Source of the DNA: Parcubacteria group bacterium
Lineage (GTDB): Bacteria > Patescibacteriota > Minisyncoccia > Moranbacterales > UBA9337
DNA length: 64,000 bases
NCBI GenBank assembly: GCA_041662245.1
Contig: JBAZSW010000002.1
Coordinates: forward strand, 89,017-153,016
Direction: 5' to 3'
The translations under genes were made by a program, and so were the position numbers. This document shows positions 1 to 64,000 of this stretch, piece after piece (the stretch's first letter is position 1; each line of letters opens with the position of its first letter). The notes beneath the pieces were generated by a model. It ran no database searches and was not told where the DNA came from. It worked only from the letters and a program-made list of their open reading frames with translations.

Positions 1-1901
1 GACGGGCCTACATTTTTTATAATGACGGCTCCATCCCGACTACGGCGGCCACGGCGGATGTGACTATTACAGGAGAAACCACTAGTAATTATTTCGGTCA
101 TGCGATGACCAGCGGAGATTTTGATGCTGATAGCAAAACCGATTTAGCCGTAGGCGCTTATGGTTATAGTACTAACACGGGGCGCGCCTATATTTTTTAT
201 TGCGATGGTTCTATCCCAACTACTGCCGCCACCGCCGACGTGATTATCACAGGTGAGGCTACTGGCAATTATTTCGGTGATTCTTTCAGCAGTGGAAATT
301 TTGACGGAGATAGTGATACGGATTTAGCTGTGGGGGCTAATTATTATTCATCTGCTACAGGGCGAGCTTATATTTTCTATAATGACGGATCCATTCCGAC
401 CACGGCGGCTACCGCGGATGTGATTATCACAGGGGAAACTACTAATAATTATTTTGCTAATGCGATGATAAGCGGAGATTTTGACGGAGATAGTGATACC
501 GATTTGGCGGTGACAGCTAGAGCCTATTCATCTACTTTGGGACGGACTTATATTTTCTATAATGACGGCTCCATTCCTACTACGGCAGCTACCGCTGATC
601 TTAATATTACGGGAGATGCTAGTGGTAATTATTTCGGACAATCTATGACGAGCGGGGATTTCAACTATGATGGCAAGATTGATTTGGTTGTGGGGGCTTA
701 TGGAATAGGGGTGAACACCGGCCGGATTTACATCTTTTATAATGATGGATCAATGCCCAATTCTATGGATACGGCGGACGTGATTATCACGGGGGAAGCG
801 ATTAATAATTATTTTGGACAGGCGTTAATTGGTGGAGATTTAAATTATGATGGCAAAACTGATTTAGTGGTGGGGGCATATGGCTATAATACTAATGTTG
901 GTCGGGCTTATATATTTTACAATGATGGTTCTTATCCTACCATGGCTTCTAGCGCCGACGTTAAAATTGATGGAGAAAACAGCGGAGATTATTTCGGGAA
1001 TTCTTTCTCTAGCGGAGATTTCAATACAGATAGTAGGGTGGACTTGGCAGCAGGCGCTTACAAATATTCTACCAATACAGGACGGGTTTATATTTTTTAT
1101 AATGATGGCTCCATCCCGATCACCGCGGCGACCGCGGATGTAACTATTACGGGTGGCACTACCAATAACTATTTTGGTTATTCAATGACCAGTGGAGATT
1201 TTGATTATGACGGGCGAATTGATTTGGCAGTAGGCGCTCATTATTATAGTAGTTACACTGGGCGGGCTTATATTTTTTATTGTGATGGCTCCATCCCGGC
1301 CTCGGCGACTTCGGCCGATGTGATTATTACGGGAGAATCCGGCTCTAATTATTTTGGTTACTCGATGACTAGTGGCGACTTTAATTCAGACAGCAGGACT
1401 GATTTAGCAGTCGGGGCTAATTACAATCTTACTAATCGTGGAGCGGCTTATATTTTCTACAATGATGGTTCTATTCCGACCACGGCCGCCACAGCGGATG
1501 TAAAAATATCAGGAGAAACGGCTAGCAATTTGGGATATTCTCTAACTAGTGGAGATTTCAATTCAGACAGCAGAACCGATTTGGCAGTTGGGGCTACGGG
1601 ATATAACAGCAATATCGGCAAAGCTTATATTTTTTATAATGACGGTACTTATCCATCAGCCGTGGCTGATGCAGATGTGATAATTTTTTCAAAAGTAATT
1701 GCAAGTAATACATATTTCGGTTGCGCTATGGTGAGTGGAGATTTTGATGGGAATAATCGGATTGATTTGAGCGTCGGATTGAAAGGTGTATCAAATTTAG
1801 GCGGATTTTATATCTATACGGTTGATGCCGAAGGGACCAAACCCAATTATGTGAAAATTAAAGAAAGTATCAGGATAAAGGGAGGAGTGAGGATAAAGTA
1901 A
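1..1901 (+). CDS. FG-GAP repeat (integrin-alpha-like beta-propeller) protein, 5' end outside the window
   Basis: The reading frame is open from position 3; the track ORF 60..1901 is an internal Met. There are about 10 tandem ~60-aa repeats of the form AYIFYNDGS...TADVIITGE..NYFG.SM.SGDFDGD..TDLAVGA, which is the FG-GAP consensus. Confidence 0.7.
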   Translation, partial: RAYIFYNDGSIPTTAATADVTITGETTSNYFGHAMTSGDFDADSKTDLAVGAYGYSTNTGRAYIFYCDGSIPTTAATADVIITGEATGNYFGDSFSSGNFDGDSDTDLAVGANYYSSATGRAYIFYNDGSIPTTAATADVIITGETTNNYFANAMISGDFDGDSDTDLAVTARAYSSTLGRTYIFYNDGSIPTTAATADLNITGDASGNYFGQSMTSGDFNYDGKIDLVVGAYGIGVNTGRIYIFYNDGSMPNSMDTADVIITGEAINNYFGQALIGGDLNYDGKTDLVVGAYGYNTNVGRAYIFYNDGSYPTMASSADVKIDGENSGDYFGNSFSSGDFNTDSRVDLAAGAYKYSTNTGRVYIFYNDGSIPITAATADVTITGGTTNNYFGYSMTSGDFDYDGRIDLAVGAHYYSSYTGRAYIFYCDGSIPASATSADVIITGESGSNYFGYSMTSGDFNSDSRTDLAVGANYNLTNRGAAYIFYNDGSIPTTAATADVKISGETASNLGYSLTSGDFNSDSRTDLAVGATGYNSNIGKAYIFYNDGTYPSAVADADVIIFSKVIASNTYFGCAMVSGDFDGNNRIDLSVGLKGVSNLGGFYIYTVDAEGTKPNYVKIKESIRIKGGVRIK

Positions 1902-1955
1902 TGTTTTTTAAAGAGAAAAAAACCGCCCCGTGGTATAATGGGGGAAGAGAGGAGA

Positions 1956-2257
1956 ATTTAAGATAAATTTTTAATTTTTATATTTTTAATTTTTAAATAA
2001 ATTTTAAAACAAAATTTTTAAACCAATAAAGTATGATCTTGATTGGAATTAAAACATTAAGATTTGAATCAAAATTTTAAATTTAAAGTTTAAAATGAAT
2101 ATAAAAATATTAAATGATTAAAACAGATACAAAATATAATAAGAAAAAGATTGAAATTAAAATTTATTCATTTAAAATTGATTTCAAATTTCAAATTTAG
2201 CCTTTAAAATTAGAGCTATATTTACAAAATTACAAAAATTATAAAATTAAAAATAGG
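1956..2257. repeat. Intergenic AT-rich repeat family A (about 300 bp), copy 1
   Basis: Near-identical copies at 3601-3905, 12823-13052, 14425-14621, 16166-16364, 26860-27096 and 41003-41215, with partials at 4880-5007, 14270-14333 and 25926-26040. Shared core: ...aaagtttaaaatgaatataaaaatattaaatgattaaaacagatacgaaatataataagaaaaagattgaaattaaaatttattcatttaaaattgatttcaaatttcaaatttagcctttaaaattagagctatatttacaaaa... Confidence 0.85.
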
Positions 2258-2279
2258 AAGTATGTCATTAGTCATCGTT

Positions 2280-2333
2280 TATACGATATTATCGTATATT
2301 ATGTTGACAAACTATACGATACTATCGTATAAT
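2280..2333 (+). promoter_or_regulatory. Sigma70-like promoter (TTGACA 2304-2309, 18-bp spacer, TATAAT 2328-2333) bracketed by two 19-bp perfect palindromes
   Basis: TATACGATATTATCGTATA at 2280-2298 and TATACGATACTATCGTATA at 2313-2331 are both perfect inverted repeats. They sit immediately upstream of the ATPase gene at 2360. Confidence 0.6.
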
Positions 2334-2359
2334 TAACGAATAACATATTAAAATTAATT

Positions 2360-3526
2360 ATGAAAGAATTATTGTATCGTTATAATCCATGGTGGGAGGG
2401 GGAGATTGACTTAAAAAATTCCATTTCACGCCCGATTTTTTTTCAAGAAATGCTTGATAATCTGAGAAAACGGCAGATAGTTATCTTGACCGGCCTTCGA
2501 AGAGTTGGTAAAACGACCTTGATGAAACAACTGATACGACACTTGCTTGATGAAAAAAATATCAAAGCCGAGCATATTTTTTATATCAGTCTAGATGATT
2601 ATTTATTAAAGGATAAAAGCATTCTCGAAATAGTTGAGGAATATCGAAAAATTCATCGACTTGCTCATGACAAAAAAGTATTTTTATTTCTGGACGAAAT
2701 AACTTATCAAAAAGACTTTGAAATTCAATTAAAAAATATCTATGATCAGGAAAATGCCAAGGTTTATGTTTCTTCATCCAGTGCTTCTGTTTTAAAAAGC
2801 AAGAAGTCTTTTTTGACCGGTCGAAACTCTCTAATTGAGATTATGCCTCTGAATTTTAAGGAGTATTTGCAATTCAAAAAAATAAAAATTAAAAAAGCTG
2901 ATAAGCATTTGCTGGAAGGCATTTTTGAAGAGTTTATGCAAACTGGCGGAATGCCGGAATATGTCTTGACTGGAGATGTGCAATATTTAAAAGAGTTGGT
3001 CGATGATATCATTCAAAAAGACATTGCGGCACATTATGGCATTAGAGATGTGCAAATTTTAAAAGATTATTTCCTTTTGTTGATGGAAAGATCGGGCAAA
3101 GTTTTGAGTATTAATAAAATTGCCAAAATATTGGATATTTCTCCGGATTCATCAAGACGATATTTAGATATGTTTGTCGATTCATATTTGATATTTTTGG
3201 TATCAAGACATGGCAAAGTAAATGAGCGTTTGCTATCTGCTAAAAAAATATATGCCGCCGATTTGGGAATAAAAACATATTTTTCTGGATTTAGGGATAA
3301 GGGCAGTTTGTTTGAAAATTATGTCTACTTACAAATTAAAAAAAATAATCCTGCTTATATTTATCAAGATGGCAATGAAATTGATTTTATGACTGACAAA
3401 AAAATCCTAATTGAAGTAAAATATAATGCCCAGATGAATGAAAAACAAAATAAACTTTTTGAGAAAATTGTTGCCAAGAAAAAGATTTTGATTAAAAATA
3501 TTTTCGATTTGGATAAATTAAAATAA
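2360..3526 (+). CDS. AAA+ ATPase with C-terminal DUF4143 / PD-(D/E)xK nuclease-like domain (COG1373-type)
   Basis: Walker A motif ILTGLRRVGKTTL; Walker B motif FLFLDEI; C-terminal motif NEIDFMTDKKILIEVKYN (D...E.K). Confidence 0.75.
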   Translation: MKELLYRYNPWWEGEIDLKNSISRPIFFQEMLDNLRKRQIVILTGLRRVGKTTLMKQLIRHLLDEKNIKAEHIFYISLDDYLLKDKSILEIVEEYRKIHRLAHDKKVFLFLDEITYQKDFEIQLKNIYDQENAKVYVSSSSASVLKSKKSFLTGRNSLIEIMPLNFKEYLQFKKIKIKKADKHLLEGIFEEFMQTGGMPEYVLTGDVQYLKELVDDIIQKDIAAHYGIRDVQILKDYFLLLMERSGKVLSINKIAKILDISPDSSRRYLDMFVDSYLIFLVSRHGKVNERLLSAKKIYAADLGIKTYFSGFRDKGSLFENYVYLQIKKNNPAYIYQDGNEIDFMTDKKILIEVKYNAQMNEKQNKLFEKIVAKKKILIKNIFDLDKLK

Positions 3527-3600
3527 ATTCCGACTTAGGGATCGGACCCTCCACAAGTTCATAATCTTTTTATGGTATAATGGAGAGAAGAGAGGAGGAT

Positions 3601-3905
3601 TTAAGATAAATTTTTAATTTTTATATTTTTAATTTTTAAATAAATTTTAAAACAAAATTTTTAAACCAATTAAAGTATGATCTTGATTGGAATTAAAACA
3701 TTAAGATTTGAATCAAAATTTTAAATTTTAAATTTAAAGTTTAAAATGAATATAAAAATATTAAATGATTAAAACAGATACGAAATATAATAAGAAAAAG
3801 ATTAAAATTAAAATTTATTCATTTAAAATTGATTTCAAATTTCAAATTTAGCCTTTAAAATTAGAGCTATATTTACAAAATTACAAAAATTACAAAATTA
3901 AAAAT
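3601..3905. repeat. Repeat family A, copy 2
   Basis: About 97% identical to 1956-2257. Confidence 0.85.
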
Positions 3906-4036
3906 TCTATAAACTGTGATTTAGAAGAGAGATACACAAAATTCGTAGAGACGAAACACTGCTTCGTCTGCATGCTACAAACTAATATTGACAATCTTTT
4001 GGCTCTGAAGATCTCTAAGTTAAATAAATTAAATCT

Positions 4037-4879
4037 ATGACCAATAAAAAAGAAACGATTTTATTCAAGAATGATCCGATTCGTAGGATTTGGGATGAAG
4101 ATAAAGAAAAATGGTATTTTAGCGTGGTGGATGTGATGCGGGTTTTGACAAGTCCGACTGATTTTCAAACAGCTAGAAAATATTGGAATAAACTAAAAGG
4201 ACGTTTGAAAAAAGAAGGAAGCGAGTCGGTGACAAATTGTCACCAACTGAAATTTATAGCTAAGGATGGTAAGTATTATGCTAGTGATGCCGCCGATACG
4301 GAAACATTATTCCGCATCATCCAATCTGTACCATCGCCAAAAGCTGAGCCATTTAAACTTTGGTTGGCCAAAGTCGGTTATGAACGCCTAAAGGAATCGG
4401 TTGATCCGGAGATTGCCCTCAATCGAGCCCGTGAAAATTGGGTTAAAATGGGCAGGTCAAAAAAGTGGATCGAGCAACGCATGCGTGGTCAAGAGATTCG
4501 AAACAAACTGACTGATTATTGGGGTGATCATAAGGTTAGTGAAGAAGAGGAATACGCCAGATTGACGGATATTATTCATAGGGAATGGAGTGGACTAACG
4601 ACTAAAGCTCATAAAAATTTAAAAAGTCTCAAAGGACATAATCTGCGCGATAACATGACCGAGGCGGAATTGGTTTTTACATCGTTGGCAGAATTAACGA
4701 CGAGAAACATTGCGGAAAAAGATAGAGCGGTTGGTTTTGATAAAAATGCTATTTCGGCGAAAAAAGGCGGGGCAGTGGCGGGTCGGGCGAAAGAAGATTT
4801 TGAGTTGCAAACAGGAAAGAAGGTTGTAAGCGGCGAGAATTTTTTAGCACCAACTAAAAAAAAGAAGAAAATAGTATAG
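4037..4879 (+). CDS. Bro-N domain protein (DinD / phage antirepressor-like)
   Basis: N-terminal motif IRRIWDEDKEKWYFSVVDVMRVLT...ARKYWNKLKGRL...SPKAEPFKLWLAKVGYERL is reminiscent of Bro-N / DinD family members. The family name is recalled from memory. Confidence 0.45.
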   Translation: MTNKKETILFKNDPIRRIWDEDKEKWYFSVVDVMRVLTSPTDFQTARKYWNKLKGRLKKEGSESVTNCHQLKFIAKDGKYYASDAADTETLFRIIQSVPSPKAEPFKLWLAKVGYERLKESVDPEIALNRARENWVKMGRSKKWIEQRMRGQEIRNKLTDYWGDHKVSEEEEYARLTDIIHREWSGLTTKAHKNLKSLKGHNLRDNMTEAELVFTSLAELTTRNIAEKDRAVGFDKNAISAKKGGAVAGRAKEDFELQTGKKVVSGENFLAPTKKKKKIV

Positions 4880-5007
4880 AAGAAAGAATGAATTGAAATG
4901 AATTTCGAATTTTGAATCAATTTCTAATTATCTAATGTTTCAAAATTAAAAAATTTAGATTTATTTACAAAATTACAAAAATTAAAAATTACAAAATTAA
5001 AGTTATA

Positions 5008-8000
5008 ATGTCCAAATTTCAAAAACTAATCTTAATATTTTTTTTCATATTAATCGGACTTTCTTCCGCAACTTTCGCGTCGGCCGCGGGGAATGTTTAT
5101 TATTCCGTCGGCCAATCCACCGCTAACCTCATGACGGGCGCGCCCAATGTGGCCATCACGAGTGGCGTGGCTACTTTTGACGTGGCGCAGACTGCCAACA
5201 TTGGCGTGGGGGATGTGATAGTGGCTAATGCCATTTCCTATTATATCGCCTCCAAAACTTCCACCACCGTTTGGAATGTAGTCACCAATACAGGAGCTAC
5301 GCCCACTGACATCACCTCCACTGCGGTCACTTCAGTGAAACACGTTTACACTTCTTTGAATTCGGCGGTGACAGGCGCGTCTACTCTTTTGGGCAGTTCT
5401 GACTTGACGACGGCCGACGTAGTTTTAAATATTCCTTGCTATTATGACTCCGCGGCTGACACGACCGCCGTGACTGTTAGTGGTTACACCACCGATGCGA
5501 CGCGGTATATCAAGATTTACACGCCAAGTAACACCACGACGGAAGCGAACAATTCGCAAAGGCATAGTGGGAAGTGGGATGCGACAAAATATCAATTGGC
5601 AGTATCTGGAAATTCCGCACTATATACGAGCGTCAGTTACACATATATTCAGGGATTGCAAGTGGCTCTTGATATAAGTGTATCTAGCACAAATATAGCG
5701 GGCATATTTTCTGTTAGTACATATGTGAAAATAACCGGAAATATTGTTAAGGCTAACAATACAGGCGTTCCTAGTTATTATAAACAGGGAATTAGAGTTA
5801 CTACCGTCGGAACGGGCGTTGGGGTTTGGAATAATATAATTTATGGATTTCAATATAGCGGGCTGACGTATTATGGTGGAATATCGGCGAACTCCGCTGG
5901 AGCTTATGTGTATAACAATACTGTATATAATAATGGGGGAGGTATCTACATTGCTGCAAATACTTTCGCCAAGAATAATATTTCCTACAATAACTCGTTG
6001 GATTATTATGTAGGTGCTGGTGCATTTGATGCTTCTTCTACTGGTAATCTTTCCAAAGATGCCTCCGCTCCGGCGCTCAACACATATTACAGAAATAAGA
6101 CATTGACTTTCGTCAGCACCATTTCCGGTGGTGAAGATTTTCATTTGGTTCCTGCTGATACGGATGCGATTAACAAAGGAGCGGATTTGAGTGGCGATGC
6201 CAATTTGCCATTCACCACCGACATCGATGGCGCGCCGAGGAATGCTTCGATTAATGCTTGGGACATCGGGGCGGACGAAGCGGCGACGCAGATTTTCCGC
6301 AGTGTCGCTCCGAGTGCCACGGCGGTTTTGGAAAGTGACACTTCGCACGCTCGCACTGTGACACTTACCAGCGGCGTGGCGACTTTTAGCAATGCTCTCT
6401 CTGACACCATCGGGGTGGGGGACGCGGTGCTGATCGACACGGGCGGCACGGATCAAGCGATTGATGCTTCAGACACATTATTATTCATCAGTGGTCGTAA
6501 TTCTTCTACCAGCTACAACCTACAAACTAATAATGGTTCTGTACCCAGTAACATTGCCAGCAACGATACTTATCAAATCTATCGCGCTTACACTTCCATC
6601 GCTAACGCCGAGGAGGGAACCAAAAACACCTCCATCCCTATCGCTTTCAATGGCGGCAATCGCAATATTTTCACCAACAATGAACAATGGAACATCGCGT
6701 GTTATGCCAATGGGACCACGGCGGATGCCAGGGCGGTAGTCAGCGGTTGGACAACGGGTACGAATAATTATATCAAAATCTATACTCCCGTGAATTTGAC
6801 CGAAGTGGGCACGAGCCAAAGGCATGCTGGCAAATGGGATGACAGTAAGTATAAGATGGAGATCAATGCTAATTTTTATATTTATGCAGCCAATACTAGA
6901 TTTGACGGAATCCAGATCAAGGGCAGTGGCAGTGAAGATGTCATCAGTTATGATAATTTCAATTCTTCCGGCGGAGAACAGGTCGTGTCCAATTCGATTA
7001 TCCGCGGAGGCACGCGCGGTATCGCTGGAGTGCGCGCTAATACAAAAATTAGGATTTACAACAATATCATCTATACGATGGCCAATGCTGGATTGTATCC
7101 TTGTCCTACCGATTCCTTTTGCTATATGTATAACAATACATTATACAATACAGGAACATATGGCATTTATACCAACGGTGGTACAGCCATTGCCAAGAAT
7201 AACATCGTCTATGGTGCTGGTAATTTTAACACCTATGCTGGGACTTTTTCGGTCGGGACGGATAACAACGCGACTGACAGCACGGATGCGATTGGACAAG
7301 GCTCCAATAACAGAATCAGCCAAACTTTCTCTTTCGTTTCCACCGTGAGTGGCTCGGAAGACTTCCATCTCCAGTCGACTGATGCCGGCGCGCGAAATTA
7401 TGGCGCGGATATGAGCGCGGATGTTAATTTTGCTTTTGCCACCGATATCGACGGCGCGTCGAGAAATGCGAGCATTAACGCGTGGGATATCGGGGCGGAT
7501 GAAACCGCTACCCAGATTTTCAGAAGTGTCGGACCCAGTGCTACGGCGGTGCTCGAAAGTGATACATCGCATGCTAGAACAGTGACTCTTACTAGTGGAG
7601 TGGCGACTTTTAGTAATGCTCTCTCTGACACCATCGGGGTGGGGGACGCTGTCATCATCGACACGGGTGGCACGGATCAAACCATTGATGCTAGTGATAC
7701 GATATTATTTATCAGCAGCAGAAATAGTGCTACCAGCTACCAGCTACAAGCTAACAACGGCTCCGTACCCAGTAACATTACTATCAATGACACTTACCAA
7801 ATTTACCGCGCCTACACCAGTTTGAGTTTGGCGGAAGCGGGGACGAAGAATGCGAGCATTCCGATGACTTTTAATGGTGGTGATCGCGATTTGGTGGCGA
7901 ATAATGAGCAGTGGAATCTAGCGTGTTATGCCAATGGAACGACGGCGGATACGACTGCAGTGACAGTGAGTGGCTGGATCACTGCACAACAGGATTTTAT

Positions 8001-11000
8001 TAAAATTTACACGCCAGTAACCACGACCGAAGTGGGAACGAGTCAAAGGCATAATGGTAAGTGGGATGATGGGAAGTATAGATTGGAATATACTGGCAGT
8101 TTCGCCACAACATTAGATTCTGCAGTGATGGATATTTGGGTGGACGGATTGCAAATAAAAAGAGTGACTACTCAAAATTATGGAAATATTATAGCCTTAC
8201 GCGTTATTTCCAGAAGTAAAGTTAGCAATAACATAGTTAATTTTGTTGATACTTATACCAATTCAACTAAAGCAATATCCAATGTGTCTTCAGATGGAAG
8301 TCCGAGTTATTTTTGGAATAATATAATGTATGGAACTAGTTTGGACTATGGATACTATCAGGCAGATGCTTATGGCTATGTGTATAATAATACTGTTTCT
8401 GGTGCTGGAGATGTTGGTTATTTTTCTGGTTTTCAATTGAGAATGTTTGTTAAAAATAATATTGCTCAAAATTGTGTGGATGGATTTTTGGCTTCAAGCG
8501 GAAATTTTGGTGTTGGTTCGGATTATAATATTTCTGATTTGAGTGCCGACGCTCCCGGAGCTAATTCCAAAAATTCTACCACCGTCGCTTTTGCTGACTC
8601 CGCCAACAAAGACTTTCACCTCGCCCCCACTGACACCGCCGCCAAAAATTCCGGCGTGGATTTGAGTACGGATGCTAATTTGCCAATCACCACCGATATT
8701 GATGGCCAAACTAGAAGTGCCACCCCCAGCTGGGATATCGGCGCGGATGAAGCGGCCAATGCTGTGTACTATAGTGTCGGTCAATCCACCGCGGACTTGA
8801 AAACTGGCACGCCTAATGTCGCCATCACCAGTGGCGTGGCCACTTTTGACGCGGCGCAGACTGGGAACATCGGGGTGGGGGACGTCATGATTGCTAATGC
8901 CATCTCATATTACATATCAAGCAAAACCTCCACCACCGTTTGGAATGTGGTGACCAATACGGGCGCCACTCCCGCCAACATCACTTCCACGGCCGTCACT
9001 TCCATCAAACATGTTTACACTTCTTTGAACTCCTCCGCCTCCGGTGCGGGCACGCTCTTGGGCACGACTGATTTATATACCAATAATTATCAAATTAATC
9101 TGCCTTGTTATTACGACTCCGCGGCGGACACGGCGGCCGTTACCGTGAGTGGTTACACGACTGCGGTGCCCAATTACATTAAGATTTACACGCCGAATAA
9201 TACTTCTACGGAAGCCAATAATTCGCAACGGCATGGGGAAAAATATGACATTACAAAATATCGACTTGAAGTAACTGACGCGAACGGATTGGCATTGACA
9301 GGAGTTGATACTAAAATAATTGGCCTCCAGATTAAATTGACTGCAACAACTAGCTGGAGATCGGCAATTGCCCATGGTATTAATTATAGAGGCAACATTG
9401 AAATAGCAAATAATATCATAAAAGGTGTTTTAACAGGTAATATAACAGATTTTGGTCTATGGATAAAAAGAAACAATGTAAATACGAAAATATATAACAA
9501 TGTTATTTATGGTTTCAAGAGTGATTTGACTGCCTCTTGCGCTGGAATGTGGTTTGGTTTTGAAGGAGGAGTCGGGTCGTCAATTAAGAATGTTTTTAAC
9601 AATACATTTTATGGAAATTATTATGGTTTGAACTCCATGGATGGCGGTGTTACTGTAGTGGCGAAGAATAATATTTCTTATAATAATCCATATAAAGACT
9701 ATAATGGTACTTTTGATGCTTCCTCCACCAACAACATTTCCAAAGATACCACGGCGCCGCCCTATAACACCTATTACACCAACAAAACCTTGTCTTTTGT
9801 CAGTACCATTTCCGGTGCAGAAGATTTTCATTTGGCCTTCACGGATACGGACGCCCTCAACAAGGGAGTAGATCTGTCGGCTGACACTAGTTTCGCTTTC
9901 ACCACCGACATCGACGGCCAAACCAGAAATCAAAACAGTCTCGGGTGGGACATTGGGGTCGACGAAGCAGCCACCCAGATTTTCTATTCCGTCGGACAAA
10001 ACACATCTGATCACAAAACTGGTTTGCCAACCGTGACAGTCAGCGGTACGACCGCCACTTTCAGTGTGGCACAAACAGCGACCAATATGGGCGTGGGGGA
10101 TCTGGTGACTTATACAGGTGGAATATGTTACCTGAGCGCCAAAACTTCCACCACTGTTTGGAGTTGTATATCTGCGACGGGTGGAACGCCGACCGCCGCC
10201 ACCAACGCCACTGTCACCAGCATCGCGCATGCGTTTGCGTCATTGAGTGCGGCAATGTCTGGGTCAGGTCCCGGAGCCAGCAATTCATCTCATCTTAATA
10301 CTACTAACTTAGTAACAAATAATTATCAACTCAACATTCCTTGCTATTATGACAGTGGGGCAGATACTACAAGAGGCAATGTATATGGCTTTACTACTGG
10401 TGCCAATAATTATATTCGCCTTTATACTCCGAATAATGTGGCAGCAGAAGTGAATCTTAGCCAACGGCATCAAGGCAAATGGGATGATGCAAAGTATCGT
10501 TTTGAATATACTGCCACAGGCAGTTCTGATTATGCCCTATATATACAAGAACCATATATCAAGATTGACGGATTACAAATCAAAAGTTCAGATGGTGGAT
10601 ATGGCTATAGCGCTGGCATTGGTATAAATAGCGTATATAGCATTACTAGCAGCAATTTAGAAATATCAAACAACATTATTAAGGCCGGAACGCTTACAAA
10701 CGCCACCGTTGCCGCTGCGGGCATTGGCAACTATTCTGGTGGAAAAAGTTTGATTTATAATAATGTCATTTACGGTTTTAATGTTGATGGATCAAGTACG
10801 AAGGGAAGGGGGTTGCATATTCGAGGAAGTGCCTATGTTTATAATAATACTTTTTATGATTGTTATCATGGTATTTATAATTATGATGGAACTGCTTATG
10901 CTAAAAATAACATCGTACAAAGTGCTACCGATGGCTATGCAGGATCATTCACTTCTTCCGATTACAACATTTCCAACCTTGCGGCTGATGCTCCGTCAGC

Positions 11001-12540
11001 TTCATATCGAAGTGGCCTTGCGACAACTGCTGCTTTTGCGGATGTGGGCAACAAAGATTTTCATCTCGCCAATTCCGACACCGCCGCGCAAGGCAAGGGG
11101 GTGAATCTGACAACTGACACCAATTTACCTTTCAACGTTGACATTGATAGCGAGCAGCGCGGAACCTATTGGTCGATCGGGGCGGACGAGCCAATCGGAG
11201 TCAACGTGCAAACACCACCAGCAACTAGTCCTAACCTCGGCATCAATTCTGGCCTCGTCGGTTATTGGTCGATGGATGGTCAGACAATCTCCGGCACGAC
11301 CGTGAAAGATTTATCCGGCAACAATAATAACGGCACCAACAATGGTGCGGCGCAAGCGGTCGGCAAAAGAGGACAAGCGTTATCGTTCAATGGGACGAGT
11401 GATTATTTGGATGTGGGGAGTATTGCTATGGCAGACAATACTTCTTGGGCGGTTTCTACATGGTTTTATCCCACAGGTTCGAGCTATCAAGCCCTAGTCG
11501 GGAATACATATACTAGTAGTAGCTATGGAAGAATTCAGATAAGATACAACGATTTGTACATGTTTTATAATGATGCCAATGGTGGCATAAATTGGAATGT
11601 TGGAAGCGGAATGCCTTCAAATACTTGGCATCATGCAATTATAATTTGCAATGGAACAGATTCGAATAATCTAGAATTATATTTGGATGGTGTTTCTCTG
11701 GGCTATAAGACTTTGGCAGATTCTGGTTGGACTGCTAAATATTTGGGAAAATCAGGAAGTAGTAGCTATTGGAGCGGAGCTATGGACGAAGTTCGCGTCT
11801 ATAACCGCGCAATTTCAGCGGATGAAGTCGGACAGCTTTATCGGACGGGAGAAGAAAAATTGCAAACTTCGCAGACAGACAAAATGACCAATGGCTTGGT
11901 GGGGATGTGGAGTTTTGATGGGGCGGACATTTCCGGTACGACCGCCTATGACCGCAGCGGACAAGGCAACAATGGAACGATCAATGGTGTCACGCCGGCG
12001 ATTGGAAAGCGTGGCCAGGCTTTGAATTTCAATGGGACAAGTGATTATGTCAATATTAGTAGCACCCCGACTATCCTCGAAGGGAAAACGGCCTTTACGA
12101 TAAACTTTTGGGCCAAGAGCAGTGTGGCCTTGCCGGTATCGAAAGGAATATTTTCTAACATGGTAAATACTAATCAGCTTGTATCCGATTGTTCTGTTCT
12201 GGCAAATGATAATTATTTATTTAGAGTTTATGACGACACGGGAGTATCAAGTAGTTTTCAATTAGATGGGAGTGATATTTTTCCGGATACCAATTGGCAT
12301 TACATTTCTAATGTTTTTAGCAATGGATTAGCTTCTGTCTATGTCGATGGAGTGTATAAAGGCATATCTTCAACGACTATCGGAGCCAGTCGGAGTGGCG
12401 GTGTTACAAAAGCTTTTCGTTTAGGGAATGGCCAAGGTTATTGGAACGGAGCGCTTGATGAATTTCGCATCTATGACCGCGCGCTTTCTGCAGATGAAAT
12501 TAAAAATTTGTATGATATGGGACAGGCGGCGGTGAAATAG
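5008..12540 (+). CDS. Giant secreted modular protein (2510 aa): signal peptide, 5 beta-sandwich/beta-helix modules, 2 C-terminal LamG-like lectin domains
   Basis: Signal peptide MSKFQKLILIFFFILIGLSSATFASAAG. Modules end in EDFHL...DLS.D.N..F.TDIDG..R...WDIGADE and contain N-ladder beta-helix turns (NNIIYG, YNNTxYN, AKNNI). C-terminal LamG hallmarks are LVGYWSMDG...FNGTSDY...DEVRVYNRAIS..EV.QLY and a second copy. Confidence 0.85.
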   Translation: MSKFQKLILIFFFILIGLSSATFASAAGNVYYSVGQSTANLMTGAPNVAITSGVATFDVAQTANIGVGDVIVANAISYYIASKTSTTVWNVVTNTGATPTDITSTAVTSVKHVYTSLNSAVTGASTLLGSSDLTTADVVLNIPCYYDSAADTTAVTVSGYTTDATRYIKIYTPSNTTTEANNSQRHSGKWDATKYQLAVSGNSALYTSVSYTYIQGLQVALDISVSSTNIAGIFSVSTYVKITGNIVKANNTGVPSYYKQGIRVTTVGTGVGVWNNIIYGFQYSGLTYYGGISANSAGAYVYNNTVYNNGGGIYIAANTFAKNNISYNNSLDYYVGAGAFDASSTGNLSKDASAPALNTYYRNKTLTFVSTISGGEDFHLVPADTDAINKGADLSGDANLPFTTDIDGAPRNASINAWDIGADEAATQIFRSVAPSATAVLESDTSHARTVTLTSGVATFSNALSDTIGVGDAVLIDTGGTDQAIDASDTLLFISGRNSSTSYNLQTNNGSVPSNIASNDTYQIYRAYTSIANAEEGTKNTSIPIAFNGGNRNIFTNNEQWNIACYANGTTADARAVVSGWTTGTNNYIKIYTPVNLTEVGTSQRHAGKWDDSKYKMEINANFYIYAANTRFDGIQIKGSGSEDVISYDNFNSSGGEQVVSNSIIRGGTRGIAGVRANTKIRIYNNIIYTMANAGLYPCPTDSFCYMYNNTLYNTGTYGIYTNGGTAIAKNNIVYGAGNFNTYAGTFSVGTDNNATDSTDAIGQGSNNRISQTFSFVSTVSGSEDFHLQSTDAGARNYGADMSADVNFAFATDIDGASRNASINAWDIGADETATQIFRSVGPSATAVLESDTSHARTVTLTSGVATFSNALSDTIGVGDAVIIDTGGTDQTIDASDTILFISSRNSATSYQLQANNGSVPSNITINDTYQIYRAYTSLSLAEAGTKNASIPMTFNGGDRDLVANNEQWNLACYANGTTADTTAVTVSGWITAQQDFIKIYTPVTTTEVGTSQRHNGKWDDGKYRLEYTGSFATTLDSAVMDIWVDGLQIKRVTTQNYGNIIALRVISRSKVSNNIVNFVDTYTNSTKAISNVSSDGSPSYFWNNIMYGTSLDYGYYQADAYGYVYNNTVSGAGDVGYFSGFQLRMFVKNNIAQNCVDGFLASSGNFGVGSDYNISDLSADAPGANSKNSTTVAFADSANKDFHLAPTDTAAKNSGVDLSTDANLPITTDIDGQTRSATPSWDIGADEAANAVYYSVGQSTADLKTGTPNVAITSGVATFDAAQTGNIGVGDVMIANAISYYISSKTSTTVWNVVTNTGATPANITSTAVTSIKHVYTSLNSSASGAGTLLGTTDLYTNNYQINLPCYYDSAADTAAVTVSGYTTAVPNYIKIYTPNNTSTEANNSQRHGEKYDITKYRLEVTDANGLALTGVDTKIIGLQIKLTATTSWRSAIAHGINYRGNIEIANNIIKGVLTGNITDFGLWIKRNNVNTKIYNNVIYGFKSDLTASCAGMWFGFEGGVGSSIKNVFNNTFYGNYYGLNSMDGGVTVVAKNNISYNNPYKDYNGTFDASSTNNISKDTTAPPYNTYYTNKTLSFVSTISGAEDFHLAFTDTDALNKGVDLSADTSFAFTTDIDGQTRNQNSLGWDIGVDEAATQIFYSVGQNTSDHKTGLPTVTVSGTTATFSVAQTATNMGVGDLVTYTGGICYLSAKTSTTVWSCISATGGTPTAATNATVTSIAHAFASLSAAMSGSGPGASNSSHLNTTNLVTNNYQLNIPCYYDSGADTTRGNVYGFTTGANNYIRLYTPNNVAAEVNLSQRHQGKWDDAKYRFEYTATGSSDYALYIQEPYIKIDGLQIKSSDGGYGYSAGIGINSVYSITSSNLEISNNIIKAGTLTNATVAAAGIGNYSGGKSLIYNNVIYGFNVDGSSTKGRGLHIRGSAYVYNNTFYDCYHGIYNYDGTAYAKNNIVQSATDGYAGSFTSSDYNISNLAADAPSASYRSGLATTAAFADVGNKDFHLANSDTAAQGKGVNLTTDTNLPFNVDIDSEQRGTYWSIGADEPIGVNVQTPPATSPNLGINSGLVGYWSMDGQTISGTTVKDLSGNNNNGTNNGAAQAVGKRGQALSFNGTSDYLDVGSIAMADNTSWAVSTWFYPTGSSYQALVGNTYTSSSYGRIQIRYNDLYMFYNDANGGINWNVGSGMPSNTWHHAIIICNGTDSNNLELYLDGVSLGYKTLADSGWTAKYLGKSGSSSYWSGAMDEVRVYNRAISADEVGQLYRTGEEKLQTSQTDKMTNGLVGMWSFDGADISGTTAYDRSGQGNNGTINGVTPAIGKRGQALNFNGTSDYVNISSTPTILEGKTAFTINFWAKSSVALPVSKGIFSNMVNTNQLVSDCSVLANDNYLFRVYDDTGVSSSFQLDGSDIFPDTNWHYISNVFSNGLASVYVDGVYKGISSTTIGASRSGGVTKAFRLGNGQGYWNGALDEFRIYDRALSADEIKNLYDMGQAAVK

Positions 12541-12675
12541 AATGGACATTCGATGTCGAAAATCTTTTTATGGTATAATGGGGGAAGAGAGGAGGATTTG
12601 AAATAAATTTCGAATTTTGAATTTCGAATTTTGAATCAATTTCGAATGAATAAATGATAAGAAATGTTTCCTCTT

Positions 12676-12750
12676 GTCATTTCGACCGAATAAATATTTG
12701 TACTCAAATATTTAGAAGTGGAGACCTGCCTGCCGGCAGACAGGAATCTT
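12676..12750. repeat. Intergenic repeat family B (long form with GC palindrome CCTGCCTGCCGGCAGACAGG)
   Basis: The unit gtcatttcgaccgaataaatatttgtactcaaatatttagaagtggagacctgcctgccggcagacaggaatctt recurs at 16074-16148. Short forms lacking the GC hairpin are at 14343-14400 and 41224-41280. A partial copy is at 40931-40990. The unit contains a perfect AT hairpin AAATATTTG-TACT-CAAATATTT. Confidence 0.8.
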
Positions 12751-12822
12751 AGATGAATCAGAGATATAAGATGAATTTCGAATTTTGAATTTTGAATTTC
12801 GAATCAATTTCTAATTATCTAA

Positions 12823-13052
12823 TGTTTCAAAATTAAAACATTAAGATTTGAATCAAAATTTTAAATTTCAAATTTAAAGTTTAAAATGAATAAAAAAATA
12901 TTAAATGATTAAAACAGATACGAAATATAATAAGAAAAAGATTGAAATTAAAATTTATTCATTTAAAATTGATTTCAAATTTCAAATTTAGCCTTTAAAA
13001 TTAGAGCTATATTTACAAAAATTAAAAATTCTAAAAATTACAAAATTAAAGT
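12823..13052. repeat. Repeat family A, copy 3
   Basis: Sequence identity to the other A copies. Confidence 0.8.
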
Positions 13053-13097
13053 TATGAAGATGTTGCTATTGACTAATGTCATAATTTAGTATAAAAT

Positions 13098-13113
13098 TGA
13101 TATTATAATATCA
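13098..13113. promoter_or_regulatory. 16-bp perfect palindrome TGATATTATAATATCA (contains a TATAAT hexamer) 16 bp upstream of the ATPase start
   Basis: Perfect inverted repeat seen directly in the sequence. Confidence 0.5.
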
Positions 13114-13128
13114 TAATTAAATAAAAAT

Positions 13129-14262
13129 ATGTCATTTTATCCGAGAATAATTAAAGAAAGTATTGAAAAAAGCCTTTTTAAGGGTAAGGTTATTATTATT
13201 TATGGTGCTAGGCAAGTCGGAAAAACTACATTATCCAAGGAAATCCTGAAAAAATATGAAGGCAAAAGCACTTTTTTTAACTGTGAACTTTTGTCAGTCA
13301 AACAAAGTTTGGAAGTCCAAGAAGCCGCATCCTTAAAAGATTTTTTGGGAGATAATAGGCTGATCGTTTTGGATGAAGCGCAAAATGTTGCAAATGTAGG
13401 TCGGATTCTAAAAATAATGGTTGACACTTATCCCGAAATTCAAATAATCGCGACAGGATCTTCAAGCTTTGATCTGGCCAATAAAACCAGTGAACCTTTG
13501 ACCGGTAGAGCCATTCGTTTCACGCTCAGCCCATTGTCATTGGAAGAAATAAAAAACAAGACTAACGCAGTAGAATTGAATGCCCAGTTGGAAAACATTA
13601 TGCGATTTGGGACATATCCGGAGGTCTTTTTTTCGGCGGAAGAAAGTGCCAAGGATAAGCTGGATGAAATTGTTTCCAATTATCTGTATAAAGATGTCTT
13701 GATGCTGGATGGCATAAAAAAACCGGCAATTATCATAAAACTTCTCCAATTGTTGGCACTACAACTTGGCAATGAAGTTTCCTACAATGAATTGGCAACT
13801 TCGCTAGGGATAAATAGGCTCACCGTGGAAAAATATATCGATTTATTGGAAAAATGTTTTGTTATTTTTACCTTGAGAGCTTTGAGTCGCAATATGAGAA
13901 AAGAAATTTCGAAATCCGTGAAAATATATTTTTATGATTTGGGCATTAGGAACAGCTTGATACAGAATTATAATCTGTTGGAGATGCGCAATGATATCGG
14001 TGCTCTGTGGGAAAATTTGATGATTGTGGAAAAAATAAAGAAGAATAGTTATCATAAGATCTATGCTAATCTTTATTTCTGGCGCACTTATGACCAGAAA
14101 GAAATAGATTTAATAGAGGAACGGGACGGAAAATTTTTTGCCTATGAATTTAAGTGGAAAAAAGATAAGACTAAAGAGCCAAGGGACTTTTTGAGCAATT
14201 ATGCTAATTCTGAATTTGAAGTTGTTAACAGAGAAAATTATGGGAAGTTTTTGTTTGAGTGA
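13129..14262 (+). CDS. AAA+ ATPase with C-terminal PD-(D/E)xK-like domain (paralog 2)
   Basis: Walker A motif IIYGARQVGKTTL; Walker B motif VLDEAQ; C-terminal motif KEIDLIEERDGKFFAYEFKWKKD. Confidence 0.75.
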   Translation: MSFYPRIIKESIEKSLFKGKVIIIYGARQVGKTTLSKEILKKYEGKSTFFNCELLSVKQSLEVQEAASLKDFLGDNRLIVLDEAQNVANVGRILKIMVDTYPEIQIIATGSSSFDLANKTSEPLTGRAIRFTLSPLSLEEIKNKTNAVELNAQLENIMRFGTYPEVFFSAEESAKDKLDEIVSNYLYKDVLMLDGIKKPAIIIKLLQLLALQLGNEVSYNELATSLGINRLTVEKYIDLLEKCFVIFTLRALSRNMRKEISKSVKIYFYDLGIRNSLIQNYNLLEMRNDIGALWENLMIVEKIKKNSYHKIYANLYFWRTYDQKEIDLIEERDGKFFAYEFKWKKDKTKEPRDFLSNYANSEFEVVNRENYGKFLFE

Positions 14263-14621
14263 TGAGATAAGTTTTAAATTTAAAGTTTAAAATGAATATA
14301 AAAATATTAAATGATTAAAACAGATACAAAATATTTCCCCATGTCATTTCGACCGAATAAATATTTGTACTCAAATATTTAGAAGTGGAGAAATCTCAGA
14401 TGAATGATAAAATCTTAAGATAATTTTAAATTTCAAATTTAAAGTTTAAAATGAATATAAAAATATTAAATGATTAAAACAGATACGAAATATAATAAAA
14501 AAAAGATTGAAATTAAAATTTATTTATTTAAAATTGATTTCAAATTTCAAATTTAGTCTTTAAAACTAGAGCTATATTTACAAAAATTAAAAATTCTAAA
14601 AATTACAAAATTAAAGTTATA

Positions 14622-14714
14622 ATGTCCAAATTTCAAAAACTATTATTAATCCTAGTATTTACGATAATCGGACTTTCTTCCGCAACTTTCGCGTCGGCAG
14701 CATCTAATGTATAA
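14622..14714 (+). pseudogene. Orphan 30-codon stub of a giant-gene 5' end (promoter-proximal repeat plus signal peptide MSKFQKLLLILVFTIIGLSSATFASAASNV, then a stop)
   Basis: The upstream A repeat and the first 84 nt are near-identical to the starts of the genes at 16365 and 27097. The reading frame ends at TAA 14712-14714. Confidence 0.7.
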
Positions 14715-14761
14715 TATATATGATACCCAAAGCAAGTTTGATTTTACAACTAAGCTGATAA

Positions 14762-14797
14762 GTACAGATTGACTTTTTTTTATTAAATCTGTACTAT
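14762..14797 (+). promoter_or_regulatory. Promoter TTGACT (14769-14774), 17-bp spacer, TACTAT (14792-14797), embedded in the inverted repeat GTACAGAT...ATCTGTAC
   Basis: The inverted repeat 14762-14769 / 14787-14794 overlaps both promoter hexamers. The ATG of the next gene is at 14824. Confidence 0.5.
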
Positions 14798-14823
14798 AAA
14801 GACATAATCAATAAAAATACCGT

Positions 14824-15999
14824 ATGTATATAAAAAGACAAGCTGAAGATACAATTTTGAAACTATTGAAGAAATATCCCGCAGTCGCTCTTGTTGGTCC
14901 GCGACAATCTGGTAAATCAACTATTGCCAAAAATATATTGAAAAATTATCCTTATTACTCGCTAGAGGACTTGGATGAGCGTGAATTTGCTACTTCTGAT
15001 CCACGTGGCTTTCTGGAGCGTTTTAAAAATGGCGGAATAATAGATGAAATTCAAAAAGTGCCAGAATTAATCTCGTATCTGCAATCATTTTTGGATAATA
15101 AAAAAAATAAAAGTCCTATTATTTTGACTGGATCAGCCCAATTGACATTGTTGTCCAATATCAGTCAAACTTTGTCTGGCAGGGTGGCTATAATTGAATT
15201 GTTGCCTTTGGCTTATGTTGAAATAAAAAAAATGTCAGTGGCTCCGAAGTCATTAGAAAAATTATTTCATACAGGCTTATATCCAAAATTATATAAAGAA
15301 AAGATTAATCCTAATGATTGGTATTACGATTATGTTAAAACATACCTGGAAAGAGATGTCAGAGATATTTTGAAAGTGCATAATCTTGGAACATTTCAAA
15401 AATTTCTTAAAATGTGCGCTTCACGTGCCGGACAAATTTTGAATTTTTCATCACTGGCCAATGATTGTGGCATATCTCATTCTACTGCTGAGTCGTGGTT
15501 CAATATTCTTGAAGCGACATATATTGTAATTCGCATCCAACCGCATCATCAAAATTTTTCCAAGAGATTAATCAAATCGCCTAAACTGTATTTTTATGAT
15601 ACCGGTCTTTTGTGTTTTCTTTTGGGGATCAGTTCGGCTGATGACTTAAAAACTCATTCTTTTCGTGGAGCGATAATGGAGAATTGGGTGGCGAATGAAA
15701 TTGTAAAATCGAAATGTAACGCTCACAAACCAAATGGCATATATTTTTGGCGTGACAATAAGGGTATTGAGATTGATTTTGTAATGGAGCAAGGAACGAA
15801 ATTATATCCAATTGAAGTCAAATCAGGCAAAACTATAAATACGGATTATTTCAAAAATATTTTATACTGGTCGAAATTGGCTGGAAACAAGGCCAAGAAT
15901 GGAGCAGTGGTTTATGCGGGAAATGAAAATCAAACCAGAACAGATTTTGAGATTTATGGATGGAAATCTATAGATAACTTAATTGAGAGGATGATTTAG
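14824..15999 (+). CDS. AAA+ ATPase with C-terminal PD-(D/E)xK-like domain (paralog 3)
   Basis: Walker A motif ALVGPRQSGKSTI; Walker B motif IIDEIQ; C-terminal motif GIEIDFVMEQGTKLYPIEVKSGKT. Confidence 0.75.
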   Translation: MYIKRQAEDTILKLLKKYPAVALVGPRQSGKSTIAKNILKNYPYYSLEDLDEREFATSDPRGFLERFKNGGIIDEIQKVPELISYLQSFLDNKKNKSPIILTGSAQLTLLSNISQTLSGRVAIIELLPLAYVEIKKMSVAPKSLEKLFHTGLYPKLYKEKINPNDWYYDYVKTYLERDVRDILKVHNLGTFQKFLKMCASRAGQILNFSSLANDCGISHSTAESWFNILEATYIVIRIQPHHQNFSKRLIKSPKLYFYDTGLLCFLLGISSADDLKTHSFRGAIMENWVANEIVKSKCNAHKPNGIYFWRDNKGIEIDFVMEQGTKLYPIEVKSGKTINTDYFKNILYWSKLAGNKAKNGAVVYAGNENQTRTDFEIYGWKSIDNLIERMI

Positions 16000-16073
16000 G
16001 ATGAATTTCGAATTTTGAATTTCGAATTTTGAATCAATTTCAAATGAATAAATGATAAGAAATGTTTCCTCTT

Positions 16074-16148
16074 GTCATTTCGACCGAATAAATATTTGTA
16101 CTCAAATATTTAGAAGTGGAGACCTGCCTGCCGGCAGACAGGAATCTC
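16074..16148. repeat. Repeat family B (long form)
   Basis: Identical to 12676-12750. Confidence 0.8.
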
Positions 16149-16165
16149 AGATGAATGATAAAATC

Positions 16166-16364
16166 TTAAGATAAATTTTGAATTTTAAATTTAAAGTTTA
16201 AAATGAATATAAAAATATTAAATGATTAAAACAGATACGAAATATAATAAAAAAAAGATTGAAATTAAAATTTATTCATTTAAAATTGATTTCAAATTTC
16301 AAATTTAGCCTTTAAAATTAGAGCTATATTTACAAAAATTAAAAATTACAAAATTAAATTCATA
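16166..16364. repeat. Repeat family A, copy 5
   Basis: Sequence identity to the other A copies. Confidence 0.8.
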
Positions 16365-19300
16365 ATGTCCAAATTTCAAAAACTATTATTAATCCTAGTA
16401 TTCACGATAATCGGACTTTCTTCCGCAACTTTCGCGTCGGCAGCTAGTAATGTTTATTACAGTGTCGGGCAATCCACGGCTGACCTCAAAAACGGCACGC
16501 CTAATGTTTCCATCACTTCTGGCGTGGCGACTTTGAGCGTGGCGCAGACGGGCAATATCGGAGTCGGGGATGTCATCGTAGCTAATGCGATCTCGTATTA
16601 CATTTCCAGCAGAAGTTCGCAAAGTGTTTGGAATGTGGTTACCAATACGGGAGCTACGCCGACCAACATCACTTCCACGGCGGTCACTTCCATCAAACAC
16701 GTCTATCCCTCGCTCAGTGCGGCGGTGACGGGGGCGAGCACTCTCTTGGGCAGTTCTAATTTGACGACGGCTGACGTAGTCTTAAACATTCTTTGCTATT
16801 ACGATTCCGGTGCCGACACGACCGCGGTCACCGTTAGCGGTTACACCACCGATGCGACAAGATATATCAAGATTTACACACCGAGTAACACTTCAACGGA
16901 AGCGAACAATTCGCAGCGGCATAGTGGGAAGTGGGATGCGAGCAAATATAGGTTGGAAGTTAGTGCAGCCACGGCACTGTCTAATAGTAATTTGTATACG
17001 GTTATTGAAGGTTTGCAGATATATGAAACTCCAAATGCTCACGATCAATCGGCGATATATTCCACGACCAGCAGTACGATCAAAGGCAATATTTGTAAAG
17101 GAGATGCGACTAACTCGACTTATCGACAACATGGGATAAACATACTTTCCACTAATGGAAATACCATATATATCGAAAATAATGTTGTGTATAATTTTTC
17201 AAGGATTTATTCTAGCGGGATACTGATGAACTCAGGGTATCCAATTTTTTATGCTTTGAATAATACGGTTTATAACAATTATAACGGTATATATAATAGT
17301 GGAGTAGATACGGCAAAATATATCAAGAACAATATCTCGATGGGAAGCAGCGGGTTCAATTTTGCGGGTACATTCGATTCGAATGCGAGCAATAATGTTT
17401 CATACGATGCCACAGCTCCCGGCACGGGTTCTCTGACCAATCAATCGTTGGCACAAGTCGCATTCATTTCAACCGTTTCTGGGAATGAAGATTTTCATCT
17501 CCAACCTAGTTCGGTAGCGAAGAATATTGGCGTGGATCTGTCGAGTTATTTCACCACTGACATTGATGGCGCTACCAGAAATACCGCCATCAATGCGTGG
17601 GACATCGGGGCGGATGAGGCGGCTACGCAGATTTTCCGTAGCGTCGGACCATCGGCTACGGCGGTTTTGGAAAGTGACACATCGCACGCTCGTACTGTAA
17701 CACTTACCAGCGGCGTGGCCACTTTCAGTGCGGCACTGGCCGACAACATCGGCGTAGGGGATGCTGTTTTGATTGACACCGGTGGCACAGATCAAACCAT
17801 TGATGCGTCAGACACGATATTATTCATCAGCAGCAGAAATAGTGCTACCAGTTACACCCTACAAGCTAATAATGGCTCTGTACCCAGCGACATCGCTGTT
17901 AATGATACATACAGCATTTATCGCGCTTACACTAGTTTAAGTTTAGCCGAAGCGGGGACGAAAAATACTTCTATTCCGATAACTTTCAATGGGGGCAATC
18001 GTGATTTAGCTACCAACAATGAGCAATGGAATTTGGCTTGTTATGCCAATGGAACGACGGCCGATACAACCGCAGCTAGGATTGACAGTTGGACGACCGA
18101 CACTACGCGTTTCATCAAAATTTATACTCCCGTAACCACCGCTGAAGTGGGTATTTCCCAACGGCACAGCGGGAAATGGGATACGAGCAAATATCGCTTA
18201 GAAACGGGAACGGGCGCTTCATCTCTTAGAGTAACTCAAAATTATACCGTGGTTCAAGGACTGCAGGTATATAATTCTAGCACGGTTAATGAAGAAAATG
18301 GGATATCCCTAGATGCCTATCGCAATCATATGACGGCTAGAGATAATATTGTAAAGGGTGGATATACAGGAATAAGTACTGGTTCACAATCTTCGTCAGA
18401 CGGAAATAATTATATCATAAATAATATTGTATATGGGGCATATAGAACAGGTATAAATGCAAATAATCCTGTTTCTACCAATCCTAATTTTGTTTATAAC
18501 AATTCAGTTTCGGGGTGCAATGTGGGAGTGGTTGAGTATGGGTATGGAATAACGGCTTCAGCGGAAGGTATAGTTGAAAATAACATCAGTATCAATCTTG
18601 GCGGTTATGGTACTTATAAAAAAGATTTTGCCGCTACAATACAAAGCTATAACATTTCCCAAGACACTTCCGCGACGGGCACAGGATCTTTGACCGGCAA
18701 GACCAACACAGATGTAAAATTTGTGAGCATCATCTCTGGTGCAGAAGAGTTGCATTTGCAAGCCGGTTCGGTAGCAAAAAACGTCGGTGCCGACCTGTCC
18801 GGCACTTTCACCACCGACATCGACGGTCAGACTAGAAGTGCGAGCCTGGGGTGGGACATCGGGGCGGATGAAGCGGCCAATGCGGTGTATTATAGTGTCG
18901 GACAATCCACGGCCAACCTTATGACAGGGACGCCGAACGTCGCCATCACTGCAGGCGTCGCCACTTTTGATGTGGCGCAAACTGGAAACATCGGGGTGGG
19001 GGACGTGATTGTGGCTAATGCGATCTCCTATTACATCGCCTCCAAAACTTCGACCACTGTTTGGAATGTGGTGACGGTGACAGGCGCCACGCCGACTGAC
19101 ATCACTTCCACCGCCGTCACTTCCATTAAACATGTTTACACTTCACTTAACTCGGCGGCTGCAGGCGCAGGCACGCTTTTGGGCACAACTGATTTATATA
19201 CCAATAATTATCAAATTAACATCCCGTGCTATTACGACTCTGCCGCCGACACGACCGCCGTGACTATTAGCGGTTATACCACCGCTATGCCCAATTATAT

Positions 19301-22300
19301 TAAAATATATACGCCGAATAATACGACGACAGAGAGTAATAATTTGCAACGGCATAGTGGAAAGTGGGATGATGGAAAATATAAATTATCTTTACCAGGA
19401 ACTCTTAGTGGAATTACGATAAACATTGGATATATAAAAATAGACGGCATACAGCTCAAATATACCAACTCTACGGTTACAGCTCGCAGAGGAATATCTG
19501 TCAATGGTGAAAAAGGAACATCGGTGTGGATATCAAATTGTATTTTACAAGGCGTGATATCCGGAGCTATTACCAACGTAGAAGGTGTTATGTTTGAATA
19601 TAGTACTACTGGAAATAGAACAGCCTATTTTTGGAATAATATCATTTACGGTTTTATAAATGATAGTAACGATATATACGGTATTTATTCTAGAGCTCCT
19701 TGGAAAGTTTATGCCTATAATAACACTTTGTATAATAATTATAAGGGACTCTATGCCGAAGTGAGCAATCTTGTTTTGGCGAAAAATAATACTGTCTATA
19801 ACAATACTTCCTATGATTATTCCGGCACATTTGATGCATCCTCAACCAATAATATTTCTAAAGATGCCACCTCACCCAATGCCGGTGCCACTGATTGCGG
19901 TGGCCATAGTTGCAGGAGTCAAACTGTAGCTTTCATTTCCACTACCTCTGGCGCGGAAGATTTTCATCTAGCTTCCACTGACACGGCCGCCAGAAATTCT
20001 GGGGCGGATCTGAGTACTGATGCCAATCTGTTAGTTGCGACTGATATTGATGGCAATGCGCGTCCGGCATCCGCTGGGTTTGACATTGGCGCGGATGAAG
20101 CGGCCGCCCAGATTTTCTATTCCGTCGGTCAAAACACTACTGATCACAAAACTGGTTCGCCGACCGTGACAGTCAGCGGTACGACCGCCACTTTTTCGGT
20201 TGCGCAAACCGCGACCAATATGGGTGTAGGGGATTTGGTGACTTATACGGGTGGCACGTGTTATATTTCTGCTAAAACTTCTACCACCGTTTGGTCCTGT
20301 CTTAGTGTGACGGGTGGCGCGCCGACCGCTGCCACTAATGCAAGTGTCACCAGCATCGCACATGCCTTTGCATCACTGGAAGGCACGGTAGATGCCGGCA
20401 CTGCTTCGGGCGCTTTTGATGCAACGCATTTGAATACTAAAGATTTGGTGGCGGGAAATTATCAGCTCAATGTTCCTTGCTATTATGACAGCGGAGCGGA
20501 CACTACGGCTGTCACCGTGCAATCTTGGACCACCGGATTTTATAATTATCTTAGGATTTATACGCCCGTAAGTACGACCAGCGAAGTTAACCAATCACAG
20601 AGGCATGGAGGGAAGTGGGATGATGGGAAATATAGCTTACAGCCACCTTTAGGCACCAATACTGTGTTAAATTTATCTACAAGCAATGTTGATATAGATG
20701 GAATTCAAATAAAACATTCAAAAAGTGATGGAAGCGGTGCTACTACCATAAAAACATATTATGGAGAAATAAAAAATAACATTATAGTTGAAGTCGGAAC
20801 TTCTGTTGGATATGCCATAGGTAATTGGAGGGCCAATACATTAATTTATAACAATATAATTTATGGAATAAGTGGTTCTCCGAGAGTCGGTATTAGTGCT
20901 CAAAACGGACAACTTTTTTATGCTTATAATAATACTATTTATGGTTTATCTGTAGGCTTGGGTATATCCTGGGGTCATATAATTGCCAAAAACAACGTCG
21001 CCTACAATAATGTTACAGATTATTCAGGTACTTTCGAAGTATCTTCCACCAACAATCTTTCCAAAGATGGTACAGCCCCGCCATTTAATACATATTACAC
21101 CAATAAAACTTTGGCTTTCACCAATGTCACTTCCGGCGCCGAAGATTTTCATTTAGTCACTACTGATACGGATTCGATCAATAAAGGTGCGGATTTATCC
21201 GCTGATACCAGTTTATCTTTTACTACCGACATCGACGGCGCGCCGAGGAATGCCGCCATCAACGCGTGGGACATCGGGGCGGATGAAACTGCTACCCAAA
21301 TTTTCCGTAGCGTCGCTCCCAGTGCCACGGCGGTTTTGGAAAGTGACACATCACATGCTCGCACGGTAACGCTTACCAGCGGAGTCGCCACTTTTAGTAA
21401 TGCTCTCTCTGACACTATCGGCGTAGGGGATGCTGTTTTGATTGACACCGGTGGCACGGATCAAACCATTGATGCGTCAGACACGATATTATTCATTAGT
21501 AGCAGAAATAGTGCTACCAGCTACACCCTACAAGCTAACAATGGCTCCGTACCCAGCGACATCGCTATCAATGATACTTATAGCATTTATCGCGCCTACA
21601 CCAGTTTGAGCTTGGCCGAAGCGGGGACGAAGAATGCGAGCATTCCGATGACTTTCAACGGTGGGGACAGAAATCTTTTCACCAATAATGAGCAATGGAA
21701 CATTGCGGCTTATGCTAATGGTACGACGGCAGATACGACAGCGGTGGCAGTCAGTGGATGGACGACTGCGCAACAGGATTTTATTAAAGTTTATACTCCT
21801 GTAAGTACTACTGAAGTAGGGACCAGTCAAAGGCACGCAGGGAAATGGGACAGCGGGAAATATAGGTTGGAAGTTGACGCTACTTATGTAACCATTCTTG
21901 ATTCTATTGATAATAATGTTGTAATAGATGGTTTACAGATAAAGTTCATTGCGACTAATTATAGTCAGGCTGGTCTTCGAATAAGAGGAAAGAATAATTA
22001 TATTTCAAATAACATTATTCAAGGGGCTATATCCGGTTCGGCCAGCAATAATTATGCAATATATCCGTATTATGTTTCCAACCCAAGCAATATGTACATA
22101 TGGAACAATATTGTTTATGGATTCAATTCTTCAGGTGGTGCCGGAATTTCCTTGGCTTATACGAATAATATTTATTTATATAATAATACTCTATATGGCA
22201 ATGCATCTGGTATAAAGGTTCCCATTAGCAGTAGCGCTATTGCAAAAAATAATATTGCTTACAACAATGGTACGGATTATGTAACAAGCGGTACCGGATA

Positions 22301-25300
22301 TTTCAATTCTGCTTCCACCAATAATCTTTCCAAGGATGCCACGGCGCCGGCGTATAATACTTATTATGTAAATAAGACGTTGGATTTCATCGACACTGCC
22401 AACAAAGATTTTCACCTATCTCAAACTGATACAGCGGCGCGAGGTGTGGGTGCCAATTTAAGTGATGATGCCGCGTTCAGTGTAGAGACGCGATTAATCG
22501 CGTCTTTACGGCAGGATATTGACGGACAAATGCGAAATCCTGCGGGTGCGGGTTGGGACATCGGGGCCGACGAAGGCACGGTGGAATTTGCGCCAACCGT
22601 GATGCAAACAGGCGGGGATTATTCGTCGCTCAATTCTTGGAATGTGGGCGTGGCGTCCAATCTCACCGCTGCCACGACTCGAGTTTTCGCGCACGGCGGC
22701 AAAACAGGCACCATCGCTGACAACGCCAGTGTGACGGGCCTCACCAGCAATGCCACAGCGACTGTGGTGCATGCCAGTGCTACGCAAATTCTTCTGGAAA
22801 ATATCAGTGGCACTTTTCAAACGGGTGAAACCGTCCAAGTCACGGCCGGTAACAGCGTGGTCATCGCCGACAACGGCAATCCCGCTTCGGCCGTGGCCAA
22901 GATTGATGGAGCGTGGACGAGTGCGGATACGACAGCGGTAACGATTAATGGTTTCACCACCGGCGCTGATGATTATGTTAGGATATACACGACACCAATA
23001 GCGCGGCATCAGGGAAAGTGGGATGATGGAAAATATAGATTGGAAATATCCAATGCAAATATTATTTATAGTTACATGAGCTATGTAAGAATAGACGGCT
23101 TACAAATTGAAGCTACGCGTGATGGCTCTACTGCAATAGGAATACGACTAAGTACATCTGCTGGAGCAGGTGACTTTAATGTTTCAGGTTGTATTTTTAA
23201 GGGCATAAATAATTCAACCGGAACTCATTATGGATTATACATAACCAATAGTTTAGTAAATTTATATATTTGGAATAACATCATTTATGGTTTTCAAAGT
23301 ATAGGAATGTTTTTAAATGCTTCCAACGCATTTGTTTATAATAATTCTGTCAATAATAATGTTACGGGAATATATAGAAATAATGGAAGAGTAGTTTCTA
23401 AGAACAATATTTCATATAGTAATACTACCAAGGATTATGATGGCAGTTTTGATGCGTCTTCTACTAATAATCTTTCTTCCGACGCCACCTCCCCCAACTC
23501 CGGCGCCACCGATTGCGGTGGACATAGTTGTCGTAATCAAACTGTAGCTTTTATTTCCACCACTTCCGGTTCCGAAGACTTTCATCTCTCATCGAGTGAT
23601 ACGGCGGCCAAAGACAGCGGAATAGACTTAAGCGGCGACGCTAATTTGAGATTCACCACTGACATTGATGTTGCCTCGCGCCAAGCCAACAAGTGGGACA
23701 TCGGGGCGGATGAATTTTGGGAGGCGCAAACGGGTGGATCGGTTGGCGGCGCGTCAGCCATCACCACGCCGGCCGTGGCGGATTATGATTTCAATGAAGG
23801 CTTTGGCAGCTTGGCACACAACGCCGGCTCGGGCGGGGCGACTTTGAACGGCACGCTGAATGCCGGCGGGATTGGTACTAATCCAACCACCACGGCCATG
23901 TGGGACAAAGGCGGGAAATTCGGCGGGGCGATAGAGTTTGATGGAACGGATGATTATGTGAGCGCGACACAAAATGGGACAGCCTTAACGCAACTGTCTG
24001 TTTCTTTTTGGCTGAAATCCAATTCAACGCCGACTTCTGACAAAGGGGTTTTTCAATGGGTCAATATCTTGTCCGCTCCAAACCCATTCATAGCAATATC
24101 TAGAACGGCCAATACAAATAATTACAGATTTTTTATTGACGGCAATGATAGAGTGACAACAGCTATGGTCAATAATTCTTGGTATTTCGTTTCTCTTGTT
24201 CTTAATTCCAGCAATTTGTGGACAGTCTATATAAATGGGACATCTGTTGGCACATATCAAGATGATGCCACCCATGCCTATCAAGCATCGGCAAATAGTG
24301 TATATTTTGGTAATGATTTTTTTGGATACCTAGATGGTTTAATGGACGATGCCAAGATTTTCAACTACGCTCTCTCGGATTCGCAGATTAAAACTCTCTA
24401 CAACAACAACTCCGCCTTGAGCGCGGGCAATGATGCCAGTCGCAATAACAACGGCACAACTGTGACGGGAACGGCCAAAGATTATTGCATCCCAGGAGAC
24501 ACCGCGCAGTGCGACAAACCTGTCGGGGAATGGAAGATGGATGAAAAAGTGGCGGGTGATGCCAAAACGATTTATGACACGAGCGGCAACGGCAATGACG
24601 GCACGACACACTGGGGTGCGAATGCGAGCGGGATGGATTGCTCTGTGCCCGGCAAATTTGGTTCGGGTTGTGGATTTGATGGGGTGGATGATTATGTCTC
24701 AGTGGCCAATAATAGTGTCTTGGATATTGCAGATAATGGTAATTTTAGTTTCGGAGGATGGTTTAAAATATCTTCTAACACCGGAGACGCCGAACAACCT
24801 ATTATTTCTAAAAGAAATTCTAATACCGGTCCAAATTATCAAGGTTATGAATTATTTATTAAGTCAGATAATACGATTGATTGCCTGATTCAGCAAAATG
24901 GCTCTAATTCTTCAGATATTTGGTCGACAACTACTTATAATGATGGTAAATGGCATTATGCCGAATGTGTTCTCACTTCTGGCGTTTCAAATAAATTATT
25001 TGTAGATGGGATTAATGTTGCTTCAGATGTTACGAGTATACCATCGACAGGGTTTTCTAATAGTCAACCATTAACATTCGGCATATCCTCCAATTATAGT
25101 CCGTGGAATTTTTCTGGTTCAATCGACCAAGTCCAAATCTTTAACTACGCCCGCACGCCGGCGCAGATCGCGTGGGATTTCAACAAAGGCGGACCAATCG
25201 CCGAGTGGCGCCTCAATGAATGTACGGGTGCGACGGTGCATGACGAAACAACCAATGGCAACAACGGCACCATCAATTTGGGCACGAGTGGCACGCAAAC

Positions 25301-25925
25301 GACTGCGATTGGTAATGGTACTTGCTCAGCCTCTGCCAGTACTCCTTGGTACAACGGCCGCACCGGCAAATATAACGCTTCTTTGAATTTTGATGGAACG
25401 GATGATTATGTTAGTGCCAATAGCACTATTTCTTCTGGCACGGCTGGTAGTACGGTGGTGTGGATAAAGCCATCTGGCTCATATACTAATTCGCAGTGTC
25501 CCGTAGGGGGGATAGGTGCTGGGGGTGCCAGCTATCAATCACGCTATTTGATTTGCGCGATTTATAATGCTGTTTGTGGAGACAGTAGTTGGAGTGCGTG
25601 GATTGGCAATGGGACCACCTATCAATATGCTTGTTCGACGCAAGTTTATAATTCGACTAATTTTCCGGCTGGGGTTTGGACACAGTTGATTGCAACCTAT
25701 GATGGTACGAATATAAAATTATATAAAGATGGTATTTTGGTAAAAACAGTGGCACAGACAGTCAGTGGGGCCGGTGACGCTCAACCATTTTCCATCGGTC
25801 GCTTAGGTGGTTACAATGGCGGACGTTTCAATGGTCAAATCGACAACGTTAAAATTTTCAACTACGCGCTGACCCCGTTACAAGTTCAGGCTGAATATAA
25901 TAACGGCGCTAGTGTGGGATTTTGA
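16365..25925 (+). CDS. Giant secreted modular protein (3186 aa): signal peptide, 6 modules, 4 C-terminal LamG-like domains
   Basis: Same signal peptide and module grammar as the 5008 gene. The sixth module is divergent (TVEFAPTVMQTGGDYSSLNSW...). C-terminal LamG signatures are DDAKIFNYALSDSQIKTLY, DQVQIFNYARTPAQIAW and DNVKIFNYALTPLQVQAEY. Confidence 0.85.
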   Translation: MSKFQKLLLILVFTIIGLSSATFASAASNVYYSVGQSTADLKNGTPNVSITSGVATLSVAQTGNIGVGDVIVANAISYYISSRSSQSVWNVVTNTGATPTNITSTAVTSIKHVYPSLSAAVTGASTLLGSSNLTTADVVLNILCYYDSGADTTAVTVSGYTTDATRYIKIYTPSNTSTEANNSQRHSGKWDASKYRLEVSAATALSNSNLYTVIEGLQIYETPNAHDQSAIYSTTSSTIKGNICKGDATNSTYRQHGINILSTNGNTIYIENNVVYNFSRIYSSGILMNSGYPIFYALNNTVYNNYNGIYNSGVDTAKYIKNNISMGSSGFNFAGTFDSNASNNVSYDATAPGTGSLTNQSLAQVAFISTVSGNEDFHLQPSSVAKNIGVDLSSYFTTDIDGATRNTAINAWDIGADEAATQIFRSVGPSATAVLESDTSHARTVTLTSGVATFSAALADNIGVGDAVLIDTGGTDQTIDASDTILFISSRNSATSYTLQANNGSVPSDIAVNDTYSIYRAYTSLSLAEAGTKNTSIPITFNGGNRDLATNNEQWNLACYANGTTADTTAARIDSWTTDTTRFIKIYTPVTTAEVGISQRHSGKWDTSKYRLETGTGASSLRVTQNYTVVQGLQVYNSSTVNEENGISLDAYRNHMTARDNIVKGGYTGISTGSQSSSDGNNYIINNIVYGAYRTGINANNPVSTNPNFVYNNSVSGCNVGVVEYGYGITASAEGIVENNISINLGGYGTYKKDFAATIQSYNISQDTSATGTGSLTGKTNTDVKFVSIISGAEELHLQAGSVAKNVGADLSGTFTTDIDGQTRSASLGWDIGADEAANAVYYSVGQSTANLMTGTPNVAITAGVATFDVAQTGNIGVGDVIVANAISYYIASKTSTTVWNVVTVTGATPTDITSTAVTSIKHVYTSLNSAAAGAGTLLGTTDLYTNNYQINIPCYYDSAADTTAVTISGYTTAMPNYIKIYTPNNTTTESNNLQRHSGKWDDGKYKLSLPGTLSGITINIGYIKIDGIQLKYTNSTVTARRGISVNGEKGTSVWISNCILQGVISGAITNVEGVMFEYSTTGNRTAYFWNNIIYGFINDSNDIYGIYSRAPWKVYAYNNTLYNNYKGLYAEVSNLVLAKNNTVYNNTSYDYSGTFDASSTNNISKDATSPNAGATDCGGHSCRSQTVAFISTTSGAEDFHLASTDTAARNSGADLSTDANLLVATDIDGNARPASAGFDIGADEAAAQIFYSVGQNTTDHKTGSPTVTVSGTTATFSVAQTATNMGVGDLVTYTGGTCYISAKTSTTVWSCLSVTGGAPTAATNASVTSIAHAFASLEGTVDAGTASGAFDATHLNTKDLVAGNYQLNVPCYYDSGADTTAVTVQSWTTGFYNYLRIYTPVSTTSEVNQSQRHGGKWDDGKYSLQPPLGTNTVLNLSTSNVDIDGIQIKHSKSDGSGATTIKTYYGEIKNNIIVEVGTSVGYAIGNWRANTLIYNNIIYGISGSPRVGISAQNGQLFYAYNNTIYGLSVGLGISWGHIIAKNNVAYNNVTDYSGTFEVSSTNNLSKDGTAPPFNTYYTNKTLAFTNVTSGAEDFHLVTTDTDSINKGADLSADTSLSFTTDIDGAPRNAAINAWDIGADETATQIFRSVAPSATAVLESDTSHARTVTLTSGVATFSNALSDTIGVGDAVLIDTGGTDQTIDASDTILFISSRNSATSYTLQANNGSVPSDIAINDTYSIYRAYTSLSLAEAGTKNASIPMTFNGGDRNLFTNNEQWNIAAYANGTTADTTAVAVSGWTTAQQDFIKVYTPVSTTEVGTSQRHAGKWDSGKYRLEVDATYVTILDSIDNNVVIDGLQIKFIATNYSQAGLRIRGKNNYISNNIIQGAISGSASNNYAIYPYYVSNPSNMYIWNNIVYGFNSSGGAGISLAYTNNIYLYNNTLYGNASGIKVPISSSAIAKNNIAYNNGTDYVTSGTGYFNSASTNNLSKDATAPAYNTYYVNKTLDFIDTANKDFHLSQTDTAARGVGANLSDDAAFSVETRLIASLRQDIDGQMRNPAGAGWDIGADEGTVEFAPTVMQTGGDYSSLNSWNVGVASNLTAATTRVFAHGGKTGTIADNASVTGLTSNATATVVHASATQILLENISGTFQTGETVQVTAGNSVVIADNGNPASAVAKIDGAWTSADTTAVTINGFTTGADDYVRIYTTPIARHQGKWDDGKYRLEISNANIIYSYMSYVRIDGLQIEATRDGSTAIGIRLSTSAGAGDFNVSGCIFKGINNSTGTHYGLYITNSLVNLYIWNNIIYGFQSIGMFLNASNAFVYNNSVNNNVTGIYRNNGRVVSKNNISYSNTTKDYDGSFDASSTNNLSSDATSPNSGATDCGGHSCRNQTVAFISTTSGSEDFHLSSSDTAAKDSGIDLSGDANLRFTTDIDVASRQANKWDIGADEFWEAQTGGSVGGASAITTPAVADYDFNEGFGSLAHNAGSGGATLNGTLNAGGIGTNPTTTAMWDKGGKFGGAIEFDGTDDYVSATQNGTALTQLSVSFWLKSNSTPTSDKGVFQWVNILSAPNPFIAISRTANTNNYRFFIDGNDRVTTAMVNNSWYFVSLVLNSSNLWTVYINGTSVGTYQDDATHAYQASANSVYFGNDFFGYLDGLMDDAKIFNYALSDSQIKTLYNNNSALSAGNDASRNNNGTTVTGTAKDYCIPGDTAQCDKPVGEWKMDEKVAGDAKTIYDTSGNGNDGTTHWGANASGMDCSVPGKFGSGCGFDGVDDYVSVANNSVLDIADNGNFSFGGWFKISSNTGDAEQPIISKRNSNTGPNYQGYELFIKSDNTIDCLIQQNGSNSSDIWSTTTYNDGKWHYAECVLTSGVSNKLFVDGINVASDVTSIPSTGFSNSQPLTFGISSNYSPWNFSGSIDQVQIFNYARTPAQIAWDFNKGGPIAEWRLNECTGATVHDETTNGNNGTINLGTSGTQTTAIGNGTCSASASTPWYNGRTGKYNASLNFDGTDDYVSANSTISSGTAGSTVVWIKPSGSYTNSQCPVGGIGAGGASYQSRYLICAIYNAVCGDSSWSAWIGNGTTYQYACSTQVYNSTNFPAGVWTQLIATYDGTNIKLYKDGILVKTVAQTVSGAGDAQPFSIGRLGGYNGGRFNGQIDNVKIFNYALTPLQVQAEYNNGASVGF

Positions 25926-26167
25926 GGATGAATTTTTAATTTTTACATTTTTAATTTTTAAATAATGCTCAAATTTCTAATTTTTCAAAATTAAAACATT
26001 TAGATTTATTTATAAAATTACAAAAATTACAAAATTAAAAATTCTACAAGCTGTGATTTAAAAGAGAGATGCGCAAAGTAGCCGATGACTGTTGATTGAT
26101 GATGAATTACTCATCTTTTATGATATAATGAAATAGTAAATCAATAATAATTTAACTTAAAAAATCT

Positions 26168-26731
26168 ATGAAAATACTAAGAAAAATCGCTCAAGCTTGG
26201 AGACTAATCTTGTTTATCATCGGGGTCATTATCCTCGTGGCTGGACTGCTTTGGGGCATCTTTTGGGGAGTAAATAAACTATTCTTCCACGGCAAACTAG
26301 GCAATAACGGAGAGATTAAAACCTATCAAGTCTTGGTTTCCATCCATGACAATACTATGCCCGATCCCGCCGAAGACAAAAAAACTTCTATTAAAAAAGG
26401 CTATGCTCTCGGACTCTATCCCGAAGACCACCAGTGGTCCGATACCGAAAAAGTCAGCTTTTTAATCTTAAAGATGAAACTCAATGAAACGGAGGCAACC
26501 GATCTGATGGCTCCTGTTGAAAAAGATATCAACATCAAAACCTTGCCTAAAGAAGAACAAGACCGATTGAAAAAGGAAAAAGACGCTCCACCACAAAAAG
26601 AAACCCTCGCCGCCAGAAAGTATAAGATTAATCTAGAAAAAATCAATTTCTCCGACCCCAACTCACTTCTTAAAGGTCAACCGTTTACGGACAAGGTTTT
26701 CGGGTGGGAGATTGTGGAGAAGATAAAATAA
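26168..26731 (+). CDS. Hypothetical membrane-anchored protein (187 aa)
   Basis: N-terminal transmembrane helix LILFIIGVIILVAGLLWGIFWGV. No recognisable domain. Confidence 0.45.
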   Translation: MKILRKIAQAWRLILFIIGVIILVAGLLWGIFWGVNKLFFHGKLGNNGEIKTYQVLVSIHDNTMPDPAEDKKTSIKKGYALGLYPEDHQWSDTEKVSFLILKMKLNETEATDLMAPVEKDINIKTLPKEEQDRLKKEKDAPPQKETLAARKYKINLEKINFSDPNSLLKGQPFTDKVFGWEIVEKIK

Positions 26732-26736
26732 TAATC

Positions 26737-26835
26737 AACACTCAATAACCAATACTCATTCAATATCCGATAAATTAACATTCAATTGAACATTTTGATA
26801 GTGATTATTGAATGAATATTGAGTATTTAATATAA
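26737..26835. repeat. Palindromic AT-rich element, family C
   Basis: Large imperfect inverted repeat (...aatactcattcaata... / ...tattgaatgaatattgagtatt...). Related copies are at 57508-57625, 58845-58950, 60349-60410 and 60790-60850. Confidence 0.65.
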
Positions 26836-27096
26836 CAATGAAGCAGTGGGATTCTGATAATAATTTTTAATTTTTATATTTTTAATTTTTAAATAATGCT
26901 CAAATTTCTAATTTTTAAAAATTAAGAATTCAGATTTATTTATAAAATTACAAAAATTACAAAATTAAAAATTCTATAAACTGTGATTTAGAAGAGAGAT
27001 GCACAAAATTTGTAGAGTCTGCATATTGCAAAATTAAAAAATTCAGATTTATTTACAAAAATTAAAAATTCTAAAAATTACAAAATTAAATTCATA

Positions 27097-30000
27097 ATGT
27101 CCAAATTTCAAAAACTATTATTAATCCTAGTATTCACGATAATCGGACTTTCTTCCGCCTCTTTGGCGTCGGCCGCCACTCAGATTTACCGCTCGGTCGC
27201 TTCCGGTGTCACGGCAACTTTGGCGACAGATAGTTCGCACGCCAACACGGTGACAGTTACTTCTGGCACCGCTACTTTTTCAGCTGCACTTCCTGACAAT
27301 ATCGGAGTTGGAGATGCAGTTCTCATAGATACAGGAGGGACAGATCAAACTATCGACGCTTCGGACACTTTGTTATTCATCCACGCCCGTGCCAGTTCTA
27401 CCAGTTATACGCTCAAAACTCATACAGGTGCTACTCCATCGGATATTTCTATCAACGACACTTATAGTATTTATCGCGCTTACACTTCTCTTTCCAATGC
27501 CGAAGCGGGGACAAAAAACACCAATATTCCGATTACGTTTAATGGTGGCGATAGAAATCTGGTGACCAATGATGAAGTTTGGAACTTCGCTTGTTATGCG
27601 GCTGGGACGACGGCGGATACGGCGATGACTACTATCGATAGTTGGACGACGGACTCGACGCGGTATATGAGAATTTACACTCCTGTAAGCACGACTGAAG
27701 TAGGGACGAGTCAACGGCACAGTGGGAAGTGGGATGAGAGTAAATACTATATAAGTATTGGGAATAATTCAGCAGGAATATATTACAATATAAAATATTT
27801 AGTAATTGATGGAATACAAATTAAAGTTACTTCTTCTGACAGTTCTGGTTCCGTAGGAATCCAAGCTTATAACAGCTCGATAGTGGCGGGGGGAGAAATA
27901 ACTATAAAAAATAATATTGTTCGAGGTCAACTCAGCGGGACTGATCCTGGGAGCGCCGGTATCGCAACCAGTGGCTATTCTCCTAATAGCGGAGTGATTA
28001 AAATTTTCAATAATATAGTGTATGATTTTGCCAGAGTAACCGGTACTCCTCAAGCTATTTTTTTTGGAGCTGGCGATCACTATATCTATAACAATACAAT
28101 CATTAATTGTTATGGTGGTCTTTATAAAAATGGAGGAAGCTCCGCTGCTGTGGCAAAAAATAATATTGTCAAAGGAGCCACCGATGCTTATTATGGAACT
28201 TTTACTACGGGAACAGATTATAATGCTACTGATGGGACAGATGATATCGGCACAGGATCAAATAATAAAATTTCTCAAACTTTTTCTTTCATTGACGAAA
28301 CTAATGATGATTTTCATCTTTCCTCCACTGACACGGCCGCGCGAAATTCTGGTATTGATTTAGCAACCGATACTTATTCGCCTTTTGCCACTGATATCGA
28401 CGGCGCGGGCCGAAGTGCGACGGTGAATGCGTGGGACATCGGGGCGGATGAAACCGCTACGCAAATATTCCGCTCGGTCGGACCAAGCGCCACAGCAGTT
28501 TTGGAAAGTGACACATCGCACGCTCGCACAGTGACGCTCACTAGTGGCGTGGCGACTTTCAGTGTGGCTCTGGCTGACGATATTGGAGTGGGGGATGCAG
28601 TTTTGATTGACACAGGCGGAACAAGTAACGCCATTGATGCATCCGATACAATATTATTTATCAGTGCCCGCAATTCTTCTACCAGCTACAATCTACAAAC
28701 TCACACAGGAGCTGCTCCCAGCGACATTACTATCAATGATACATACAGTATTTATCGTGCCTATACCAGTTTGAGTTTGGCCGAAGCGGGGACGAAAAAT
28801 ACTTCCATTCCGATAACTTTCAATGGTGGTAATCGCGATTTAGTGACCAACAATGAAGAGTGGAATCTAGCTTGTTATGCTAATGGAGTGACAGCGGATA
28901 CGACCAGTGTAACAGTGGCTGGTTGGACCACTGCACAACAGGATTTTATTAAAATTTATACTCCCGTAACCACAACCGAAGTGGGGACGAGTCAACGGCA
29001 CGGGGGGAAGTGGGATATGGGAAAATATAACTTAACTGTAGATAGCGGTAGTTGGAGAGCAATAACCAACGAAGTTTCATATATGACTATAAATGGTCTG
29101 CAAATATCTAAGGATTGCCAAAATAATAATGATAGCAATGCCGTTCGTGATCAGGGTGTAGGTGGACTTGTAAATATTTCCAATAATATAATTAAAGAAA
29201 CTTCAACTAATTCACTTACTGCCTCGCAGGGAGTTCGAAAACATTGGGGATCGGGAACAGTTTTGATTTGGAATAATATTATTTACGGATGGCATGGCAC
29301 GGGTAATTACGTATCAGGAATAGTTAATGCTAGTGCTTCTGCTGCTTATCTATATGGATACAACAACACTATTTATGACTGCAATATAGGCATTAGAAGA
29401 GATACGGGAACAATTATTGCTAAAAACAATATTACCCAAAATTGCACTGATGGTTATAGTGGGACTTTTGATTCTTCTTCCGACTATAACATTTCCGACC
29501 TCGCCTCTGATAACACGGGTGGGGCGCATGACAAACAAGCTACCGTGGCTTTCGCTGACACGGCCAACAAAGATTTCCACCTCGCTCCCACCGACACGCA
29601 AGCTAAAAATTCCGGTGCGGATTTGAGCGCGGATGCTAATTTGCCTTTTACCACTGATATTGATGGCCAGACCAGAAGCGCCACTCCTGGGTGGGACATC
29701 GGCGCAGACGAAGCGGCCAACGCGGTCTATTATTCTGTTGGCCAATCCACCGCGGATTTGAAAACAGGCTCGCCTAATGTCGCCATCACTGCTGGCGTGG
29801 CCACTTTTGACGTGGCGCAAACAGGGAACATTGGCGTGGGGGATGTGGTGGTGGCGAATGCCATTTCTTATTATATATCGAGTAAAACCTCCACTACCGT
29901 GTGGAATGTGGTCACAGTCACGGGAGCCACGCCCACCAACATCACTTCCACGGCGGTTACTTCGATAAAACATGTTTACACTTCTTTGAATTCTGCTGTT

Positions 30001-33000
30001 TCTGGTGCGTCCACTTTGCTGGGCACGACTGATTTATATACTAACAATTATCAGATTAACATCCCGTGCTATTATGACAGTGCCGCCGATACGACTGCCG
30101 TGACAGTTTCTGGTTACACCACGGCGGTGCCCAATTACATCAAAATCTATACGCCGTATAATACGACGACGGAGAGTAATAATTCGCAAAGGCATAGCGG
30201 GAAGTGGGACGCCACGAAATATCGTCTCGTCACAACTTTGGGTAATATTTCTGTCAGTTATGTTAATAATGTGAAAATAGACGGACTGCAATTGGAATCG
30301 CAAGCCACAGTGGCGAGAAGAGTTATTATAATGATTGGCTCTAATATGGCAATTTCCAATAATATTTTGCGATATTCAGGTGCAGCGCCTGTTGAAGCGA
30401 TTTTTTGTAATTCTACCCAAACCAATATTGATGTTTGGAACAATATTGTTTATGGTTTTGCTAATGGCGGTGATGGAATATATATAACAAATAATAATAA
30501 TGGTAGCGCAAGGGTTTATAATAATATTGTATATGGCGGTACATACGGGATTACTACTGGTAATACTGATATTATTGCTAAAAATAATATTTCTTATAAC
30601 AATACTACTTATGATTTCTCTTCCGGCACTTTCCATTCCACCTCCACCAACAATCTTTCTAAAGATGCCACCGCTCCGCCACTCAACACTTATTACACTA
30701 GTAAAACTTTGGCTTTTACTAGCACCACTGCCGGCGCCGAAGATTTTCATTTGGTGGCCGCTGATACGGATGCAATTAACAAAGGGGCGGATCTCTCCGC
30801 CGACACCAATTTGGCTTTTTCCACCGACATCGATTCTCAAACCCGCAATCTACGCAGTGAGGGCTGGGACATCGGCGCCGACGAGGCCGCCACACAAATA
30901 TTTTACAGTGTCGGACAAAACACATCTGACCACAAAACCGGTTCGCCATTGGTCACAGTCAGTGGTACGACGGCGACTTTTGACACCGCCCAAACAGCTA
31001 CCAATATGGGCGTGGGGGATTTGGTCACGTACACGGGTGGCACGTGTTATATCTCCGCTAAAACTTCTACCACCGTTTGGTCCTGTCTTAGTGTGACGGG
31101 TGGCGCGCCGACCGCTGCCACTAATGCAAGTGTTACGAGCATCGCGCATGCCTTTGCATCTCTCGAAGGCGCCGTGGATGCCGACATGGCTACGGGCGCT
31201 TTTGATGCAACGCATTTGAATACTAAAGATTTAGTGGCGGGCAACTATCAGCTCAATGTGCCGTGTTATTATGATAGTGGAGCGGATACTACTGCGGTGG
31301 TGGTGCGATCTTGGACGACGGGAGCGCAGGATTATATTCGGATTTATACACCGGTGAGTACGACCACTGAAGTCAATCAGACGCAGAGGCACAGTGGGAA
31401 GTGGGATAGTGGGAAATATAATATGCTAATCAGCTCTGGTGCGAGCGGGAAAGCCATATATGTTGCTAATCAATATATTCGCATAGATGGATTACAGATA
31501 AAAACAGTCGGTTATGGAGGAATTTGGTCAAATGTTATATACGGTGCTAAAGGTCAAATTATCAGTAATAATATTATTTGGGGAAGTGGAACTTTCACTG
31601 CTGCTGGACAAGGAATTGGTTGGTTTGGTAATGTAGCTAGCGTATCAGCTTACAATAACATCATTTACGGGTTTACTTATGCCGGTTCGTATGGTATTAG
31701 GTTAGACCAATATACTCAAGATAAGACGCCGGTGGTTTATAATAACACTGTTTATGGTTGTGACACGGGAATTTTACAAGACGCCGATGCCTATTATTCC
31801 AACAACATCGCCTACAACAACGGCGTGGATTTTAGCGGTACGTCCAGAGCCGGTTCGACCAACAATCTTTCCAAGGACGGTACGGCAACAGGAACGAACG
31901 CTAAAATAAATCAAACAGTGGCATTTACTTCCACCGCTTCTGGTAGTGAAGATTTTCATCTCGCCTCCACTGATACGGCGGCCAAAAATTCTGGGGCGGA
32001 TTTGTCAGCGGACGCTAATCTACCATTTGCTACCGATATCGACGGCGCTTCGAGAAATGCGAGCATCAATGCTTGGGACATCGGCGCGGATGAAACAGCC
32101 ACGCAGATATTCTACAGCGTCGGTCAAAATACTTCTGATCACAAAACCGGTTCCCCAACGGTCACCGTTAGTGGCACGACCGCCACATTTGACACCGCTC
32201 AAACAGCTACCAATATGGGCGTGGGGGATTTGGTCACTTACACTGGTGGGACTTGTTATATTTCTGCTAAAACTTCTACTAGCGTTTGGTCTTGTGTTAG
32301 TGCAACTGGTGGTACACCAACGGTGGCCAGCGGTGCAAATGTCACGTCCATCGCGCACGCTTTTTCAGCTTTGAGCACAGCCCTTGATGCGGACTCTATT
32401 TCTACTTCAGCCGGTAATTCATCGCATCTCAATACGAATAATCTGGTGACGGGCAATTATCAACTTAATGTGCCCTGCTACTATGATAGTGGTCCGGATG
32501 TCGGGGCGTATGTCCGAAGCTGGACAACAGGTGCACAAAACCATATTAAGATTTACACGCCGGTGAGCACGACAAGTGAAGCTAATCAGACGCAACGGCA
32601 TAGTGGGAAGTGGGACAACACGAAATATTCCATAAACGCCACGGGTCTAGGTCAGAATATAAATTCATGGAATATCGATTTAGTAATCGAGGGTCTTCAG
32701 ATTTACAAATATGCCGCAGATGGTTATACCTCTATAATAACTGTTAACCCAGCTGCATTTTCCAGGATATCTGCCAACATATTCAAGGGTGACAATAACT
32801 TTGGCTCTGCTTATGGAATAAGTGGTGGAAGTGCCAGTTTGAATGTAAATATATACGATAATGTTTTTCAAGATTTTAGATCGCCCTCCAGTTATTTTTG
32901 GACGATAAATCCGGCGGCGGGCAATTGGTATGTCTACAACAACACTTTCTATAATTGTCACATCGCTCTTCGGGGAATCTCTGGCATGGTGGCCAAAAAT

Positions 33001-36000
33001 AATATCGTTCAAAACTGTGTCGATGGGTATGACGGCACATTCAATTCCGCTTCCGACTATAATATTTCCGATCTCGCTTCAGACAACACTGGTGGGGCGC
33101 ATGACAAACAAGCCACCGTGGCTTTCGCTGACACTGCCAACAAAGATTTTCACCTCGCCCCCACTGACACGGCCGCCAAAAATTCCGGCGCGGATTTATC
33201 AGCGGACGCATATCTGCCATTTGCCACCGACATCGACGGCCAGACCAGAAGTGCTACCCCCAGCTGGGACATCGGCGCCGATGAAGCGGCTAATGCTGTC
33301 TACTATTCTGTCGGGCAATCCACGGCGGATTTGAAAACCGGTACGCCCAATGTCGCCATCACCTCGGGCGTGGCTACTTTTGACGTTGCGCAGACTGGGA
33401 ACATCGGGGTTGGGGATGTTATGATCGCTAACGCTATCTCATATTACATATCAAGCAAAACTTCCACCACTGTTTGGAATGTGGTTACCAATACGGGTGC
33501 TACGCCAACTGACATCACGTCCACGGCCGTGACTTCCATCAAGCATGTTTACACTTCACTTAACTCTGCCTCTTCCGGTGCCGGCACACTCCTTGGCACA
33601 ACTGATCTATACACTAACAATTACCAAATCAACATCCCTTGCTATTATGACGGTGCAGCCGACACGACATCTGTGACAGTCTCTGGCTACACCACGGCTG
33701 TGCCCAATTACATCAAGATTTATACGCCATATAATACGACGACCGAGAGTAACAATTCGCAAAGGCATAGCGGGAAGTGGGACGATGCAAAATATCGTTT
33801 AGTATCGGCCAGTCCTACAACCGTCCAACTCAATAGCTCCTATATCATGCTTGAAGGTATTCAACTAAAAAATACCAATACAACATCGGGTGCTGATACC
33901 GCCATAATATATACCAGTTTAAATAACGCTAATTCTTTGTTGACAATCAATAAGAATATTGTTGTGGCTCAAGTGTCCGGAGTTGGCACGATGTATGCTT
34001 TTAAGGATATCTATCAGACGACCAAGAACGCTATATTCAGTAATAATTCTTTTTATAACATAACCGGCGGGACGGCGGAAGATAGAGCTATTATTATGGA
34101 TGGAGGAAACTTTTATATATATAACAACACTATTTATAATGCCGAGGCTGGACTTAAAATAACTTATTCTTCCACGGTTATCGCTAAAAATAATATAGTG
34201 CAAGGCGCTACGGATGGATATTATGGTACTTTTGATTCCTCTTCTGATTACAACATTTCCAATCTATCCAGCGACACGACGGGTGGCGCGCATGACAAAC
34301 AAGCCACGGTGGTTTTTATTTCTACTACGGCCGGCGTTGAAGATTTTCATCTAGCTTTGACTGACACCGCTGCACGAAATTCCGGAGTGGATTTGAGCGC
34401 CGACACCAGTTTCGCTTTCACCACCGACATTGACTCTCAAACCAGAAATCAAAACGCTCTCGGTTGGGACATCGGCGCCGACGAGGCCGCCACACAAATA
34501 TTTTACAGTGTCGGGCAAAACACCACTGACCACAAAACCGGTACGCCGTTGGTCACGGTAGCGGGTACGATGGCGACTTTTGACACCGCCCAAACCGCCA
34601 CCAATATGGGCGTGGGGGATCTGGTCACGTACACGGGTGGCACTTGTTACATTTCGGCTAAAACTTCCTCTACCATTTGGAGTTGTATATCTGCGACGGG
34701 TGGCACGCCAACGGCCGTCATCAACGCGAGCGTCACTTCCATCGCGCATGCCTTTGCATCTCTCGAAGGCGCCGTGGATGCCGGCACTGCTTCGGGGGCG
34801 TTTGATGCGTCGCATCTCAACACCAAAGATATAATGGCGGGCAACTTTCAACTCAACATTCCTTGCTATTATGACAGCGGAGCGGACACTACGGCTGTCA
34901 CCGTGCAATCTTGGACGACGGGAGCACAGAATTATCTTAAGATTTATACGCCCAACAACACGACCAGTGAAGTCAATCAGACCCAAAGACATGCTGGGAA
35001 ATGGGATGATACTAAATATGATCTTAAAATATCAACTAATGCCCACAATATGCAAATTTCAATTAGTTACATTCATATTGATGGATTACAAATATACCAA
35101 TATGCTGATAATTCAGCCAAGGTCAGTTTATATGTCTACTCTCCTAATACAGGCATAGAAATATCAAATAATATTATTCGGGGTAGGGGTAGTTATACAA
35201 CAGGGACACATTTGGGGATAAATATCGCCACTTCTAATAAAATATGGAACAATATTATTTATAATTTTAATGTAACTGGCTCAGTCGGAATCAATTCAAC
35301 GGGCAGTTATACGAATCAATACATATACAATAATACTATCTATAATTGCGCTGTAGGTATTGCTCGATCAAATGCTACGGTAATTCTCAAAAACAACATT
35401 GCCTACAATAATGGAACTGACTATTCTGGCACTTTCGATGCTTCTTCCACCAATAATCTTTCCAAAGATGCTACGGCTCCGCCTCTCAACACTTATTACA
35501 TCAATAAAACATTGGCTTTCACCAATGTTACTTCCGGCGCCGAAGATTTTCATTTGGCCACTACTGATACGGATGCCATCAATAAAGGTGCGGATCTCTC
35601 TGCCGACACCAGTCTATCTTTCACTACCGACATCGACGGTGCGGGTCGAATCGCGGCGGTGAACGCGTGGGACATCGGAGCCGATGAAACCGCCACCCAG
35701 ATTTATCGCTCGGTCGCTCCGAGCGCCACAGCAGTTTTGGAAAGTGATACTTCCCACGCTAGAACTGTGACAATCACCAGTGGAGTGGCCACTTTTAGCA
35801 ATGCTCTCTCTGACACTATTGGAGTCGGGGACGCTGTCCTCATCGATACAGGTGGTACGGATCAAACCATTGATGCTAGTGATACTATATTATTCATCAG
35901 CAGCAGAAATAGTGCTACCAGCTACAACCTACAAACTCATACAGGAGCTACTCCCAGCGACATTACTATCAATGATACATACAGTATTTATCGAGCTTAT

Positions 36001-39000
36001 ACCAGTGTAAGTTTAGCGGAAGCGGGCACCAAAAATACGAGTATCCCGATAACTTTTAACGGAGGCAATCGTGATTTAGTTACCAACAATGAACAGTGGA
36101 ACTTGGCTTGTTATGCTAATGGAGTGACAGCGGATACGACATCAGTAATAATTACTGGTTGGACCACTGCGCAACAGGACTTTATTAAAATTTATACCCC
36201 TGTATCGACAACTGAAGTAGGGACGAGTCAAAGGCACGGGGGGAAGTGGGACAGCGGATTTTTTAGAATGGAGAACATTTCATACAGTCTGTATATATCA
36301 GTTGACAATATTGTCATTGATGGAATTCAATTCTACAATAGTAATAATGTTGGAAACTCGTCAGGCATTTATCTTACTGGTGCGGGAGGGATAGAAAACA
36401 TAACGTTTAGTGGAAATATTTTTAGGGGTTTGGGATCATATAGCGACGGCAATTTACATAGTGGTATTTCTGCTACGGGACTAACTCCGACAGCAGGTTC
36501 AGTAGTTAAAATTTATAATAACATTGTTTATGATTTTTCCGGTTCATCGCTAAGTGGAATAGGCATAAACGCTGTAAAAGGAACTCGAACATATTATATT
36601 TATAACAATACTGTGTATAATATTGTGGGTTATGGAATCAATAATTATAGTGCTGCGGCAGTGGTAGCTAAGAATAATATTGTGCAAAATTGTACCGATG
36701 GATATGTTGGAACTTTTACTAGCTCCGACTACAACATCTCCGACATCGCTGCCGACAACACTGGTGGGGCGCATGACAAACAAGCCACCGTGGCTTTCGC
36801 CGACACTGCCAACAAAGATTTTCACCTCGCTCCCACCGACACCGCCGCCAAAAATTCCGGCGTGGATTTGAGCGCGGATGCTAATTTGCCAATCACCACC
36901 GACATCGACGGCCAGACTAGAATCGCCACTCCCGGTTTTGACATCGGCGCGGATGAAGCGGCTAATGCCGTCTATTATTCCGTCGGCCAATCCACCGCGG
37001 ACTTGAAGACCGGCACACCGAATGTTTCCATTGCCAGCGGTACGGCCACTTTTGATGTGGGGCAAACTGCTAATATCGGGGTTGGGGATGTGATGATCGC
37101 TAACGCCATTTCATATTACATATCAAGCAAAACTTCCACCACCGTTTGGAATGTGGTTACGGTGACAGGCACCACTCCCACCAACATCACTTCCACGGCT
37201 GTCACTTCGATCAAGCACGTCTATTCTTCTTTGAATTCCGCCTCCTCCGGTGCGGGCACACTTCTTGGTACGAGTGATTTGTATACTAACAATTACCAAA
37301 TCAATATCCCATGTTATTATGACAGTGCCGCCGACACGACGGCGGTGACTGTGCAAAATTACACTACCGCTGTGCCCAATTATATTAAAATTTATACGCC
37401 GAATAATACGGTGACGGAGAGTAATAATTCGCAGAGGCATAGCGGGAAATGGGACACGGGGAAGTATAGCCTCTCTAACAGTGCAGTAGCAGATGCTTTA
37501 AGAATTAATAATAACAATGTTGTTATTGCTGGTTTACAGATTAATCAGCAGTATAATGCTGATTATTATGATGCAATCGCAGTGGGAGCTGATAATCGCA
37601 ATGCGATGATCTTGCAAAATATTCTAAAAGATTCTGGTGCGACCAATTCGGGGAACGCCGTTTATGTAGGCAATAGTACCAATACGTCAATTCCGAGTAT
37701 GATTTATATTGTGAATAATGTCGCTTATGGCTGGAAATCAGATGCTATAAATGTTGGTGGCGTTGGAGATAATGGGGCATTTGTGTACAATAATACATTA
37801 TATGGAAACGGCACCTGTGGCATAAATCAAAATAGTTATTATGATGTTGTCGCTAAAAATAATGTTGTAAATTCTAGTGGTACTTATGGTTATTGTACTT
37901 CTCATCTTTCAACGCCTTTAAATTACGCTACCTCTTCCACTAACAATATTTCCTCTGATGCCACCGCTCTGGGATCAAATTCCAAAATCAATGCTACCGT
38001 TAAATTTATTTCTACCACCAGTGGTAGTGAAGATTTACATTTATCTCCCGAAGATAAAATGGCTAGAGATTTCGGAGCAGATTTGAGTGTGGATGCCAAT
38101 TTTGCCTTTAGCACTGACGTTGACGGTTCTGTTCGGACAGTTTCTTGGGATGCAGGAGCCGATGAAACGGCGACACAAATCTTCTACAGTGTCGGACAGA
38201 ACACCACTGATCACAGCATCGGCAGTGGTGGTGCCACTTGTTCTACTACGGGGGCTTGCACCATCACTATTGCCGGTGGCATGGCTACTTTCAATTATGC
38301 CCAAACCGCCACCAATCTCGGAGTGGGTGATAAGGTGACTTACAATACCACGAGTGTGGCTTATATTACCCAAAAAATTTCTCAAACCCAATGGAAATTA
38401 ATGACAGCCACAGGTGGAGTGCCAGCCGACGTCGGCACGGCCCAGACTTTGAATTCCATTACGCATGCCTTTGCCTCATTGGAAGGTGCGGTGGATGCTG
38501 ATAATGCCAATGGTGCCTTTGATTCAACCCATCTCAACACCAAAGATTTGGTGATTGGAAATTACCAACTCAATGTTCCTTGTTATTATGACACAGGCGC
38601 GGATACGATGAATGTAATATTGAGATCTTGGAAGACAAGCACGCAGAATTATATCAAGATGTACACGCCCAATAATACTACTAGCGAAGTCAATCAGTCT
38701 CAGAGACACAACGGTAAATGGGACGCGACGAAATATTCCTTATCCAGTACGGGCCTTGGCTCAAATCTTTATACCGCGGATAATAGTACGGGCAATGGCA
38801 ATGTCATAATTGAGGGCATTCAATTCTACAGATATAGCGCTAGCAATTTTACATCTGTATTATCTCTGCCCTCGACTAAGAATTCATTCAAAAGAATATC
38901 TTCTAATATATTCAAAGGGGAAGTAAATTATTTATCCAGCACTTATGTCATTTCCGGAGGGGTAGCCGGAGCAGATGTTTATATCTATAATAATATTTTT

Positions 39001-39498
39001 CAAGATTTTAAGCCCGCCAGCGGATATGTCTGGGGATTTAATCCGAGTGCTGGCAATTGGTATGTTTACAACAATACTTTTTATAATTGTGACGTGGCGA
39101 TTAGACGCGGGGCATCGAATAATATGTATGTCAAAAACAACATCACCCAAAATTGTACTGACGGATATTATGGAACTTTTGACGCATCTTCCGATTATAA
39201 TATCTCTGACCTCGCTGCTGACACTGCGGGTGGCGTGCACGACAAACAAGCCACTGTGGCTTTTATTGACGCTACCAATAAAGATTTCTGTTTGAAGACA
39301 AGCGATACGGCGGCCAGATATGCAGGAATAAATCTTTCTACTGATAGTTATTTACCTTTTACAAATGACATTCGAGGCAAAGCTCGTCCCAAATCTCCCG
39401 ATGCTTGGAGTATCGGCGCTTGCGAAAATCTCGATTCTACAAAAGTAAAAATGGAAGGCACGCAGATAAAATTGGAAGGAGATGTGAAATTTGAGTAA
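27097..39498 (+). CDS. Giant secreted modular protein (4133 aa): signal peptide, 10 modules, no LamG tail
   Basis: Same signal peptide. Ten modules each end in the DFHL...TDIDG..R...WDIGADE motif. The last ends ...DAWSIGACENLDSTKVKMEGTQIKLEGDVKFE. Confidence 0.85.
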   Translation: MSKFQKLLLILVFTIIGLSSASLASAATQIYRSVASGVTATLATDSSHANTVTVTSGTATFSAALPDNIGVGDAVLIDTGGTDQTIDASDTLLFIHARASSTSYTLKTHTGATPSDISINDTYSIYRAYTSLSNAEAGTKNTNIPITFNGGDRNLVTNDEVWNFACYAAGTTADTAMTTIDSWTTDSTRYMRIYTPVSTTEVGTSQRHSGKWDESKYYISIGNNSAGIYYNIKYLVIDGIQIKVTSSDSSGSVGIQAYNSSIVAGGEITIKNNIVRGQLSGTDPGSAGIATSGYSPNSGVIKIFNNIVYDFARVTGTPQAIFFGAGDHYIYNNTIINCYGGLYKNGGSSAAVAKNNIVKGATDAYYGTFTTGTDYNATDGTDDIGTGSNNKISQTFSFIDETNDDFHLSSTDTAARNSGIDLATDTYSPFATDIDGAGRSATVNAWDIGADETATQIFRSVGPSATAVLESDTSHARTVTLTSGVATFSVALADDIGVGDAVLIDTGGTSNAIDASDTILFISARNSSTSYNLQTHTGAAPSDITINDTYSIYRAYTSLSLAEAGTKNTSIPITFNGGNRDLVTNNEEWNLACYANGVTADTTSVTVAGWTTAQQDFIKIYTPVTTTEVGTSQRHGGKWDMGKYNLTVDSGSWRAITNEVSYMTINGLQISKDCQNNNDSNAVRDQGVGGLVNISNNIIKETSTNSLTASQGVRKHWGSGTVLIWNNIIYGWHGTGNYVSGIVNASASAAYLYGYNNTIYDCNIGIRRDTGTIIAKNNITQNCTDGYSGTFDSSSDYNISDLASDNTGGAHDKQATVAFADTANKDFHLAPTDTQAKNSGADLSADANLPFTTDIDGQTRSATPGWDIGADEAANAVYYSVGQSTADLKTGSPNVAITAGVATFDVAQTGNIGVGDVVVANAISYYISSKTSTTVWNVVTVTGATPTNITSTAVTSIKHVYTSLNSAVSGASTLLGTTDLYTNNYQINIPCYYDSAADTTAVTVSGYTTAVPNYIKIYTPYNTTTESNNSQRHSGKWDATKYRLVTTLGNISVSYVNNVKIDGLQLESQATVARRVIIMIGSNMAISNNILRYSGAAPVEAIFCNSTQTNIDVWNNIVYGFANGGDGIYITNNNNGSARVYNNIVYGGTYGITTGNTDIIAKNNISYNNTTYDFSSGTFHSTSTNNLSKDATAPPLNTYYTSKTLAFTSTTAGAEDFHLVAADTDAINKGADLSADTNLAFSTDIDSQTRNLRSEGWDIGADEAATQIFYSVGQNTSDHKTGSPLVTVSGTTATFDTAQTATNMGVGDLVTYTGGTCYISAKTSTTVWSCLSVTGGAPTAATNASVTSIAHAFASLEGAVDADMATGAFDATHLNTKDLVAGNYQLNVPCYYDSGADTTAVVVRSWTTGAQDYIRIYTPVSTTTEVNQTQRHSGKWDSGKYNMLISSGASGKAIYVANQYIRIDGLQIKTVGYGGIWSNVIYGAKGQIISNNIIWGSGTFTAAGQGIGWFGNVASVSAYNNIIYGFTYAGSYGIRLDQYTQDKTPVVYNNTVYGCDTGILQDADAYYSNNIAYNNGVDFSGTSRAGSTNNLSKDGTATGTNAKINQTVAFTSTASGSEDFHLASTDTAAKNSGADLSADANLPFATDIDGASRNASINAWDIGADETATQIFYSVGQNTSDHKTGSPTVTVSGTTATFDTAQTATNMGVGDLVTYTGGTCYISAKTSTSVWSCVSATGGTPTVASGANVTSIAHAFSALSTALDADSISTSAGNSSHLNTNNLVTGNYQLNVPCYYDSGPDVGAYVRSWTTGAQNHIKIYTPVSTTSEANQTQRHSGKWDNTKYSINATGLGQNINSWNIDLVIEGLQIYKYAADGYTSIITVNPAAFSRISANIFKGDNNFGSAYGISGGSASLNVNIYDNVFQDFRSPSSYFWTINPAAGNWYVYNNTFYNCHIALRGISGMVAKNNIVQNCVDGYDGTFNSASDYNISDLASDNTGGAHDKQATVAFADTANKDFHLAPTDTAAKNSGADLSADAYLPFATDIDGQTRSATPSWDIGADEAANAVYYSVGQSTADLKTGTPNVAITSGVATFDVAQTGNIGVGDVMIANAISYYISSKTSTTVWNVVTNTGATPTDITSTAVTSIKHVYTSLNSASSGAGTLLGTTDLYTNNYQINIPCYYDGAADTTSVTVSGYTTAVPNYIKIYTPYNTTTESNNSQRHSGKWDDAKYRLVSASPTTVQLNSSYIMLEGIQLKNTNTTSGADTAIIYTSLNNANSLLTINKNIVVAQVSGVGTMYAFKDIYQTTKNAIFSNNSFYNITGGTAEDRAIIMDGGNFYIYNNTIYNAEAGLKITYSSTVIAKNNIVQGATDGYYGTFDSSSDYNISNLSSDTTGGAHDKQATVVFISTTAGVEDFHLALTDTAARNSGVDLSADTSFAFTTDIDSQTRNQNALGWDIGADEAATQIFYSVGQNTTDHKTGTPLVTVAGTMATFDTAQTATNMGVGDLVTYTGGTCYISAKTSSTIWSCISATGGTPTAVINASVTSIAHAFASLEGAVDAGTASGAFDASHLNTKDIMAGNFQLNIPCYYDSGADTTAVTVQSWTTGAQNYLKIYTPNNTTSEVNQTQRHAGKWDDTKYDLKISTNAHNMQISISYIHIDGLQIYQYADNSAKVSLYVYSPNTGIEISNNIIRGRGSYTTGTHLGINIATSNKIWNNIIYNFNVTGSVGINSTGSYTNQYIYNNTIYNCAVGIARSNATVILKNNIAYNNGTDYSGTFDASSTNNLSKDATAPPLNTYYINKTLAFTNVTSGAEDFHLATTDTDAINKGADLSADTSLSFTTDIDGAGRIAAVNAWDIGADETATQIYRSVAPSATAVLESDTSHARTVTITSGVATFSNALSDTIGVGDAVLIDTGGTDQTIDASDTILFISSRNSATSYNLQTHTGATPSDITINDTYSIYRAYTSVSLAEAGTKNTSIPITFNGGNRDLVTNNEQWNLACYANGVTADTTSVIITGWTTAQQDFIKIYTPVSTTEVGTSQRHGGKWDSGFFRMENISYSLYISVDNIVIDGIQFYNSNNVGNSSGIYLTGAGGIENITFSGNIFRGLGSYSDGNLHSGISATGLTPTAGSVVKIYNNIVYDFSGSSLSGIGINAVKGTRTYYIYNNTVYNIVGYGINNYSAAAVVAKNNIVQNCTDGYVGTFTSSDYNISDIAADNTGGAHDKQATVAFADTANKDFHLAPTDTAAKNSGVDLSADANLPITTDIDGQTRIATPGFDIGADEAANAVYYSVGQSTADLKTGTPNVSIASGTATFDVGQTANIGVGDVMIANAISYYISSKTSTTVWNVVTVTGTTPTNITSTAVTSIKHVYSSLNSASSGAGTLLGTSDLYTNNYQINIPCYYDSAADTTAVTVQNYTTAVPNYIKIYTPNNTVTESNNSQRHSGKWDTGKYSLSNSAVADALRINNNNVVIAGLQINQQYNADYYDAIAVGADNRNAMILQNILKDSGATNSGNAVYVGNSTNTSIPSMIYIVNNVAYGWKSDAINVGGVGDNGAFVYNNTLYGNGTCGINQNSYYDVVAKNNVVNSSGTYGYCTSHLSTPLNYATSSTNNISSDATALGSNSKINATVKFISTTSGSEDLHLSPEDKMARDFGADLSVDANFAFSTDVDGSVRTVSWDAGADETATQIFYSVGQNTTDHSIGSGGATCSTTGACTITIAGGMATFNYAQTATNLGVGDKVTYNTTSVAYITQKISQTQWKLMTATGGVPADVGTAQTLNSITHAFASLEGAVDADNANGAFDSTHLNTKDLVIGNYQLNVPCYYDTGADTMNVILRSWKTSTQNYIKMYTPNNTTSEVNQSQRHNGKWDATKYSLSSTGLGSNLYTADNSTGNGNVIIEGIQFYRYSASNFTSVLSLPSTKNSFKRISSNIFKGEVNYLSSTYVISGGVAGADVYIYNNIFQDFKPASGYVWGFNPSAGNWYVYNNTFYNCDVAIRRGASNNMYVKNNITQNCTDGYYGTFDASSDYNISDLAADTAGGVHDKQATVAFIDATNKDFCLKTSDTAARYAGINLSTDSYLPFTNDIRGKARPKSPDAWSIGACENLDSTKVKMEGTQIKLEGDVKFE

Positions 39499-39572
39499 TG
39501 GCCTTTGATGGGGAAAGTGTGTTGGGATGTAATTATAGTAAATAACGCTATTTTAGGGGATTTGGGGAACTA

Positions 39573-39601
39573 TTGACATTTTTTATTAAAAACAGTACAA
39601 T
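39573..39601 (+). promoter_or_regulatory. Promoter TTGACA (39573-39578), 17-bp spacer, TACAAT (39596-39601)
   Basis: Canonical hexamers and spacing. The track ORF begins at the TTG of the -35 hexamer, so the true start is more likely the ATG at 39636. Confidence 0.55.
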
Positions 39602-39635
39602 AAGGGCAGAAATTAATATTAAATTCATACATTAT

Positions 39636-40913
39636 ATGAGTGAAATTTATAAAAGAAGGTTAGTAGACAATATTAAAAAATGGTTAAATAGGCCAGAAAT
39701 CATCGTTATTACGGGTTCTCGTCAGATAGGCAAAACATTTTTAACCAGAAAAATATTGCCGACTATAACAAAAAAGCCGATAAAATATTTTAATTTTGAG
39801 GATTTGGAGCTTCGTTCGTTGTTTCAAGAAAACCCAAAAGGTTTTATGGAAAGCATTAAAGACGAGGAAAATATTTATGTTTTTGATGAATTTCAGAAAG
39901 TTCCTAATCTGACTAGCTTTTTAAAAGTACTTTATGATCAAGACAAAGAAAAAATTCCAAAAATATTTTTAACTGGTTCTTCATCGCTTGAAATTCAAGA
40001 AAAAATTTCGCAAAGCCTAGTGGGTCAATGTGTTGTTTTTGATTTTTTTTCACTGTCTTTTTCTGAGAGATATTTTTTAGAGAAAAATAATCTTTTGGGA
40101 GAAATTTTATCACTTGAGAGCAGTTTAGATATAAAAAAACTACAACAGGGAGTTTTTTTTGAAAAAGATGATTTGGCGAGAAAATTTGATGAATATATGT
40201 TACGAGGTGGATACCCAGAACTGGGAGAGCTGGAGGGCGAGCAAATTTGGCAAAAATTAAAATCAATTATTGAGTTGATTCTAGAAAAAGATATGCGAGG
40301 ACTGGTGAAAGATGAACATCTTTTTTCTTCCAAAAAACTTTTAGAAATTTTGGCTTTTCGCATTGGCAATATTATTTCCTTTGAAAATCTGGCTGCGGAA
40401 ATGCAACTTAATATCAAAACAGTGCGCAACTTGATAGCCGTTTTTAAAGGATTATTTTTTATCGAATTTATCTATCCCAAAGCAAGTTTTGCGCATGAAT
40501 ATAAAAAAGCGCCAAAGGTGTATTTCAATGATTTGGGTATGCGAAATGAATTGATAAAAATGCATAAACTTCCAGTTGATCGATCGCAACTCGGAGCGAT
40601 GGTGGAGAACTTTGTTTTTTGCCAGCTTAAACGATATAGTGCTTATAAAAAAGATTTTAAGATAAACTATTGGCAAGATTATAATAAAAATGAAGTGGAC
40701 TTTGTTTTGGATGTTGAAGGTCGGATTATTTCAATAGAAGTTAAATATCGCAAAGGTCAGAAAGATAGATTAACTGTCGGTGTTGCGAACTTTATTAAAA
40801 AATATAATTCACAAACCCATATTACAATTACCTATGATTATTTTGGAACTTCTAAAATTGGCAATTGTACAGTTTACTTCATTCCTGCTTATATGTTTGG
40901 ATTGATAATATAA
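39636..40913 (+). CDS. AAA+ ATPase with C-terminal PD-(D/E)xK-like domain (paralog 4)
   Basis: Walker A motif VITGSRQIGKTFL; Walker B motif VFDEFQ; C-terminal motif NEVDFVLDVEGRIISIEVKYRKG. Confidence 0.7.
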   Translation: MSEIYKRRLVDNIKKWLNRPEIIVITGSRQIGKTFLTRKILPTITKKPIKYFNFEDLELRSLFQENPKGFMESIKDEENIYVFDEFQKVPNLTSFLKVLYDQDKEKIPKIFLTGSSSLEIQEKISQSLVGQCVVFDFFSLSFSERYFLEKNNLLGEILSLESSLDIKKLQQGVFFEKDDLARKFDEYMLRGGYPELGELEGEQIWQKLKSIIELILEKDMRGLVKDEHLFSSKKLLEILAFRIGNIISFENLAAEMQLNIKTVRNLIAVFKGLFFIEFIYPKASFAHEYKKAPKVYFNDLGMRNELIKMHKLPVDRSQLGAMVENFVFCQLKRYSAYKKDFKINYWQDYNKNEVDFVLDVEGRIISIEVKYRKGQKDRLTVGVANFIKKYNSQTHITITYDYFGTSKIGNCTVYFIPAYMFGLII

Positions 40914-41002
40914 GAATCGTAATTTCTAAATAAATATTTGTACTCAAATATTTAGAAGTGGAGACCTGCCTGCCGACAGGAATCTTAGATGAATGATAAA
41001 TC

Positions 41003-41215
41003 CTTAAGATAATTTTAAATTTCAAATTTAAAGTTTAAAATGAATATAAAAATATTAAATGATTAAAACAGATACGAAATATAATAAGAAAAAGATTGAA
41101 ATTAAAATTTATTCATTTAAAATTGATTTCAAATTTCAAATTTAGCCTTTAAAATTAGAATATTAAGATTTGAATCAAAATTCAAAATTTTAAATTAAAG
41201 TTTAAAAAGAAATAT
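41003..41215. repeat. Repeat family A (copy 8), followed by a short-form B element at 41224-41280
   Basis: Sequence identity to the other copies. Confidence 0.75.
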
Positions 41216-41623
41216 TTCTTCATGTCATTTCGACCGAATAAATATTTGTACTCAAATATTTAGAAGTGGAGAAATCTCAAATCAAGATCTCTGTGCCACC
41301 GCTAAAGCTTTAGCGACACGCGGTCCATGCCTAAATTTCTGAGTACCCCAGTTATGATAACGGGGCAGGCATAAATTCATTTAGTCGAGATGACAGGCCT
41401 CGATTATTTTGTCCTAAGGCCGTCTTAGTGACCGTTAGTGAAATTTTTGCTTGACAATTATCCAATATCTGATAATATAAACACTGACACGTAGCATGAG
41501 TTAAAATTAAATAGAAAATGTATCAGAGGCTTTCATTTTTCCCCCTTTATTCAAGCATTAGGAATGAAATATTAATTATAAAATTAACTCCTCTATTTTT
41601 GTGTTGGTACAAATAACTACATT

Positions 41624-41842
41624 ATGACTCAAAAGAAAGAATTAATAACCGTAGAAGGTGTGGTGATGGAAACGCTTCCAAGCACAACCTTTAAAGTTAA
41701 ATTGGAAAATGGGCATGAAATTTTAGCTCATATTTCAGGCAGAATGCGAGTAAACTATATTAAACTTCTTCCGGGAGATAAGGTGATATTGGAAATGAGC
41801 CCCTATGATTTAACCCGCGGGAGGATAACGAAGAGACTATAG
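41624..41842 (+). CDS. infA: Translation initiation factor IF-1
   Basis: [15 protein letters not shown]...[20 protein letters not shown]...[20 protein letters not shown] is the S1-like IF-1 signature. Confidence 0.9.
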
Positions 41843-41865
41843 CAAATTAATTTTAAATTTAGAAT

Positions 41866-41913
41866 TTCGAATTCCCGCCTGCAAACGCTGTAGCACTGCG
41901 GGCAGGTTAAATG
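41866..41913. repeat. About 45-bp element; an inverted copy lies at 48505-48548
   Basis: gaattcccgcctgcaaacgctgtagcactgcgggcaggttaaatg. Its reverse complement matches 48505-48548 at about 43 of 45 positions. Confidence 0.7.
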
Positions 41914-42002
41914 AATTTCAAATGTATTAATTCAAAAATTAGAAAATTAAGATTTGATTCAAAATTGGAAATTGGAAATTCAAAATTTTTTATAAAATAT
42001 AT

Positions 42003-42116
42003 ATGAAAGTAAGAGCATCAGTTAAAAAAATATGTGCTAATTGTAAAACCGTCAGACGCCGAGGGAAAGTTTATGTTATTTGTACTAATCCTAAGCACAA
42101 GCAAAGACAAGGATAG
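42003..42116 (+). CDS. rpmJ: Ribosomal protein L36 (37 aa; absent from the ORF track)
   Basis: [37 protein letters not shown] with a C-x2-C...C-x4-H zinc ribbon. Confidence 0.9.
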
Positions 42117-42261
42117 GATGTAGTTTTGTAGCTTGTAGTTTTTAGCTTTTTAGCAAAAAATAAAAAAGCTATTTTTTAAGAAGCTAATAACCTAAAAAGC
42201 TAAATATAAATCTAATACATCTAAGAAGCCAAGAAGCTAATAACCTAAAAAGCTAAATATT

Positions 42262-42711
42262 ATGTCAGAAGAAAAGAAAATTGAAGAAATTAAAGATGCG
42301 CCTATTGCCACAGAAGATGTCAAAGTTGAAAATGATGGGGCTCCTGTTAAAAAAGGAAAGCGGACTGTTTTTAAAGGTCAGGCGCATATTCAATGTACTT
42401 ATAATAATACAATTGTGACTATTTCTGATATGAATGGAGCAGTTTTGGGTTGGTCAAGCTCGGGAATGTTGGGATTTAAAGGAGCCAAAAAATCCACTCC
42501 TTTTGCCGCTACCAAAGTGGCTGCTGACGTTTCAGAAAAAGTTAAGAAGTTTGGTTTAAAAGAATTAATGATTTTTATAAAAGGTGTAGGAGGTGGACGA
42601 GAGTCAGCTGTACGAGGTTTGTCTGGTGCTGGATTTGAAGTGCTTTCTATTAAAGATATCACTCCTGCCCCACACAACGGTTGCAGAAGGAGAAAACCGA
42701 GGAGAGTCTAA
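42262..42711 (+). CDS. rpsK: Ribosomal protein S11
   Basis: AHIQCTYNNTIVTISD..G..LGWSS.G..GFKGAKKSTPFAA...ITPAPHNGCRRRKPRRV. Confidence 0.9.
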   Translation: MSEEKKIEEIKDAPIATEDVKVENDGAPVKKGKRTVFKGQAHIQCTYNNTIVTISDMNGAVLGWSSSGMLGFKGAKKSTPFAATKVAADVSEKVKKFGLKELMIFIKGVGGGRESAVRGLSGAGFEVLSIKDITPAPHNGCRRRKPRRV

Positions 42712-42856
42712 TCAGTTAAAAGTTCAAAATTAAAAATTAAAAGTTACAATTTAAAGTTAAAAATTGACAATAAAAACTTTGAAATGATAACTGCAACTTT
42801 TAACTTTGCGCTTTGAATTTTGAATTAACACATATAATATTTAAAAGTTAAATAAT

Positions 42857-42892
42857 TTACTAGTTACTAATTACTAGTTCCTAGTTACTAAA
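42857..42892. promoter_or_regulatory. Tandem TTACTAGTT(AC) direct-repeat motif upstream of rpsM; similar arrays at 43421-43470 upstream of rpsD and 45604-45640 upstream of rplM
   Basis: ttactagttactaattactagttcctagttacta; ttaccaatcac...ctagttaccaatcactagttaccagttacta; ttactgattactagttactgattactagttacta. Confidence 0.45.
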
Positions 42893-42897
42893 TAATT

Positions 42898-43284
42898 ATG
42901 GCAAGAATAGCAGGAGTAAATATACCCGATAATAAAAGAATAGAGATTGCTCTAACTTATATTTTTGGTATTGGAAAATCCATTAGTGGAGTTATTTTAG
43001 ATGAATTAAAAATTGATAAAAATATTAGGGCTAAGGATCTTACTTCTGAGCAGGTTAATAGTTTGAAAAATTGTATTGAGGATAAATATAAGATTGAAGG
43101 AGAGTTAAAACATGAGATTCGAATGAATATTCGAAGATTGAAAGAAATTGGTTGTTATAGAGGGATGAGACACCAAAAAGGTCTTCCAAGTCGCGGACAA
43201 AGAACTAAAACCAATAACCGAACGTTAAGAGGGAATGTTCGTCAGACGATGGGAAGCGGTAGAAGATCAGTGGAAAAGACATAA
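42898..43284 (+). CDS. rpsM: Ribosomal protein S13
   Basis: MARIAGVNIPDNKRIEIALTYIFGIGK...GCYRGMRHQKGLPSRGQRTKTNNRT. Confidence 0.9.
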   Translation: MARIAGVNIPDNKRIEIALTYIFGIGKSISGVILDELKIDKNIRAKDLTSEQVNSLKNCIEDKYKIEGELKHEIRMNIRRLKEIGCYRGMRHQKGLPSRGQRTKTNNRTLRGNVRQTMGSGRRSVEKT

Positions 43285-43477
43285 GACAATTAAAAGTTTA
43301 AAATTAAAAATTAAAAGTTACAATTTAAAGTTAAAAATTGACAACGAAAACTTTAAACTGATAACTGCAACTTTTAACTTTGTACTTTGAATTTTTAACT
43401 AATAAAGTTTAATCACAAAATTACCAATCACTGTTTTCTAGTTACCAATCACTAGTTACCAGTTACTAAATTAATAT

Positions 43478-44110
43478 ATGGCAAGAGATTTAAATTCAAG
43501 ATGTAAAAAATGTCGAAGAGCTGGAGAAAAGCTTTTTCTTAAAGGTGATCGTTGCACCTCAGTTAAATGCGCGATGATAAAAAAAGCTTATGCTCCGGGA
43601 GTGCATGGTAAAAAAATGGGCAGAGGGCTAAGCGAATATGGAAAGCAATTAGCTATGAAACAAAGAATTAAAAGGATTTACGGAGTTATGGAAAAACAAT
43701 TCCGAAAACATTTTCAAGATATTCAAAGAAAAGAAGGTATTACTGGAAATTTGTTAATGATAAGATTGGAAATGAGATTAGACAATGTCGTCTATCGGAT
43801 GGGTCTAGCTAGCTCTAGAAACGCCGCTCGTCAATTGGTTAACCATGGATTAATCAAAGTTAACGGGAGAAAATTGTCTGTGCCATCTGCTTTGGTAAAG
43901 GTAGGAGATAGTGTTATGGTAAGCGAGACCAAAAAAGAAAAAACTTATTTTAAAAACATCGCTAGCGCGCTAAAGAATAAAAAAGATGTTCCTTCTTGGA
44001 TAAGTATGGATGCTGTTAACTTTGAAGGAAAAATTTTGTCTACTCCGGATATAGCTAGCATTGGAATAAATGCTGATCCTCAATTGGTAGTTGAATATTA
44101 TTCTCGATAA
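43478..44110 (+). CDS. rpsD: Ribosomal protein S4
   Basis: N-terminal C-x2-C...C zinc motif and the S4 domain LDNVVYRMGLASSRNAARQLVNHGLIKVNGRK. Confidence 0.9.
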   Translation: MARDLNSRCKKCRRAGEKLFLKGDRCTSVKCAMIKKAYAPGVHGKKMGRGLSEYGKQLAMKQRIKRIYGVMEKQFRKHFQDIQRKEGITGNLLMIRLEMRLDNVVYRMGLASSRNAARQLVNHGLIKVNGRKLSVPSALVKVGDSVMVSETKKEKTYFKNIASALKNKKDVPSWISMDAVNFEGKILSTPDIASIGINADPQLVVEYYSR

Positions 44111-44162
44111 TAATTAGATTTTTAGATAATAAATTAATTCGTCTTTAATTAAAATTAAAAAT

Positions 44163-45158
44163 ATGCAATCAATAACATTGCCAAAAAAATCAAAATTTAT
44201 TGAAACTGGAGAAAACAGTGGAAAATTTATTATTGAGGATTGTTTTCCGGGATATGGCACAACATTGGGTAATTCTTTGCGTCGAGTACTGTTATCTTCC
44301 TTAGATGGAGCAGCGGCTACTGCGATTAAAATTAAGGGTGTTTCTCACGAGTTTTCTACGGTAGAAGGAATTCTTGAAGATGTAGTACAAATAATTTTAA
44401 ATGTTAAAAAACTTCGTTTTAAATCTTTTAGTGATGAGCCCGTAAGATTAAGTTTGAAATTTACTGGCAAGGGAGTGATTACAGGCAAAGATATTAAAAA
44501 AACTGCCGAAGTGGAAGTGATTAATACGGATCAAGTGATTGCCAATTCTACAAGTTTAAAAACTAATTTAGAATTAGAGATAGAAGTAAATAAAGGAATC
44601 GGCTATATTCCTGTAGAATTACAAGAAAAAAGAGACGAGGTTGATTGGATTTCTATTGATGCTATTTATACTCCGATGAAAAGAGTTAATTACGCTGTAG
44701 AAAATATGCGAGTAGGAAAAAGAACTGATTTCGAAAGAATTGTTTTGGAAATTTTTACCGATGGAACCGTTACTCCGACAGATGCTTTTAACAAAGCTGT
44801 AGGAATATTGGTAAATCAATTCTCCGTTTTATCTGAAGGTGTAGATCAAACAACTTCTAGCCAAAAGAAAAAAATTGAGGACTCAGGAAAGCCAGAAAGC
44901 TATGAGGCTGTCTTGGACAAGGAAGAAGAAAGTGTAGAAAAAGAAGTTAATGAAAATGAAAGTTTAAGTATCGATGATTTGAAAGGACTTTCTACTAGAA
45001 CAATTAATGCGCTTAAAGATAATAAGATAACCAAAGTTAAAGGTATTATCAAACTGACAACTGAAGAATTGGGTGCTTTAAGTGGAATGGGAGAAAAAGG
45101 TGTTAAAGAAATAAAGAAAGCTATCGGGATATTGGGATTGATATTGAAAAATAACTAG
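44163..45158 (+). CDS. rpoA: DNA-directed RNA polymerase alpha subunit
   Basis: N-terminal domain GYGTTLGNSLRRVLLSSLDGAAATAIKIKGVSHEFST and a C-terminal helix-hairpin-helix domain. Confidence 0.9.
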   Translation: MQSITLPKKSKFIETGENSGKFIIEDCFPGYGTTLGNSLRRVLLSSLDGAAATAIKIKGVSHEFSTVEGILEDVVQIILNVKKLRFKSFSDEPVRLSLKFTGKGVITGKDIKKTAEVEVINTDQVIANSTSLKTNLELEIEVNKGIGYIPVELQEKRDEVDWISIDAIYTPMKRVNYAVENMRVGKRTDFERIVLEIFTDGTVTPTDAFNKAVGILVNQFSVLSEGVDQTTSSQKKKIEDSGKPESYEAVLDKEEESVEKEVNENESLSIDDLKGLSTRTINALKDNKITKVKGIIKLTTEELGALSGMGEKGVKEIKKAIGILGLILKNN

Positions 45159-45178
45159 GCATATAACTATAAAGAAAT

Positions 45179-45544
45179 ATGAGACATTTAGTAAAAGGAA
45201 GAACACTCGGAAGAGAAAAGGCACAACGCGAGGCATTGATGCACGGTTTGGTTGCTAATTTAGTATTGAGTGAAAAAATTACTACTACTGAAGCTAAAGC
45301 TAAAGAATTGAAGCCTCTTATGGATAAGATTATTACCAAAGTTAAAAAAGCTGGAACTGATTCACAAAAGAAAGTTACTGTAATAAGAGAGTTAAGAAAG
45401 GATTTAAATGTTGCTTGTGTGAAGAAACTTTCGGGTGAATTTTTTAAAAAATTTGAAGGAAGAAATAGCGGTTATACTAGAATAATTAAATTGACTGAAA
45501 GAAAAAGTGATAGTGCCAAGATGGCAGTGATTGAATTTGTTTAA
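45179..45544 (+). CDS. rplQ: Ribosomal protein L17
   Basis: MRHLVKGRTLGREKAQREALM..L...L....I.TT.AKAKEL. Confidence 0.85.
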   Translation: MRHLVKGRTLGREKAQREALMHGLVANLVLSEKITTTEAKAKELKPLMDKIITKVKKAGTDSQKKVTVIRELRKDLNVACVKKLSGEFFKKFEGRNSGYTRIIKLTERKSDSAKMAVIEFV

Positions 45545-45649
45545 TATTTGCATCGAATAGTTAACGAATTAACGAATTGTAAATTACAAAAGTTTAAATT
45601 ATAATTACTGATTACTAGTTACTGATTACTAGTTACTACTAATAAATTT

Positions 45650-46039
45650 ATGGAAGAAAGAAAATATTATCAAATTAGCGCCCAGGGAAAAGTTTTAGGG
45701 AGATTAGCTACTGAAATAGTAAAATTTTTGAGTGGGAAAAATAAAGTTAGTTTTACTCCTAATATTGATGGAGGAGATTTTGTGGTGGTAACCAATTCTG
45801 ATGGGGTTATCGTTACAGGTAATAAAGCTAAAGATAAAAAATATTATAAATTTTCTGGCTATCCAGGGGGAATCAAAGAAATTAGTTTTGAAAAACAATT
45901 AGCTAGAGATTCTAGAAAATTAATTGAAGCCGCTGTTAAAGGAATGCTTCCTAAAAATAAATTAAGTAGCGCAATGATGACTAGGCTTTTGATATACAAA
46001 GATGAAGCGCAGGAACATAATATAGATTTTAAAATTTAG
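45650..46039 (+). CDS. rplM: Ribosomal protein L13
   Basis: YYQISAQGKVLGRLATEIVKFLSGK...PNIDGGDFVVVTN. Confidence 0.85.
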   Translation: MEERKYYQISAQGKVLGRLATEIVKFLSGKNKVSFTPNIDGGDFVVVTNSDGVIVTGNKAKDKKYYKFSGYPGGIKEISFEKQLARDSRKLIEAAVKGMLPKNKLSSAMMTRLLIYKDEAQEHNIDFKI

Positions 46040-46067
46040 TACCGCTTAGGTTTAATGAAAATTATTT

Positions 46068-46568
46068 ATGAATAAAGAAAAAACAACTGTAAAAAAATCT
46101 CCAGAGAAAAAAGAAATAAAGGCTAAAAAGCCAACTACGGGGAAAAAGATTGCCAAGATTTCTAAAAAGAATGATTATTTTTATGCTGTCGGAAGAAGAA
46201 AGACTTCTGTGGCTCAGGTTAGAATTTTCCCAAGCAATAAAGCAGGAGAAGAGGATTGCCAAGTAAATAATCGTGCTATGACTGAATATTTTTTAGGTAC
46301 AATCGCGCAAGCCACTTTTCTTTCTCCTTTTAAAGAAACGGGAACGACAGATAAATTTAAGGTGACTGTTTTGGTGCGAGGAGGAGGAATTAGCAGCCAA
46401 GTGGAAGCGGTTAGATTGGGAATTGCTAGAGCACTTGTGAAATTTGATGAAACTTTAAGACCAGTTTTAAAAGCTAATAAATTCTTGATGAGAGATTCTC
46501 GAAAGGTAGAAAGAAAGAAACCAGGACTTAAAAAAGCCAGACGTGCTCCACAGTGGGCGAAAAGATAA
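46068..46568 (+). CDS. rpsI: Ribosomal protein S9 (with a Lys-rich N-terminal extension)
   Basis: YFYAVGRRKTSVAQVRI...GGGISSQVEAVRLGIARAL...KKPGLKKARRAPQWAKR. Confidence 0.9.
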   Translation: MNKEKTTVKKSPEKKEIKAKKPTTGKKIAKISKKNDYFYAVGRRKTSVAQVRIFPSNKAGEEDCQVNNRAMTEYFLGTIAQATFLSPFKETGTTDKFKVTVLVRGGGISSQVEAVRLGIARALVKFDETLRPVLKANKFLMRDSRKVERKKPGLKKARRAPQWAKR

Positions 46569-46593
46569 GCGTTTAAAAAATTTACTTCTAAAA

Positions 46594-46622
46594 AACATTC
46601 GTATTCATGCGAGTGTTTTTTG
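46594..46622 (+). terminator. Rho-independent terminator after rpsI
   Basis: 8-bp stem AACATTCG / CGAGTGTT (one G-U pair), 8-nt loop, followed by a T-run. Confidence 0.55.
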
Positions 46623-46864
46623 ATGTTGTTATTAATTTCGAATTTAAAATTTTGAATTTCGAGTCAATTATGAATATTTGAATAATATATTGTGGAGGGC
46701 TTATTGGAAAAACTATTATTTAAGAATTAAAGAATTGGGATTTGATTCAAAATTTTAAATTCAAAATTCAAAATTATAAAAAATGTTATTTTTTATTATA
46801 TTTGCTAAATATACAGTATATGTTTATACTAAGAAATGGAATAATTAAACTTTATTAAAAAAAT

Positions 46865-48322
46865 ATGCGAGAAGATATTCTAAAAGCTAAGCTAGAGAAA
46901 CTGGCAAATCTGAGAAATGCCAATGTTGATCCTTACCCAGAAAAATCCCAAAGAACGCATTTTAACAAAGAGGTTCTGGATAATTTTGATAGTATTAAAG
47001 GAGAGGTTTTCTTAGTGGGAAGAGTAAAGTCTGTGCGACCGATGGGTGGATCATCTTTTGTGCATATCGAAGATGAAAGTGGCAAGATGCAATTATTCTT
47101 GAATAAAAATAATATCGGAGCTGATGAATATAAATTATTTACTAAAAATATTGAACTGGGAGATTTTATTCAAGTAAATGGAGATCTTTTTAAAACTAAA
47201 ACAGAAGAGAAAACTTTAGCCGTAAAGAGCTGGAAAATTTTGACCAAAAATATTCGTCCTATTCCTACGGAATATTATGGATTAAAAGATGTTGAGAAGC
47301 TTTTGAGAAAAAGGTATTTAGATTTGATGGGCAATGAGGAAACCCGAGAATTATTTCGAAAAAAATCTTTGTTTTGGCAGACAGTGAGAAAAGTTTTAAC
47401 TGATAACGGATTTTTGGAAGTGCAAACTCCTGTACTGGAGAGTGTCCCAGGGGGAGCAGACGCGGAGCCTTTTATTACTCATTATAATGCCCTAAACCAA
47501 GATTTTTATTTAAGAATTTCTCTAGAGTTGCATTTGAAGAGACTTTTAGTAGGAGGTTATGAAAAAGTTTTTGAGATTGGAAGAGTTTTTCGCAATGAAG
47601 GAATTTCTAGAGAACATTTGCAAGAGTTTGATCATATTGAATTTTATTGGGCTTATGCAGATATGGAAAATGGAATGGAGCTAACAGAAAAACTATACAA
47701 AGCTATCGCCAAGGAAATGTTGGGAGAAAAAATGATTTCCAATTGGGAGGATAATGAAATTAACTGGGGCGAATCTTGGCCTCGAGTAGATTATTTTACA
47801 GAGTTTAAAAAAGAAACAGAGATAGATTTGAGTGCAGATGTGACTGTAGCTGAGCTTAGAAAGAAGGCAGATGAACTAGGAATAAAGTATGATAAAACAG
47901 ATGGTAAAGGAAGAATGATTGACACCATTTATAAAAAGACAGTTCGCCAGAAATTGATTCAGCCTTGTTTTTTGGTGGGGCATCCGATTGAAGTTTCGCC
48001 CTTGGCTAAAAAAGATCCCACTACTCCTAACCGAGTTTTACGTTTTCAACCCATCGCTTGTAAAAGTGAATTAGGCAATGGCTTTTCGGAATTAAATGAT
48101 CCGATTGATCAAAGGGAAAGGTTTGAGGAGCAAATGAAATTAAGAGAGGCGGGCGATAGTGAAGCGCAAATGTTAGATGAAGATTTTATTGAAGCTTTGG
48201 AATATGGAATGCCACCAGCTTTTGGATTTGGAATGAGTGAGCGATTATTTGCAGTGATGATGGGTCGTTCAGTCAGAGAAACTGTTATTTTCCCATCAGT
48301 AAGAACGATAGAGGAGAAGTAA
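46865..48322 (+). CDS. lysS: Lysyl-tRNA synthetase (class II)
   Basis: N-terminal OB-fold anticodon-binding region followed by class II motifs FRNEGISREHLQEFDHIEFYWAY and GMPPAFGFGMSERL. Confidence 0.85.
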   Translation: MREDILKAKLEKLANLRNANVDPYPEKSQRTHFNKEVLDNFDSIKGEVFLVGRVKSVRPMGGSSFVHIEDESGKMQLFLNKNNIGADEYKLFTKNIELGDFIQVNGDLFKTKTEEKTLAVKSWKILTKNIRPIPTEYYGLKDVEKLLRKRYLDLMGNEETRELFRKKSLFWQTVRKVLTDNGFLEVQTPVLESVPGGADAEPFITHYNALNQDFYLRISLELHLKRLLVGGYEKVFEIGRVFRNEGISREHLQEFDHIEFYWAYADMENGMELTEKLYKAIAKEMLGEKMISNWEDNEINWGESWPRVDYFTEFKKETEIDLSADVTVAELRKKADELGIKYDKTDGKGRMIDTIYKKTVRQKLIQPCFLVGHPIEVSPLAKKDPTTPNRVLRFQPIACKSELGNGFSELNDPIDQRERFEEQMKLREAGDSEAQMLDEDFIEALEYGMPPAFGFGMSERLFAVMMGRSVRETVIFPSVRTIEEK

Positions 48323-48378
48323 TTTTAAATTATAAATTTCAAGTTTAAAATGAATAACAAATGATTAAATGACAAAAT

Positions 48379-48464
48379 GTAGAGACGTAATTCATTACGT
48401 CTAGATGTAGTAGAGACGCAATTCATTACGTCTAGAAGAAGAGACGCGATAAATCGGCGTCTCT
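48379..48464. repeat. Three tandem REP hairpins (GTAG-type)
   Basis: gtagagacgtaattcattacgtctag (48379-48404); tagagacgcaattcattacgtcta (48411-48434); agagacgcgataaatcggcgtctct (48440-48464). Confidence 0.75.
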
Positions 48465-48504
48465 GCGAATGTTTAAAAATTAAAAATTTGAGAATTAAGA
48501 TTTG

Positions 48505-48548
48505 ATTTAACCTGCCCGCAGTTGCTACAGTGTTGCAGGCGGGAATTC
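48505..48548. repeat. Inverted copy of the 41866-41913 element
   Basis: gatttaacctgcccgcagttgctacagtgttgcaggcgggaattc. Confidence 0.7.
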
Positions 48549-48574
48549 AAAATTTAAAATTCAAAATTATTGGG

Positions 48575-49537
48575 ATGTTGATAGATGATGTTACAATTAA
48601 AGTCAAAGCAGGCAAAGGCGGAGATGGAATGGTGGCTTTTGCTAAAACTCTGATGAATCAGGGACCAACCGGAGGAGATGGTGGAAGGGGCGGGAATATT
48701 ATTATTAGAGGAGTAAATGATTTGGGGGCATTGCGACCTTTTAAAACTAAAAAATTAGTAGCTGCTAAAAATGGTGGACAAGGCGAACAAAATATGAGAA
48801 CCGGAGCCAATGGAGCAGACGGAATAGTAGTTGTGCCGGTGGGAACATTGGTGCATGATTTGACTCATAAAAAAGATTATGAAATTAGTAAAATTGGAGA
48901 AGAAATTGTAATTTTAAAAGGGGGCAATGGCGGTTTTGGAAATTTTTATTTTCGTTCTAGCACTAACACCACTCCCGAGCAAGCCAACCCCGGTCAAATT
49001 GGAGAAGAGGCTCAGATAAGATTAGAATTAAAATTAATTGCCGACATTGGATTTGTGGGTTATCCCAATGTAGGGAAATCAAGTCTGCTTAACGAACTTA
49101 CTAATGCGTCAAGCAAAGTGGCTAATTATAAATTTACTACGTTAGAACCGCACTTGGGAGTTTATTATGAATTAATTTTAGCGGATATCCCAGGGATAAT
49201 TGAAGGAGCTTCGGAAGGGAAAGGTCTTGGACATAAGTTTCTCAAACACATCGAACGCACCAAAATATTATTTCATTTTATTTCAGCCGATAGTGAAAAT
49301 CCCTTGGAGGATTATAAAATAATCAGAGAAGAATTGGGAAAATTTAATAAAAAGCTTTTAAAAAAAGAAGAATGGGTGATCGTGAGTAAATCTGATGAAA
49401 AAAGTCCTGAGGAAGTTAAAAAAATTGTAAACAAGTTAAAGAAGAAAAACCCTCAAATAATTGCGTTATCTTTATTGGATGACAAAAGTATCGAGGGGGT
49501 AAGGAAGATTTTAAATGAAATAAAAAAGAATAAATAA
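48575..49537 (+). CDS. obg: GTPase Obg/CgtA
   Basis: Obg fold KAGKGGDGMVAF...GG.GG.GG; G-domain GFVGYPNVGKSSLLN, DIPGIIEGAS and VSKSD. The track ORF starts at an upstream TTG; the ATG is at 48575. Confidence 0.85.
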   Translation: MLIDDVTIKVKAGKGGDGMVAFAKTLMNQGPTGGDGGRGGNIIIRGVNDLGALRPFKTKKLVAAKNGGQGEQNMRTGANGADGIVVVPVGTLVHDLTHKKDYEISKIGEEIVILKGGNGGFGNFYFRSSTNTTPEQANPGQIGEEAQIRLELKLIADIGFVGYPNVGKSSLLNELTNASSKVANYKFTTLEPHLGVYYELILADIPGIIEGASEGKGLGHKFLKHIERTKILFHFISADSENPLEDYKIIREELGKFNKKLLKKEEWVIVSKSDEKSPEEVKKIVNKLKKKNPQIIALSLLDDKSIEGVRKILNEIKKNK

Positions 49538-49601
49538 TTTTGAATTTTAAATTTTGAATTTTAAATCAATTTTTAATGATTGAATGAAAAAATGGCGAAA
49601 T

Positions 49602-49630
49602 GTAGAGATGTGGCACTGCCACGTCTGTGC
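49602..49630. repeat. REP hairpin
   Basis: gtagagatgtggcactgccacgtctgtgc. Confidence 0.6.
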
Positions 49631-49766
49631 ATAATTTAATAATTAAGATATTTTTAATTAATTTTAAATTTAAAATTTAGCCTTTAAAATTAAGCAATCG
49701 TAAAAATAACAGGTTGCAATTTATTGAAGTATATTAAAATAATTTTAAAATTTAAAACGTAAATCT

Positions 49767-51083
49767 ATGTTAGATATAAAATATATTAGAGAGAACAAGG
49801 AGGCTATTGCAGAAGCAATTAAAAATAAAAATATTAAATTGGATTTAGATAAGCTCTTGGAGTTGGATAGAGAAAGAGTGGAGCTATTACAAAAAGTAGA
49901 AAAATTGCAAGCCGAAAAAAACGATTTAAATAATGAAATGGCCAAGGCTCAAAATAAAGAAGCGACAATCGAAAAAGGGGCTGAAATTAAAAAAGAATTA
50001 GCCGAGCTAGAGCCTAGATTTAAAGAAGTAAAAGAGGCTTTTGAAAATTTAATGGTAAAAGTTCCCAATATTGTTTCCTCTGATACCCCTTTGGGAAAAG
50101 ATGAAAGTGATAATAAAGAAGTCCTTGTTTGGGGAGAAATTCCTAAATTTGATTTTCCGATTAAAAATCACATTGAGATAGGAAAAAATTTGGATATTTT
50201 AGATTTGGAAAAAGGAACAAAAACAGCGGGTTATCGAGGATATTATCTTAAAAATGAAGGAGCTTCTTTAGTTATGGCTTTAATGATGTATGCTATAAAT
50301 AAAATGATTGAAAAGGGTTACACGCCCATGATTCCTCCTACTTTAGTAAAAGGAAACGCACTTTTTGGAACAGGATATTTCAGTGGCAAAGAATATGATT
50401 CCAAGGAAGATAATATTTATCAGTTAGCATCTGCCGATGAAGAGGTAGATGGAAAAACCAAAAAAGAAAAAAAATTCTTAGTGGGAACAGCTGAGCCATC
50501 GCTATTGGCTTATTATGCTGGCGATGTTTTAAAAGAAGAAGATTTGCCGATAAAAGTAGCGGGTTACTCGCAATGCTATCGGAGTGAAATTGGCAGTTAT
50601 GGCAAGGACACTAAGGGGTTTTATCGTGTGCATGAATTTATGAAAGTAGAGCAAGTGGTTTTAATGAAAGCGGATGAGGAGGCTTCAGTAAGAATGCACG
50701 AAGATATGTTTGCTATTTCTAAAGAAATACATGAAGAATTGGGATTACCTTATCGGGTACTTCAAATTTGTACGGGTGATATGAGTGCAGGAAAATATCG
50801 AGCTTACGATATTGAAGCTTGGATGCCGGGACTTAATCGTTGGGGAGAAACGGGGAGTGCTTCTAATTTTACTGATTGGCAAGCTCGTCGACTTAATACT
50901 AAATACGTAGATAAAGAGGGAAACAAAAAATTTGTTTATATGCTCAATAATACTGTACTTCCAAGTGTGCGACCTTTTATCGCTATTTTAGAAAACTTTC
51001 AGCAAGCGGATGGTAGTGTGATTATTCCCGAAGTTTTGCGCAAATGGATGTCAGGAAATATCGAAAGAATTTTGAAAAAATAA
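49767..51083 (+). CDS. serS: Seryl-tRNA synthetase
   Basis: N-terminal coiled-coil arm, then class II core GYSQCYRSEIGSYGKDTKGFYRVHEF. Confidence 0.85.
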   Translation: MLDIKYIRENKEAIAEAIKNKNIKLDLDKLLELDRERVELLQKVEKLQAEKNDLNNEMAKAQNKEATIEKGAEIKKELAELEPRFKEVKEAFENLMVKVPNIVSSDTPLGKDESDNKEVLVWGEIPKFDFPIKNHIEIGKNLDILDLEKGTKTAGYRGYYLKNEGASLVMALMMYAINKMIEKGYTPMIPPTLVKGNALFGTGYFSGKEYDSKEDNIYQLASADEEVDGKTKKEKKFLVGTAEPSLLAYYAGDVLKEEDLPIKVAGYSQCYRSEIGSYGKDTKGFYRVHEFMKVEQVVLMKADEEASVRMHEDMFAISKEIHEELGLPYRVLQICTGDMSAGKYRAYDIEAWMPGLNRWGETGSASNFTDWQARRLNTKYVDKEGNKKFVYMLNNTVLPSVRPFIAILENFQQADGSVIIPEVLRKWMSGNIERILKK

Positions 51084-51156
51084 ATTGTAGAGGCGTGATT
51101 CATCGCGACTAAAGACAATATTGTAGAAACGCGACAAATTTCGTCGTTCACGAGCG

Positions 51157-51226
51157 ATAGAATAAATCGGCATCTCTACATGATGTTTGATAAATATGTT
51201 GTAGAGACGCAATTTATTGCGTCTAA
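51157..51226. repeat. REP pair in inverted orientation flanking the RAYT 5' end
   Basis: cgatagaataaatcggcatctctaca (reverse) and tgtagagacgcaatttattgcgtctaaaa (forward). Confidence 0.7.
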
Positions 51227-51233
51227 AATAAAA

Positions 51234-51899
51234 ATGACAGACAAGTTCAAAAATAAATATAAAATAGATTCTACTCGTTTAAAAAATTATGATTATTCTC
51301 AAAATGGAATGTATTTTGTTACCATTTGCACTAAAGATCATAAGCATTTTTTTGGTGAGGTGATTGATGGAAAAATGATTTTAAATGATGTCGGTAAAAT
51401 TGTAGATAAATTATGGCAAGAAATTCCTAGATATTTCCCATTTGTAAAATTAGATATTTATCAGATTATGTCTAACCATATTCATGGGAATTTGGAAATA
51501 ATTCGAGACGATAATGTAGAGACGCGATTTATCGCGTCTAAAACTAACCATATTCATGGGAATTTGGAAATAATTCGAGACGATAATGTAGAGACGCGAT
51601 TTATCACGTCTCAAACAAACGGAGGTGTTGCTGGTGGAAGTAATCCGATGCTAAATCCAGATTCATTATCAAGTATTATTCGTTGGTATAAAGGTAGATG
51701 TTCATTTGAAATCAGAAAAAATATGAAGGGTGTAACTTTTGCTTGGCAACCTCGATTTTATGATCATATAATTCGCGATAATGAATCTTTGAATAAAATT
51801 CGTGAATATATAATTGAAAATCCTGAAGTGTGGGAAAAAGAAGGAGATAAGATAGAGAATAATTTTAATGTAGAGACACGATTTGTCGTGTCTAATTAA
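51234..51899 (+). CDS. REP-associated tyrosine transposase (RAYT, IS200-like Y1 HuH transposase) with a 72-bp in-frame REP-containing tandem duplication at 51474-51617
   Basis: HuH motif SNHIHGNLEI and C-terminal RAYT signature WQPRFYDHIIRDNESLNKIREYIIENPEVW. The gene is flanked and internally punctuated by GTAGAGACG...CGTCTCTAC hairpins. Confidence 0.8.
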   Translation: MTDKFKNKYKIDSTRLKNYDYSQNGMYFVTICTKDHKHFFGEVIDGKMILNDVGKIVDKLWQEIPRYFPFVKLDIYQIMSNHIHGNLEIIRDDNVETRFIASKTNHIHGNLEIIRDDNVETRFITSQTNGGVAGGSNPMLNPDSLSSIIRWYKGRCSFEIRKNMKGVTFAWQPRFYDHIIRDNESLNKIREYIIENPEVWEKEGDKIENNFNVETRFVVSN

Positions 51900-51925
51900 G
51901 ACGCGATGAATCGCGTCTCTACGGG
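51869..51925. repeat. REP pair (forward plus inverted) at the RAYT 3' end
   Basis: tgtagagacacgatttgtcgtgtcta and aagacgcgatgaatcgcgtctctacggg. Confidence 0.7.
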
Positions 51926-51935
51926 TGTAAAAAAT

Positions 51936-53165
51936 ATGCAAAAAGAAACAAAAAAAAATTTAAAATTTCCTAAAGACTTCATGTGGGGGGTAGCCACCGC
52001 TTCTTATCAAATTGAAGGTAATAATTCTAATTCGGATTGGTGGCAATGGGAAGAAAAAGGAGAAACAATTGATAAGTCAGGTTTAGCTTGTGATTATTGG
52101 AATAGATTTAAAAATGACCATGACTTTTTAGATGAATTGGGAGTAAATTCTTTTCGTCTGTCGCTAGAGTGGAGCAGGATTGAAAATAAAGAAGGAGAAT
52201 TTTCGCAAGAAACCATTTCGCATTATCGGGAAATTTTAGAAGATTTAAAAAAGAGAAATATCAAAACTACTGTAACTCTTTGGCACTGGACCAGTCCCAT
52301 TTGGTTTCAAAGAAATTATGGATTCCATAATAAAAAATCTGTCGAAATTTTTACCAGATATTGTCAAAAAGTAGTATCGGAATTGGGGGATTTGGTTGAC
52401 ATTTATGTCGTGGTTAATGAACCGATGGTGCCTTTGGGAATGGGATTTCTAGGAGGAGTTTTTCCTCCCGGTTTTAAAAATCCTTTTAAATTTTATCGAG
52501 CCTTAAATAATGTTGCTAGCGCTTATAAGAATATTTATAAAATAATCCATGAAAAATATCCGACAGCTCAGGTGGGAACTAGCTATCTCTATAATTGGTA
52601 TGAAAGATCTGATTCTAAGATGGTGAATGTTATAAATAAGATAAGTCAATGGTATCGGATAGATTTATTGGGTAATAAAATTAAGGATTATCAAGATTAC
52701 TTAGGAATTGATTATTATCGAATTGGAAAAATAAAATTTAATTGGAGAAAAATAAAATTAGACACTAAAAATCAAATTTATTTTGGTTTTACCATTGAGG
52801 AAAATAAAGAAAATTTGATGAAATGGATTGCTTATCCGGAAGGAATTTATAAAGTTTTAAAAGAGGCTCAAAAAAAATATAATCTTCCAATTTATATTTT
52901 AGAAAATGGTTTGCCGACAACTGAAGGAACAGAAGATGTCGAAAGAGTAAAATTTATTCAAGATCATTTGTTTTATGTGAAAAAAGCCATGGCTGAAGGG
53001 GTGGACGTGAGGGGATATTATCATTGGTCACTTTTAGACAATTATGAATGGCTTTATGGTTATGCGCCACGTTTTGGTTTGATTGAAATGAATTATGAAA
53101 CTTTAGAAAGAACGCCACGCAAGAGTTTTTATGCGTATAAAAAAATAATTGAAAAGACGCGATAA
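51936..53165 (+). CDS. Glycoside hydrolase family 1 beta-glucosidase
   Basis: FMWGVATASYQIEGN, acid/base motif VVNEP, nucleophile motif YILENG and C-terminal YHWSLLDNYEW. Confidence 0.85.
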   Translation: MQKETKKNLKFPKDFMWGVATASYQIEGNNSNSDWWQWEEKGETIDKSGLACDYWNRFKNDHDFLDELGVNSFRLSLEWSRIENKEGEFSQETISHYREILEDLKKRNIKTTVTLWHWTSPIWFQRNYGFHNKKSVEIFTRYCQKVVSELGDLVDIYVVVNEPMVPLGMGFLGGVFPPGFKNPFKFYRALNNVASAYKNIYKIIHEKYPTAQVGTSYLYNWYERSDSKMVNVINKISQWYRIDLLGNKIKDYQDYLGIDYYRIGKIKFNWRKIKLDTKNQIYFGFTIEENKENLMKWIAYPEGIYKVLKEAQKKYNLPIYILENGLPTTEGTEDVERVKFIQDHLFYVKKAMAEGVDVRGYYHWSLLDNYEWLYGYAPRFGLIEMNYETLERTPRKSFYAYKKIIEKTR

Positions 53166-53229
53166 ATCGGCGTCTCTACAATGTATTTGATAGGAATCTA
53201 GAATGTAGAGACGTGATTTATCACGTCTA
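53154..53229. repeat. REP pair (inverted plus forward)
   Basis: aagacgcgataaatcggcgtctctaca ... tgtagagacgtgatttatcacgtcta. Confidence 0.7.
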
Positions 53230-53400
53230 AATAGAATATAGAAACATGATCTATCACGTCTAAATAGAATATAGAAACATGATCTATCACGTCTAAATAG
53301 AATATAGAAACATGATCTATCACGTCTAAATAGAATATAGAAACATGATTTATCACGTCTAAATAGAATTTAGAAACATGATTTATCACGTCTAAAAATT
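53198..53400. repeat. Tandem array of at least 5 33-bp REP-derived units (tagaatatagaaacatgatctatcacgtctaaa)
   Basis: Exact 33-bp periodicity with no spacers. The units derive from the adjacent REP with a decayed left arm. Confidence 0.8.
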
Positions 53401-53491
53401 GTTAGCTTGTTTTTATGCTAAAATGTTAACGTGCCAATATGTTTTTGTGTTATAATGTATTCATTGAACATTGCTTATAAAAAAAACAAAA

Positions 53492-54808
53492 ATGGAAGAG
53501 GAGCCTTTGATAAAATTAAAAAATGTTCAGCTGACATACAATGAAGGTAAGCCCAACGCCTATAAAGCTTTGCATGATATTAATCTTCAGATAAAAGATA
53601 ATGCTTTTGTGATTATTTTCGGGCCCAGTGGATGCGGTAAATCCAGTTTGCTAAACACTATTTCCGGCCTAGAAGTTCCTGACAGTGGAGAAGTTTTTGT
53701 GGCGGGAAATGATTTGATTAATATTAGTAATAAAAATCACGTTAATTTTCATCGAAATATTATTGGAATGGTTTTTCAATCATATAATTTAATTCCTACC
53801 TTGAGTGTTTTGGATAATGTAGCTATCCCGCAAATATTTGTTTCTAATAATAAAAAGAAGAGAGAAGAAAAGGCGATGAAACTTTTGGATAGATTTGGGA
53901 TTATGCCTCAAGCGCATAAATTACCGTCAGAACTTTCTGGAGGGCAACAACAAAGGATAGGAATTGCCAGAGCGATTATTAATGATCAGCCGATAATATT
54001 GGCAGATGAACCTGTTGGAAACTTGGATTCCAAGTCAGCCAATAATGTAATGCAGATACTGAGCGAATTGAATAGGGAAGAGAAAAAAACGATAATCATG
54101 GTTTCCCATAATCCGGAGAACATAATTTGGGGCAATCATATTATCTACATGAAAGATGGAAAAATTGTCAAAGAAGATATCAAAAATGCTCTTGGCGAAA
54201 CAACTCAAGTTAAGAAGGAGGAAGATGATGAGTTTACCAAAATTGAAGCGATGCTCAGAAATTTCCAAGGATTGACCAAAGAACAAATCAAGATATTAAT
54301 TACTCCGATGAAATCAGAAATTTTGACTAGGTCAGTTTTGGTGGATATGGACGAGAAGCAGATGGGTATCTTGGAAGAAGGAATTAGAAGAAGGATTTTA
54401 GATACCATAACTCCCGAAGAATTTTTTGAGAGAATTGATAAATCAGATAAATTGGGTGGAGTAGATATGGATATCCGAACTGCTCATCGAGTGGCCAAAA
54501 AAGTAGAGGATGTAATTGCTTTGGCTCATATTGTAAATAATCCCGATAATGATGATCATGAATACAAGGCTAACTCTATAGTCAAATATTTATTAACTCA
54601 GGACAATGTGAAGATTGATCCTAATCAAATAAATAAATTAAAAGAATTGATTAAGCATAGGATAATGAATAGAATCGATAGAGGAGTTTTCAAACAATTA
54701 TTAGATTCGCCTATCCAAAATAACGGAGCTGGTTTTAACAGCCGAACAGCTAAAAAAGTATCAAAAACTATGGATATGATTTTAATGGTAGGCTATGGTA
54801 TGGCTTAA
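53492..54808 (+). CDS. ABC transporter ATP-binding protein (MacB/LolD-like) with a long C-terminal extension
   Basis: Walker A motif GPSGCGKSSLLN; signature LSGGQQQRIGIARA; Walker B motif ILADEPVGNLD. Confidence 0.8.
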   Translation: MEEEPLIKLKNVQLTYNEGKPNAYKALHDINLQIKDNAFVIIFGPSGCGKSSLLNTISGLEVPDSGEVFVAGNDLINISNKNHVNFHRNIIGMVFQSYNLIPTLSVLDNVAIPQIFVSNNKKKREEKAMKLLDRFGIMPQAHKLPSELSGGQQQRIGIARAIINDQPIILADEPVGNLDSKSANNVMQILSELNREEKKTIIMVSHNPENIIWGNHIIYMKDGKIVKEDIKNALGETTQVKKEEDDEFTKIEAMLRNFQGLTKEQIKILITPMKSEILTRSVLVDMDEKQMGILEEGIRRRILDTITPEEFFERIDKSDKLGGVDMDIRTAHRVAKKVEDVIALAHIVNNPDNDDHEYKANSIVKYLLTQDNVKIDPNQINKLKELIKHRIMNRIDRGVFKQLLDSPIQNNGAGFNSRTAKKVSKTMDMILMVGYGMA

Positions 54809-54889
54809 CCGCACTATAATATATAATTGGGAATTTGATAATTTAGAATGGAATAAGCTTGTGATATTAATCAAAAAATAATTTAAATT

Positions 54890-56095
54890 ATGTTGGTATT
54901 GGATACAATCAGAATATCATCTAGATCGTTTAAAAATAATCGATTGCGAACATTTTTAACGATAATGGGTATTAGTATAGGAATCGCTTCTATCTTTTTT
55001 TTGGTTTCTTTGGGATATGGTTTTCAGAAAGTTGTTTTGGAAAGGATTGCTACAAGCGACTCCTTGCTTTCCATCGATGTGTTTCCCAAAGCGAGTGGAG
55101 GTAAAGAAATAAATGTTATATCCGACAAAGACATCCCTGAAATAGAGAAGGTAGACGGAGTCTTAAAGATTGCTCCTATTATTACTCAAAAATTTAAAGT
55201 GCATAGTGGCGGGTTTATCACTGAGGCTAAGGTAAATATTGTTAGTGATGATTTTTTTAAGTTGGAGGGATTGGCTATTCAAAAAGGAAGTTCTCTTTCT
55301 GACGGGAGTAAGGATGAAATAATAGTAACTACCTCCGTCTTAGATTTATTGCATATCGATAGCAGTAATTTTAAAAATAAAGAAATAGTTATCGATATTT
55401 CAACTCTAACGGAGCAAGAAAGAGAATCTTCCACTAATGATGAAACTACTCAAAAGAAATATAAAATTGTGGGGATGATAAATGATAAATCAAAAGCCAA
55501 TGTTTATATTTCCAATGTTTCAGTGGCGGAATTGGGATTTAATTATTTTAACAGGATAAAGATAAGGGTTTCTGCTGAAAACAAAATAGGTTCCGTGCGA
55601 AATGAGATAAGCAGTAAGGGCTATATCGTTTCAGCTATTTCCGATACAGTTGATCAAACTCGAAAAATTTTTAATATAATTCAAATTGTTTTAATTTCTT
55701 TTGGAATGTTGGCTCTAGTAGTTAGCGCTATCGGAATGTTTAATACTATGACCATCTCTCTATTGGAAAGAACGCAAGAGATTGCTATAATGAAATCGTT
55801 AGGTGCCAGCGCGCGAGATATCTGGAGTATGTTTTTGACAGAGTCAATTTTAATTGGTTTTCTGGGCGGAACAATGGGAATTTTAATTGGATTTTCTGGA
55901 ACGGAAACAGCTAATTTTCTTCTAAATTTAATAGCTAAAAATTTTGGAGGAATAAGTGTGGACATATTTTATATTCCTTTATGGTTTGTGCTTTTTATAA
56001 TAATTTTTTCCACAGTTGTAGGATTGATAACCGGATTTTATCCAGCCAAAAGAGCAGCCGCTTTGGACACCTTGGAAGCGTTGAGATATAAATAG
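54890..56095 (+). CDS. ABC transporter permease, FtsX/MacB-like
   Basis: N-terminal TM helix, periplasmic domain, and the C-terminal FtsX motif ERTQEIAIMKSLGASARDI with 3 further TM helices. Confidence 0.75.
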   Translation: MLVLDTIRISSRSFKNNRLRTFLTIMGISIGIASIFFLVSLGYGFQKVVLERIATSDSLLSIDVFPKASGGKEINVISDKDIPEIEKVDGVLKIAPIITQKFKVHSGGFITEAKVNIVSDDFFKLEGLAIQKGSSLSDGSKDEIIVTTSVLDLLHIDSSNFKNKEIVIDISTLTEQERESSTNDETTQKKYKIVGMINDKSKANVYISNVSVAELGFNYFNRIKIRVSAENKIGSVRNEISSKGYIVSAISDTVDQTRKIFNIIQIVLISFGMLALVVSAIGMFNTMTISLLERTQEIAIMKSLGASARDIWSMFLTESILIGFLGGTMGILIGFSGTETANFLLNLIAKNFGGISVDIFYIPLWFVLFIIIFSTVVGLITGFYPAKRAAALDTLEALRYK

Positions 56096-56235
56096 TAAAA
56101 ATATCAAATGCCAAATTTCAAATTCCCAATAAATGTTTTAATGACTAGATTTTGAATTATTAAATATTATATCTCTAATTTTTGAGTCATTTGAGTTTTT
56201 ATTCGTAAATTAAATTTGTATTAATTTTAAAAATA

Positions 56236-56808
56236 ATGAAATTCAACAAAGAAACTTTTGAAATAATATTTTTTGCCAGAGCTGGTCAAGGCGCTAAAAG
56301 TATTGCCGAATCATTAGCACAGGCAGCGGTAAGTGAGGGAAAATTCGTTCAAGCTTTTTCTTTTTATGGACCGCAACGGAGTGGTGCTCCTACTAAAGCT
56401 TTTGTAAAAATTTCTGCAAGTCCTATTCGCAATCATGAACCCATTATTGATCCTGATGTAGTAGTGGTTTTAGATGATACGTTAGTGACCAGTGAAGATG
56501 TGGGTAAAAACATTACCGAAAATGAATCTGTGATAGTCAACACTAGAAAAACTGAGGAGGAAATTAGAAAGAGTATTAAAGATTTTAAAGGAAACATTAA
56601 AGCTGTGGACGCTAGTGGAATTTCTCTAGATGTAATCGGACAAATTCAGCCCAATGGAGTGATTTTGGGAAAATTAATCGCAATTACCGAAATTGTAAAA
56701 TTGGAAAGTGTCATCAACCAATTTCGAGAAATTTTTGAAAAAAAGATTGGAGCAGAATTGACCCAGAAAAATGTGTTGGCAATTGAGAAAGGATATGATT
56801 CTTTTTAG
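56236..56808 (+). CDS. porG: Pyruvate:ferredoxin oxidoreductase gamma subunit
   Basis: ARAGQGAKSIAESLAQAAVSEGKFVQAFSFYGPQRSGAP. Confidence 0.8.
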   Translation: MKFNKETFEIIFFARAGQGAKSIAESLAQAAVSEGKFVQAFSFYGPQRSGAPTKAFVKISASPIRNHEPIIDPDVVVVLDDTLVTSEDVGKNITENESVIVNTRKTEEEIRKSIKDFKGNIKAVDASGISLDVIGQIQPNGVILGKLIAITEIVKLESVINQFREIFEKKIGAELTQKNVLAIEKGYDSF

Positions 56809-56852
56809 CTTGTAGTGTTTTAGTTTGTAGCTTTTTAGATATAAATCATTTT

Positions 56853-57113
56853 ATGAAAAATAATTTAAATTCATACAGAGATTTAATAGTATGGCAAAAA
56901 GCTATGGAGCTAGTGACAGAAATTTATAAATTAACTGACAAATTTCCAAAAGAAGAAATTTATGGAATTGTATCTCAAATGAGAAGATGTGCAATATCGA
57001 TACCTTCAAATATTGCAGAGGGAAGAAGACGGGATGGAAAAAAAGATTTTAGAAGGTTTTTAATTATCGCTTATGGATCGGGAGCAGAATTAGAAACCCA
57101 AATTGAAATTTAA
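56853..57113 (+). CDS. Four-helix-bundle protein (TIGR02436 / '23S rRNA intervening sequence protein' family), C-terminally short
   Basis: YRDLIVWQKAMELVTEIYKLTDKFPKEEIYGIVSQMRRCAISIPSNIAEG. Confidence 0.65.
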   Translation: MKNNLNSYRDLIVWQKAMELVTEIYKLTDKFPKEEIYGIVSQMRRCAISIPSNIAEGRRRDGKKDFRRFLIIAYGSGAELETQIEI

Positions 57114-57243
57114 AAAAGATTAAAATTTTCAAAAGAAATAGAATTTATTGAAGTTGAGAAAATATTGCTGGAAATTATGAAGATGTTAAACAAATTGGTA
57201 TCGATACTAAAAAGCTAATAACTAAAATCTAAAAAGCTAAAAT

Positions 57244-57504
57244 ATGGAAAAAGGAGCTATCATAAAACATAATATAAAAAATGCCTCTCCGACGGGAAGC
57301 TGGAGAAATTATGCCCCAAGGGTGGATAGTGATAAATGTATTGGATGCAATACCTGTGTTAAATATTGTCCAGATGCGTGTATTGTTTTAAAAAATAGAA
57401 AAGATACAAAGCCGACTAAGCTAGCTGAGATTGATTTAGAATTTTGTAAGGGCTGTGGAGTATGCGCACAAGTTTGTCCAGCAAAGGCAATTGAAATGAA
57501 ATAA
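57244..57504 (+). CDS. porD: Pyruvate:ferredoxin oxidoreductase delta subunit (2x[4Fe-4S])
   Basis: CIGCNTCVKYCP...CKGCGVCAQVCP. Confidence 0.8.
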   Translation: MEKGAIIKHNIKNASPTGSWRNYAPRVDSDKCIGCNTCVKYCPDACIVLKNRKDTKPTKLAEIDLEFCKGCGVCAQVCPAKAIEMK

Positions 57505-57507
57505 ATA

Positions 57508-57625
57508 CCCAATGCTCAATAGACAATACTCATTTAATAATCAATAAATTAATATTCAATTGAATGTTGGATATTAAATATTGAATGAATATTGGATATT
57601 GTTTATTGAATATTAAGAAACAAAA
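57508..57625. repeat. Palindromic element, family C
   Basis: aatactcatttaataatcaataaattaatattcaattgaatgttggatattaaatattgaatgaatattggatattgtttattgaatatt. Confidence 0.7.
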
Positions 57626-57654
57626 TAAGTGATTATCTATTAATATAATTTCAA

Positions 57655-58830
57655 ATGACAAGAAAAATATCCAATCGTAAATATAACGTCGCCTTAACTG
57701 GTGGAGCAGCTTCAGCTGAGGCTCTTCGTCAAATTAATCCTTTAGTAATGCCCGTTTATCCGATTACTCCTCAGACCCCGATAATTGAATCTTTTGCAAA
57801 AATTTGCGCGGATGGAAAAGCAGATACTGAAATTATCACAGTGGAATCGGAGCATAGCGCTATTTCAGCTGCGATTGGTTCGCAAGCAGCTGGCGGACGA
57901 ACAGTAACCGCAACCAGTTCTCAAGGCTTAGCGTTGATGAACGAAATTCTTTATATTGCTAGCGGAATGAGGCTGCCAATTGTAATGTTGATTTCAGCTC
58001 GAGCATTGAGTGCTCCGATAAATATTCATGGAGATCATAGCGATGTAATGGGTGCGCGCGATACAGGCTGGATTCAATTATTTGCTGAAAATGTTCAAGA
58101 GGTTTATGACAATACGATTATTGGAACGAGATTGGCAGAAAAATCTGAACTTCCTATTATGGTGATAATGGATGGTTTTACGACTTCTCATAATGTAGAA
58201 AATTTGGAATTGTTATCAGATGAAACAGTCAAAGAATTTGTCGGAGAATATATAAATGAAAATTCGTTATTGAATGTAGGTAATCCAGTAACTTATGGTC
58301 CTGTAGCGCTTTCTAGTTCATATTTTGATTTTAAAATCGATCAAGAAAAAGCAATGGATAAAGTAGGGGGCAACTGTAAAAAAATAATGAAAGATTTTAA
58401 AAAAATATCTCAAAGAGAATATGATTTAGTTGAGGCCTATGAAATGGAAGATGCAGAGGATGTGGTAATCGTGATGGGGGCGACAGCTGGCACGGCTAAG
58501 GATGCAGTAGATATTTTACGAAAAGCAGGTAAAAAAGTAGGGCTTATAAAAATAAAATTGTTTAGACCTTTCCCTTATGTTGAAGTTGCTAAAGCTTTAA
58601 AAAATGTAAAAAATATAGCCGTTATGGATAGGGCGATTTCTTCTGGTTCAATGCCAGCACTTTACAGTGAAATAAATAATACACTCAGATTTGGAGATTT
58701 GGATAAAGCAAAAGTCAAAAGTTACGTTTACGGTTTAGGCGGAAGAGACATTTTTATTAAAGATATTGAGGGGATTTTCGAGGAATTATTAAATGAGAAA
58801 ATTGTTAAGGGAATTAAGTATATTAAATAG
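57655..58830 (+). CDS. porA: Pyruvate:ferredoxin oxidoreductase alpha subunit
   Basis: NVALTGGAASAEALRQINPLVMPVYPITPQT...; length matches PorA. Confidence 0.8.
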   Translation: MTRKISNRKYNVALTGGAASAEALRQINPLVMPVYPITPQTPIIESFAKICADGKADTEIITVESEHSAISAAIGSQAAGGRTVTATSSQGLALMNEILYIASGMRLPIVMLISARALSAPINIHGDHSDVMGARDTGWIQLFAENVQEVYDNTIIGTRLAEKSELPIMVIMDGFTTSHNVENLELLSDETVKEFVGEYINENSLLNVGNPVTYGPVALSSSYFDFKIDQEKAMDKVGGNCKKIMKDFKKISQREYDLVEAYEMEDAEDVVIVMGATAGTAKDAVDILRKAGKKVGLIKIKLFRPFPYVEVAKALKNVKNIAVMDRAISSGSMPALYSEINNTLRFGDLDKAKVKSYVYGLGGRDIFIKDIEGIFEELLNEKIVKGIKYIK

Positions 58831-58844
58831 AAATATCATATTTT

Positions 58845-58950
58845 AATACTCAATAAACAATGTTCATTAAATAATCAATAAATTAATATTCAATTGAATG
58901 TTGGATATTAAATATTGAATGAATATTGAATATTGTTTATTGAGTATTAA
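58845..58950. repeat. Palindromic element, family C (near-perfect ~100-bp palindrome)
   Basis: aatactcaataaacaatgttcatt...attcaattgaat...attgtttattgagtatt. The termini AATACTCAATAAACAAT / ATTGTTTATTGAGTATT are exact reverse complements. Confidence 0.8.
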
Positions 58951-59026
58951 GTAAAAGACTTTGTTAATGAATGCAGTAAAATAAAACTCAGAAAATTAAA
59001 ATATGAAATAGTTAATAATAAATATT

Positions 59027-59323
59027 ATGGAAATAAAAGAATTATTAGAAAAATCAAAAAGCATTTGGGGTGAAGATAAATTAAATTTATCTCAAATAAT
59101 TGTGAGAACGGGTAAGGTTTTTGGCGACATCTGTCGTTGGGAAAGAAATTCCCAAAAAGATAAAGAAACTCACAATGACTATGAGTTAAAAAAAGAATTA
59201 GGTAACATGATTTTTTGTAATATTCGATGGTGTGATGATTTAGGTTATGATCCACAGGAATGCATCGAGCTAGCAATTAAAGCTCAAGAAAAATTTGTCC
59301 AAGAAAACAATAAAAATAGTTAA
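59027..59323 (+). CDS. Small MazG-like nucleotide pyrophosphohydrolase (putative)
   Basis: 98 aa, all-helical. The motif ELKKELGNMIFCNIRWCDDLGYD resembles the MazG/NTP-PPase EExGD-type motif. Weak call. Confidence 0.35.
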   Translation: MEIKELLEKSKSIWGEDKLNLSQIIVRTGKVFGDICRWERNSQKDKETHNDYELKKELGNMIFCNIRWCDDLGYDPQECIELAIKAQEKFVQENNKNS

Positions 59324-59445
59324 AAATTCAAAGTGCAAAATTCAAAGTTGCAATTAAAAATTAAAAGTTTTTATTTTTAGAATAAATTTTGAACTTTGGA
59401 CTGTAATTTTTAACTTTGCATTTTTAACTTTTAACTTGAATTATT

Positions 59446-60348
59446 ATGAATAATGATTTAATCAAAAACTATGCTTCGGGAGGCGACACTTGTGCCGGTT
59501 GTGGAATTCCTGTGATTGTGAGGAATATTTTAGATGTTGCCACTGATCCGATAGTGATTATCAATGCCACGGGATGTCTGGAGGTCACTTCCACTATTTA
59601 TCCTTATACTGCATGGAAAGTCCCTTATATTCATAACGCTTTTGAAAATGCGGCGGCGACTGCTGCTGGAATAGAAACTGCTTATCAGGCGATGAAAAAA
59701 AGAGGACTGATGGATAAAAAAATAAAGTTTGTTGTTTTCGGCGGAGATGGAGGAACTTTTGATATTGGGTTGCAATCACTTTCGGGGATGCTTGAGCGAG
59801 GACATGATGTGCTTTATGTGGCTTATGATAATGAAGGCTATATGAATACAGGAGGGCAACGTTCAGGAGCTACTCCAATTGGAGCTAGTATGGAAACTAC
59901 TCCTTCGGGAAAAAAATCTTATGGCAATAAAAATTCTCGTAAAAATATGATGCAAATTGTGGCAGGGCACGAAGTGGGTTATCTGGCTCAAGCTAATGTG
60001 GCTTATGTAGAGGATTTGCGAAAAAAAGCTAAGAAAGCTTTGGAAACAGAAGGAGCATCTTTTCTTTTGGTTTTTCAGCCTTGTACCAATGTTTGGAAAT
60101 TTCCCACTTCTGATTATGTGAAAGTGGCGAAATTAGCCACGGAAACTAATTATTGGCCACTTTATGAAATTGAAAATGGGGAACATAAATTAAATTTAAA
60201 AAATGACAATCCTAAAAAAATAGAAGAATATCTAAAAACTCAAAAAAGATTTAAACATCTATTTGCACCAGGGAATGAAGAAGTTTTAAAGAGCATTCAG
60301 GAAAAGGTAAATGGAGAGTGGGAAAGATTGTTAAAAAAAGTTATTTAA
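59446..60348 (+). CDS. porB: Pyruvate:ferredoxin oxidoreductase beta subunit (TPP-binding)
   Basis: CAGCGIPVIVRNIL..., VVFGGDGGTFDIGLQSLSGMLERGHDVLYVAYDNEGYMNTGGQRS. Confidence 0.85.
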   Translation: MNNDLIKNYASGGDTCAGCGIPVIVRNILDVATDPIVIINATGCLEVTSTIYPYTAWKVPYIHNAFENAAATAAGIETAYQAMKKRGLMDKKIKFVVFGGDGGTFDIGLQSLSGMLERGHDVLYVAYDNEGYMNTGGQRSGATPIGASMETTPSGKKSYGNKNSRKNMMQIVAGHEVGYLAQANVAYVEDLRKKAKKALETEGASFLLVFQPCTNVWKFPTSDYVKVAKLATETNYWPLYEIENGEHKLNLKNDNPKKIEEYLKTQKRFKHLFAPGNEEVLKSIQEKVNGEWERLLKKVI

Positions 60349-60424
60349 TATCTAATATCCAATAATCAATATTCATTCAATATTTAATAATCCAATATTC
60401 ATTATTTAATTAAATTTTATTTTT

Positions 60425-60778
60425 ATGAATAATTTTGATCTTGAAGAAAGAACTGCAAAATTTGCAGAAGAAATCATAGAATTGTGTAAAGAGCTAGAAA
60501 TAAATTCATTAAATAGAAGAATAATTGATCAATTAATAGGTTCAAGCGGTTCAATTGGAGCTAACTATTGTGAAGCTTGCGAATCTGAAAGCAAAAAAGA
60601 TTTTAGACACAAAATGGGTATTGCAAAAAAAGAAATAAAAGAAACAAAGCATTGGCTGAGATTATTAGTAAAAGTTCATAATGACAAAAAAGATAAATGC
60701 AGAGTTTTATGGAAGGAAGCTCATGAATTATTGTTGATTTTTTCTAAATCTATAAAGACTAGCAAAAATGGAAAATAG
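60425..60778 (+). CDS. Four-helix-bundle protein (TIGR02436 family), full length
   Basis: Same family as 56853: ...IIDQLIGSSGSIGANYCEACESESKKDFRHKMGIAKKEIKETKHWLRLL. Confidence 0.65.
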   Translation: MNNFDLEERTAKFAEEIIELCKELEINSLNRRIIDQLIGSSGSIGANYCEACESESKKDFRHKMGIAKKEIKETKHWLRLLVKVHNDKKDKCRVLWKEAHELLLIFSKSIKTSKNGK

Positions 60779-60847
60779 TGGTTGGTATCTAATTGAATAT
60801 TAATTTATTGGTTATTGAATGTATATTGTTTATTGGATATTGAACAT

Positions 60848-60868
60848 TAAAAACGAGCCACCTGCTCG
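60848..60868 (-). terminator. Rho-independent terminator for the minus-strand tRNA cluster
   Basis: The minus strand reads CGAGC-AGGTG-GCTCG followed by TTTTT. Confidence 0.5.
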
Positions 60869-61009
60869 CCTCGCTGAAGCTACTGCGAAGCGGGTCGGAA
60901 ACGAACCGACGACCTACACGTTACCTGCCCGAAATGCTTTGAGCCGTCTATCGGGATTGAACCGATGACCTACGCGTTACGAGTGCGTCGCTCCGCCTGC
61001 CTACGCCTG
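60856..61009 (-). other. Two degenerate tRNA 3'-half-like segments downstream of tRNA-Thr (anticodon-loop-like CTCGTAA, T arms ATCGG-TTCAATC-CCGAT and GTCGG-TTCGTTT-CCGAC). Neither has a matching 5' acceptor strand
   Basis: The minus-strand segments align to the 3' half of the tRNA-Thr (GAGCGACGCACTCGTAACGCGTAGGTCATCGGTTCAATCCCGATAGACGGC and ...GTAACGTGTAGGTCGTCGGTTCGTTTCCGACCCGCTTCG). No sequence complementary to AGACGGC or CCGCTTC is found 5' of them. Confidence 0.5.
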
Positions 61010-61082
61010 AGCCTACAATCGGACTTGAACCGATAACCTACGGTTTACGATACCGTTGCTCTACCAATTGAGCTATGTAGGC
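61010..61082 (-). tRNA. tRNA-Thr (anticodon CGU), no encoded CCA
   Basis: The minus strand reads GCCTACATAGCTCAATTGGTAGAGCAACGGTATCGTAAACCGTAGGTTATCGGTTCAAGTCCGATTGTAGGCT. Acceptor stem is GCCTACA / TGTAGGC, D arm GCTC..GAGC, anticodon stem ACGGT / ACCGT with loop ATCGTAA, T arm ATCGG-TTCAAGT-CCGAT. Confidence 0.8.
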
Positions 61083-61084
61083 TT

Positions 61085-61125
61085 AGGCGATGGCGGGCAG
61101 GTCTACCAACTGAGCTAAGGTGGCA
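61085..61125 (-). other. tRNA 5'-fragment-like sequence (GCCACCTTAGCTCAGTTGGTAGAC) truncated after the D arm and followed by CCTGCCCGCC
   Basis: Acceptor-like GCCACCT plus D arm GCTCAGTTGGTAGA, then no anticodon arm or T arm. Confidence 0.4.
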
Positions 61126-61239
61126 CTAATACAAATATCATTGTAATACAATTAGCAATAAATTTCAAATAAACTCTTTGACATTTATTTTTTTGTGGTA
61201 TAATAAAATTGATAAATTAAAACTTTAAAAAATAAAAAA

Positions 61240-61659
61240 ATGGAAAAAAAATATGTTGTTATAATTGCTGTTATTTTAGTGGCAACTTTGGGTGTGATTA
61301 TTTTTGTTACTCAATCTCGTTTTGGGAAAAAAGATATTGTTACTAGTGAGCTTAATGCAAACAAAATAGTTAAAGAAGCTAAACTTATTCTTCCGGAAAA
61401 AGAGGAATGTAGTTATGCAAATGGAGCAGAGGCTGTTAGCCTTGCGTTGGAAAGAGGCGATATTACTATTTGTGATTGTATAAAAAATGATGATAAGATT
61501 AAGGAATCTTGTAACAATGTTGTAAATGAAGCGGATATCTATAAGAGAGCTACTCGAGAAAAAAATATTGATATTTGTCAAGAGATAGAAAGCGAAGATG
61601 GACAAAAAAATTGCAAAGAAAATGTTTTGGCCAAGATAGAATATTTGAATAATAAATAA
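61240..61659 (+). CDS. Hypothetical membrane-anchored Cys-containing protein (139 aa)
   Basis: N-terminal TM helix VVIIAVILVATLGVIIFV. No known domain. Confidence 0.45.
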   Translation: MEKKYVVIIAVILVATLGVIIFVTQSRFGKKDIVTSELNANKIVKEAKLILPEKEECSYANGAEAVSLALERGDITICDCIKNDDKIKESCNNVVNEADIYKRATREKNIDICQEIESEDGQKNCKENVLAKIEYLNNK

Positions 61660-61682
61660 AAATAAATATTAAAAACAAAAAA

Positions 61683-62882
61683 ATGAATAAGAAGTACTTA
61701 GTTATAATCGGTGTCATTTTTCTGATAACAATTGGTGTTTTTATTTTTAATTTAGAAAAAAGAAAAAATGTTTCGCCAATAGATAAAATTGATGGAGTCG
61801 CTGTAGCAGAAAATAGCGCAACTTTAATTTCTCAAAAAAATAATAATTTTAAGATAAGGCTTAACTTTAAAGGCGAGGAAAATGTGGCTAAATCTATCAC
61901 GAGATATTATGTTTCTTTATACCCAGCCGATGATAACGGAGATGCTCTTGGACTTTCTCCTGTTGACGTGGCTAAATATGATGATGAGATATTTTTGGGA
62001 AATGGAAATAATAGTGCAAAAAGAGAAATTCTTTATATCGCTCCCAGTTTTTTAAAGGGAAAGTATGCTATAACCGTTAATTATGTTAATGAAGTGGGAA
62101 TAAGCAAAAAAAATATAAAATTAGGAGGTTATGATTTAAATGGTAGTAACAGGAATTTTGTGGAAGTTTTTTCAGGAACATGCAAATTTAATATAGTTGG
62201 AGAGACTGACAATAAGAAATATACCCTTTCTCAGGGTGTGGATGTCAAAAATAGTGAAGATCTAAGGGTTACCTGTTCAGTGATGAGTCACTTTGCTGAA
62301 GATGTTTCAGTTATGCCTAGTTTTGCTAATCTCAGAAGAAAGAATCTTTATCCACGAGAGGAAGTAGCACAAGAAGATAAAAACTTAGAATTTATTACTC
62401 TTAAGCCCAATGAATTGAAGGATGTGTCTTTCTCTGTCCCCAAAGCTTTAGCTCCTCAAGCTTATGATGCTGTTTTATTTTTTTTAGATGAACAAAGACA
62501 TATTATTTCCACTAAAGCATTTTTGCATTATGTTTTGGCGGGAGAAAGTGCCAATATTGAAAGATTGACTTTGGATAAAAATGATTATAAGTTAGGAGAT
62601 CATGCCAATGTAAATTTGTCTTATTTTGGTTCAGCAGATGGCTTTGCCGACTCTAGGTTAGGTGGAACAAAAAACACAAAGTTAATTTTTGAATTAGACT
62701 TGCGAGATAATAATGATGTAAGTTGTCTTTCCATGACGAAGTTTTTCGAAGTTAATCCTTCAGATAGTAATGTGAGTAATTTTGTTTTGGATGTAGAAAA
62801 GGAATGCAAAAATCCTTTTGTAAGAGCTGTTATTAGGGGAGAAAATGGAAATATATTAGAGGAAGAAACATTTTTACGTTAA
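61683..62882 (+). CDS. Hypothetical membrane-anchored protein (399 aa)
   Basis: N-terminal TM helix LVIIGVIFLITIGVFIF and an apparently beta-rich ectodomain. Confidence 0.45.
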   Translation: MNKKYLVIIGVIFLITIGVFIFNLEKRKNVSPIDKIDGVAVAENSATLISQKNNNFKIRLNFKGEENVAKSITRYYVSLYPADDNGDALGLSPVDVAKYDDEIFLGNGNNSAKREILYIAPSFLKGKYAITVNYVNEVGISKKNIKLGGYDLNGSNRNFVEVFSGTCKFNIVGETDNKKYTLSQGVDVKNSEDLRVTCSVMSHFAEDVSVMPSFANLRRKNLYPREEVAQEDKNLEFITLKPNELKDVSFSVPKALAPQAYDAVLFFLDEQRHIISTKAFLHYVLAGESANIERLTLDKNDYKLGDHANVNLSYFGSADGFADSRLGGTKNTKLIFELDLRDNNDVSCLSMTKFFEVNPSDSNVSNFVLDVEKECKNPFVRAVIRGENGNILEEETFLR

Positions 62883-62913
62883 AAAATATTTATTTATACT
62901 TAAAAATAAAATT

Positions 62914-64000
62914 ATGAGTATCAGTTTGCAATTATTCAAAAAAAGAAATGTAACTAAAAAAACAGAGGTTTTGATTTCAGTTTCATTTTTTCTGTTATTA
63001 TCTGGTGGATTTTTCTTGGGATGGAATGTTCCTGAAATTAAAGCTGGATGTAGTGGTCAATGTGTTGGAGATTTTGGTAAGATTGGTAATAATGTTGATA
63101 GTGGTAATAGTACAGCTACTAAGGAGTGTTGTGTGTGTAGTACATCTTCTTGTAAAAACGAACATTGCACATGTAAAGCTACTTCTTGCGCCGCTTCTAC
63201 TTGCCAAGGTAGTACTTGTCAGTATACCAAGAGCGATTGTAGCACAGGCACTGAATCTGGAACACAATGCTGTCCTACTTGCAATTATATAAGTTCTTAC
63301 AGCTCTTGGGATGCCTGTCATTATGACACAGGTTTAAAAACTTATGTTCAACGAGGGACTCATCCAAATTTTAGTCATGATTGTGGTAGTGGCTGTCCCG
63401 CAGATGCTCAAAGTGTTAGACTTTGTGGAGTATGCAATGGTGCTGTTCCTGCTTCCAGTGTTGCTCCTTTTGCTTTAACTCCTTGTCTGGGAGGTGGTGT
63501 GGCTGCTATGAACTTAGTAAGTCCCAACTGGAAATGGAATTGTTTGGGCGGCGGCGGGGGTAGTGCTGCTATAGGTTGTAGCTCTTCTTACATCCCTGTT
63601 CCAACTGTTAGTTTAACTGTTAATCCTGCATCAGTTAATTTAAATGGTGGGACGTCAACGATATCCCCCAAAAATGTTAATTTAACTTGGAGTATAACGA
63701 ATTCCGCTACTGCTTGCCCAAATGGATGCACTTGCTCTGCGTCCAATGCTTGGGCTGGAGTTAAGACTTCTTCAGGTACAGAAACAGTTACGATTTCCTC
63801 CGGAGCTGATCCTACTTATACTTTGACTTGCAGTAATACATTTAGTGGAGTAAGTGCCCCTGTTTCAAGAACAGTCGTTTCTTCTTGTACCCCGTTAACT
63901 TATTATGATACTTGTAATGTTACTTGTGACAGTGGCACGCAAGCTTGTCATCATATTAATTCTAATTGTGTAGTTTCTGCTTGTGCAGATAAAACCTGCA
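62914..64000 (+). CDS. Cys-rich secreted/anchored protein, 3' end outside the window (not in the ORF track)
   Basis: Frame 1 is open from the ATG at 62914 to the window end, checked codon by codon. N-terminal TM/signal segment VLISVSFFLLLSGGFFLGW, then repeated C-x-C / CxxC-rich segments (GCSGQCVG...CCVCSTSSCKNEHCTCKATSCAASTCQGSTCQY...). Confidence 0.6.
   Translation, partial: MSISLQLFKKRNVTKKTEVLISVSFFLLLSGGFFLGWNVPEIKAGCSGQCVGDFGKIGNNVDSGNSTATKECCVCSTSSCKNEHCTCKATSCAASTCQGSTCQYTKSDCSTGTESGTQCCPTCNYISSYSSWDACHYDTGLKTYVQRGTHPNFSHDCGSGCPADAQSVRLCGVCNGAVPASSVAPFALTPCLGGGVAAMNLVSPNWKWNCLGGGGGSAAIGCSSSYIPVPTVSLTVNPASVNLNGGTSTISPKNVNLTWSITNSATACPNGCTCSASNAWAGVKTSSGTETVTISSGADPTYTLTCSNTFSGVSAPVSRTVVSSCTPLTYYDTCNVTCDSGTQACHHINSNCVVSACADKTC

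Follow-up and report, generated by a model that had tools for sequence, protein, structure and literature searches.

Three giant genes in a tiny, uncultured Parcubacteria/Moranbacteria-like bacterium are paralogs that encode secreted or surface proteins built from tandem beta-helix modules with conserved ends and divergent cores. We explain their mosaic pattern, with moderate confidence, by purifying selection that keeps the ends, occasional recombination, re-assortment of the cores, and a GC contrast that stems partly from foreign composition. The genes lie in a stretch of 64,000 nucleotides (contig JBAZSW010000002.1, positions 89,017 to 153,016), hereafter called the window.

Architecture of the giant genes

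The three open reading frames, designated A, B and C, are complete, carry signal peptides and run uninterrupted over 7.5-12.4 kb (Table 1). Using hmmsearch, we located 21 tandem modules of ~1.2 kb (~400 aa) in them, all on the forward strand. Each module consists of an N-terminal subdomain of ~510-560 nt, a beta-helix core of 450-500 nt and a C-terminal part of ~250 nt that ends in WDIGADE; it has the fold of a right-handed parallel beta-helix, as in pectate lyases, polysaccharide lyases and tailspikes. The N-terminal subdomains do not form a single type but four (R, Y1, Y2 and the orphan Q), and the module types are arranged in a three-module super-repeat with a period of ~3.6 kb. As repeat search and alignment showed, the conserved block really comprises the C-terminal part of one module together with the N-terminal part of the next. 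Lectin-like LamG (concanavalin A-like) tails follow the modules in genes A (PF13385 Laminin_G_3, E=1.9e-37) and B, and gene C has no such tail. In the domain-model search, the whole module unit had no Pfam or NCBIfam model. We found no description of this module in the literature, and the mosaic composition appears to be undescribed too. Modules of this architecture number in the hundreds and come from 60+ contigs.

Table 1 Positions of the giant genes, their modules and the exchanged segments in the window
Feature	Position	Strand	Description
Gene A	5008-12540	+	2510 aa (ORF and translation); signal peptide, five full modules, two LamG domains
Modules of gene A	5095-11190	+	hmmsearch, alignment, HMM-state mapping
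A1	5095-6291	+	Y1
A2	6292-7515	+	R; start cited
A3	7516-8763	+	R; start cited
A4	8764-9978	+	Y1
A5	9979-11190	+	Y2
R-type N-terminal start of A2	6292-6501	+	cited example cassette; counterparts at the other five cited starts
LamG tail of gene A	11191-12537	+	GC4 0.49
Gene B	16365-25925	+	3186 aa; protein identical to NCBI MFA6183740.1; signal peptide, B1-B6, three LamG stretches
Modules of gene B	16452-23714	+	hmmsearch, alignment
B1	16452-17630	+	Y1
B2	17631-18884	+	R; start cited
B3	18885-20111	+	Y1
B4	20112-21299	+	Y2
B5	21300-22577	+	R; start cited
B6	22578-23714	+	Q
77-nt exact match B4/C4	20271-20347	+	partner 31057-31133; strongest inferred short conversion tract between different genes
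58-nt exact match B4/C7	20473-20530	+	partner 34859-34916; second significant tract
B5 core	21840-22333	+	494 nt; counterpart L073 11822-12315 (m6)
LamG tail of gene B	23715-25922	+	GC4 0.55
Gene C	27097-39498	+	4133 aa (ORF and domain search); signal peptide, C1-C10
Modules of gene C	27184-39426	+	hmmsearch, alignment
C1	27184-28464	+	R
C2	28465-29724	+	R; start cited
C3	29725-30897	+	Y1
C4	30898-32106	+	Y2
C5	32107-33297	+	Y2
C6	33298-34497	+	Y1
C7	34498-35700	+	Y2
C8	35701-36969	+	R; start cited
C9	36970-38178	+	Y1
C10	38179-39426	+	Y2

Constraint and recombination along the modules

The alternation of conserved and divergent segments described by the sequence-only reading is real. In the module alignment, the mean nucleotide identity per 20-column block over all pairs was 0.46-0.66 in columns 1-200 and 401-498 versus 0.31-0.55 in columns 201-400, and within one N-terminal type the conserved parts were 65-90% and the divergent parts 30-50% identical. 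Indels in the alignment bear out that the cores vary in length. The six sites given as examples of the conserved cassette are indeed module starts, all of the R type ('IFRSV.PSATAVLESDTSHAR'), but the 90-98% DNA identity claimed for them proved too high: pairwise identity averages 79% (73-87%) across the initial 210 nt and is 65-82% when 540 nt are compared, and the repeat search placed the family that covers them at 74-86% over 300 nt. Identities of 95-98% are confined to patches of 60-150 nt in B2/B5 and B4/C4. Between HMM states 31 and 85, the modules B2 and B5 share 90-97% identity, and exact matches between modules are mostly shorter than 40 nt, the longest being that of B4 and C4.

Within a type, the N-terminal part had a pS of 0.62 (saturation: ~0.74) and a pN of 0.11-0.19, and the core a pS of 0.73 and a pN of 0.46-0.50; the dN/dS of the ends was ~0.1. 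The metagenome contig L073, which belongs to a different organism, carries the same cassette types at the same divergence: the within-type pS between the window and L073 was 0.61-0.73, the value found within the window (for Y1, 0.61 versus 0.62 within the window). The nearly saturated synonymous sites, the low pN and the equal divergence from L073 point mostly to purifying selection on old paralogs, and the presence of the same types in L073 at paralog-level divergence shows that there is no ongoing concerted evolution. Strong purifying selection is thus the main source of the DNA likeness of the junction blocks, each made up of a C-terminal piece and the N-terminal subdomain that follows it, and the cores are under much weaker or diversifying constraint. 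Conserved ends and divergent cores were also found in 20 other multi-module genomes.

Recombination among the cassettes, as had been proposed, is supported on an evolutionary time scale but not as ongoing homogenisation, since pS is near saturation. A Sawyer-type run test revealed pair-specific concordant tracts in B4-C4 (76 nt) and B4-C7 (54 nt), each with a global P=0.0005, and further tracts in A4-B3 (P=0.0025), C2-C8 and C4-C7 (both P about 0.01); the conversion tracts are short, 30-76 nt. In a PHI-like local-compatibility test, the signal was significant for Y1 (P=0.0005) and Y2 (P=0.001) and weak for the R type within the window (P=0.23). Every 30-60 codons along the N-terminal cassette, a module changes its nearest relative, and synonymous codon sharing within a type was 0.53 versus 0.36 expected in the N-terminal part and 0.48 versus 0.47 in the core. 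Occasional recombination has affected the junction blocks, with conversion of patches some tens of bases long from module to module and from gene to gene. A recombinational surface-variation system had been suggested as possible for this locus, but the defining parts of a programmed system are absent here: genes A, B and C are all complete, and outside them the window yielded neither silent or truncated cassettes nor other module fragments. We looked for closely related strains and found none.

The cores have been re-assorted relative to the N-terminal types, both in the window and in L073. In the one module pair, from two metagenome assemblies, for which a near-identical core is known, the B5 core is 97.4% identical to its L073 counterpart (13 differences; Fisher P=1e-30), and the flanks are 76-80% (left) and 72% (right) identical. 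On the left, the breakpoint coincides with the GKWD motif, where the common sequence is limited to a short conserved motif before divergence sets in; on the right, it falls at NLSKDA. Per 30-codon window, pS was 0.05-0.23 in this core and 0.3-0.9 in the flanking cassette; the ortholog next door, ORF187, is saturated at synonymous sites versus L073 (pS 0.75). Furthermore, the core of C7 (Y2) is closest to that of L073 m1 (Y1; 64-79%), and the core of A3 (R) to that of L073 m2 (Y2; 62-71%).

GC content of ends and cores

The GC contrast noted before holds at synonymous sites as well, with the ends well above the cores. The GC3 per block ranged from about 0.38 to 0.63 in the ends and from about 0.24 to 0.34 in the cores. 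GC at four-fold sites (GC4) was 0.59 in the N-terminal and 0.60 in the C-terminal parts; for the cores it was 0.35, and for the background, represented by 15 housekeeping genes of the window, 0.29. The N-terminal GC exceeded the core GC in 21/21 modules; the N-terminal GC4 of the orphan B6 was 0.71. High synonymous GC extends to the LamG tails (GC4 0.53), and non-repeated genes in the region from 1 to 41 kb have raised values as well (GC4 0.31-0.52). Within each region, conserved and variable columns had equal GC4, showing that the effect is regional rather than site-level, and the contrast persisted in 3/4 next-base contexts. Among homologous loci, the N-terminal GC4 was higher than the core GC4 in 55/64, including loci with only one module recovered; compared to the local background, the N-terminal part differed by +0.02 and the core by -0.13. 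Core GC4 is ~0.2-0.4 across many Patescibacteria, close to the background of this genome. L073 had GC4 values of 0.70/0.40/0.63, the N-terminal GC4 of the AT-rich relatives L004, L007 and L008 was 0.26-0.30, and GC-rich loci from outside the Patescibacteria showed no contrast. The contrast did not rise with paralog similarity (rho -0.35). Together with the 55/64 loci and the orphan B6, this ruled out that it is a by-product of conversion at this locus. The inferred four-fold-site substitutions comprised 37 strong-to-weak (G/C to A/T) versus 14 weak-to-strong changes, with a polarity that relies on majority-rule ancestors at nearly saturated sites, which inflates common-to-rare changes.

These compositions may reflect two layers. 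The AT-rich synonymous sites of the cores relative to the ends are a trait of most homologous loci, and their regional character would fit a weaker recombination-linked GC bias or selection efficacy in a non-recombining hypervariable core. A foreign composition of the cluster would account for the wide gap between the ends and the housekeeping genes: the cluster may have come from relatives richer in GC, for example L073, or may exchange genes with them (the background composition of this donor-like lineage comes from a few flanking genes), and it may now be drifting towards AT. The low N-terminal GC4 of the AT-rich relatives, the raised GC4 of the non-repeated genes nearby and the excess of strong-to-weak substitutions speak for this reading.

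Alternative explanations and comparison with known systems

A different source of the GC-rich ends would be recombination-linked GC bias (biased gene conversion, or more effective selection at recombining sites) that acts through allelic and inter-lineage exchange and not through conversion between paralogs; we consider this possible but unlikely, and the same holds for its second part, hypervariable cores at mutational AT equilibrium. For the contrast found across loci it agrees with our main explanation, but where the ends contrast with this genome it competes with horizontal origin. The regional effect, the ends that elsewhere match the local background with cores below it, the similar core GC4 in many Patescibacteria and the tendency of recombining bacterial genes to higher GC3 (Lassalle et al. 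2015, PMC4450053) agree with it. However, it fails to explain ends at 0.60 in a genome at 0.29 unless recombination is limited to these genes, and the strong-to-weak excess, the AT-rich ends of AT-rich relatives and the lack of contrast in GC-rich non-Patescibacteria loci argue against it. An active surface-variation system, with frequent conversion or unequal crossing-over of near-identical cassettes and biased conversion towards GC, is very improbable, although variable segments between conserved blocks, 21 copies in 35 kb, the super-repeat, the recombination signals, patches about as young as the B5/L073 core (B2/B5) and the published GC3 association would suit it. At ~79% identity and with such short exact matches, the cassettes are poor substrates for frequent RecA-dependent exchange; the Y1 copies do not cluster within the genome relative to another organism, silent or truncated cassettes are missing from the window, the contrast exists in loci with one recovered module and in B6 and does not increase with paralog similarity, and the substitutions point towards AT.

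Differential constraint without recombination, in which selection conserves the ends, the middles drift, and the mosaic signals arise from rate heterogeneity or chance, is already disfavoured and in our view improbable. The low dN/dS and nearly saturated synonymous sites of the ends, the same pattern in 20 other genomes and the non-significant R type are in line with it, and equal ages of ends and cores are arithmetically possible, since the core dN (~0.8) is below the N-terminal dS (~1.4). It is contradicted by the concordant tracts, the PHI-like results for Y1 and Y2, the B5 core within much less similar flanks, the related cores behind different N-terminal types, and the synonymous similarity that is kept in the ends and lost in the cores. 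Finally, repeats could have led to mis-joined modules of one or of co-occurring organisms, and thus to apparent re-assortment and the B5 core. Both contigs come from metagenomes, modules share exact matches of 40-77 nt, the B5 core could be a mis-join through shared k-mers, and the only independent assembly found, a short-read assembly of the same organism (Logan, SRR18595301), breaks exactly at the giant genes. Nevertheless, such an artefact is decidedly improbable: with 13 differences, the cores of B5 and L073 are not the same molecule, only a short motif is common at the left breakpoint, the three reading frames are uninterrupted, module order has no bearing on the results for composition and selection, and the architecture recurs throughout the 60+ contigs.

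The probable swapping of cores would resemble that of phage tailspike receptor-binding domains. In contrast to phage tailspike and capsule-depolymerase genes (P22, Sf6, HK620, Klebsiella phage), the genes studied here are cellular, and up to 10 units are fused in one polypeptide without a trimerisation or particle-binding domain. With cassette antigenic variation (Neisseria pilE/pilS, Borrelia vlsE, Mycoplasma genitalium MgPa/MgPar, Treponema tprK) they share variable segments between conserved ones, many copies and signs of segmental conversion, but they have no expression site plus silent donor archive, the flanks are ~79% rather than near-identical, and the copies are old. The Chlamydia Pmp beta-helix autotransporters, Helicobacter babA/babB, Neisseria opa and the Plasmodium var 'homology blocks' are recombination-shaped surface families that, like genes A-C, are multigene, alternate conserved with hypervariable blocks and have mosaic ancestry. 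In genes A-C, however, what repeats is a module inside a giant gene and not a whole gene, the host is of the ultra-small Patescibacteria type, and there is no outer-membrane autotransporter domain. As in the study of Lassalle et al. (2015), synonymous GC is higher in segments with recombination signals, but on a sub-genic scale (about 500 bp) rather than from gene to gene, with current substitutions that do not favour GC and a contrast unrelated to paralog similarity. The giant genes of uncultured bacteria such as Omnitrophota (bioRxiv 10.1101/2023.11.21.568195) likewise code for secreted multi-domain proteins of great length, in bacteria that have small genomes and probably live attached to hosts, and an attachment role has been proposed for LamG/concanavalin-like surface domains of Patescibacteria (PMC12911398); the module of genes A-C differs from both in lacking a model for the whole unit.

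In our preferred explanation, which combines selected ends with re-assorted cores, the conserved motifs at the two core ends, SQRHxGKWD and N[IL]S.D, would serve as crossover points, making cores swappable within and between genomes. The cores probably set the putative ligand specificity of these proteins. The giant genes thus form an undescribed family whose evolution is of a kind ordinary for surface proteins.

Modules and neighbourhood of the giant genes

The giant genes A, B and C, each with its own start codon and a signal peptide, encode 21 full modules of ~400 amino acids (five in A, six in B and ten in C), as detected with a profile built from a few repeats. The comparison of folds identified the modules as right-handed parallel beta-helices of the pectate-lyase-like type, with three-stranded coils stacked on one another. 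The Pfam model Beta_helix (PF13229, cut-off 25.9 bits) recognised gene C (30.5 bits); the scores of genes A (19.2) and B (22.5) were below the cut-off, as was that of TIGR03804, and no NCBIfam model matched the module. The likeness to polysaccharide lyases and depolymerases is at the level of the fold only (9–17% identity). Conserved motifs of the module are SQRHxGKWD, DFHL and WDIGADE. Genes A and B end in LamG/concanavalin A-like domains (PF13385) scoring above the cut-off, with 129 bits over two stretches in A and 179 bits over three in B, and the search for this domain in gene C found none. Clustering at 50% identity divides the module family into 9,850 clusters, and single proteins carry as many as 17 modules; the family members belong mostly to Patescibacteria, and some to Desulfarculales, Bdellovibrionales, Omnitrophota and others.

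The N-terminal subdomains fall into types R, Y1 and Y2, plus the orphan type Q ('TVMQ.GG.YS.L..W'), which occurs once (module B6, 22578-23714) and has no paralog in the window. Type Q was found again in three metagenome loci (L072, L074 and L075), where it alternates with R-type modules. The conserved block (junction block) spans a module boundary: it consists of the C-terminal part of one module and the N-terminal subdomain of the module that follows. The module types form an R-Y1-Y2 super-repeat (5095-39426) with a period of ~3.57–3.67 kb (spacings of 3669, 3573 and 3672). This suggests that three-module blocks were duplicated in the past, yet the cores in corresponding blocks are unrelated. 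Antisense ORFs of 150–280 amino acids coincide with the GC-rich junction blocks and are probably artefacts, since GC-rich antisense frames contain few stops.

Features of the giant-gene region, in window coordinates
Feature	Position	Strand	Remarks
FG-GAP repeat protein	60-1901		9 repeats; at window edge; GC4 (GC at four-fold sites) 0.45
AAA_14/DUF4143 ATPase	2360-3526		
Bro-N domain gene	4037-4879		
Giant gene A	5008-12540	+	ORF, 2510 aa; 5 modules
AAA_14/DUF4143 ATPase	13129-14262		
AAA_14/DUF4143 ATPase	14824-15999		
Giant gene B	16365-25925	+	ORF, 3186 aa; 6 modules; identical to NCBI MFA6183740.1 ('Parcubacteria group bacterium' MAG)
Giant gene C	27097-39498	+	ORF, 4133 aa; 10 modules
AAA_14/DUF4143 ATPase	39573-40913		
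Antisense ORFs	5620-6456, 7141-7680, 9580-10230, 18558-19133, 22506-23009, 29350-29973, 30376-30840, 34351-34992, 36550-37065	-	

AAA_14/DUF4143 ATPase genes and one small ORF lie between A, B and C; the four ATPase genes are interleaved with the giant genes and flank them. The giant genes of the homologous loci L072-L075 are also flanked by AAA_14/DUF4143 ATPases or similar P-loop ATPase-like ORFs. The raised synonymous GC of the FG-GAP gene resembles that of other accessory genes in the first 41 kb. Downstream of the giant genes are infA, ribosomal protein genes, rpoA, whose product falls into the same cluster as Moranbacteria at ≥90% identity, and aminoacyl-tRNA synthetase genes. In this operon tail (41624-44110), adjoined directly upstream by the giant-gene cluster, the order is infA, rpsK (S11), rpsM (S13), rpsD, i.e., S11 before S13; the usual order is rpsM-rpsK-rpsD. 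The sole tRNA of the window is at 61 kb.

The spacer upstream of gene C contains an imperfect palindrome of ~84 nt (26744-26827), which is ~91% identical to two copies in the homologous locus L073 (3868-3969 and 4986-5101) and in this comparison is conserved more than neighbouring coding DNA (77–80%). Weaker copies are found upstream of two other genes of the window (14610-14718 and 57504-57616), and another homologous locus (L002, 7762-7892) matches the window at 26843-26973. No Rfam family matches this element.

Conservation along the modules and its cause

The six sites for which the sequence-only reading had claimed cassettes (conserved segments) of 90–98% identity are indeed starts of modules (A2, A3, B2, B5, C2 and C8), all of type R. 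The identity claimed for them was too high: over 210 nt it is 73–87% (mean 79%), 95–98% is reached only in patches of 60–150 nt, and the longest exact matches between modules are 26–77 nt. The alternation of conserved and divergent segments was confirmed by the identity of each region: within one N-terminal type, nucleotide identity was 65–90% in the N-terminal subdomain against 30–50% in the core, with the C-terminal part being intermediate. Conserved ends and divergent cores were found again in 20 other genomes with at least five modules.

The number of synonymous differences per site (pS) between N-terminal subdomains of the same type was 0.62 (dS ~1.3–1.6), with saturation taken near pS 0.74, and that of nonsynonymous differences (pN) was 0.11–0.19; the corresponding values for the core were 0.73 and ~0.48. 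Most differences between the six cited cassettes are therefore synonymous, indicating that the copies are old and have been kept alike by purifying selection on the protein. The same types R, Y1 and Y2 are present in a giant gene on a JGI landfill metagenome contig (L073; metagenome Ga0172380, PMC9723747), and we used this gene to ask whether paralogs are closer within than between genomes, as concerted evolution predicts. This was not the case. For modules of the same type, pS between the window and L073 was 0.61–0.73, about the level of paralogs inside the window. The Y1 value was 0.62 inside the window and 0.61 both inside L073 and across the two loci; for Y2, the values in the same order were 0.64, 0.59 and 0.66, and for R, which showed a slight within-window excess only, 0.62, 0.71 and 0.73. 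Since the divergence between the two loci equals that between paralogs, we conclude that there is no ongoing concerted evolution. In summary, the sequence-only reading saw a real mosaic, overestimated the identity and misattributed its cause: the DNA similarity assigned to conversion is mainly the result of purifying selection on old copies.

Recombination tracts, probable core exchange and the search for programmed variation

Recombination among cassettes, proposed in the same reading, is supported in part: tracts and mosaic ancestry are statistically significant, but ongoing homogenisation is contradicted by the equal pS of Y1 within and between genomes. A Sawyer-type run test on variable sites revealed a B4-C4 tract with 47 concordant variable sites over 76 nt (global P = 0.0005) and a B4-C7 tract of 54 nt (P = 0.0005), as well as tracts in A4-B3 (P = 0.0025), C2-C8 and C4-C7 (P about 0.01 for both). 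In a PHI-like test, compatibility was higher between local than between distant sites for Y1 (P = 0.0005) and Y2 (P = 0.001), and R alone showed no such excess (P = 0.23). In sliding nearest-neighbour scans, the N-terminal cassette of a module switched its closest relative every 30–60 codons; the relatives of B5 were, in order, A2, B2 (90–97%), A3/C2, module 6 of the L073 giant gene and C8. At identical amino acids, modules of the same type shared codons in the N-terminal part more often than expected (0.53 vs 0.36), and no excess was seen in the core (0.48 vs 0.47), which argues for a more recent common ancestry of the ends than of the cores they are joined to.

The core of B5 (21840-22333, 494 nt) is 97.4% identical to that of L073 module 6, with no more than 13 differences. 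Both, however, come from metagenome assemblies, and the sole independent assembly found for the organism of the window fragments at the giant genes. Both flanks of this block are much less similar, with 76–80% identity in the N-terminal cassette on the left and 72% over 100 nt on the right (Fisher P = 1e-30). Within the block, pS per 30-codon stretch was mostly 0.05–0.09 (maximum 0.23), and in the adjacent single-copy ortholog ORF187 pS between the window and L073 was 0.75. The breakpoints coincide with the two motifs that border the core and are conserved best. Furthermore, the core of C7 (Y2) has its closest relative in L073 module 1 (Y1; 64–79%), and that of A3 (R) in L073 module 2 (Y2; 62–71%). 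As the closest relatives stand behind different N-terminal types, cores and N-terminal cassettes have been re-assorted. From these comparisons, at least one core seems to have passed recently from one lineage to another, although elsewhere the synonymous sites of the two are saturated. No further near-identical cores were present among the 76 fetched loci, save overlapping or same-organism loci; a protein search with B5 found no near-identical core, and the relatives in a metagenome scan had at most 55% whole-module identity.

In two Moranbacteria MAGs (L013 and L014; L013 ~11,890-13,270), a complete module and the N-terminal subdomain that follows are 99.7% identical; identity falls to 89% partway through the second core, and past the gene end the sequences are unalignable. 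We did not count this pair towards core-specific hypervariability, because the drop in identity persists to the gene end and past it; it is strain-level recombination or an island boundary inside a module. Two contigs of 1.3 kb from a Logan short-read assembly (SRR18595301; L070 and L071) represent the same strain as the window (100% identity, 13026-14301 and 14672-16033) and end where the giant genes begin; such repeats break assemblies.

A recombinational surface-variation system, as envisaged from the mosaic, found no support in the window. When the whole window was searched in six frames with the profile for silent or truncated donor cassettes, modules were detected only inside the three complete genes (other matches had E > 1). 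Near-identical flanks were also not found, given the 73–87% identity, the exact matches of 26–77 nt and the pS of 0.62; for frequent homologous exchange, this cassette identity is low. A Pfam scan of ORFs of at least 150 amino acids outside the giant genes revealed no reverse transcriptase, integrase, recombinase or transposase, but only housekeeping genes, AAA_14/DUF4143 ATPases, one Bro-N protein and one FG-GAP protein. Exact-protein look-up of variants of genes A and B, ORF187 and the ATPases yielded either nothing or the same strain in Logan contigs of 1.3–4.5 kb.

Synonymous GC mosaic and overall reading of the locus

The GC contrast within modules was borne out and extends to synonymous sites. 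N-terminal GC4 exceeded core GC4 in all 21 modules, with values of 0.59 for the N-terminal part, 0.35 for the core and 0.60 for the C-terminal part, as compared with 0.53 for the LamG tails and 0.29 for 15 housekeeping genes of the window. Per block of 20 columns, GC3 was 0.38–0.61, 0.24–0.34 and 0.42–0.63 in the N-terminal, core and C-terminal regions, respectively. The claim that this difference is unusual for the genome holds for the ends (0.60 vs 0.29 in housekeeping genes), but not for the contrast itself, as N-terminal GC4 exceeded core GC4 in 55 of 64 homologous loci (mean difference 0.15; loci with a single recovered module included). In these loci, the ends are close to the local background (+0.02) and the core is below it (-0.13).

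Several causes of the contrast could be dismissed. It persists within single four-fold codon families and is thus not due to amino-acid composition. Translational-accuracy selection would favour GC-ending codons at conserved residues; inside any one region, GC4 did not differ between conserved and variable columns, showing that the effect is regional. Neighbouring-base context does not account for it either, since ends exceed cores before A, C or G, and all regions are low only before T. G/C at four-fold sites is strongly avoided before T, with a GC4 of 0.25–0.30 in N-terminal, core and C-terminal regions alike, and before A, C or G the GC4 of the ends is 0.6–0.7; this dinucleotide effect spans codon boundaries. 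Paralog conversion in the locus is not the cause, because the contrast did not rise with mean paralog identity (Spearman rho -0.35, P = 0.10, 23 genomes) and the N-terminal part of the orphan B6 has a GC4 of 0.71. As expected for GC-biased conversion, synonymous GC is higher in recombining than in non-recombining segments (ends 0.60 vs cores 0.35); an excess of A/T-to-G/C changes was not found, with 14 weak-to-strong vs 37 strong-to-weak singleton changes at conserved four-fold columns, a crude count owing to saturated sites and ancestors assigned by majority rule.

The GC4 of the ends is 0.26–0.30 in the AT-rich relatives L004, L007 and L008, and L073 has 0.70 in the N-terminal part, 0.40 in the core and 0.63 in the C-terminal part. 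GC4 is also raised in non-repeated genes of the 1–41 kb region (0.31–0.52). The cluster is probably compositionally foreign, having been acquired from, or exchanging with, GC-richer relatives, and would now be drifting towards AT. The AT-rich cores of most homologous loci would fit a weaker recombination-linked GC bias (compare PMC4450053), or a weaker efficacy of selection, in a hypervariable segment that pairs only with its own allele.

We conclude that the locus is a paralogous modular surface-protein family in which the junctions are conserved by selection and the beta-helix cores are diversified. Occasional short-tract conversion and core exchange have reshuffled it, and the locus fits already known modes of surface-protein evolution. 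It is conceivable, although we consider it rather unlikely, that the junction blocks are universal recombination adaptors that circulate beta-helix 'specificity cores' among modules, genes and Patescibacteria lineages, with the synonymous GC mosaic marking, below the scale of the gene, the segments open or closed to recombination. The giant adhesin-like proteins would then draw their ligand-binding cores from a pool shared by the whole community, akin to the swapping of phage tailspikes.

The sub-genic synonymous GC mosaic offers a clean natural contrast for recombination-linked GC bias vs selection in bacteria; it is present in most homologous loci and merits a proper population-genetic test. 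The current view of Patescibacteria is that they live attached to other microbes, and few determinants of their partner specificity are known. Tailspike-like beta-helices strung together, plus lectin-like tails, make up the giant proteins, whose module family is large. If the cores bind ligands and move between lineages via the conserved junctions, they would provide a tractable handle on the evolution of host range in Patescibacteria.

Follow-up and report, generated by a model that had tools for sequence, protein, structure and literature searches.

The repeat pair at the infA-obg locus

The window analyzed here is a stretch of 64 kb of DNA from a Parcubacteria group bacterium. It carries, in this order, infA, a block made up of rpmJ, rpsK, rpsM, rpsD, rpoA, rplQ, rplM, rpsI and lysS, and then obg; an AAA_14/DUF4143 ATPase gene, infA and obg are the genes flanking the block. 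A previous reading made from the sequence alone (hereafter, the sequence-only reading) had described an inverted pair of about 45 bp around the rpmJ-lysS block, and both the pair and the gene content that it listed were recovered in our analysis. In a gapped alignment, the two 45-mers show 42 matches, one substitution and two single-base indels; the differences are all central, and the two 10-nt stems are identical. Likeness between the two extends into the AT-rich flanks, up to about 94 aligned columns in total. The discrete GC-rich unit comprises 33 bp, and lies slightly inside the coordinates initially proposed.

Copy A of this mini-palindromic element (41874–41906, + strand) reads CCCGCCTGCA-AACGCTGTAGCAC-TGCGGGCAGG; the infA stop codon is located 31 nt upstream and the rpmJ start 96 nt downstream. 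Copy B (48511–48543) reads CCCGCCTGCA-ACACTGTAGCAAC-TGCGGGCAGG on the - strand, the lysS stop codon being 188 nt away and the true start of obg, an ATG at 48575, 31 nt further on. In both copies the arms CCCGCCTGCA/TGCGGGCAGG enclose a 13-nt centre. On its own, each copy folds into a hairpin of -15 to -19 kcal/mol (z of about -2 to -2.8), the 10-bp stem of which contains a single C.A mismatch and a single T.G pair. As each arm of the pair is itself a hairpin, the pair consists of a palindromic unit present twice, in inverted orientation, and not of the halves of one structure: the near-identical inverted sequences of the sequence-only reading stand, but each of them is a complete 33-bp hairpin.

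A covariance model trained solely on 45 copies from other genomes was run on the 64-kb window. It matched exactly two sites, copies B and A, with clear polarity and with scores of 40 bits (E 1e-5) and 34 bits (E 1e-4), respectively. Copy B scored 40 bits on the - strand vs. 12.8 on the + strand, and copy A 34.4 bits on the + strand vs. 18 on the - strand. The repeat pair is not a chance occurrence.

A dispersed family with nearly invariant arms

When genomes were scanned for the unit, it was found at at least 120 loci, vs. about 14 expected by chance (our rough estimate, assuming equal base frequencies); a metagenome scan for units with a 13-nt centre gave at least 120 loci. Over all scans, units of 30–40 bp occupy more than 240 non-identical sites. 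The loci of the genome scan have unrelated flanks and related centres. The element ends in nearly invariant, imperfect 10-nt arms (CCCGCCTGCA ... TGCGGGCAGG) around a short variable centre. Arms are exact in 139 copies, vs. fewer than 20 copies with one to three mismatches (0.9 Mb), and covariation is seen in each of the two inner helices, H1 and H2, the observed score being reached in none of 500 shuffles.

Among the matches listed, taxa are mostly CPR/Patescibacteria and PVC (Verrucomicrobia-type), with 58 labeled CPR, 36 PVC and 16 low-GC MAGs labeled Gammaproteobacteria. Viral contigs are also represented (11 stretches with the unit on 10 contigs). Mis-binning of MAGs may lengthen the list of taxa (e.g., L091). 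It would be unusual for selfish DNA to keep 20 nt unchanged in different phyla, and a host function could lie behind this conservation. In the window, tRNA is the sole Rfam family passing the gathering threshold, and at E ≤ 10 nothing credible appears around copy A.

The sequence-only reading had considered that the repeats might be recombinase or invertase sites, the 6.6-kb ribosomal/rpoA/lysS block being an invertible segment; inversion by homologous recombination is a variant of this explanation. Near-identical inverted sequences of 33–45 bp do lie at both block boundaries, and the roughly 90 bp of similarity that include the flanks would in principle be enough for rare RecA-dependent inversion. 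The gene order of relatives, which that reading had proposed to inspect, argues against this: from infA to lysS-obg, order and strand relative to the flanks do not differ among any of the relatives examined, whether or not these have the hairpins, and no inversion of the block was found in L001, L003-5, L139, L140, L141 and L137. Neither at the repeats nor within the block, which consists of ribosomal protein genes, rpoA and lysS, is there a recombinase or invertase gene. Moreover, GC skew in this region is strongly positive and all block genes run with it; once inverted, these essential and highly expressed genes would be oriented head-on to replication. Hundreds of unrelated loci carry the motif, an outcome that the sequence-only reading had itself named as a refutation; the motif is a dispersed element, and an invertible segment is extremely improbable.

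Insertion points of copies A and B

The 5′ flank of copy A (41848–41873, + strand) belongs to a genome-specific AT-rich intergenic repeat (TAATTTTAAATTTAGAATTTCGAATT) and lies outside the element. The same repeat forms, in element orientation, the 5′ flank of copy B (48544–48571, - strand), which is 100% complementary to 49533–49560. Both copies occupy the identical point of this repeat. A paralogous empty site is found at 49547–49572 (+ strand), where the repeat TTAAATTTTGAATT|TTAAATCAATTT has its junction intact, without hairpin, and differs by two mismatches from the joined flanks of copy B. In the orthologous spacer of L141/L142, exactly the 33 nt of copy B are absent and the flanks are conserved; LysS is 84% identical in the relative missing these 33 bp. 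These comparisons show that copies A and B are precise 33-bp insertions into one position of the AT-rich repeat. Both could instead stem from duplication of a hairpin-bearing repeat; it counts against that origin that the centre of copy A and that of copy B fit separate subfamilies, each of them widespread.

No target-site duplication is present at the junctions of copies A and B, and neither direct duplication nor extension of the stem into the flanks was found for copies of the family. We did not find a fixed 4–5-nt target next to family copies. Their junctions show preferences: position -1 disfavors T, and position +1 favors T or C.

Copies within genes, nested copies and tRNA cargo

In low-GC genomes, 37 of 76 copies fall within ORFs. 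All 37 have a length that is a multiple of three, vs. 21 of the 39 outside ORFs (Fisher p = 6e-7), and they are free of stop codons. At least three frame/orientation combinations are used, copies being present in both orientations relative to genes. Essential housekeeping genes such as GyrA, SMC, SecA and IleRS are among the hosts, as is RecG, and alignments to PDB entries place the peptide encoded by the element as an insertion with respect to homologues. Judging from these sequences, the in-ORF copies appear to be translated.

Copies may also be nested at the apex of another copy (L084, L211, L192); the L084 nest is three deep, and a paralogous site has a single copy. Three perfect tandem copies occur in L182. 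The element is likewise found in loops of tRNA genes, and its arms are able to enclose a whole tRNA gene. The window has such a cargo-bearing relative at 60992–61101 (- strand), with arms CCTGCCCGCCA ... GGCAGGCGGA that are variants of the reverse-orientation arms and enclose an intact tRNA-Thr(CGT) at 61009–61082. This 110-nt insert interrupts the D-arm of a second tRNA-Thr gene, the 5′ part of which (acceptor to D-loop) is at 61102–61126 and the 3′ part at 60942–60991, both on the - strand. The 3′ part, lacking the D-arm, scores 19.7 bits as a tRNA with Infernal; upon removing the 110 nt in silico, ARAGORN calls a tRNA-Thr(CGT) from the outer gene. In the 3′ part, the acceptor stem and the anticodon stem carry A.C mismatches, so that the outer gene is probably decaying, and the intact replacement tRNA that accompanies it suggests that it is dead. 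The same architecture is repeated in L193 and L212. In all three instances precise removal of the insert restores the tRNA gene, and tRNA-carrying versions sit within a tRNA gene for the identical amino acid.

A half copy is located at 60923–60941 (- strand), with the inner tail AAGCAT, typical of the element, and a 3′ arm that is mismatched at a single position (CAAAGCATT-TCGGGCAGG-T); its degenerate arm is also found in L040 (CCTGCCCGAAATGCT). The short cores noticed earlier around the tRNA region, at about 60921–60930 and 61094–61103, are present at 60923–60932 and 61091–61101, but what had been taken for a tRNA cluster comprises a single intact tRNA-Thr and fragments of tRNA. Full copies in the window number only two, to which a cargo copy and a half copy are added. 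Both orientations of the element occur on the one replication arm of the window, contrary to the simplest lagging-strand ssDNA model.

A 20-bp loop-less GC palindrome, CCTGCCTGCCGGCAGACAGG (12725–12744), interrupts another repeat between its GGAGA and its AATCT. There is a second copy at 16123–16142, a shortened copy at 40965–40980 and an empty site at 41268–41277. In L139, a CCTGCCCGCC...TGCAGGCGGG hairpin lies at about the matching place in the homologue of the repeat hosting 12725–12744. This palindrome is possibly related to the 33-bp element.

Explanations at the RNA level

Copies A and B are intergenic and stably folded as + strand RNA. The 31 nt between copy A and the preceding stop codon have parallels elsewhere, many intergenic copies of other genomes lying 3–130 nt downstream of a stop codon, and REPs are known to influence mRNA stability (PMC3733652). 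These features would suit host RNA hairpins (terminator/attenuator, stability or processing) punctuating the infA|rpmJ and lysS|obg transcripts, and the sequence-only reading had suggested terminator or processing hairpins. Nevertheless, an intrinsic-terminator scan made no call at copies A and B, the tails of which (TTAAATGAATTT and AATTCAAAATTT) have no T-run. The two copies are oppositely oriented with respect to transcription, matching spacers in relatives lack the hairpins, about half of the family resides in ORFs and is apparently translated, and no Rfam family matches. We consider this role unlikely; effects of copies A and B on the infA-rpmJ or lysS-obg transcripts, if any, would be incidental.

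Covariation of the inner helices, together with positions in tRNA gene loops that recall archaeal non-canonical tRNA introns, might also suggest a small intron-like insert or structured RNA, removed or acting post-transcription. Such an element is very unlikely: in-ORF copies are always stop-free and a multiple of three, which fits translation and not splicing, both orientations relative to genes are found, interrupted tRNA genes come with an intact replacement tRNA, and here again no Rfam family matches.

A putative insertion element and its candidate enzyme

Empty sites, insertions relative to PDB homologues, restoration of tRNA genes and unrelated flanks, all of them generic signs of mobile insertion, are found for this family. 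Most probably, the two arms of the pair are independent, complete copies of a 30–40-bp GC-rich palindromic insertion element, a selfish REP-like mobile DNA. We infer that the element is selfish and non-autonomous, copies A and B being putative selfish insertions.

The first repeat family of the window consists of GTAG-headed REPs with a RAYT-like gene of the Y1/HUH type (51180–51899), 2.6 kb downstream of copy B, and the element might be a true REP/REPIN member moved by this transposase. Like REPs, it is a short dispersed imperfect palindrome (units of 30–40 bp at more than 240 sites, within the 20–40 bp of REPs) without target duplication. Its half-sites differ in a fixed way, as do E. coli REPs of type Y and type Z. 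REPs inside genes are also on record (PMC3733652). On the other hand, the repeat that flanks the RAYT-like gene and interrupts it is another one, GTAGAGACGCGATTTATCGCGTCT, and not the 33-bp element. A GTAG or CGTC head is missing from the element: it ends in CCCGCC... and ...GGCAGG, its flanks are not conserved, and GTAG is confined to the centre, in certain subfamilies. The literature describes REP/RAYT pairs as lineage-specific and passed on vertically, whereas the arms of the element are identical in CPR, PVC (two superphyla) and viral contigs; neither is the element essentially extragenic, given the 37 of 76 copies in ORFs. A tblastn search with the RAYT-like gene over 1.8 Mb around other copies gave nothing beyond its ortholog and a single weak hit; in this sequence, other copies have no linked RAYT-like gene. 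Mobilization by the RAYT-like transposase of the window is therefore improbable.

We found no long autonomous version with the arms at its ends, and no candidate mobilizing enzyme linked to the copies emerged. For a selfish insertion element of this kind, movement would occur in trans, by a conserved enzyme recognizing the folded form (hairpin or cruciform, probably single-stranded). Such recognition would account for several features: the arms keep their asymmetry, the inner helices covary so that either strand folds alike, no target is duplicated, and hairpin tips are preferred. Our best guess for this enzyme is an HUH/Y1-type transposase.

Comparison with known systems

Like MITEs, the element would be non-autonomous, has inverted terminal sequences, is dispersed, and its cargo-free and cargo-bearing versions share ends. 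MITEs, in contrast, are of 50–500 bp, with target-site duplications and a recognizable parent IS; here we found no junction duplication and no related long arm-bounded version. In IS200/IS605 elements, imperfect hairpins are recognized as ssDNA, and there is no target duplication and a strand/orientation bias. The element resembles these and their miniature derivatives in its imperfect hairpins and its lack of target duplication. Their left and right ends must be distinct, and a fixed 4–5-nt target lies 5′ of the point of insertion, whereas the element has no fixed target, and no linked TnpA gene was found.

Rickettsia palindromic elements (RPE) are selfish and have a length of about 100–150 bp. 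As in our case, these palindromes lie in frame in conserved coding genes and are apparently translated. They are CGTC-tagged, RPE-4 and RPE-6 having been placed within the CGTC REPs (PMC3733652), and are confined to Rickettsia, whereas the element, of 30–40 bp, spans phyla. The GC clusters of yeast and fungal mitochondria (e.g., GC42) are also GC-rich palindromes of about 30–45 bp in very AT-rich DNA; their stems are under tighter constraint than their loops, clusters merge and are shuffled, they spread horizontally, and their mechanism of movement is likewise unexplained (PMC4478555). They differ in being mitochondrial, mostly intergenic and inserted with duplication of an AG target (PMC4478555); the element is bacterial and viral, shows no duplication and is frequent in genes.

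A second REP-like family, as suggested in the sequence-only reading, is the closest of its options, the element being a dispersed small palindromic repeat, although several defining REP features fail. The missing head and RAYT-like partner, the approximately half of its low-GC-genome copies that are intragenic and in frame, the identity of its 10-nt arms in CPR, PVC and viral contigs, nesting at the apex and arms that can carry a tRNA gene set it apart from REPs and REPINs. It shares with them dispersed imperfect palindromes of 20–40 bp, often just downstream of genes (PMC3733652, PMC3116915), occasional in-gene copies, no target duplication, a fixed half-site difference and a presumed movement as single-stranded hairpin, and, in this window, it coexists with a true GTAG-REP/RAYT-like system.

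Results

Two copies of a palindromic hairpin bracket the ribosomal gene block

The sequence-only reading had placed a 45-bp inverted repeat pair around a block of essential genes. Both sequences are present, at positions that were right to within 3–8 nt, and the genes had been correctly named (infA, rpmJ, rpsK, rpsM, rpsD, rpoA, rplQ, rplM, rpsI and lysS; obg comes next after lysS, its true start being 48575). Aligned with gaps, one 45-mer and the reverse complement of the other agree at 42 positions and differ by one substitution and two single-base indels. These differences are all central, the two 10-nt stems being identical, and the similarity extends into AT-rich flanks to a total of about 94 aligned columns. 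Each presumed arm is itself a hairpin whose stem is formed by CCCGCCTGCA and TGCGGGCAGG, Watson-Crick paired except at one C.A mismatch and one T.G pair, and folds with an energy of −15 to −19 kcal/mol on either strand (z of about −2 to −2.8). The object therefore consists of two inverted copies of a palindromic unit, and not of the halves of one long-range structure. We termed them copy A (infA-rpmJ spacer, + strand) and copy B (lysS-obg spacer, − strand).

An AT-rich repeat that holds the flanks of both copies occupies many spacers of the source genome, of which 64 kb were sampled. The joined flanks of copy B match an uninterrupted copy of this repeat at 49547–49572 (TTAAATTTTGAATT joined to TTAAATCAATTT), and similar uninterrupted copies are found at 12617, 16015 and 4898. 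From this it follows that the inserted DNA is exactly 41874–41906 (A) and 48511–48543 (B), without target-site duplication. In a relative whose LysS is 84% identical (L141/L142; L-numbers denote stretches of other genomes), a colinear lysS-obg spacer lacks precisely the 33 nt of copy B, its flanks being largely identical to those of B for about 40 nt on each side. More distant relatives have the hairpin in neither spacer, and at copy A a clean alignment was prevented by the relatives' infA-rpmJ spacers, which are either too short or too divergent. Copies A and B may have inserted separately, or a single insertion may have been duplicated along with the host repeat. Neither has a demonstrated function in the window; the GC-rich islands within its AT-rich spacers are accounted for as insertions.

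The spacers (e.g., 41004–41211, 46626–46800, 48314–48378 and 49529–49700) are packed with periodic AT-rich repeats (AATTTTGAATTTTAAATTT...), which is why those of the ribosomal block reach 100–300 nt. Copies A and B sit at the same position of the periodic repeat.

An inverted pair around essential genes could bound an invertible segment, as had been suggested, and gene order was accordingly compared in relatives of this Parcubacteria/Moranbacteria MAG. The order infA-(rpmJ)-S11-S13-S4-rpoA-L17-L13-S9-(at most one extra gene)-lysS-obg, and its strand relative to the flanks, is unchanged in all those examined (L001, L003–L005, L139, L140, L141 and L137). No recombinase gene is present at A, at B or within the block, whose genes all follow the region's strong positive GC skew. 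The relatives examined lend no support to an invertible segment, and the tempting but wrong idea of a phase-variable ribosomal/rpoA block falls away. Terminator hairpins, which had also been proposed, are likewise unsupported: a terminator scan was negative, and neither A nor B carries a terminator tail.

Within the block, rpsK (S11) precedes rpsM (S13) at 42262–43284, the usual order being rpsM before rpsK. This arrangement is clade-wide (L001, L003, L139 and L140). The same 116-nt AT-rich repeat (91% identical) follows each of the two genes, at 42713–42828 and 43287–43402.

The unit belongs to a widespread family with near-invariant arms

When one genome per species was scanned for CCCGCCTGCA-N8-20-TGCGGGCAGG, at least 120 loci matched, the chance expectation being about 14 by our estimate under equal base frequencies. 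Flanks are unrelated between copies and centres are clearly related (e.g., ACGCTGTAGCAC, ACGCTATGCGTAGCAT, TCGCTATGCGAAGCAT and TCAGCTATGCTGAAAGCAT). By locus label, the matches listed include 58 from many classes of the candidate phyla radiation (CPR, Patescibacteria), 36 from the PVC group (Verrucomicrobia, Kiritimatiellia and Lentisphaerae), 16 from low-GC MAGs with a Gammaproteobacteria label and a few others, of which some look like chance matches or mis-binned contigs. Copy number is high in genomes such as Saccharibacteria CAYJQS01, Verrucomicrobia JAHIMN01 and Kiritimatiellia JBAZEM01. MAG labels may be wrong, and in both genome and metagenome scans counts are lower bounds and taxonomic proportions are samples. 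In a metagenome scan restricted to 13-nt centres, the commonest centre, ACGCTGTAGCAAC, accounts for 37 of the 122 matches listed and is one base off that of B, while the centre of A, AACGCTGTAGCAC, was found three times among them; A and B thus belong to two widespread subfamilies. The unit also occurs in 11 stretches of 10 IMG/VR viral contigs, four times in one contig. A blastn search of PLSDB plasmids and INPHARED phages with a 37-nt consensus gave no match.

A covariance model built solely from 45 foreign 36-nt copies picks exactly A and B in the window, with 34 and 40 bits, respectively, on the forward strand and far lower scores on the reverse, so that the unit has a defined polarity. 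Over 0.9 Mb the arms are near-invariant, including their two non-Watson-Crick positions: 139 copies are exact, against fewer than 20 with one to three mismatches, and "repaired" perfect-palindrome arms are essentially absent. When the whole unit is folded on itself, its mismatches, as read from the sequence, are all transition-type (G.T or A.C).

Two 4-bp inner helices that overlap each other both covary in the 36-nt class (columns 11–14/18–21 and 16–19/23–26). Pair 11:21 is AU in 19 copies, UA in 10 and GC in 3; pair 16:26 is AU in 16, GC in 8 and UA in 8. None of 500 shuffles reached the covariation score, which comes mainly from one pair per helix in sequences that fall into related subfamilies. 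Folding the centre as one full-length palindrome did no better than shuffles. As the two inner helices are mirror images of each other under reverse complementation, either DNA strand could take the same shape, which we infer to be a 10-bp stem, a 5-nt bulge, a 4-bp helix and a 3-nt loop.

Neither target-site duplication nor extension of the stem into the flanks was found at the junctions. Target bias is weak: T is rare at position −1, and position +1 is usually T or C.

Two arrangements of GC-rich units were also recorded. In L182 (579–677) three perfect 33-nt copies lie head-to-tail with zero spacer, and in L194 (8511–11711) a perfect 31-nt inverted repeat starting CCTGCCCGCC (CCTGCCCGCCGGACGTGTCCGTCGGGACGCG) surrounds a 3.2-kb segment coding for a UvrD/PcrA-like helicase, another housekeeping gene between GC-rich inverted units.

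Copies are tolerated in frame within protein genes

Of the 76 copies in low-GC genomes, 37 fall within long ORFs; ORFs were called stop-to-stop, and for that reason the statistics were confined to low-GC contigs. The host genes, recognized by eye from their translations, include those for IleRS, SecA, GyrA, SMC, RecG, PheT, LepA, ribonucleotide reductase, ArgRS, UvrC, ribosomal protein S1, ATP synthase gamma and RecJ. PDB alignments confirmed the identity of GyrA and SMC, in which the hairpin-encoded residues are an insertion relative to solved homologues. Depending on frame and orientation, the hairpin DNA is read as PARNASHSDAGG, LPAMLRIAMQAG or PPATL..ALRAG. A conserved peptide motif was ruled out on this ground: one DNA read in several frames and both orientations is an element at the nucleotide level.

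The length is a multiple of three in all 37 copies within ORFs and in 21 of 39 outside them (Fisher p = 6e-7), which indicates that copies within genes are translated and that selection filters them. Copies within ORFs are mostly antisense (52/67, p = 6e-6). Intergenic ones have a weaker, 2:1 orientation bias and frequently lie just past a stop codon. The PheT gene of L097, already holding an exact copy, contains a second, degenerate in-frame hairpin at about 6690–6746 (...CPQSLRSSVGGRVGG...), which shows decay in place.

Copies nest at hairpin tips and can carry tRNA genes

Among the resolvable cases, hairpin tips are the preferred targets, namely the apex of the element itself and tRNA loops. 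In L084 a copy lies within a copy within a copy, each at the apex of the host centre and in opposite orientation, and a paralogous site holds one copy only. More apex insertions are found in L211 and L192, and degenerate copies decaying in place were seen.

The arms can also carry cargo. The short cores that had been noticed near the tRNA cluster are part of this picture. A cargo-bearing relative of the element runs from 61101 to 60992 (− strand) as CCTGCCCGCCA-TCGCCTAA-[intact tRNA-Thr(CGT)]-CAGGCGTA-GGCAGGCGGA. Exact deletion of these 110 nt joins 61126–61102 to 60991–60942, and ARAGORN reports the product as tRNA-Thr(CGT). Three A.C mismatches in this outer gene suggest that it is decaying. 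In L193 (3683–3811) exact arms surround a tRNA-Arg(TCT) gene, all within the anticodon loop of another tRNA-Arg(TCT). In L212 (5183–5429) a tRNA-Thr(GGT) gene between arm-like sequences splits a tRNA-Thr(AGT) gene, whose D-loop and T-loop also hold small GC palindromes. Inner and outer tRNAs share the amino acid in all three cases, and exact removal of the insert restores the outer gene for ARAGORN in each (window, 60884–61126, − strand; L193; L212). As read from the sequences of L193 and the window, about one in three positions differs between inner and outer tRNA, which argues that the inner gene did not arise as a recent local duplicate. Cargo of another kind, about 80 nt and AT-rich, lies within arms of the same subtype in L235, L251 and L260. 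In the window, the pair A and B and the tRNA-carrying relative are forms of an unusually small, unusually widespread palindromic insertion element.

In the nested cases, the inner gene is the only one that standard tRNA finders report. Another tRNA 3′ fragment is found at 60884–60922.

Other repeats and genes of the window

A GC palindrome of 20 bp that has no loop and a single C.A mismatch, CCTGCCTGCCGGCAGACAGG, occurs at 12725–12744, 16123–16142 and 40965–40980. It interrupts a repeat starting TGTCATTTCGACCGAATAAATATTTGTACTCAAATATTTAGAAGTGGAGA, separating GGAGA from AATCT, and an empty site of this repeat lies at 41268–41277; in L031 this type of palindrome adjoins a hairpin copy. An element of about 160–175 nt with inverted ends TGTCATTTCGAC...GTCGAGATGACA is located at 41224–41400, between an AAA_14 ATPase gene and infA. 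Its homologue in L139 (12695–12857) has a CCTGCCCGCC...TGCAGGCGGG hairpin, and related GTCATTYCGAG ends lie beside hairpin copies in L009, L015 and L070. This element is possibly a MITE, possibly a structured RNA.

Three giant ORFs (5008–12540, 2510 aa; 16365–25925, 3186 aa; 27097–39498, 4133 aa) have 42–48% GC, compared with 31–34% in the other genes of the genome. Interleaved with them are four AAA_14/DUF4143 ATPase genes (2360, 13129, 14824 and 39573) and a Bro-N domain gene (4037).

Discussion

Insertion of the element is precise and duplication-free, and copies are dispersed across genomes and phyla. Most likely it is a non-autonomous selfish element, mobilized in trans by a conserved enzyme that reads the folded arms. 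The fixed C.A/G.T positions, together with the double covariation, argue that such an enzyme would recognize structure, probably on single-stranded DNA, and a HUH/Y1 transposase would be the most economical candidate for the enzyme. No linkage of the unit to such a transposase was found. Between inverted copies in L069 and L126, only unrelated genes or high-GC noise were present, and no transposase. Nor was there any long autonomous version with the arms at its ends: searches returned degenerate partners, nested copies, and AT-rich (about 80 nt) or tRNA cargo only, and arm pairs kilobases apart look like chance. The GTTAAAT beside copy A raised the idea of an integron attC site, which was ruled out, since flanks are not conserved across the family.

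The window does encode a RAYT-like gene of the IS200-type Y1/HUH class (51180–51899, + strand), situated between serS and a GH1 glycosidase gene, as also in L137. Its Pfam Y1_Tnp score, 21.5 bits, is below the 23-bit cut-off, and it has the HUH motif NHIHG and the RFYDH motif RFYDHIIR. A tblastn search with its product of the 1.8 Mb around all copies returned only its ortholog and one weak match. A different REP, headed by GTAG (GTAGAGACGCGATTTATCGCGTCT), flanks the gene and also interrupts it in frame, where it is translated as VETRFIAS. These REPs are located at 51087, 51201, 51516, 51588 and 51870 (+ strand) and at 51899–51922 (− strand), and others at 48379–48464, 53205–53393 and 22482–22505. 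The gene also holds an internal tandem duplication of about 72 nt, and one such REP is inside the 3186-aa ORF.

Rfam searches, of the whole window at the gathering threshold and at E ≤ 10 around copy A and the tRNA region, returned tRNA only. In a non-exhaustive search of the searchable literature we found no description of the unit, the results being chance matches or general papers on REP, RPE and GC clusters; several of its properties were likewise not found described there.

Taken together, the data may, at somewhat less than even chance, describe a previously undescribed cross-phylum class of ultra-small (30–40 bp) palindromic mobile DNA. On this tentative reading, the ends would be invariant but asymmetric, with a centre that lets either strand fold the same way. 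Insertion would proceed without duplication at hairpin tips, including the own apex and tRNA loops, and copies would persist in frame in essential CPR and PVC genes and on viral contigs. The class would be capable of carrying cargo, and its tRNA versions, inside a tRNA gene of the same amino acid, would replace the gene that they destroy, a "self-compensating" homing. Speculatively, such versions may persist in essential tRNA genes by bringing the replacement. If true, this reading would imply a widely conserved, structure-specific enzyme. Should the family be undescribed, it would provide a compact marker of gene flow among CPR, PVC bacteria and their viruses, and point to an enzyme recognizing a 10-bp stem in which the C.A and G.T mismatches are fixed. 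The three independent cases of a tRNA inside a tRNA would be a new way for mobile DNA to hold an essential, conserved target. It would also be a source of 10–13-residue insertions in essential proteins, otherwise taken by annotators and structure predictors as lineage-specific loops, and would break and nest tRNA genes in a manner overlooked by tRNA finders.

With respect to known systems, the unit is set apart from MITEs, as it has neither a duplication nor a parent IS. A REP-like family had been among the first suggestions, and this was partly right; the unit does work like a REP/REPIN, but differs from REP families as defined in having neither a GTAG/CGTC head nor a cognate RAYT, and in being neither extragenic nor lineage-specific. 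The GC clusters of yeast mitochondria (GC42) are analogous as GC-rich palindromes in AT-rich DNA with constrained stems, their mechanism being unknown, and the Rickettsia palindromic elements are analogous in their in-frame insertion into genes.

Follow-up and report, generated by a model that had tools for sequence, protein, structure and literature searches.

A resident REP-associated tyrosine transposase with cognate REP hairpins around and inside its gene in a Parcubacteria group bacterium

The stretch of DNA analyzed here (the window, 64 kb from a Parcubacteria group bacterium) very probably harbors a REPtron, that is, a single-copy, chromosomally resident gene for a REP-associated tyrosine transposase (RAYT or TnpAREP) together with its cognate REP hairpins, from the lineage of TnpAREP subclass 2.4, which equals RAYT group 4. 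We assign a probability of about 0.85 to this reading. Some of the hairpins are translated as part of the transposase.

The transposase and its family

The open reading frame at 51234-51899 on the forward strand encodes a Y1 HuH transposase of the REP-associated, domesticated and hairpin-cutting type. The protein has 221 aa when translated from 51234, a start that agrees with the homologues (MTDKFKNKY...); an alternative upstream ATG at 51180 was chosen by one gene caller. The structure model (AF2; pLDDT 77, pTM 0.71) has a confident core, with a pLDDT of about 97 for the HuH strand and of less than 60 for linker residues 91-140. The best 30 Foldseek matches in the PDB were all Y1 HuH transposases (IS608, ISDra2 and IS200 TnpA, and TnpAREP 4er8), and 4er8 had the lowest rmsd (E 1.2e-5, TM 0.60 on the target). 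According to the model the fold is that of Y1 HuH enzymes, with the HuH motif on a beta-strand (residues 82-89), a long disordered linker, the WQ motif and Tyr192 on a C-terminal helix (residues 183-207). The WQ motif comprises W171 and Q172 (51744-51749), and the Tyr motif YIIENP (51807-51824), with the presumed catalytic Y192, aligns to YIYINP of 4er8. In an alignment of 83 sequences H82, H84 and W171 are invariant, and Y192, N196 and P197 are conserved in at least 90%. The RAYT identity proposed in the earlier note is borne out by the fold, and the HuH, WQ and Tyr motifs are intact. The Pfam Y1_Tnp search that had been suggested as a check did match, but the native protein scored 21.7 bits, below the cutoff of 23 bits, which was exceeded (23.8 and 24.4 bits) once the repeat unit or the inserts were taken out. 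The sole NCBIfam match was REP_Tyr_transpos (E 9e-14, score 51.5 versus a cutoff of 80). The search yielded 2670 homologues, many of them annotated as RayT at their source; many, including many of the closest, stem from CPR genomes, e.g., Moranbacteria and Parcubacteria.

The Y1 fold is common to the TnpA proteins of IS608, IS200 and ISDra2, and the matched Pfam family carries the name 'Transposase IS200 like'. Both would fit an ordinary mobile IS200/IS605 insertion sequence with the hairpins as its ends, and the single-strand hairpin chemistry and the guide tetranucleotide 5' of the hairpin are also shared with IS608 and ISDra2. However, these elements are mobile and multi-copy, their left end is distinct from their right end, and tnpB is often present in them, whereas tblastn found one RAYT copy in the 64 kb, tnpB is absent from the locus, and the flanks consist of multiple GTAG REPs without distinct ends. 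In addition, NHxH, WQ and YIxxNP form the signature of class 2 TnpAREP, in contrast to DH[VI]H and Y[IV]ENQ of subclass 1.1. A relative (locus L001) has the same gene order, LysRS-Obg-SerRS-RAYT-GH1-ABC-FtsX, with flanking genes that are 81-85% identical and a RAYT that is 61% identical and occupies the same site between SerRS and GH1. Therefore, the gene is regarded as resident and not hopping, and an insertion sequence is highly improbable.

The defining trait of subclass 2.4 (Quentin et al., 2018, BMC Genomics 19:475, PMC6006769) is the presence of REPs that lie in frame between HuH and Tyr, and RAYT group 4 stems from the classification of Bertels et al. (2017, PMC5581495). Judged by its sequence, the window RAYT belongs to this lineage, because NHIH, WQ and YIIENP together with the in-frame REPs fit. 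Shared features are the motifs (NH[IFV]H, WQ and a YIxNNP-like motif in the subclass), in-frame REPs in a peripheral variable region between HuH and Tyr, REPs flanking the gene, hosts outside the Proteobacteria, and also the protein length (family mean of about 194 aa, 221 aa here). Differences are the E in YIIENP in place of the published N, the stem foot AGACG/CGTCT instead of three consecutive G-C pairs, and the doubling of the internal REPs by a tandem duplication that copied the HuH motif as well; tandem expansion of REP units is unmentioned in the main text of PMC6006769. The host also differs, as it belongs to the CPR, which the 2018 survey of complete genomes does not mention. The published members of the subclass come from Cyanobacteria, Bacteroidetes and several further phyla (PMC6006769), and many of the closest homologues are from CPR. 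The earlier statement that such systems are characterized mostly in Proteobacteria is thus inapplicable to it.

REPs around the gene

The GTAG hairpins around and translated inside the RAYT gene are its cognate REPs, as had been proposed. The real unit comprises GTAG and a 9-bp stem (AGACGYRAT / ATYRCGTCT) with a 2-nt loop; downstream of it there is usually an A-rich stretch and not CTAC. Of the form described before, the GTAG-tagged hairpins are real, but the full palindrome GTAGAGACG-N-CGTCTCTAC has no exact match in the window. When up to 3 mismatches are allowed, GTAGAGACGYRATTNATYRCGTCT matches the window 14 times, compared to 0.00 expected from 100 shuffles, and eight REPs fit the strict consensus with 0 mismatches. 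The curated list contains 14 REPs within 48379-53228 (10 on the plus and 4 on the minus strand), plus 5 degenerate tandem units and 2 copies elsewhere (at 3945 and 22482). The reported cluster around the gene is well founded. In the stems, 95% of the cells pair, and three positions show compensatory double changes. The GC skew of the region is +0.24 to +0.29, and the plus strand, on which GTAG lies in 10 of the 14 local REPs, is therefore the likely lagging-strand template.

The LysRS-Obg spacer contains a composite module (48379-48466) of two plus-strand REPs (48379-48402 and 48410-48433) and a minus-strand REP (48442-48466), which shows GCAG at its foot and a bulge of 1 nt. The Obg-SerRS spacer has a single variant REP of the curated list, GTAGAGATGTGGCACTGCCACGTCT (49602-49626, plus strand), instead of the doublet claimed for 49602-49630. 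Upstream of RAYT a degenerate composite module (51087-51179; plus-strand REPs 51087-51110 and 51123-51148, minus-strand REP 51150-51179) aligns with intact modules in L001, and an intact plus-strand REP (51201-51224) lies between this module and the start codon. At the end of the gene a tail-to-tail doublet (51870-51922; plus 51870-51893, minus 51899-51922) folds into a single long hairpin (-18.6 kcal/mol, z -6.9). Further downstream, a head-to-head pair (53155-53228) consists of a minus-strand REP holding the GH1 stop codon (53155-53179) and a plus-strand REP (53205-53228). Hence, the 'inverted doublets' of the earlier note are present at the latter two sites, whereas the two composite modules are triplets. 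Three spacers, including LysRS-Obg, contain REPs in the window and none in L001, which suggests that REPs were gained or spread locally in this neighborhood.

TRF also detected an array, absent from the earlier note, of six tandem 33-bp units on the plus strand (53199-53396). Unit 1 contains the intact REP, and units 2-6 are dead: they share G to A changes at three unit positions (with T in place of A at the first one in unit 6), which destroy GTAG and two stem pairs. A single unit of the array fails to fold (-1.1 kcal/mol, z -0.3). Outside the 5-kb cluster only 2-3 REPs were counted within the 64-kb window. A perfect copy (22482-22505, plus strand) lies in frame inside a 3186-aa open reading frame (16365-25925) and is read as VETRLIAS, and a variant of the curated list, GTAGAGACGAAACACTGCTTCGTCT (3945-3969, plus strand), is intergenic.

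Because array units 2-6 were amplified although they neither fold nor contain GTAG, RAYT-independent slippage operates here, and this amplification together with the decay of the module at 51087-51179 makes part of the system a relic. The whole region might even be a decaying relic REPtron, in which the enzyme was disabled by the HuH duplication and fossil REPs are now altered only by ordinary replication slippage. The scarcity of REPs beyond the cluster would also fit. However, the eight REPs with 0 mismatches argue against general decay, and REPs in spacers that are REP-free in the syntenic relative argue for a fairly recent spread. Together with the state of the enzyme (see below), this makes a mere relic unlikely.

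REPs inside the gene and the 72-bp duplication

Internal REP 1, GTAGAGACGCGATTTATCGCGTCT (51516-51539, plus strand), is read in frame 1 as VETRFIAS and folds as single-stranded DNA with -9.0 kcal/mol (z -4.6). Internal REP 2 (51588-51611, plus strand) has one stem mismatch, is read as VETRFITS and folds with -5.2 kcal/mol (z -3.0). A third REP, the plus-strand copy of the tail-to-tail doublet, is read through by the open reading frame and supplies the last 8-9 residues (VETRFVVS), which had been overlooked. REPs inside the transposase gene had been called unusual, but they are the published hallmark of subclass 2.4, and 53 of 63 parsable related loci have intact REPs at the same position, in the HuH-Tyr linker. 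REP-like peptides occupy this linker in 98 of 118 homologous proteins. The upper-stem sequences of internal REPs are very unlike between loci, and the internal copies agree in sequence with the REPs that flank the gene in L001-L005 and dozens of metagenome loci, e.g., with GTAGAGACGCCCAAATTGGGCGTCT in L142 and GTAGAGACGAGGCATTGCCTCGTCT in L004.

This conservation raises the possibility that internal REPs are functional cis-elements acted on by RAYT, which could serve as a protected master REP/REPIN copy or in autoregulation; the enzyme would thereby rearrange its own linker. The hairpins stay intact despite their divergent upper stems, and the DNA element is kept while its orientation, frame and peptide change (VETRFIAS, RDAINRVST, RRDEALPRLY). 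Several loci, e.g., L005, L127, L141 and L186, have internal REPs while the 300 bp on either side of the gene are free of them, and homologous genes contain tandem expansions of REP units, e.g., as 14-aa units repeated six or more times in Flavobacterium proteins. Nevertheless, a cis-acting role is unlikely. Internal REPs have been viewed as peripheral-loop insertions with little effect on the protein (PMC6006769), and their position is explained by survivorship, since an insertion at another place would inactivate the gene. Decay of internal copies is also seen, as exemplified by the forward copy ATGGAGACACGATTTATCGCGACT of L001, and about 16% of the 63 loci lack a detectable one. In the REPtron reading, the stretch that joins the HuH strand to the following helix can be of almost any length, and therefore REPs in a stop-free frame persist there.

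The 72-bp in-frame tandem duplication reported before is real, with coordinates that were 2 nt off: TRF found a period of 72 with 2.1 copies and 96% matches (51472-51620, plus strand). Unit 1 (51472-51543) encodes NHIHGNLEIIRDDN, the REP peptide VETRFIAS and K, and unit 2 (51544-51615) differs at two positions (51534 G versus 51606 A, 51540 A versus 51612 C). The unit contains a REP, as stated, but also the catalytic HuH motif, which had been missed. It is therefore too simple to speak of REPs invading the gene: the event copied a segment that already held both, without a fresh insertion. It extended the linker by 24 residues including a spare HuH motif. Copy 1 (N81-H82-I83-H84, NHIH, 51474-51485) is the one built into the fold of the model, and copy 2 (N105-H108, 51546-51557) lies in the low-confidence linker. 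A second NHxH is absent from all other 119 close homologues (120 examined). The doubled motif could impair the enzyme, and its uniqueness is in agreement with a relic, as is the 5-nt imperfect microhomology C(T/A)AAC at the junction, which slippage would use. However, the frame is intact with every conserved catalytic residue, the model has a normal core with HuH copy 1, and the insert lies in frame in a linker of variable length (HuH-WQ distance of 59-155 aa, median 96.5, in close homologues), which has only 90 aa here. The crossover maps to CT at the left end of the unit and CA directly after unit 2, the dinucleotides that are cut by characterized TnpAREP enzymes (PMC8266576), which would fit rearrangement by RAYT itself, although such a coincidence is quite likely to arise by chance.

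It is quite improbable that the duplication arose in the assembly or from collapsed strain variants and that the true gene has one HuH motif and one internal REP. The duplication is known from one assembly, both members of the protein cluster stem from the same 196,952-bp contig, and short tandem repeats with hairpins are error-prone in metagenome assembly. Yet the units are not identical, the duplication is exactly in frame, and independent homologues commonly show tandem expansions of REP units.

Proposed mechanism and related systems

The mechanism proposed for the REPtron is transferred from RAYT group 2 and group 3 enzymes, as characterized for E. coli, S. maltophilia and Marinomonas (PMC8266576). 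By analogy, RAYT would bind the GTAG-bearing REP strand once it is folded as single-stranded DNA, cut next to the hairpin at CT or CA with formation of a 5'-phosphotyrosine link via Tyr192, and rejoin the strand elsewhere. REP copies and composite modules would thereby be created and rearranged, here mostly within 3 kb of the gene.

The E. coli TnpAREP (RayT/YafM, PDB 4ER8; RAYT group 2, subclass 2.2) shares the Y1 HuH fold, GTAG 5' of the hairpin, composite BIME-like modules of several REPs and a single resident gene flanked by REPs. However, it has only about 15% sequence identity to the window RAYT and no internal REPs, and its REPs require a stem bulge and occur in hundreds of copies, whereas those of the window have perfect stems and are few and local, as seen in 64 kb. 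Rickettsia palindromic elements and intragenic REPs (Di Nocera et al., 2013, PMC3733652) are likewise in-frame palindromes that do not destroy their coding genes, and the REP in the unrelated 3186-aa frame is a parallel. In contrast, the Rickettsia elements are longer, and no transposase dedicated to them is known, while the gene that hosts the REPs here encodes their own cognate transposase.

The arrangement was described in 2018 for the same branch of the enzyme family, and therefore the window offers a new example and no new kind of system. What may be new is its presence in a CPR host, the doubled HuH motif and the tandem expansion of REP-containing units.

The transposase gene and its fold

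All genes at 46.8-56 kb of this low-GC DNA (GC content of the window 38%), which originates from a metagenome-assembled Parcubacteria group bacterium, are located on the + strand, in the order LysRS, Obg, SerRS, the RAYT ORF, a family-1 glycoside hydrolase (GH1), an ABC ATPase, and an FtsX-type permease. The gene for the REP-associated tyrosine transposase (RAYT; 51234-51899, +, 221 aa) is present in one copy within the 64-kb window, and its product is identical to the NCBI protein MFA6183756.1 (196,952-bp contig). The protein contains the HuH motif NHIH twice (residues 81-84 and 105-108), the WQ motif (residues 171-172), and the Tyr motif YIIENP (residues 192-197). The homologues favour the start at 51234 over an upstream ATG at 51180. 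The latter is used by one gene caller (JGI, 239 aa), and it would lead to the translation of a fourth REP, one of the small GTAG-tagged palindromic hairpins, at 51201-51224 as VETQFIAS.

The HMM search that the earlier note had proposed as a check of the RAYT assignment gave borderline scores. The Pfam profile Y1_Tnp (PF01797) scored 21.7 bits with the native protein, which is below the cutoff of 23 bits, and the score rose to 23.8 bits without one repeat unit and to 24.4 bits without all inserts. The sole NCBIfam match, REP_Tyr_transpos (NF047646), also remained below its cutoff (51.5 versus 80 bits), and the curated HMM alignments cover only the C-terminal half of the protein. A precomputed PF01797 match is carried by most of the close homologues. 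The low scores are explained by the length of the linker and by divergence from the models, and not by a missing domain. A comparison with the PDB on the sequence level was weak as well (4er8 at an E value of 0.058, C-terminal part only).

The structural prediction was decisive. An AlphaFold (AF2) model built from 83 homologues reached a pLDDT of 77 and a pTM of 0.71, with a confident core and a low-confidence linker comprising residues 91-140. The first HuH copy is placed in a strand (residues 82-89), while the second copy and both REP-encoded peptides are in the linker. The best 30 PDB fold matches retrieved with Foldseek are all Y1 HuH transposases (IS608, ISDra2, IS200 TnpA, and E. coli TnpAREP 4er8), and the lowest rmsd was obtained with E. 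coli TnpAREP 4er8. The homologue alignment shows no variation at H82 and H84, and Y192 is nearly invariant. The Y1 fold is therefore not lacking from the modelled protein, and the ORF is, as judged from the predicted structure, a Y1 HuH transposase, in agreement with the identification in the earlier note.

Several features of the surrounding sequence were observed in addition. The composition changes sharply between positions 1-40000 and 40001-64000: the first 40 kb have a GC content of 0.37-0.45 and a GC skew near 0 to 0.12, the remainder has a GC content of about 0.32-0.33 and a GC skew of +0.22 to +0.29. A tandem repeat at 12-661 (180-bp period, 3.6 copies, 73% identity) probably belongs to a gene for a repeat-domain protein. 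Near-identical AT-rich intergenic blocks are found upstream of several genes (1964-2254, 3607-3906, 12957-13050, 14522-14615, 16274-16358, and 41111-41143); they hold ATTCATTTAAA, ATTTCAA and TTACAAAA repeats and resemble a repeated promoter or leader region.

REP hairpins and tandem repeats in and around the gene

The symmetric palindrome by which the REPs had previously been described, GTAGAGACG-N6-14-CGTCTCTAC, has no match in the window, and searching the literature for GTAGAGACG retrieved only unrelated primer sequences. For REP counting, the fully palindromic pattern was replaced by a single-foot consensus. The REPs consist of GTAG and a 9-bp stem (AGACGYRAT / ATYRCGTCT) with a 2-nt loop and, in most cases, an A-rich tail. 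When up to three mismatches are allowed, GTAGAGACGYRATTNATYRCGTCT has 14 matches in the window versus 0.00 in shuffled sequences. Curation led to 14 REPs within 48379-53228, with the GTAG on the + strand in 10 cases and on the - strand in four, and a tandem array holds five further decayed copies. Outside of this 5-kb cluster only two to three copies occur in the 64 kb, including those at 3945 and 22482. The stem positions are paired in 95% of all cases, and compensatory double changes are present at three of them. As single-stranded DNA, the first REP inside the gene folds with -9.0 kcal/mol (z -4.6), and the downstream doublet at 51866-51926 forms one long hairpin of -18.6 kcal/mol (z -6.9).

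The RAYT gene is flanked by REPs upstream (51087-51224) and downstream (51870-51922). A composite of about 95 nt recurs, which consists of two REPs with GTAG on the + strand, separated by about 14 nt, and, after 0-7 nt, one REP with GTAG on the - strand. The window has this composite at 48379-48466 and, decayed, at 51087-51179; in a related genome it is located on either side of the RAYT homologue. The foot of the long, 9-bp stem is A-T, G-C, A-T, C-G, G-C. Most copies in the window have a single foot, two are near double-foot (22482-22509 and 48438-48466), and true double-foot REPs (GTAG...CTAC) are present at many homologous loci. A role of the REPs on the gene strand as terminators is unlikely, because none of them is followed by a T-run on the + strand, and a terminator scan yielded one site, on the - strand, versus 2.7 expected. 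A search of 47500-54000 against Rfam yielded no family match, the sole match being an sRNA at chance level (E 0.65).

REPs are also translated in other genes. A perfect copy at 22482-22505 lies in frame within a giant unrelated ORF (16365-25925, +, 3186 aa) and is read as VETRLIAS, in the same frame as in the RAYT gene. The last codons and the stop codon of GH1 are encoded by the REP at 53155-53179, and in L001, a related locus with the same gene order, the last SerRS codons are encoded by a REP (L001 4352-4375).

Inside the RAYT gene, the in-frame tandem duplication of a 72-bp unit with a REP, which the earlier note had described, was recovered by TRF (51472-51620, 72-bp period, 2.1 copies, 96% identity), and its description has to be extended. 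Each unit encodes NHIHGNLEIIRDDN, then VETRFIAS (a REP in frame 1), then K/Q, with two base differences between the units, and therefore the HuH motif was duplicated together with the REP. The two REPs between the HuH and Tyr motifs are at 51516-51539 (VETRFIAS) and 51588-51611 (VETRFITS), and a third one is translated at the C-terminus (51870-51893, VETRFVVS). At the duplication junction, the left side (CTAAC) and the right side (CAAAC) share an imperfect microhomology of 5 nt, C(T/A)AAC. This fits slipped-strand or unequal exchange. It may also be consistent with cleavage at CT and at CA, where characterised TnpAREP enzymes cut (PMC8266576), which is suggestive only. A microhomology GTCTAA as the end-point was rejected, because it predicts a period of 65 nt instead of 72 nt.

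Tandem repetition is also found further downstream, where a 33-bp unit is repeated six times (53199-53396) upstream of the ABC-transporter gene. The first unit contains an intact REP. Units 2-6 have three G to A changes in common (with a T at the first of these positions in unit 6), which turn GTAG into ATAG and AGACG into AAACA, destroy the GTAG and the stem, and abolish folding of the unit. The corresponding L001 spacer has no such array. As the array demonstrates, slippage that does not depend on the RAYT is also at work in this region. A CRISPR array was considered and rejected, because the units are contiguous and without spacers. An analogous array of REP-derived units (42 bp, three copies) is located directly downstream of the RAYT gene of a Flavobacterium sp. 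(L003 10606-10790, GCA_041392025.1).

Relatives of the transposase and family placement

A homologue search retrieved 2670 proteins, many of them named RayT at source and many originating from CPR genomes, Flavobacterium, and other Bacteroidota. Almost all homologues have a hypervariable stretch directly after MPNHxHG. It holds REP-derived peptides in both orientations and in two frames (VETRFIAS, RDAINRVST, RRDEALPRLY, VETQHCCVS...TQQCCVST), often in tandem, e.g., 14-aa units repeated six or more times in Flavobacterium proteins. At least one REP-derived peptide is present in 98 of 118 proteins. The distance between HuH and WQ is 59-155 aa (median 96.5) among the homologues and 90 aa in the window protein, which is the only one with two HuH motifs among the homologues compared. 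On the DNA level, five homologue loci and 80 metagenome loci were checked, and the ORF could be delimited in 63; intact GTAG hairpins between HuH and WQ are present in 53 of these 63 loci. The internal REPs co-vary with the flanking ones, i.e., within a locus both agree in the variable upper stem, and some loci have internal REPs only.

In the classification of TnpAY1 proteins by Quentin et al. (2018; PMC6006769), subclass 2.4 corresponds to RAYT group 4 of Bertels et al. (2017). It is characterised by the motifs NH[IFV]H, WQ, and YIxNNP, a mean length of 194 aa, and occurrence in Cyanobacteria, Bacteroidetes, and various phyla. Its REPs are of the "canonical long" type (three G-C pairs at the stem foot) or of the "double foot" type (GTAG...CTAC), and REPs are inserted in frame into the coding sequence between HuH and Tyr (PMC6006769). 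The window RAYT has NHIH, WQ, and YIIENP; its Tyr motif deviates at one position, where E replaces N, and the homologue alignment gives YIxxNP as the consensus of this motif. The window RAYT shares the in-frame REPs between HuH and Tyr. Motifs and insertion trait fit an assignment to subclass 2.4 / RAYT group 4, as far as can be judged from sequence. The in-frame REPs, which had been called unusual, are therefore the hallmark of a described subclass, and 53 of the 63 related loci have them as well. The observation is real and its identification correct, and the type of system is already known. Quentin et al. (2018) sampled complete genomes, and their main text mentions neither CPR nor tandem expansion (PMC6006769); our literature search found no paper linking RAYTs with CPR.

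The REP itself is also found elsewhere. At least 120 stretches of reference genomes contain the exact 24-nt pattern GTAGAGACGYRATTNATYRCGTCT, and the hosts among the matches listed include Cyanobacteria, Bacteroidota, Omnitrophota, Cloacimonadota, Methylococcales, Moranbacteria, Torokbacteria, and others. Among these matches, only three to five stretches have a RAYT gene within the retrieved 8 kb, and therefore the 24-nt REP is truly dispersed in those genomes, such as Nostoc and Calothrix. In the retrieved loci L006-L125, the identical REP is common to distant phyla (Nostoc/Calothrix, Bacteroidota, Omnitrophota, Methylococcales, CPR), is often a perfect double-foot palindrome, and is usually far from any RAYT gene.

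Residency, probable REP spread, and the copies inside the gene

The comparison with L001 (JBBQOS010000022.1, GCA_038331135.1) revealed an identical gene order, with amino acid identities of 83% (LysRS), 85% (Obg), 68% (SerRS), 61% (RAYT), 39% (GH1), 83% (ABC), and 81% (FtsX). Therefore, the RAYT gene is a resident gene inherited at a fixed site. Within the 64 kb and this one relative it is single-copy, vertically inherited, and without IS-like duplication. An IS200/IS605 insertion sequence, to which the Y1 fold could also belong, would be multi-copy, with different subterminal hairpins on the left and right and often with tnpB. It was rejected, because within the 64 kb the gene is single-copy, it is syntenic, tnpB is missing, and the flanks are repeated identical REPs. 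The RAYT of L001 has one HuH motif; of the REPs in its linker, the forward copy is decayed and the reverse copy is intact. All seven REPs of L001 are inside the RAYT gene or within about 100 bp of it, while in the window REPs are also present in the LysRS-Obg, Obg-SerRS, and GH1-ABC spacers, which are all devoid of REPs in L001. These REPs were either gained in the lineage of the window or lost in that of L001. The appearance of REP modules in neighbouring spacers next to an unmoved RAYT gene supports the view that RAYTs are resident REP spreaders.

The low identities of GH1 (51936-53165, 39% to L001 5169-6434) and SerRS (68%) stand out from the 81-85% of the other neighbours, and GH1 is bracketed by REP doublets (51870-51922 and 53155-53228) in the window. 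Divergence and bracketing hint at replacement or recombination at REPs.

The enzymes of E. coli, S. maltophilia, and Marinomonas bind single-stranded REPs and cleave at flanking CT or CA (PMC8266576). By analogy with these group 2 and 3 enzymes, the RAYT would bind the GTAG-bearing strand as a single-stranded hairpin, cleave at an adjacent CT or CA via a 5'-phosphotyrosine intermediate, and perform strand transfer (PMC8266576). The GC skew at the RAYT region is +0.24 to +0.29, and therefore the + strand is probably the lagging-strand template, on which 10 of the 14 local REPs would be exposed in the active orientation.

The internal REPs of this lineage might be a maintained functional part instead of tolerated insertions, either a protected master copy of the REP/REPIN or a self-recognition site, so that the enzyme would cut and rejoin its own gene. 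We regard this as unlikely, with roughly one chance in five. If true, the linker, and in the window protein even the HuH motif, would vary in copy number through tandem gain and loss of REP units, and the transposase would edit its own coding sequence. The known picture of the REP-RAYT system is unchanged by the results described here, and a clear example from CPR / Parcubacteria is added to it. The near-universal presence of hairpin-preserving internal REPs in genes of this subclass raises the question whether the internal copies are functional, and so do tandem expansion and the conservation of one 24-nt REP across phyla. The doubled HuH motif represents a natural test of linker tolerance. 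The points of interest are the CPR host, the doubled HuH motif, the evidence for a local gain of REPs, and the possible function of the internal REPs.
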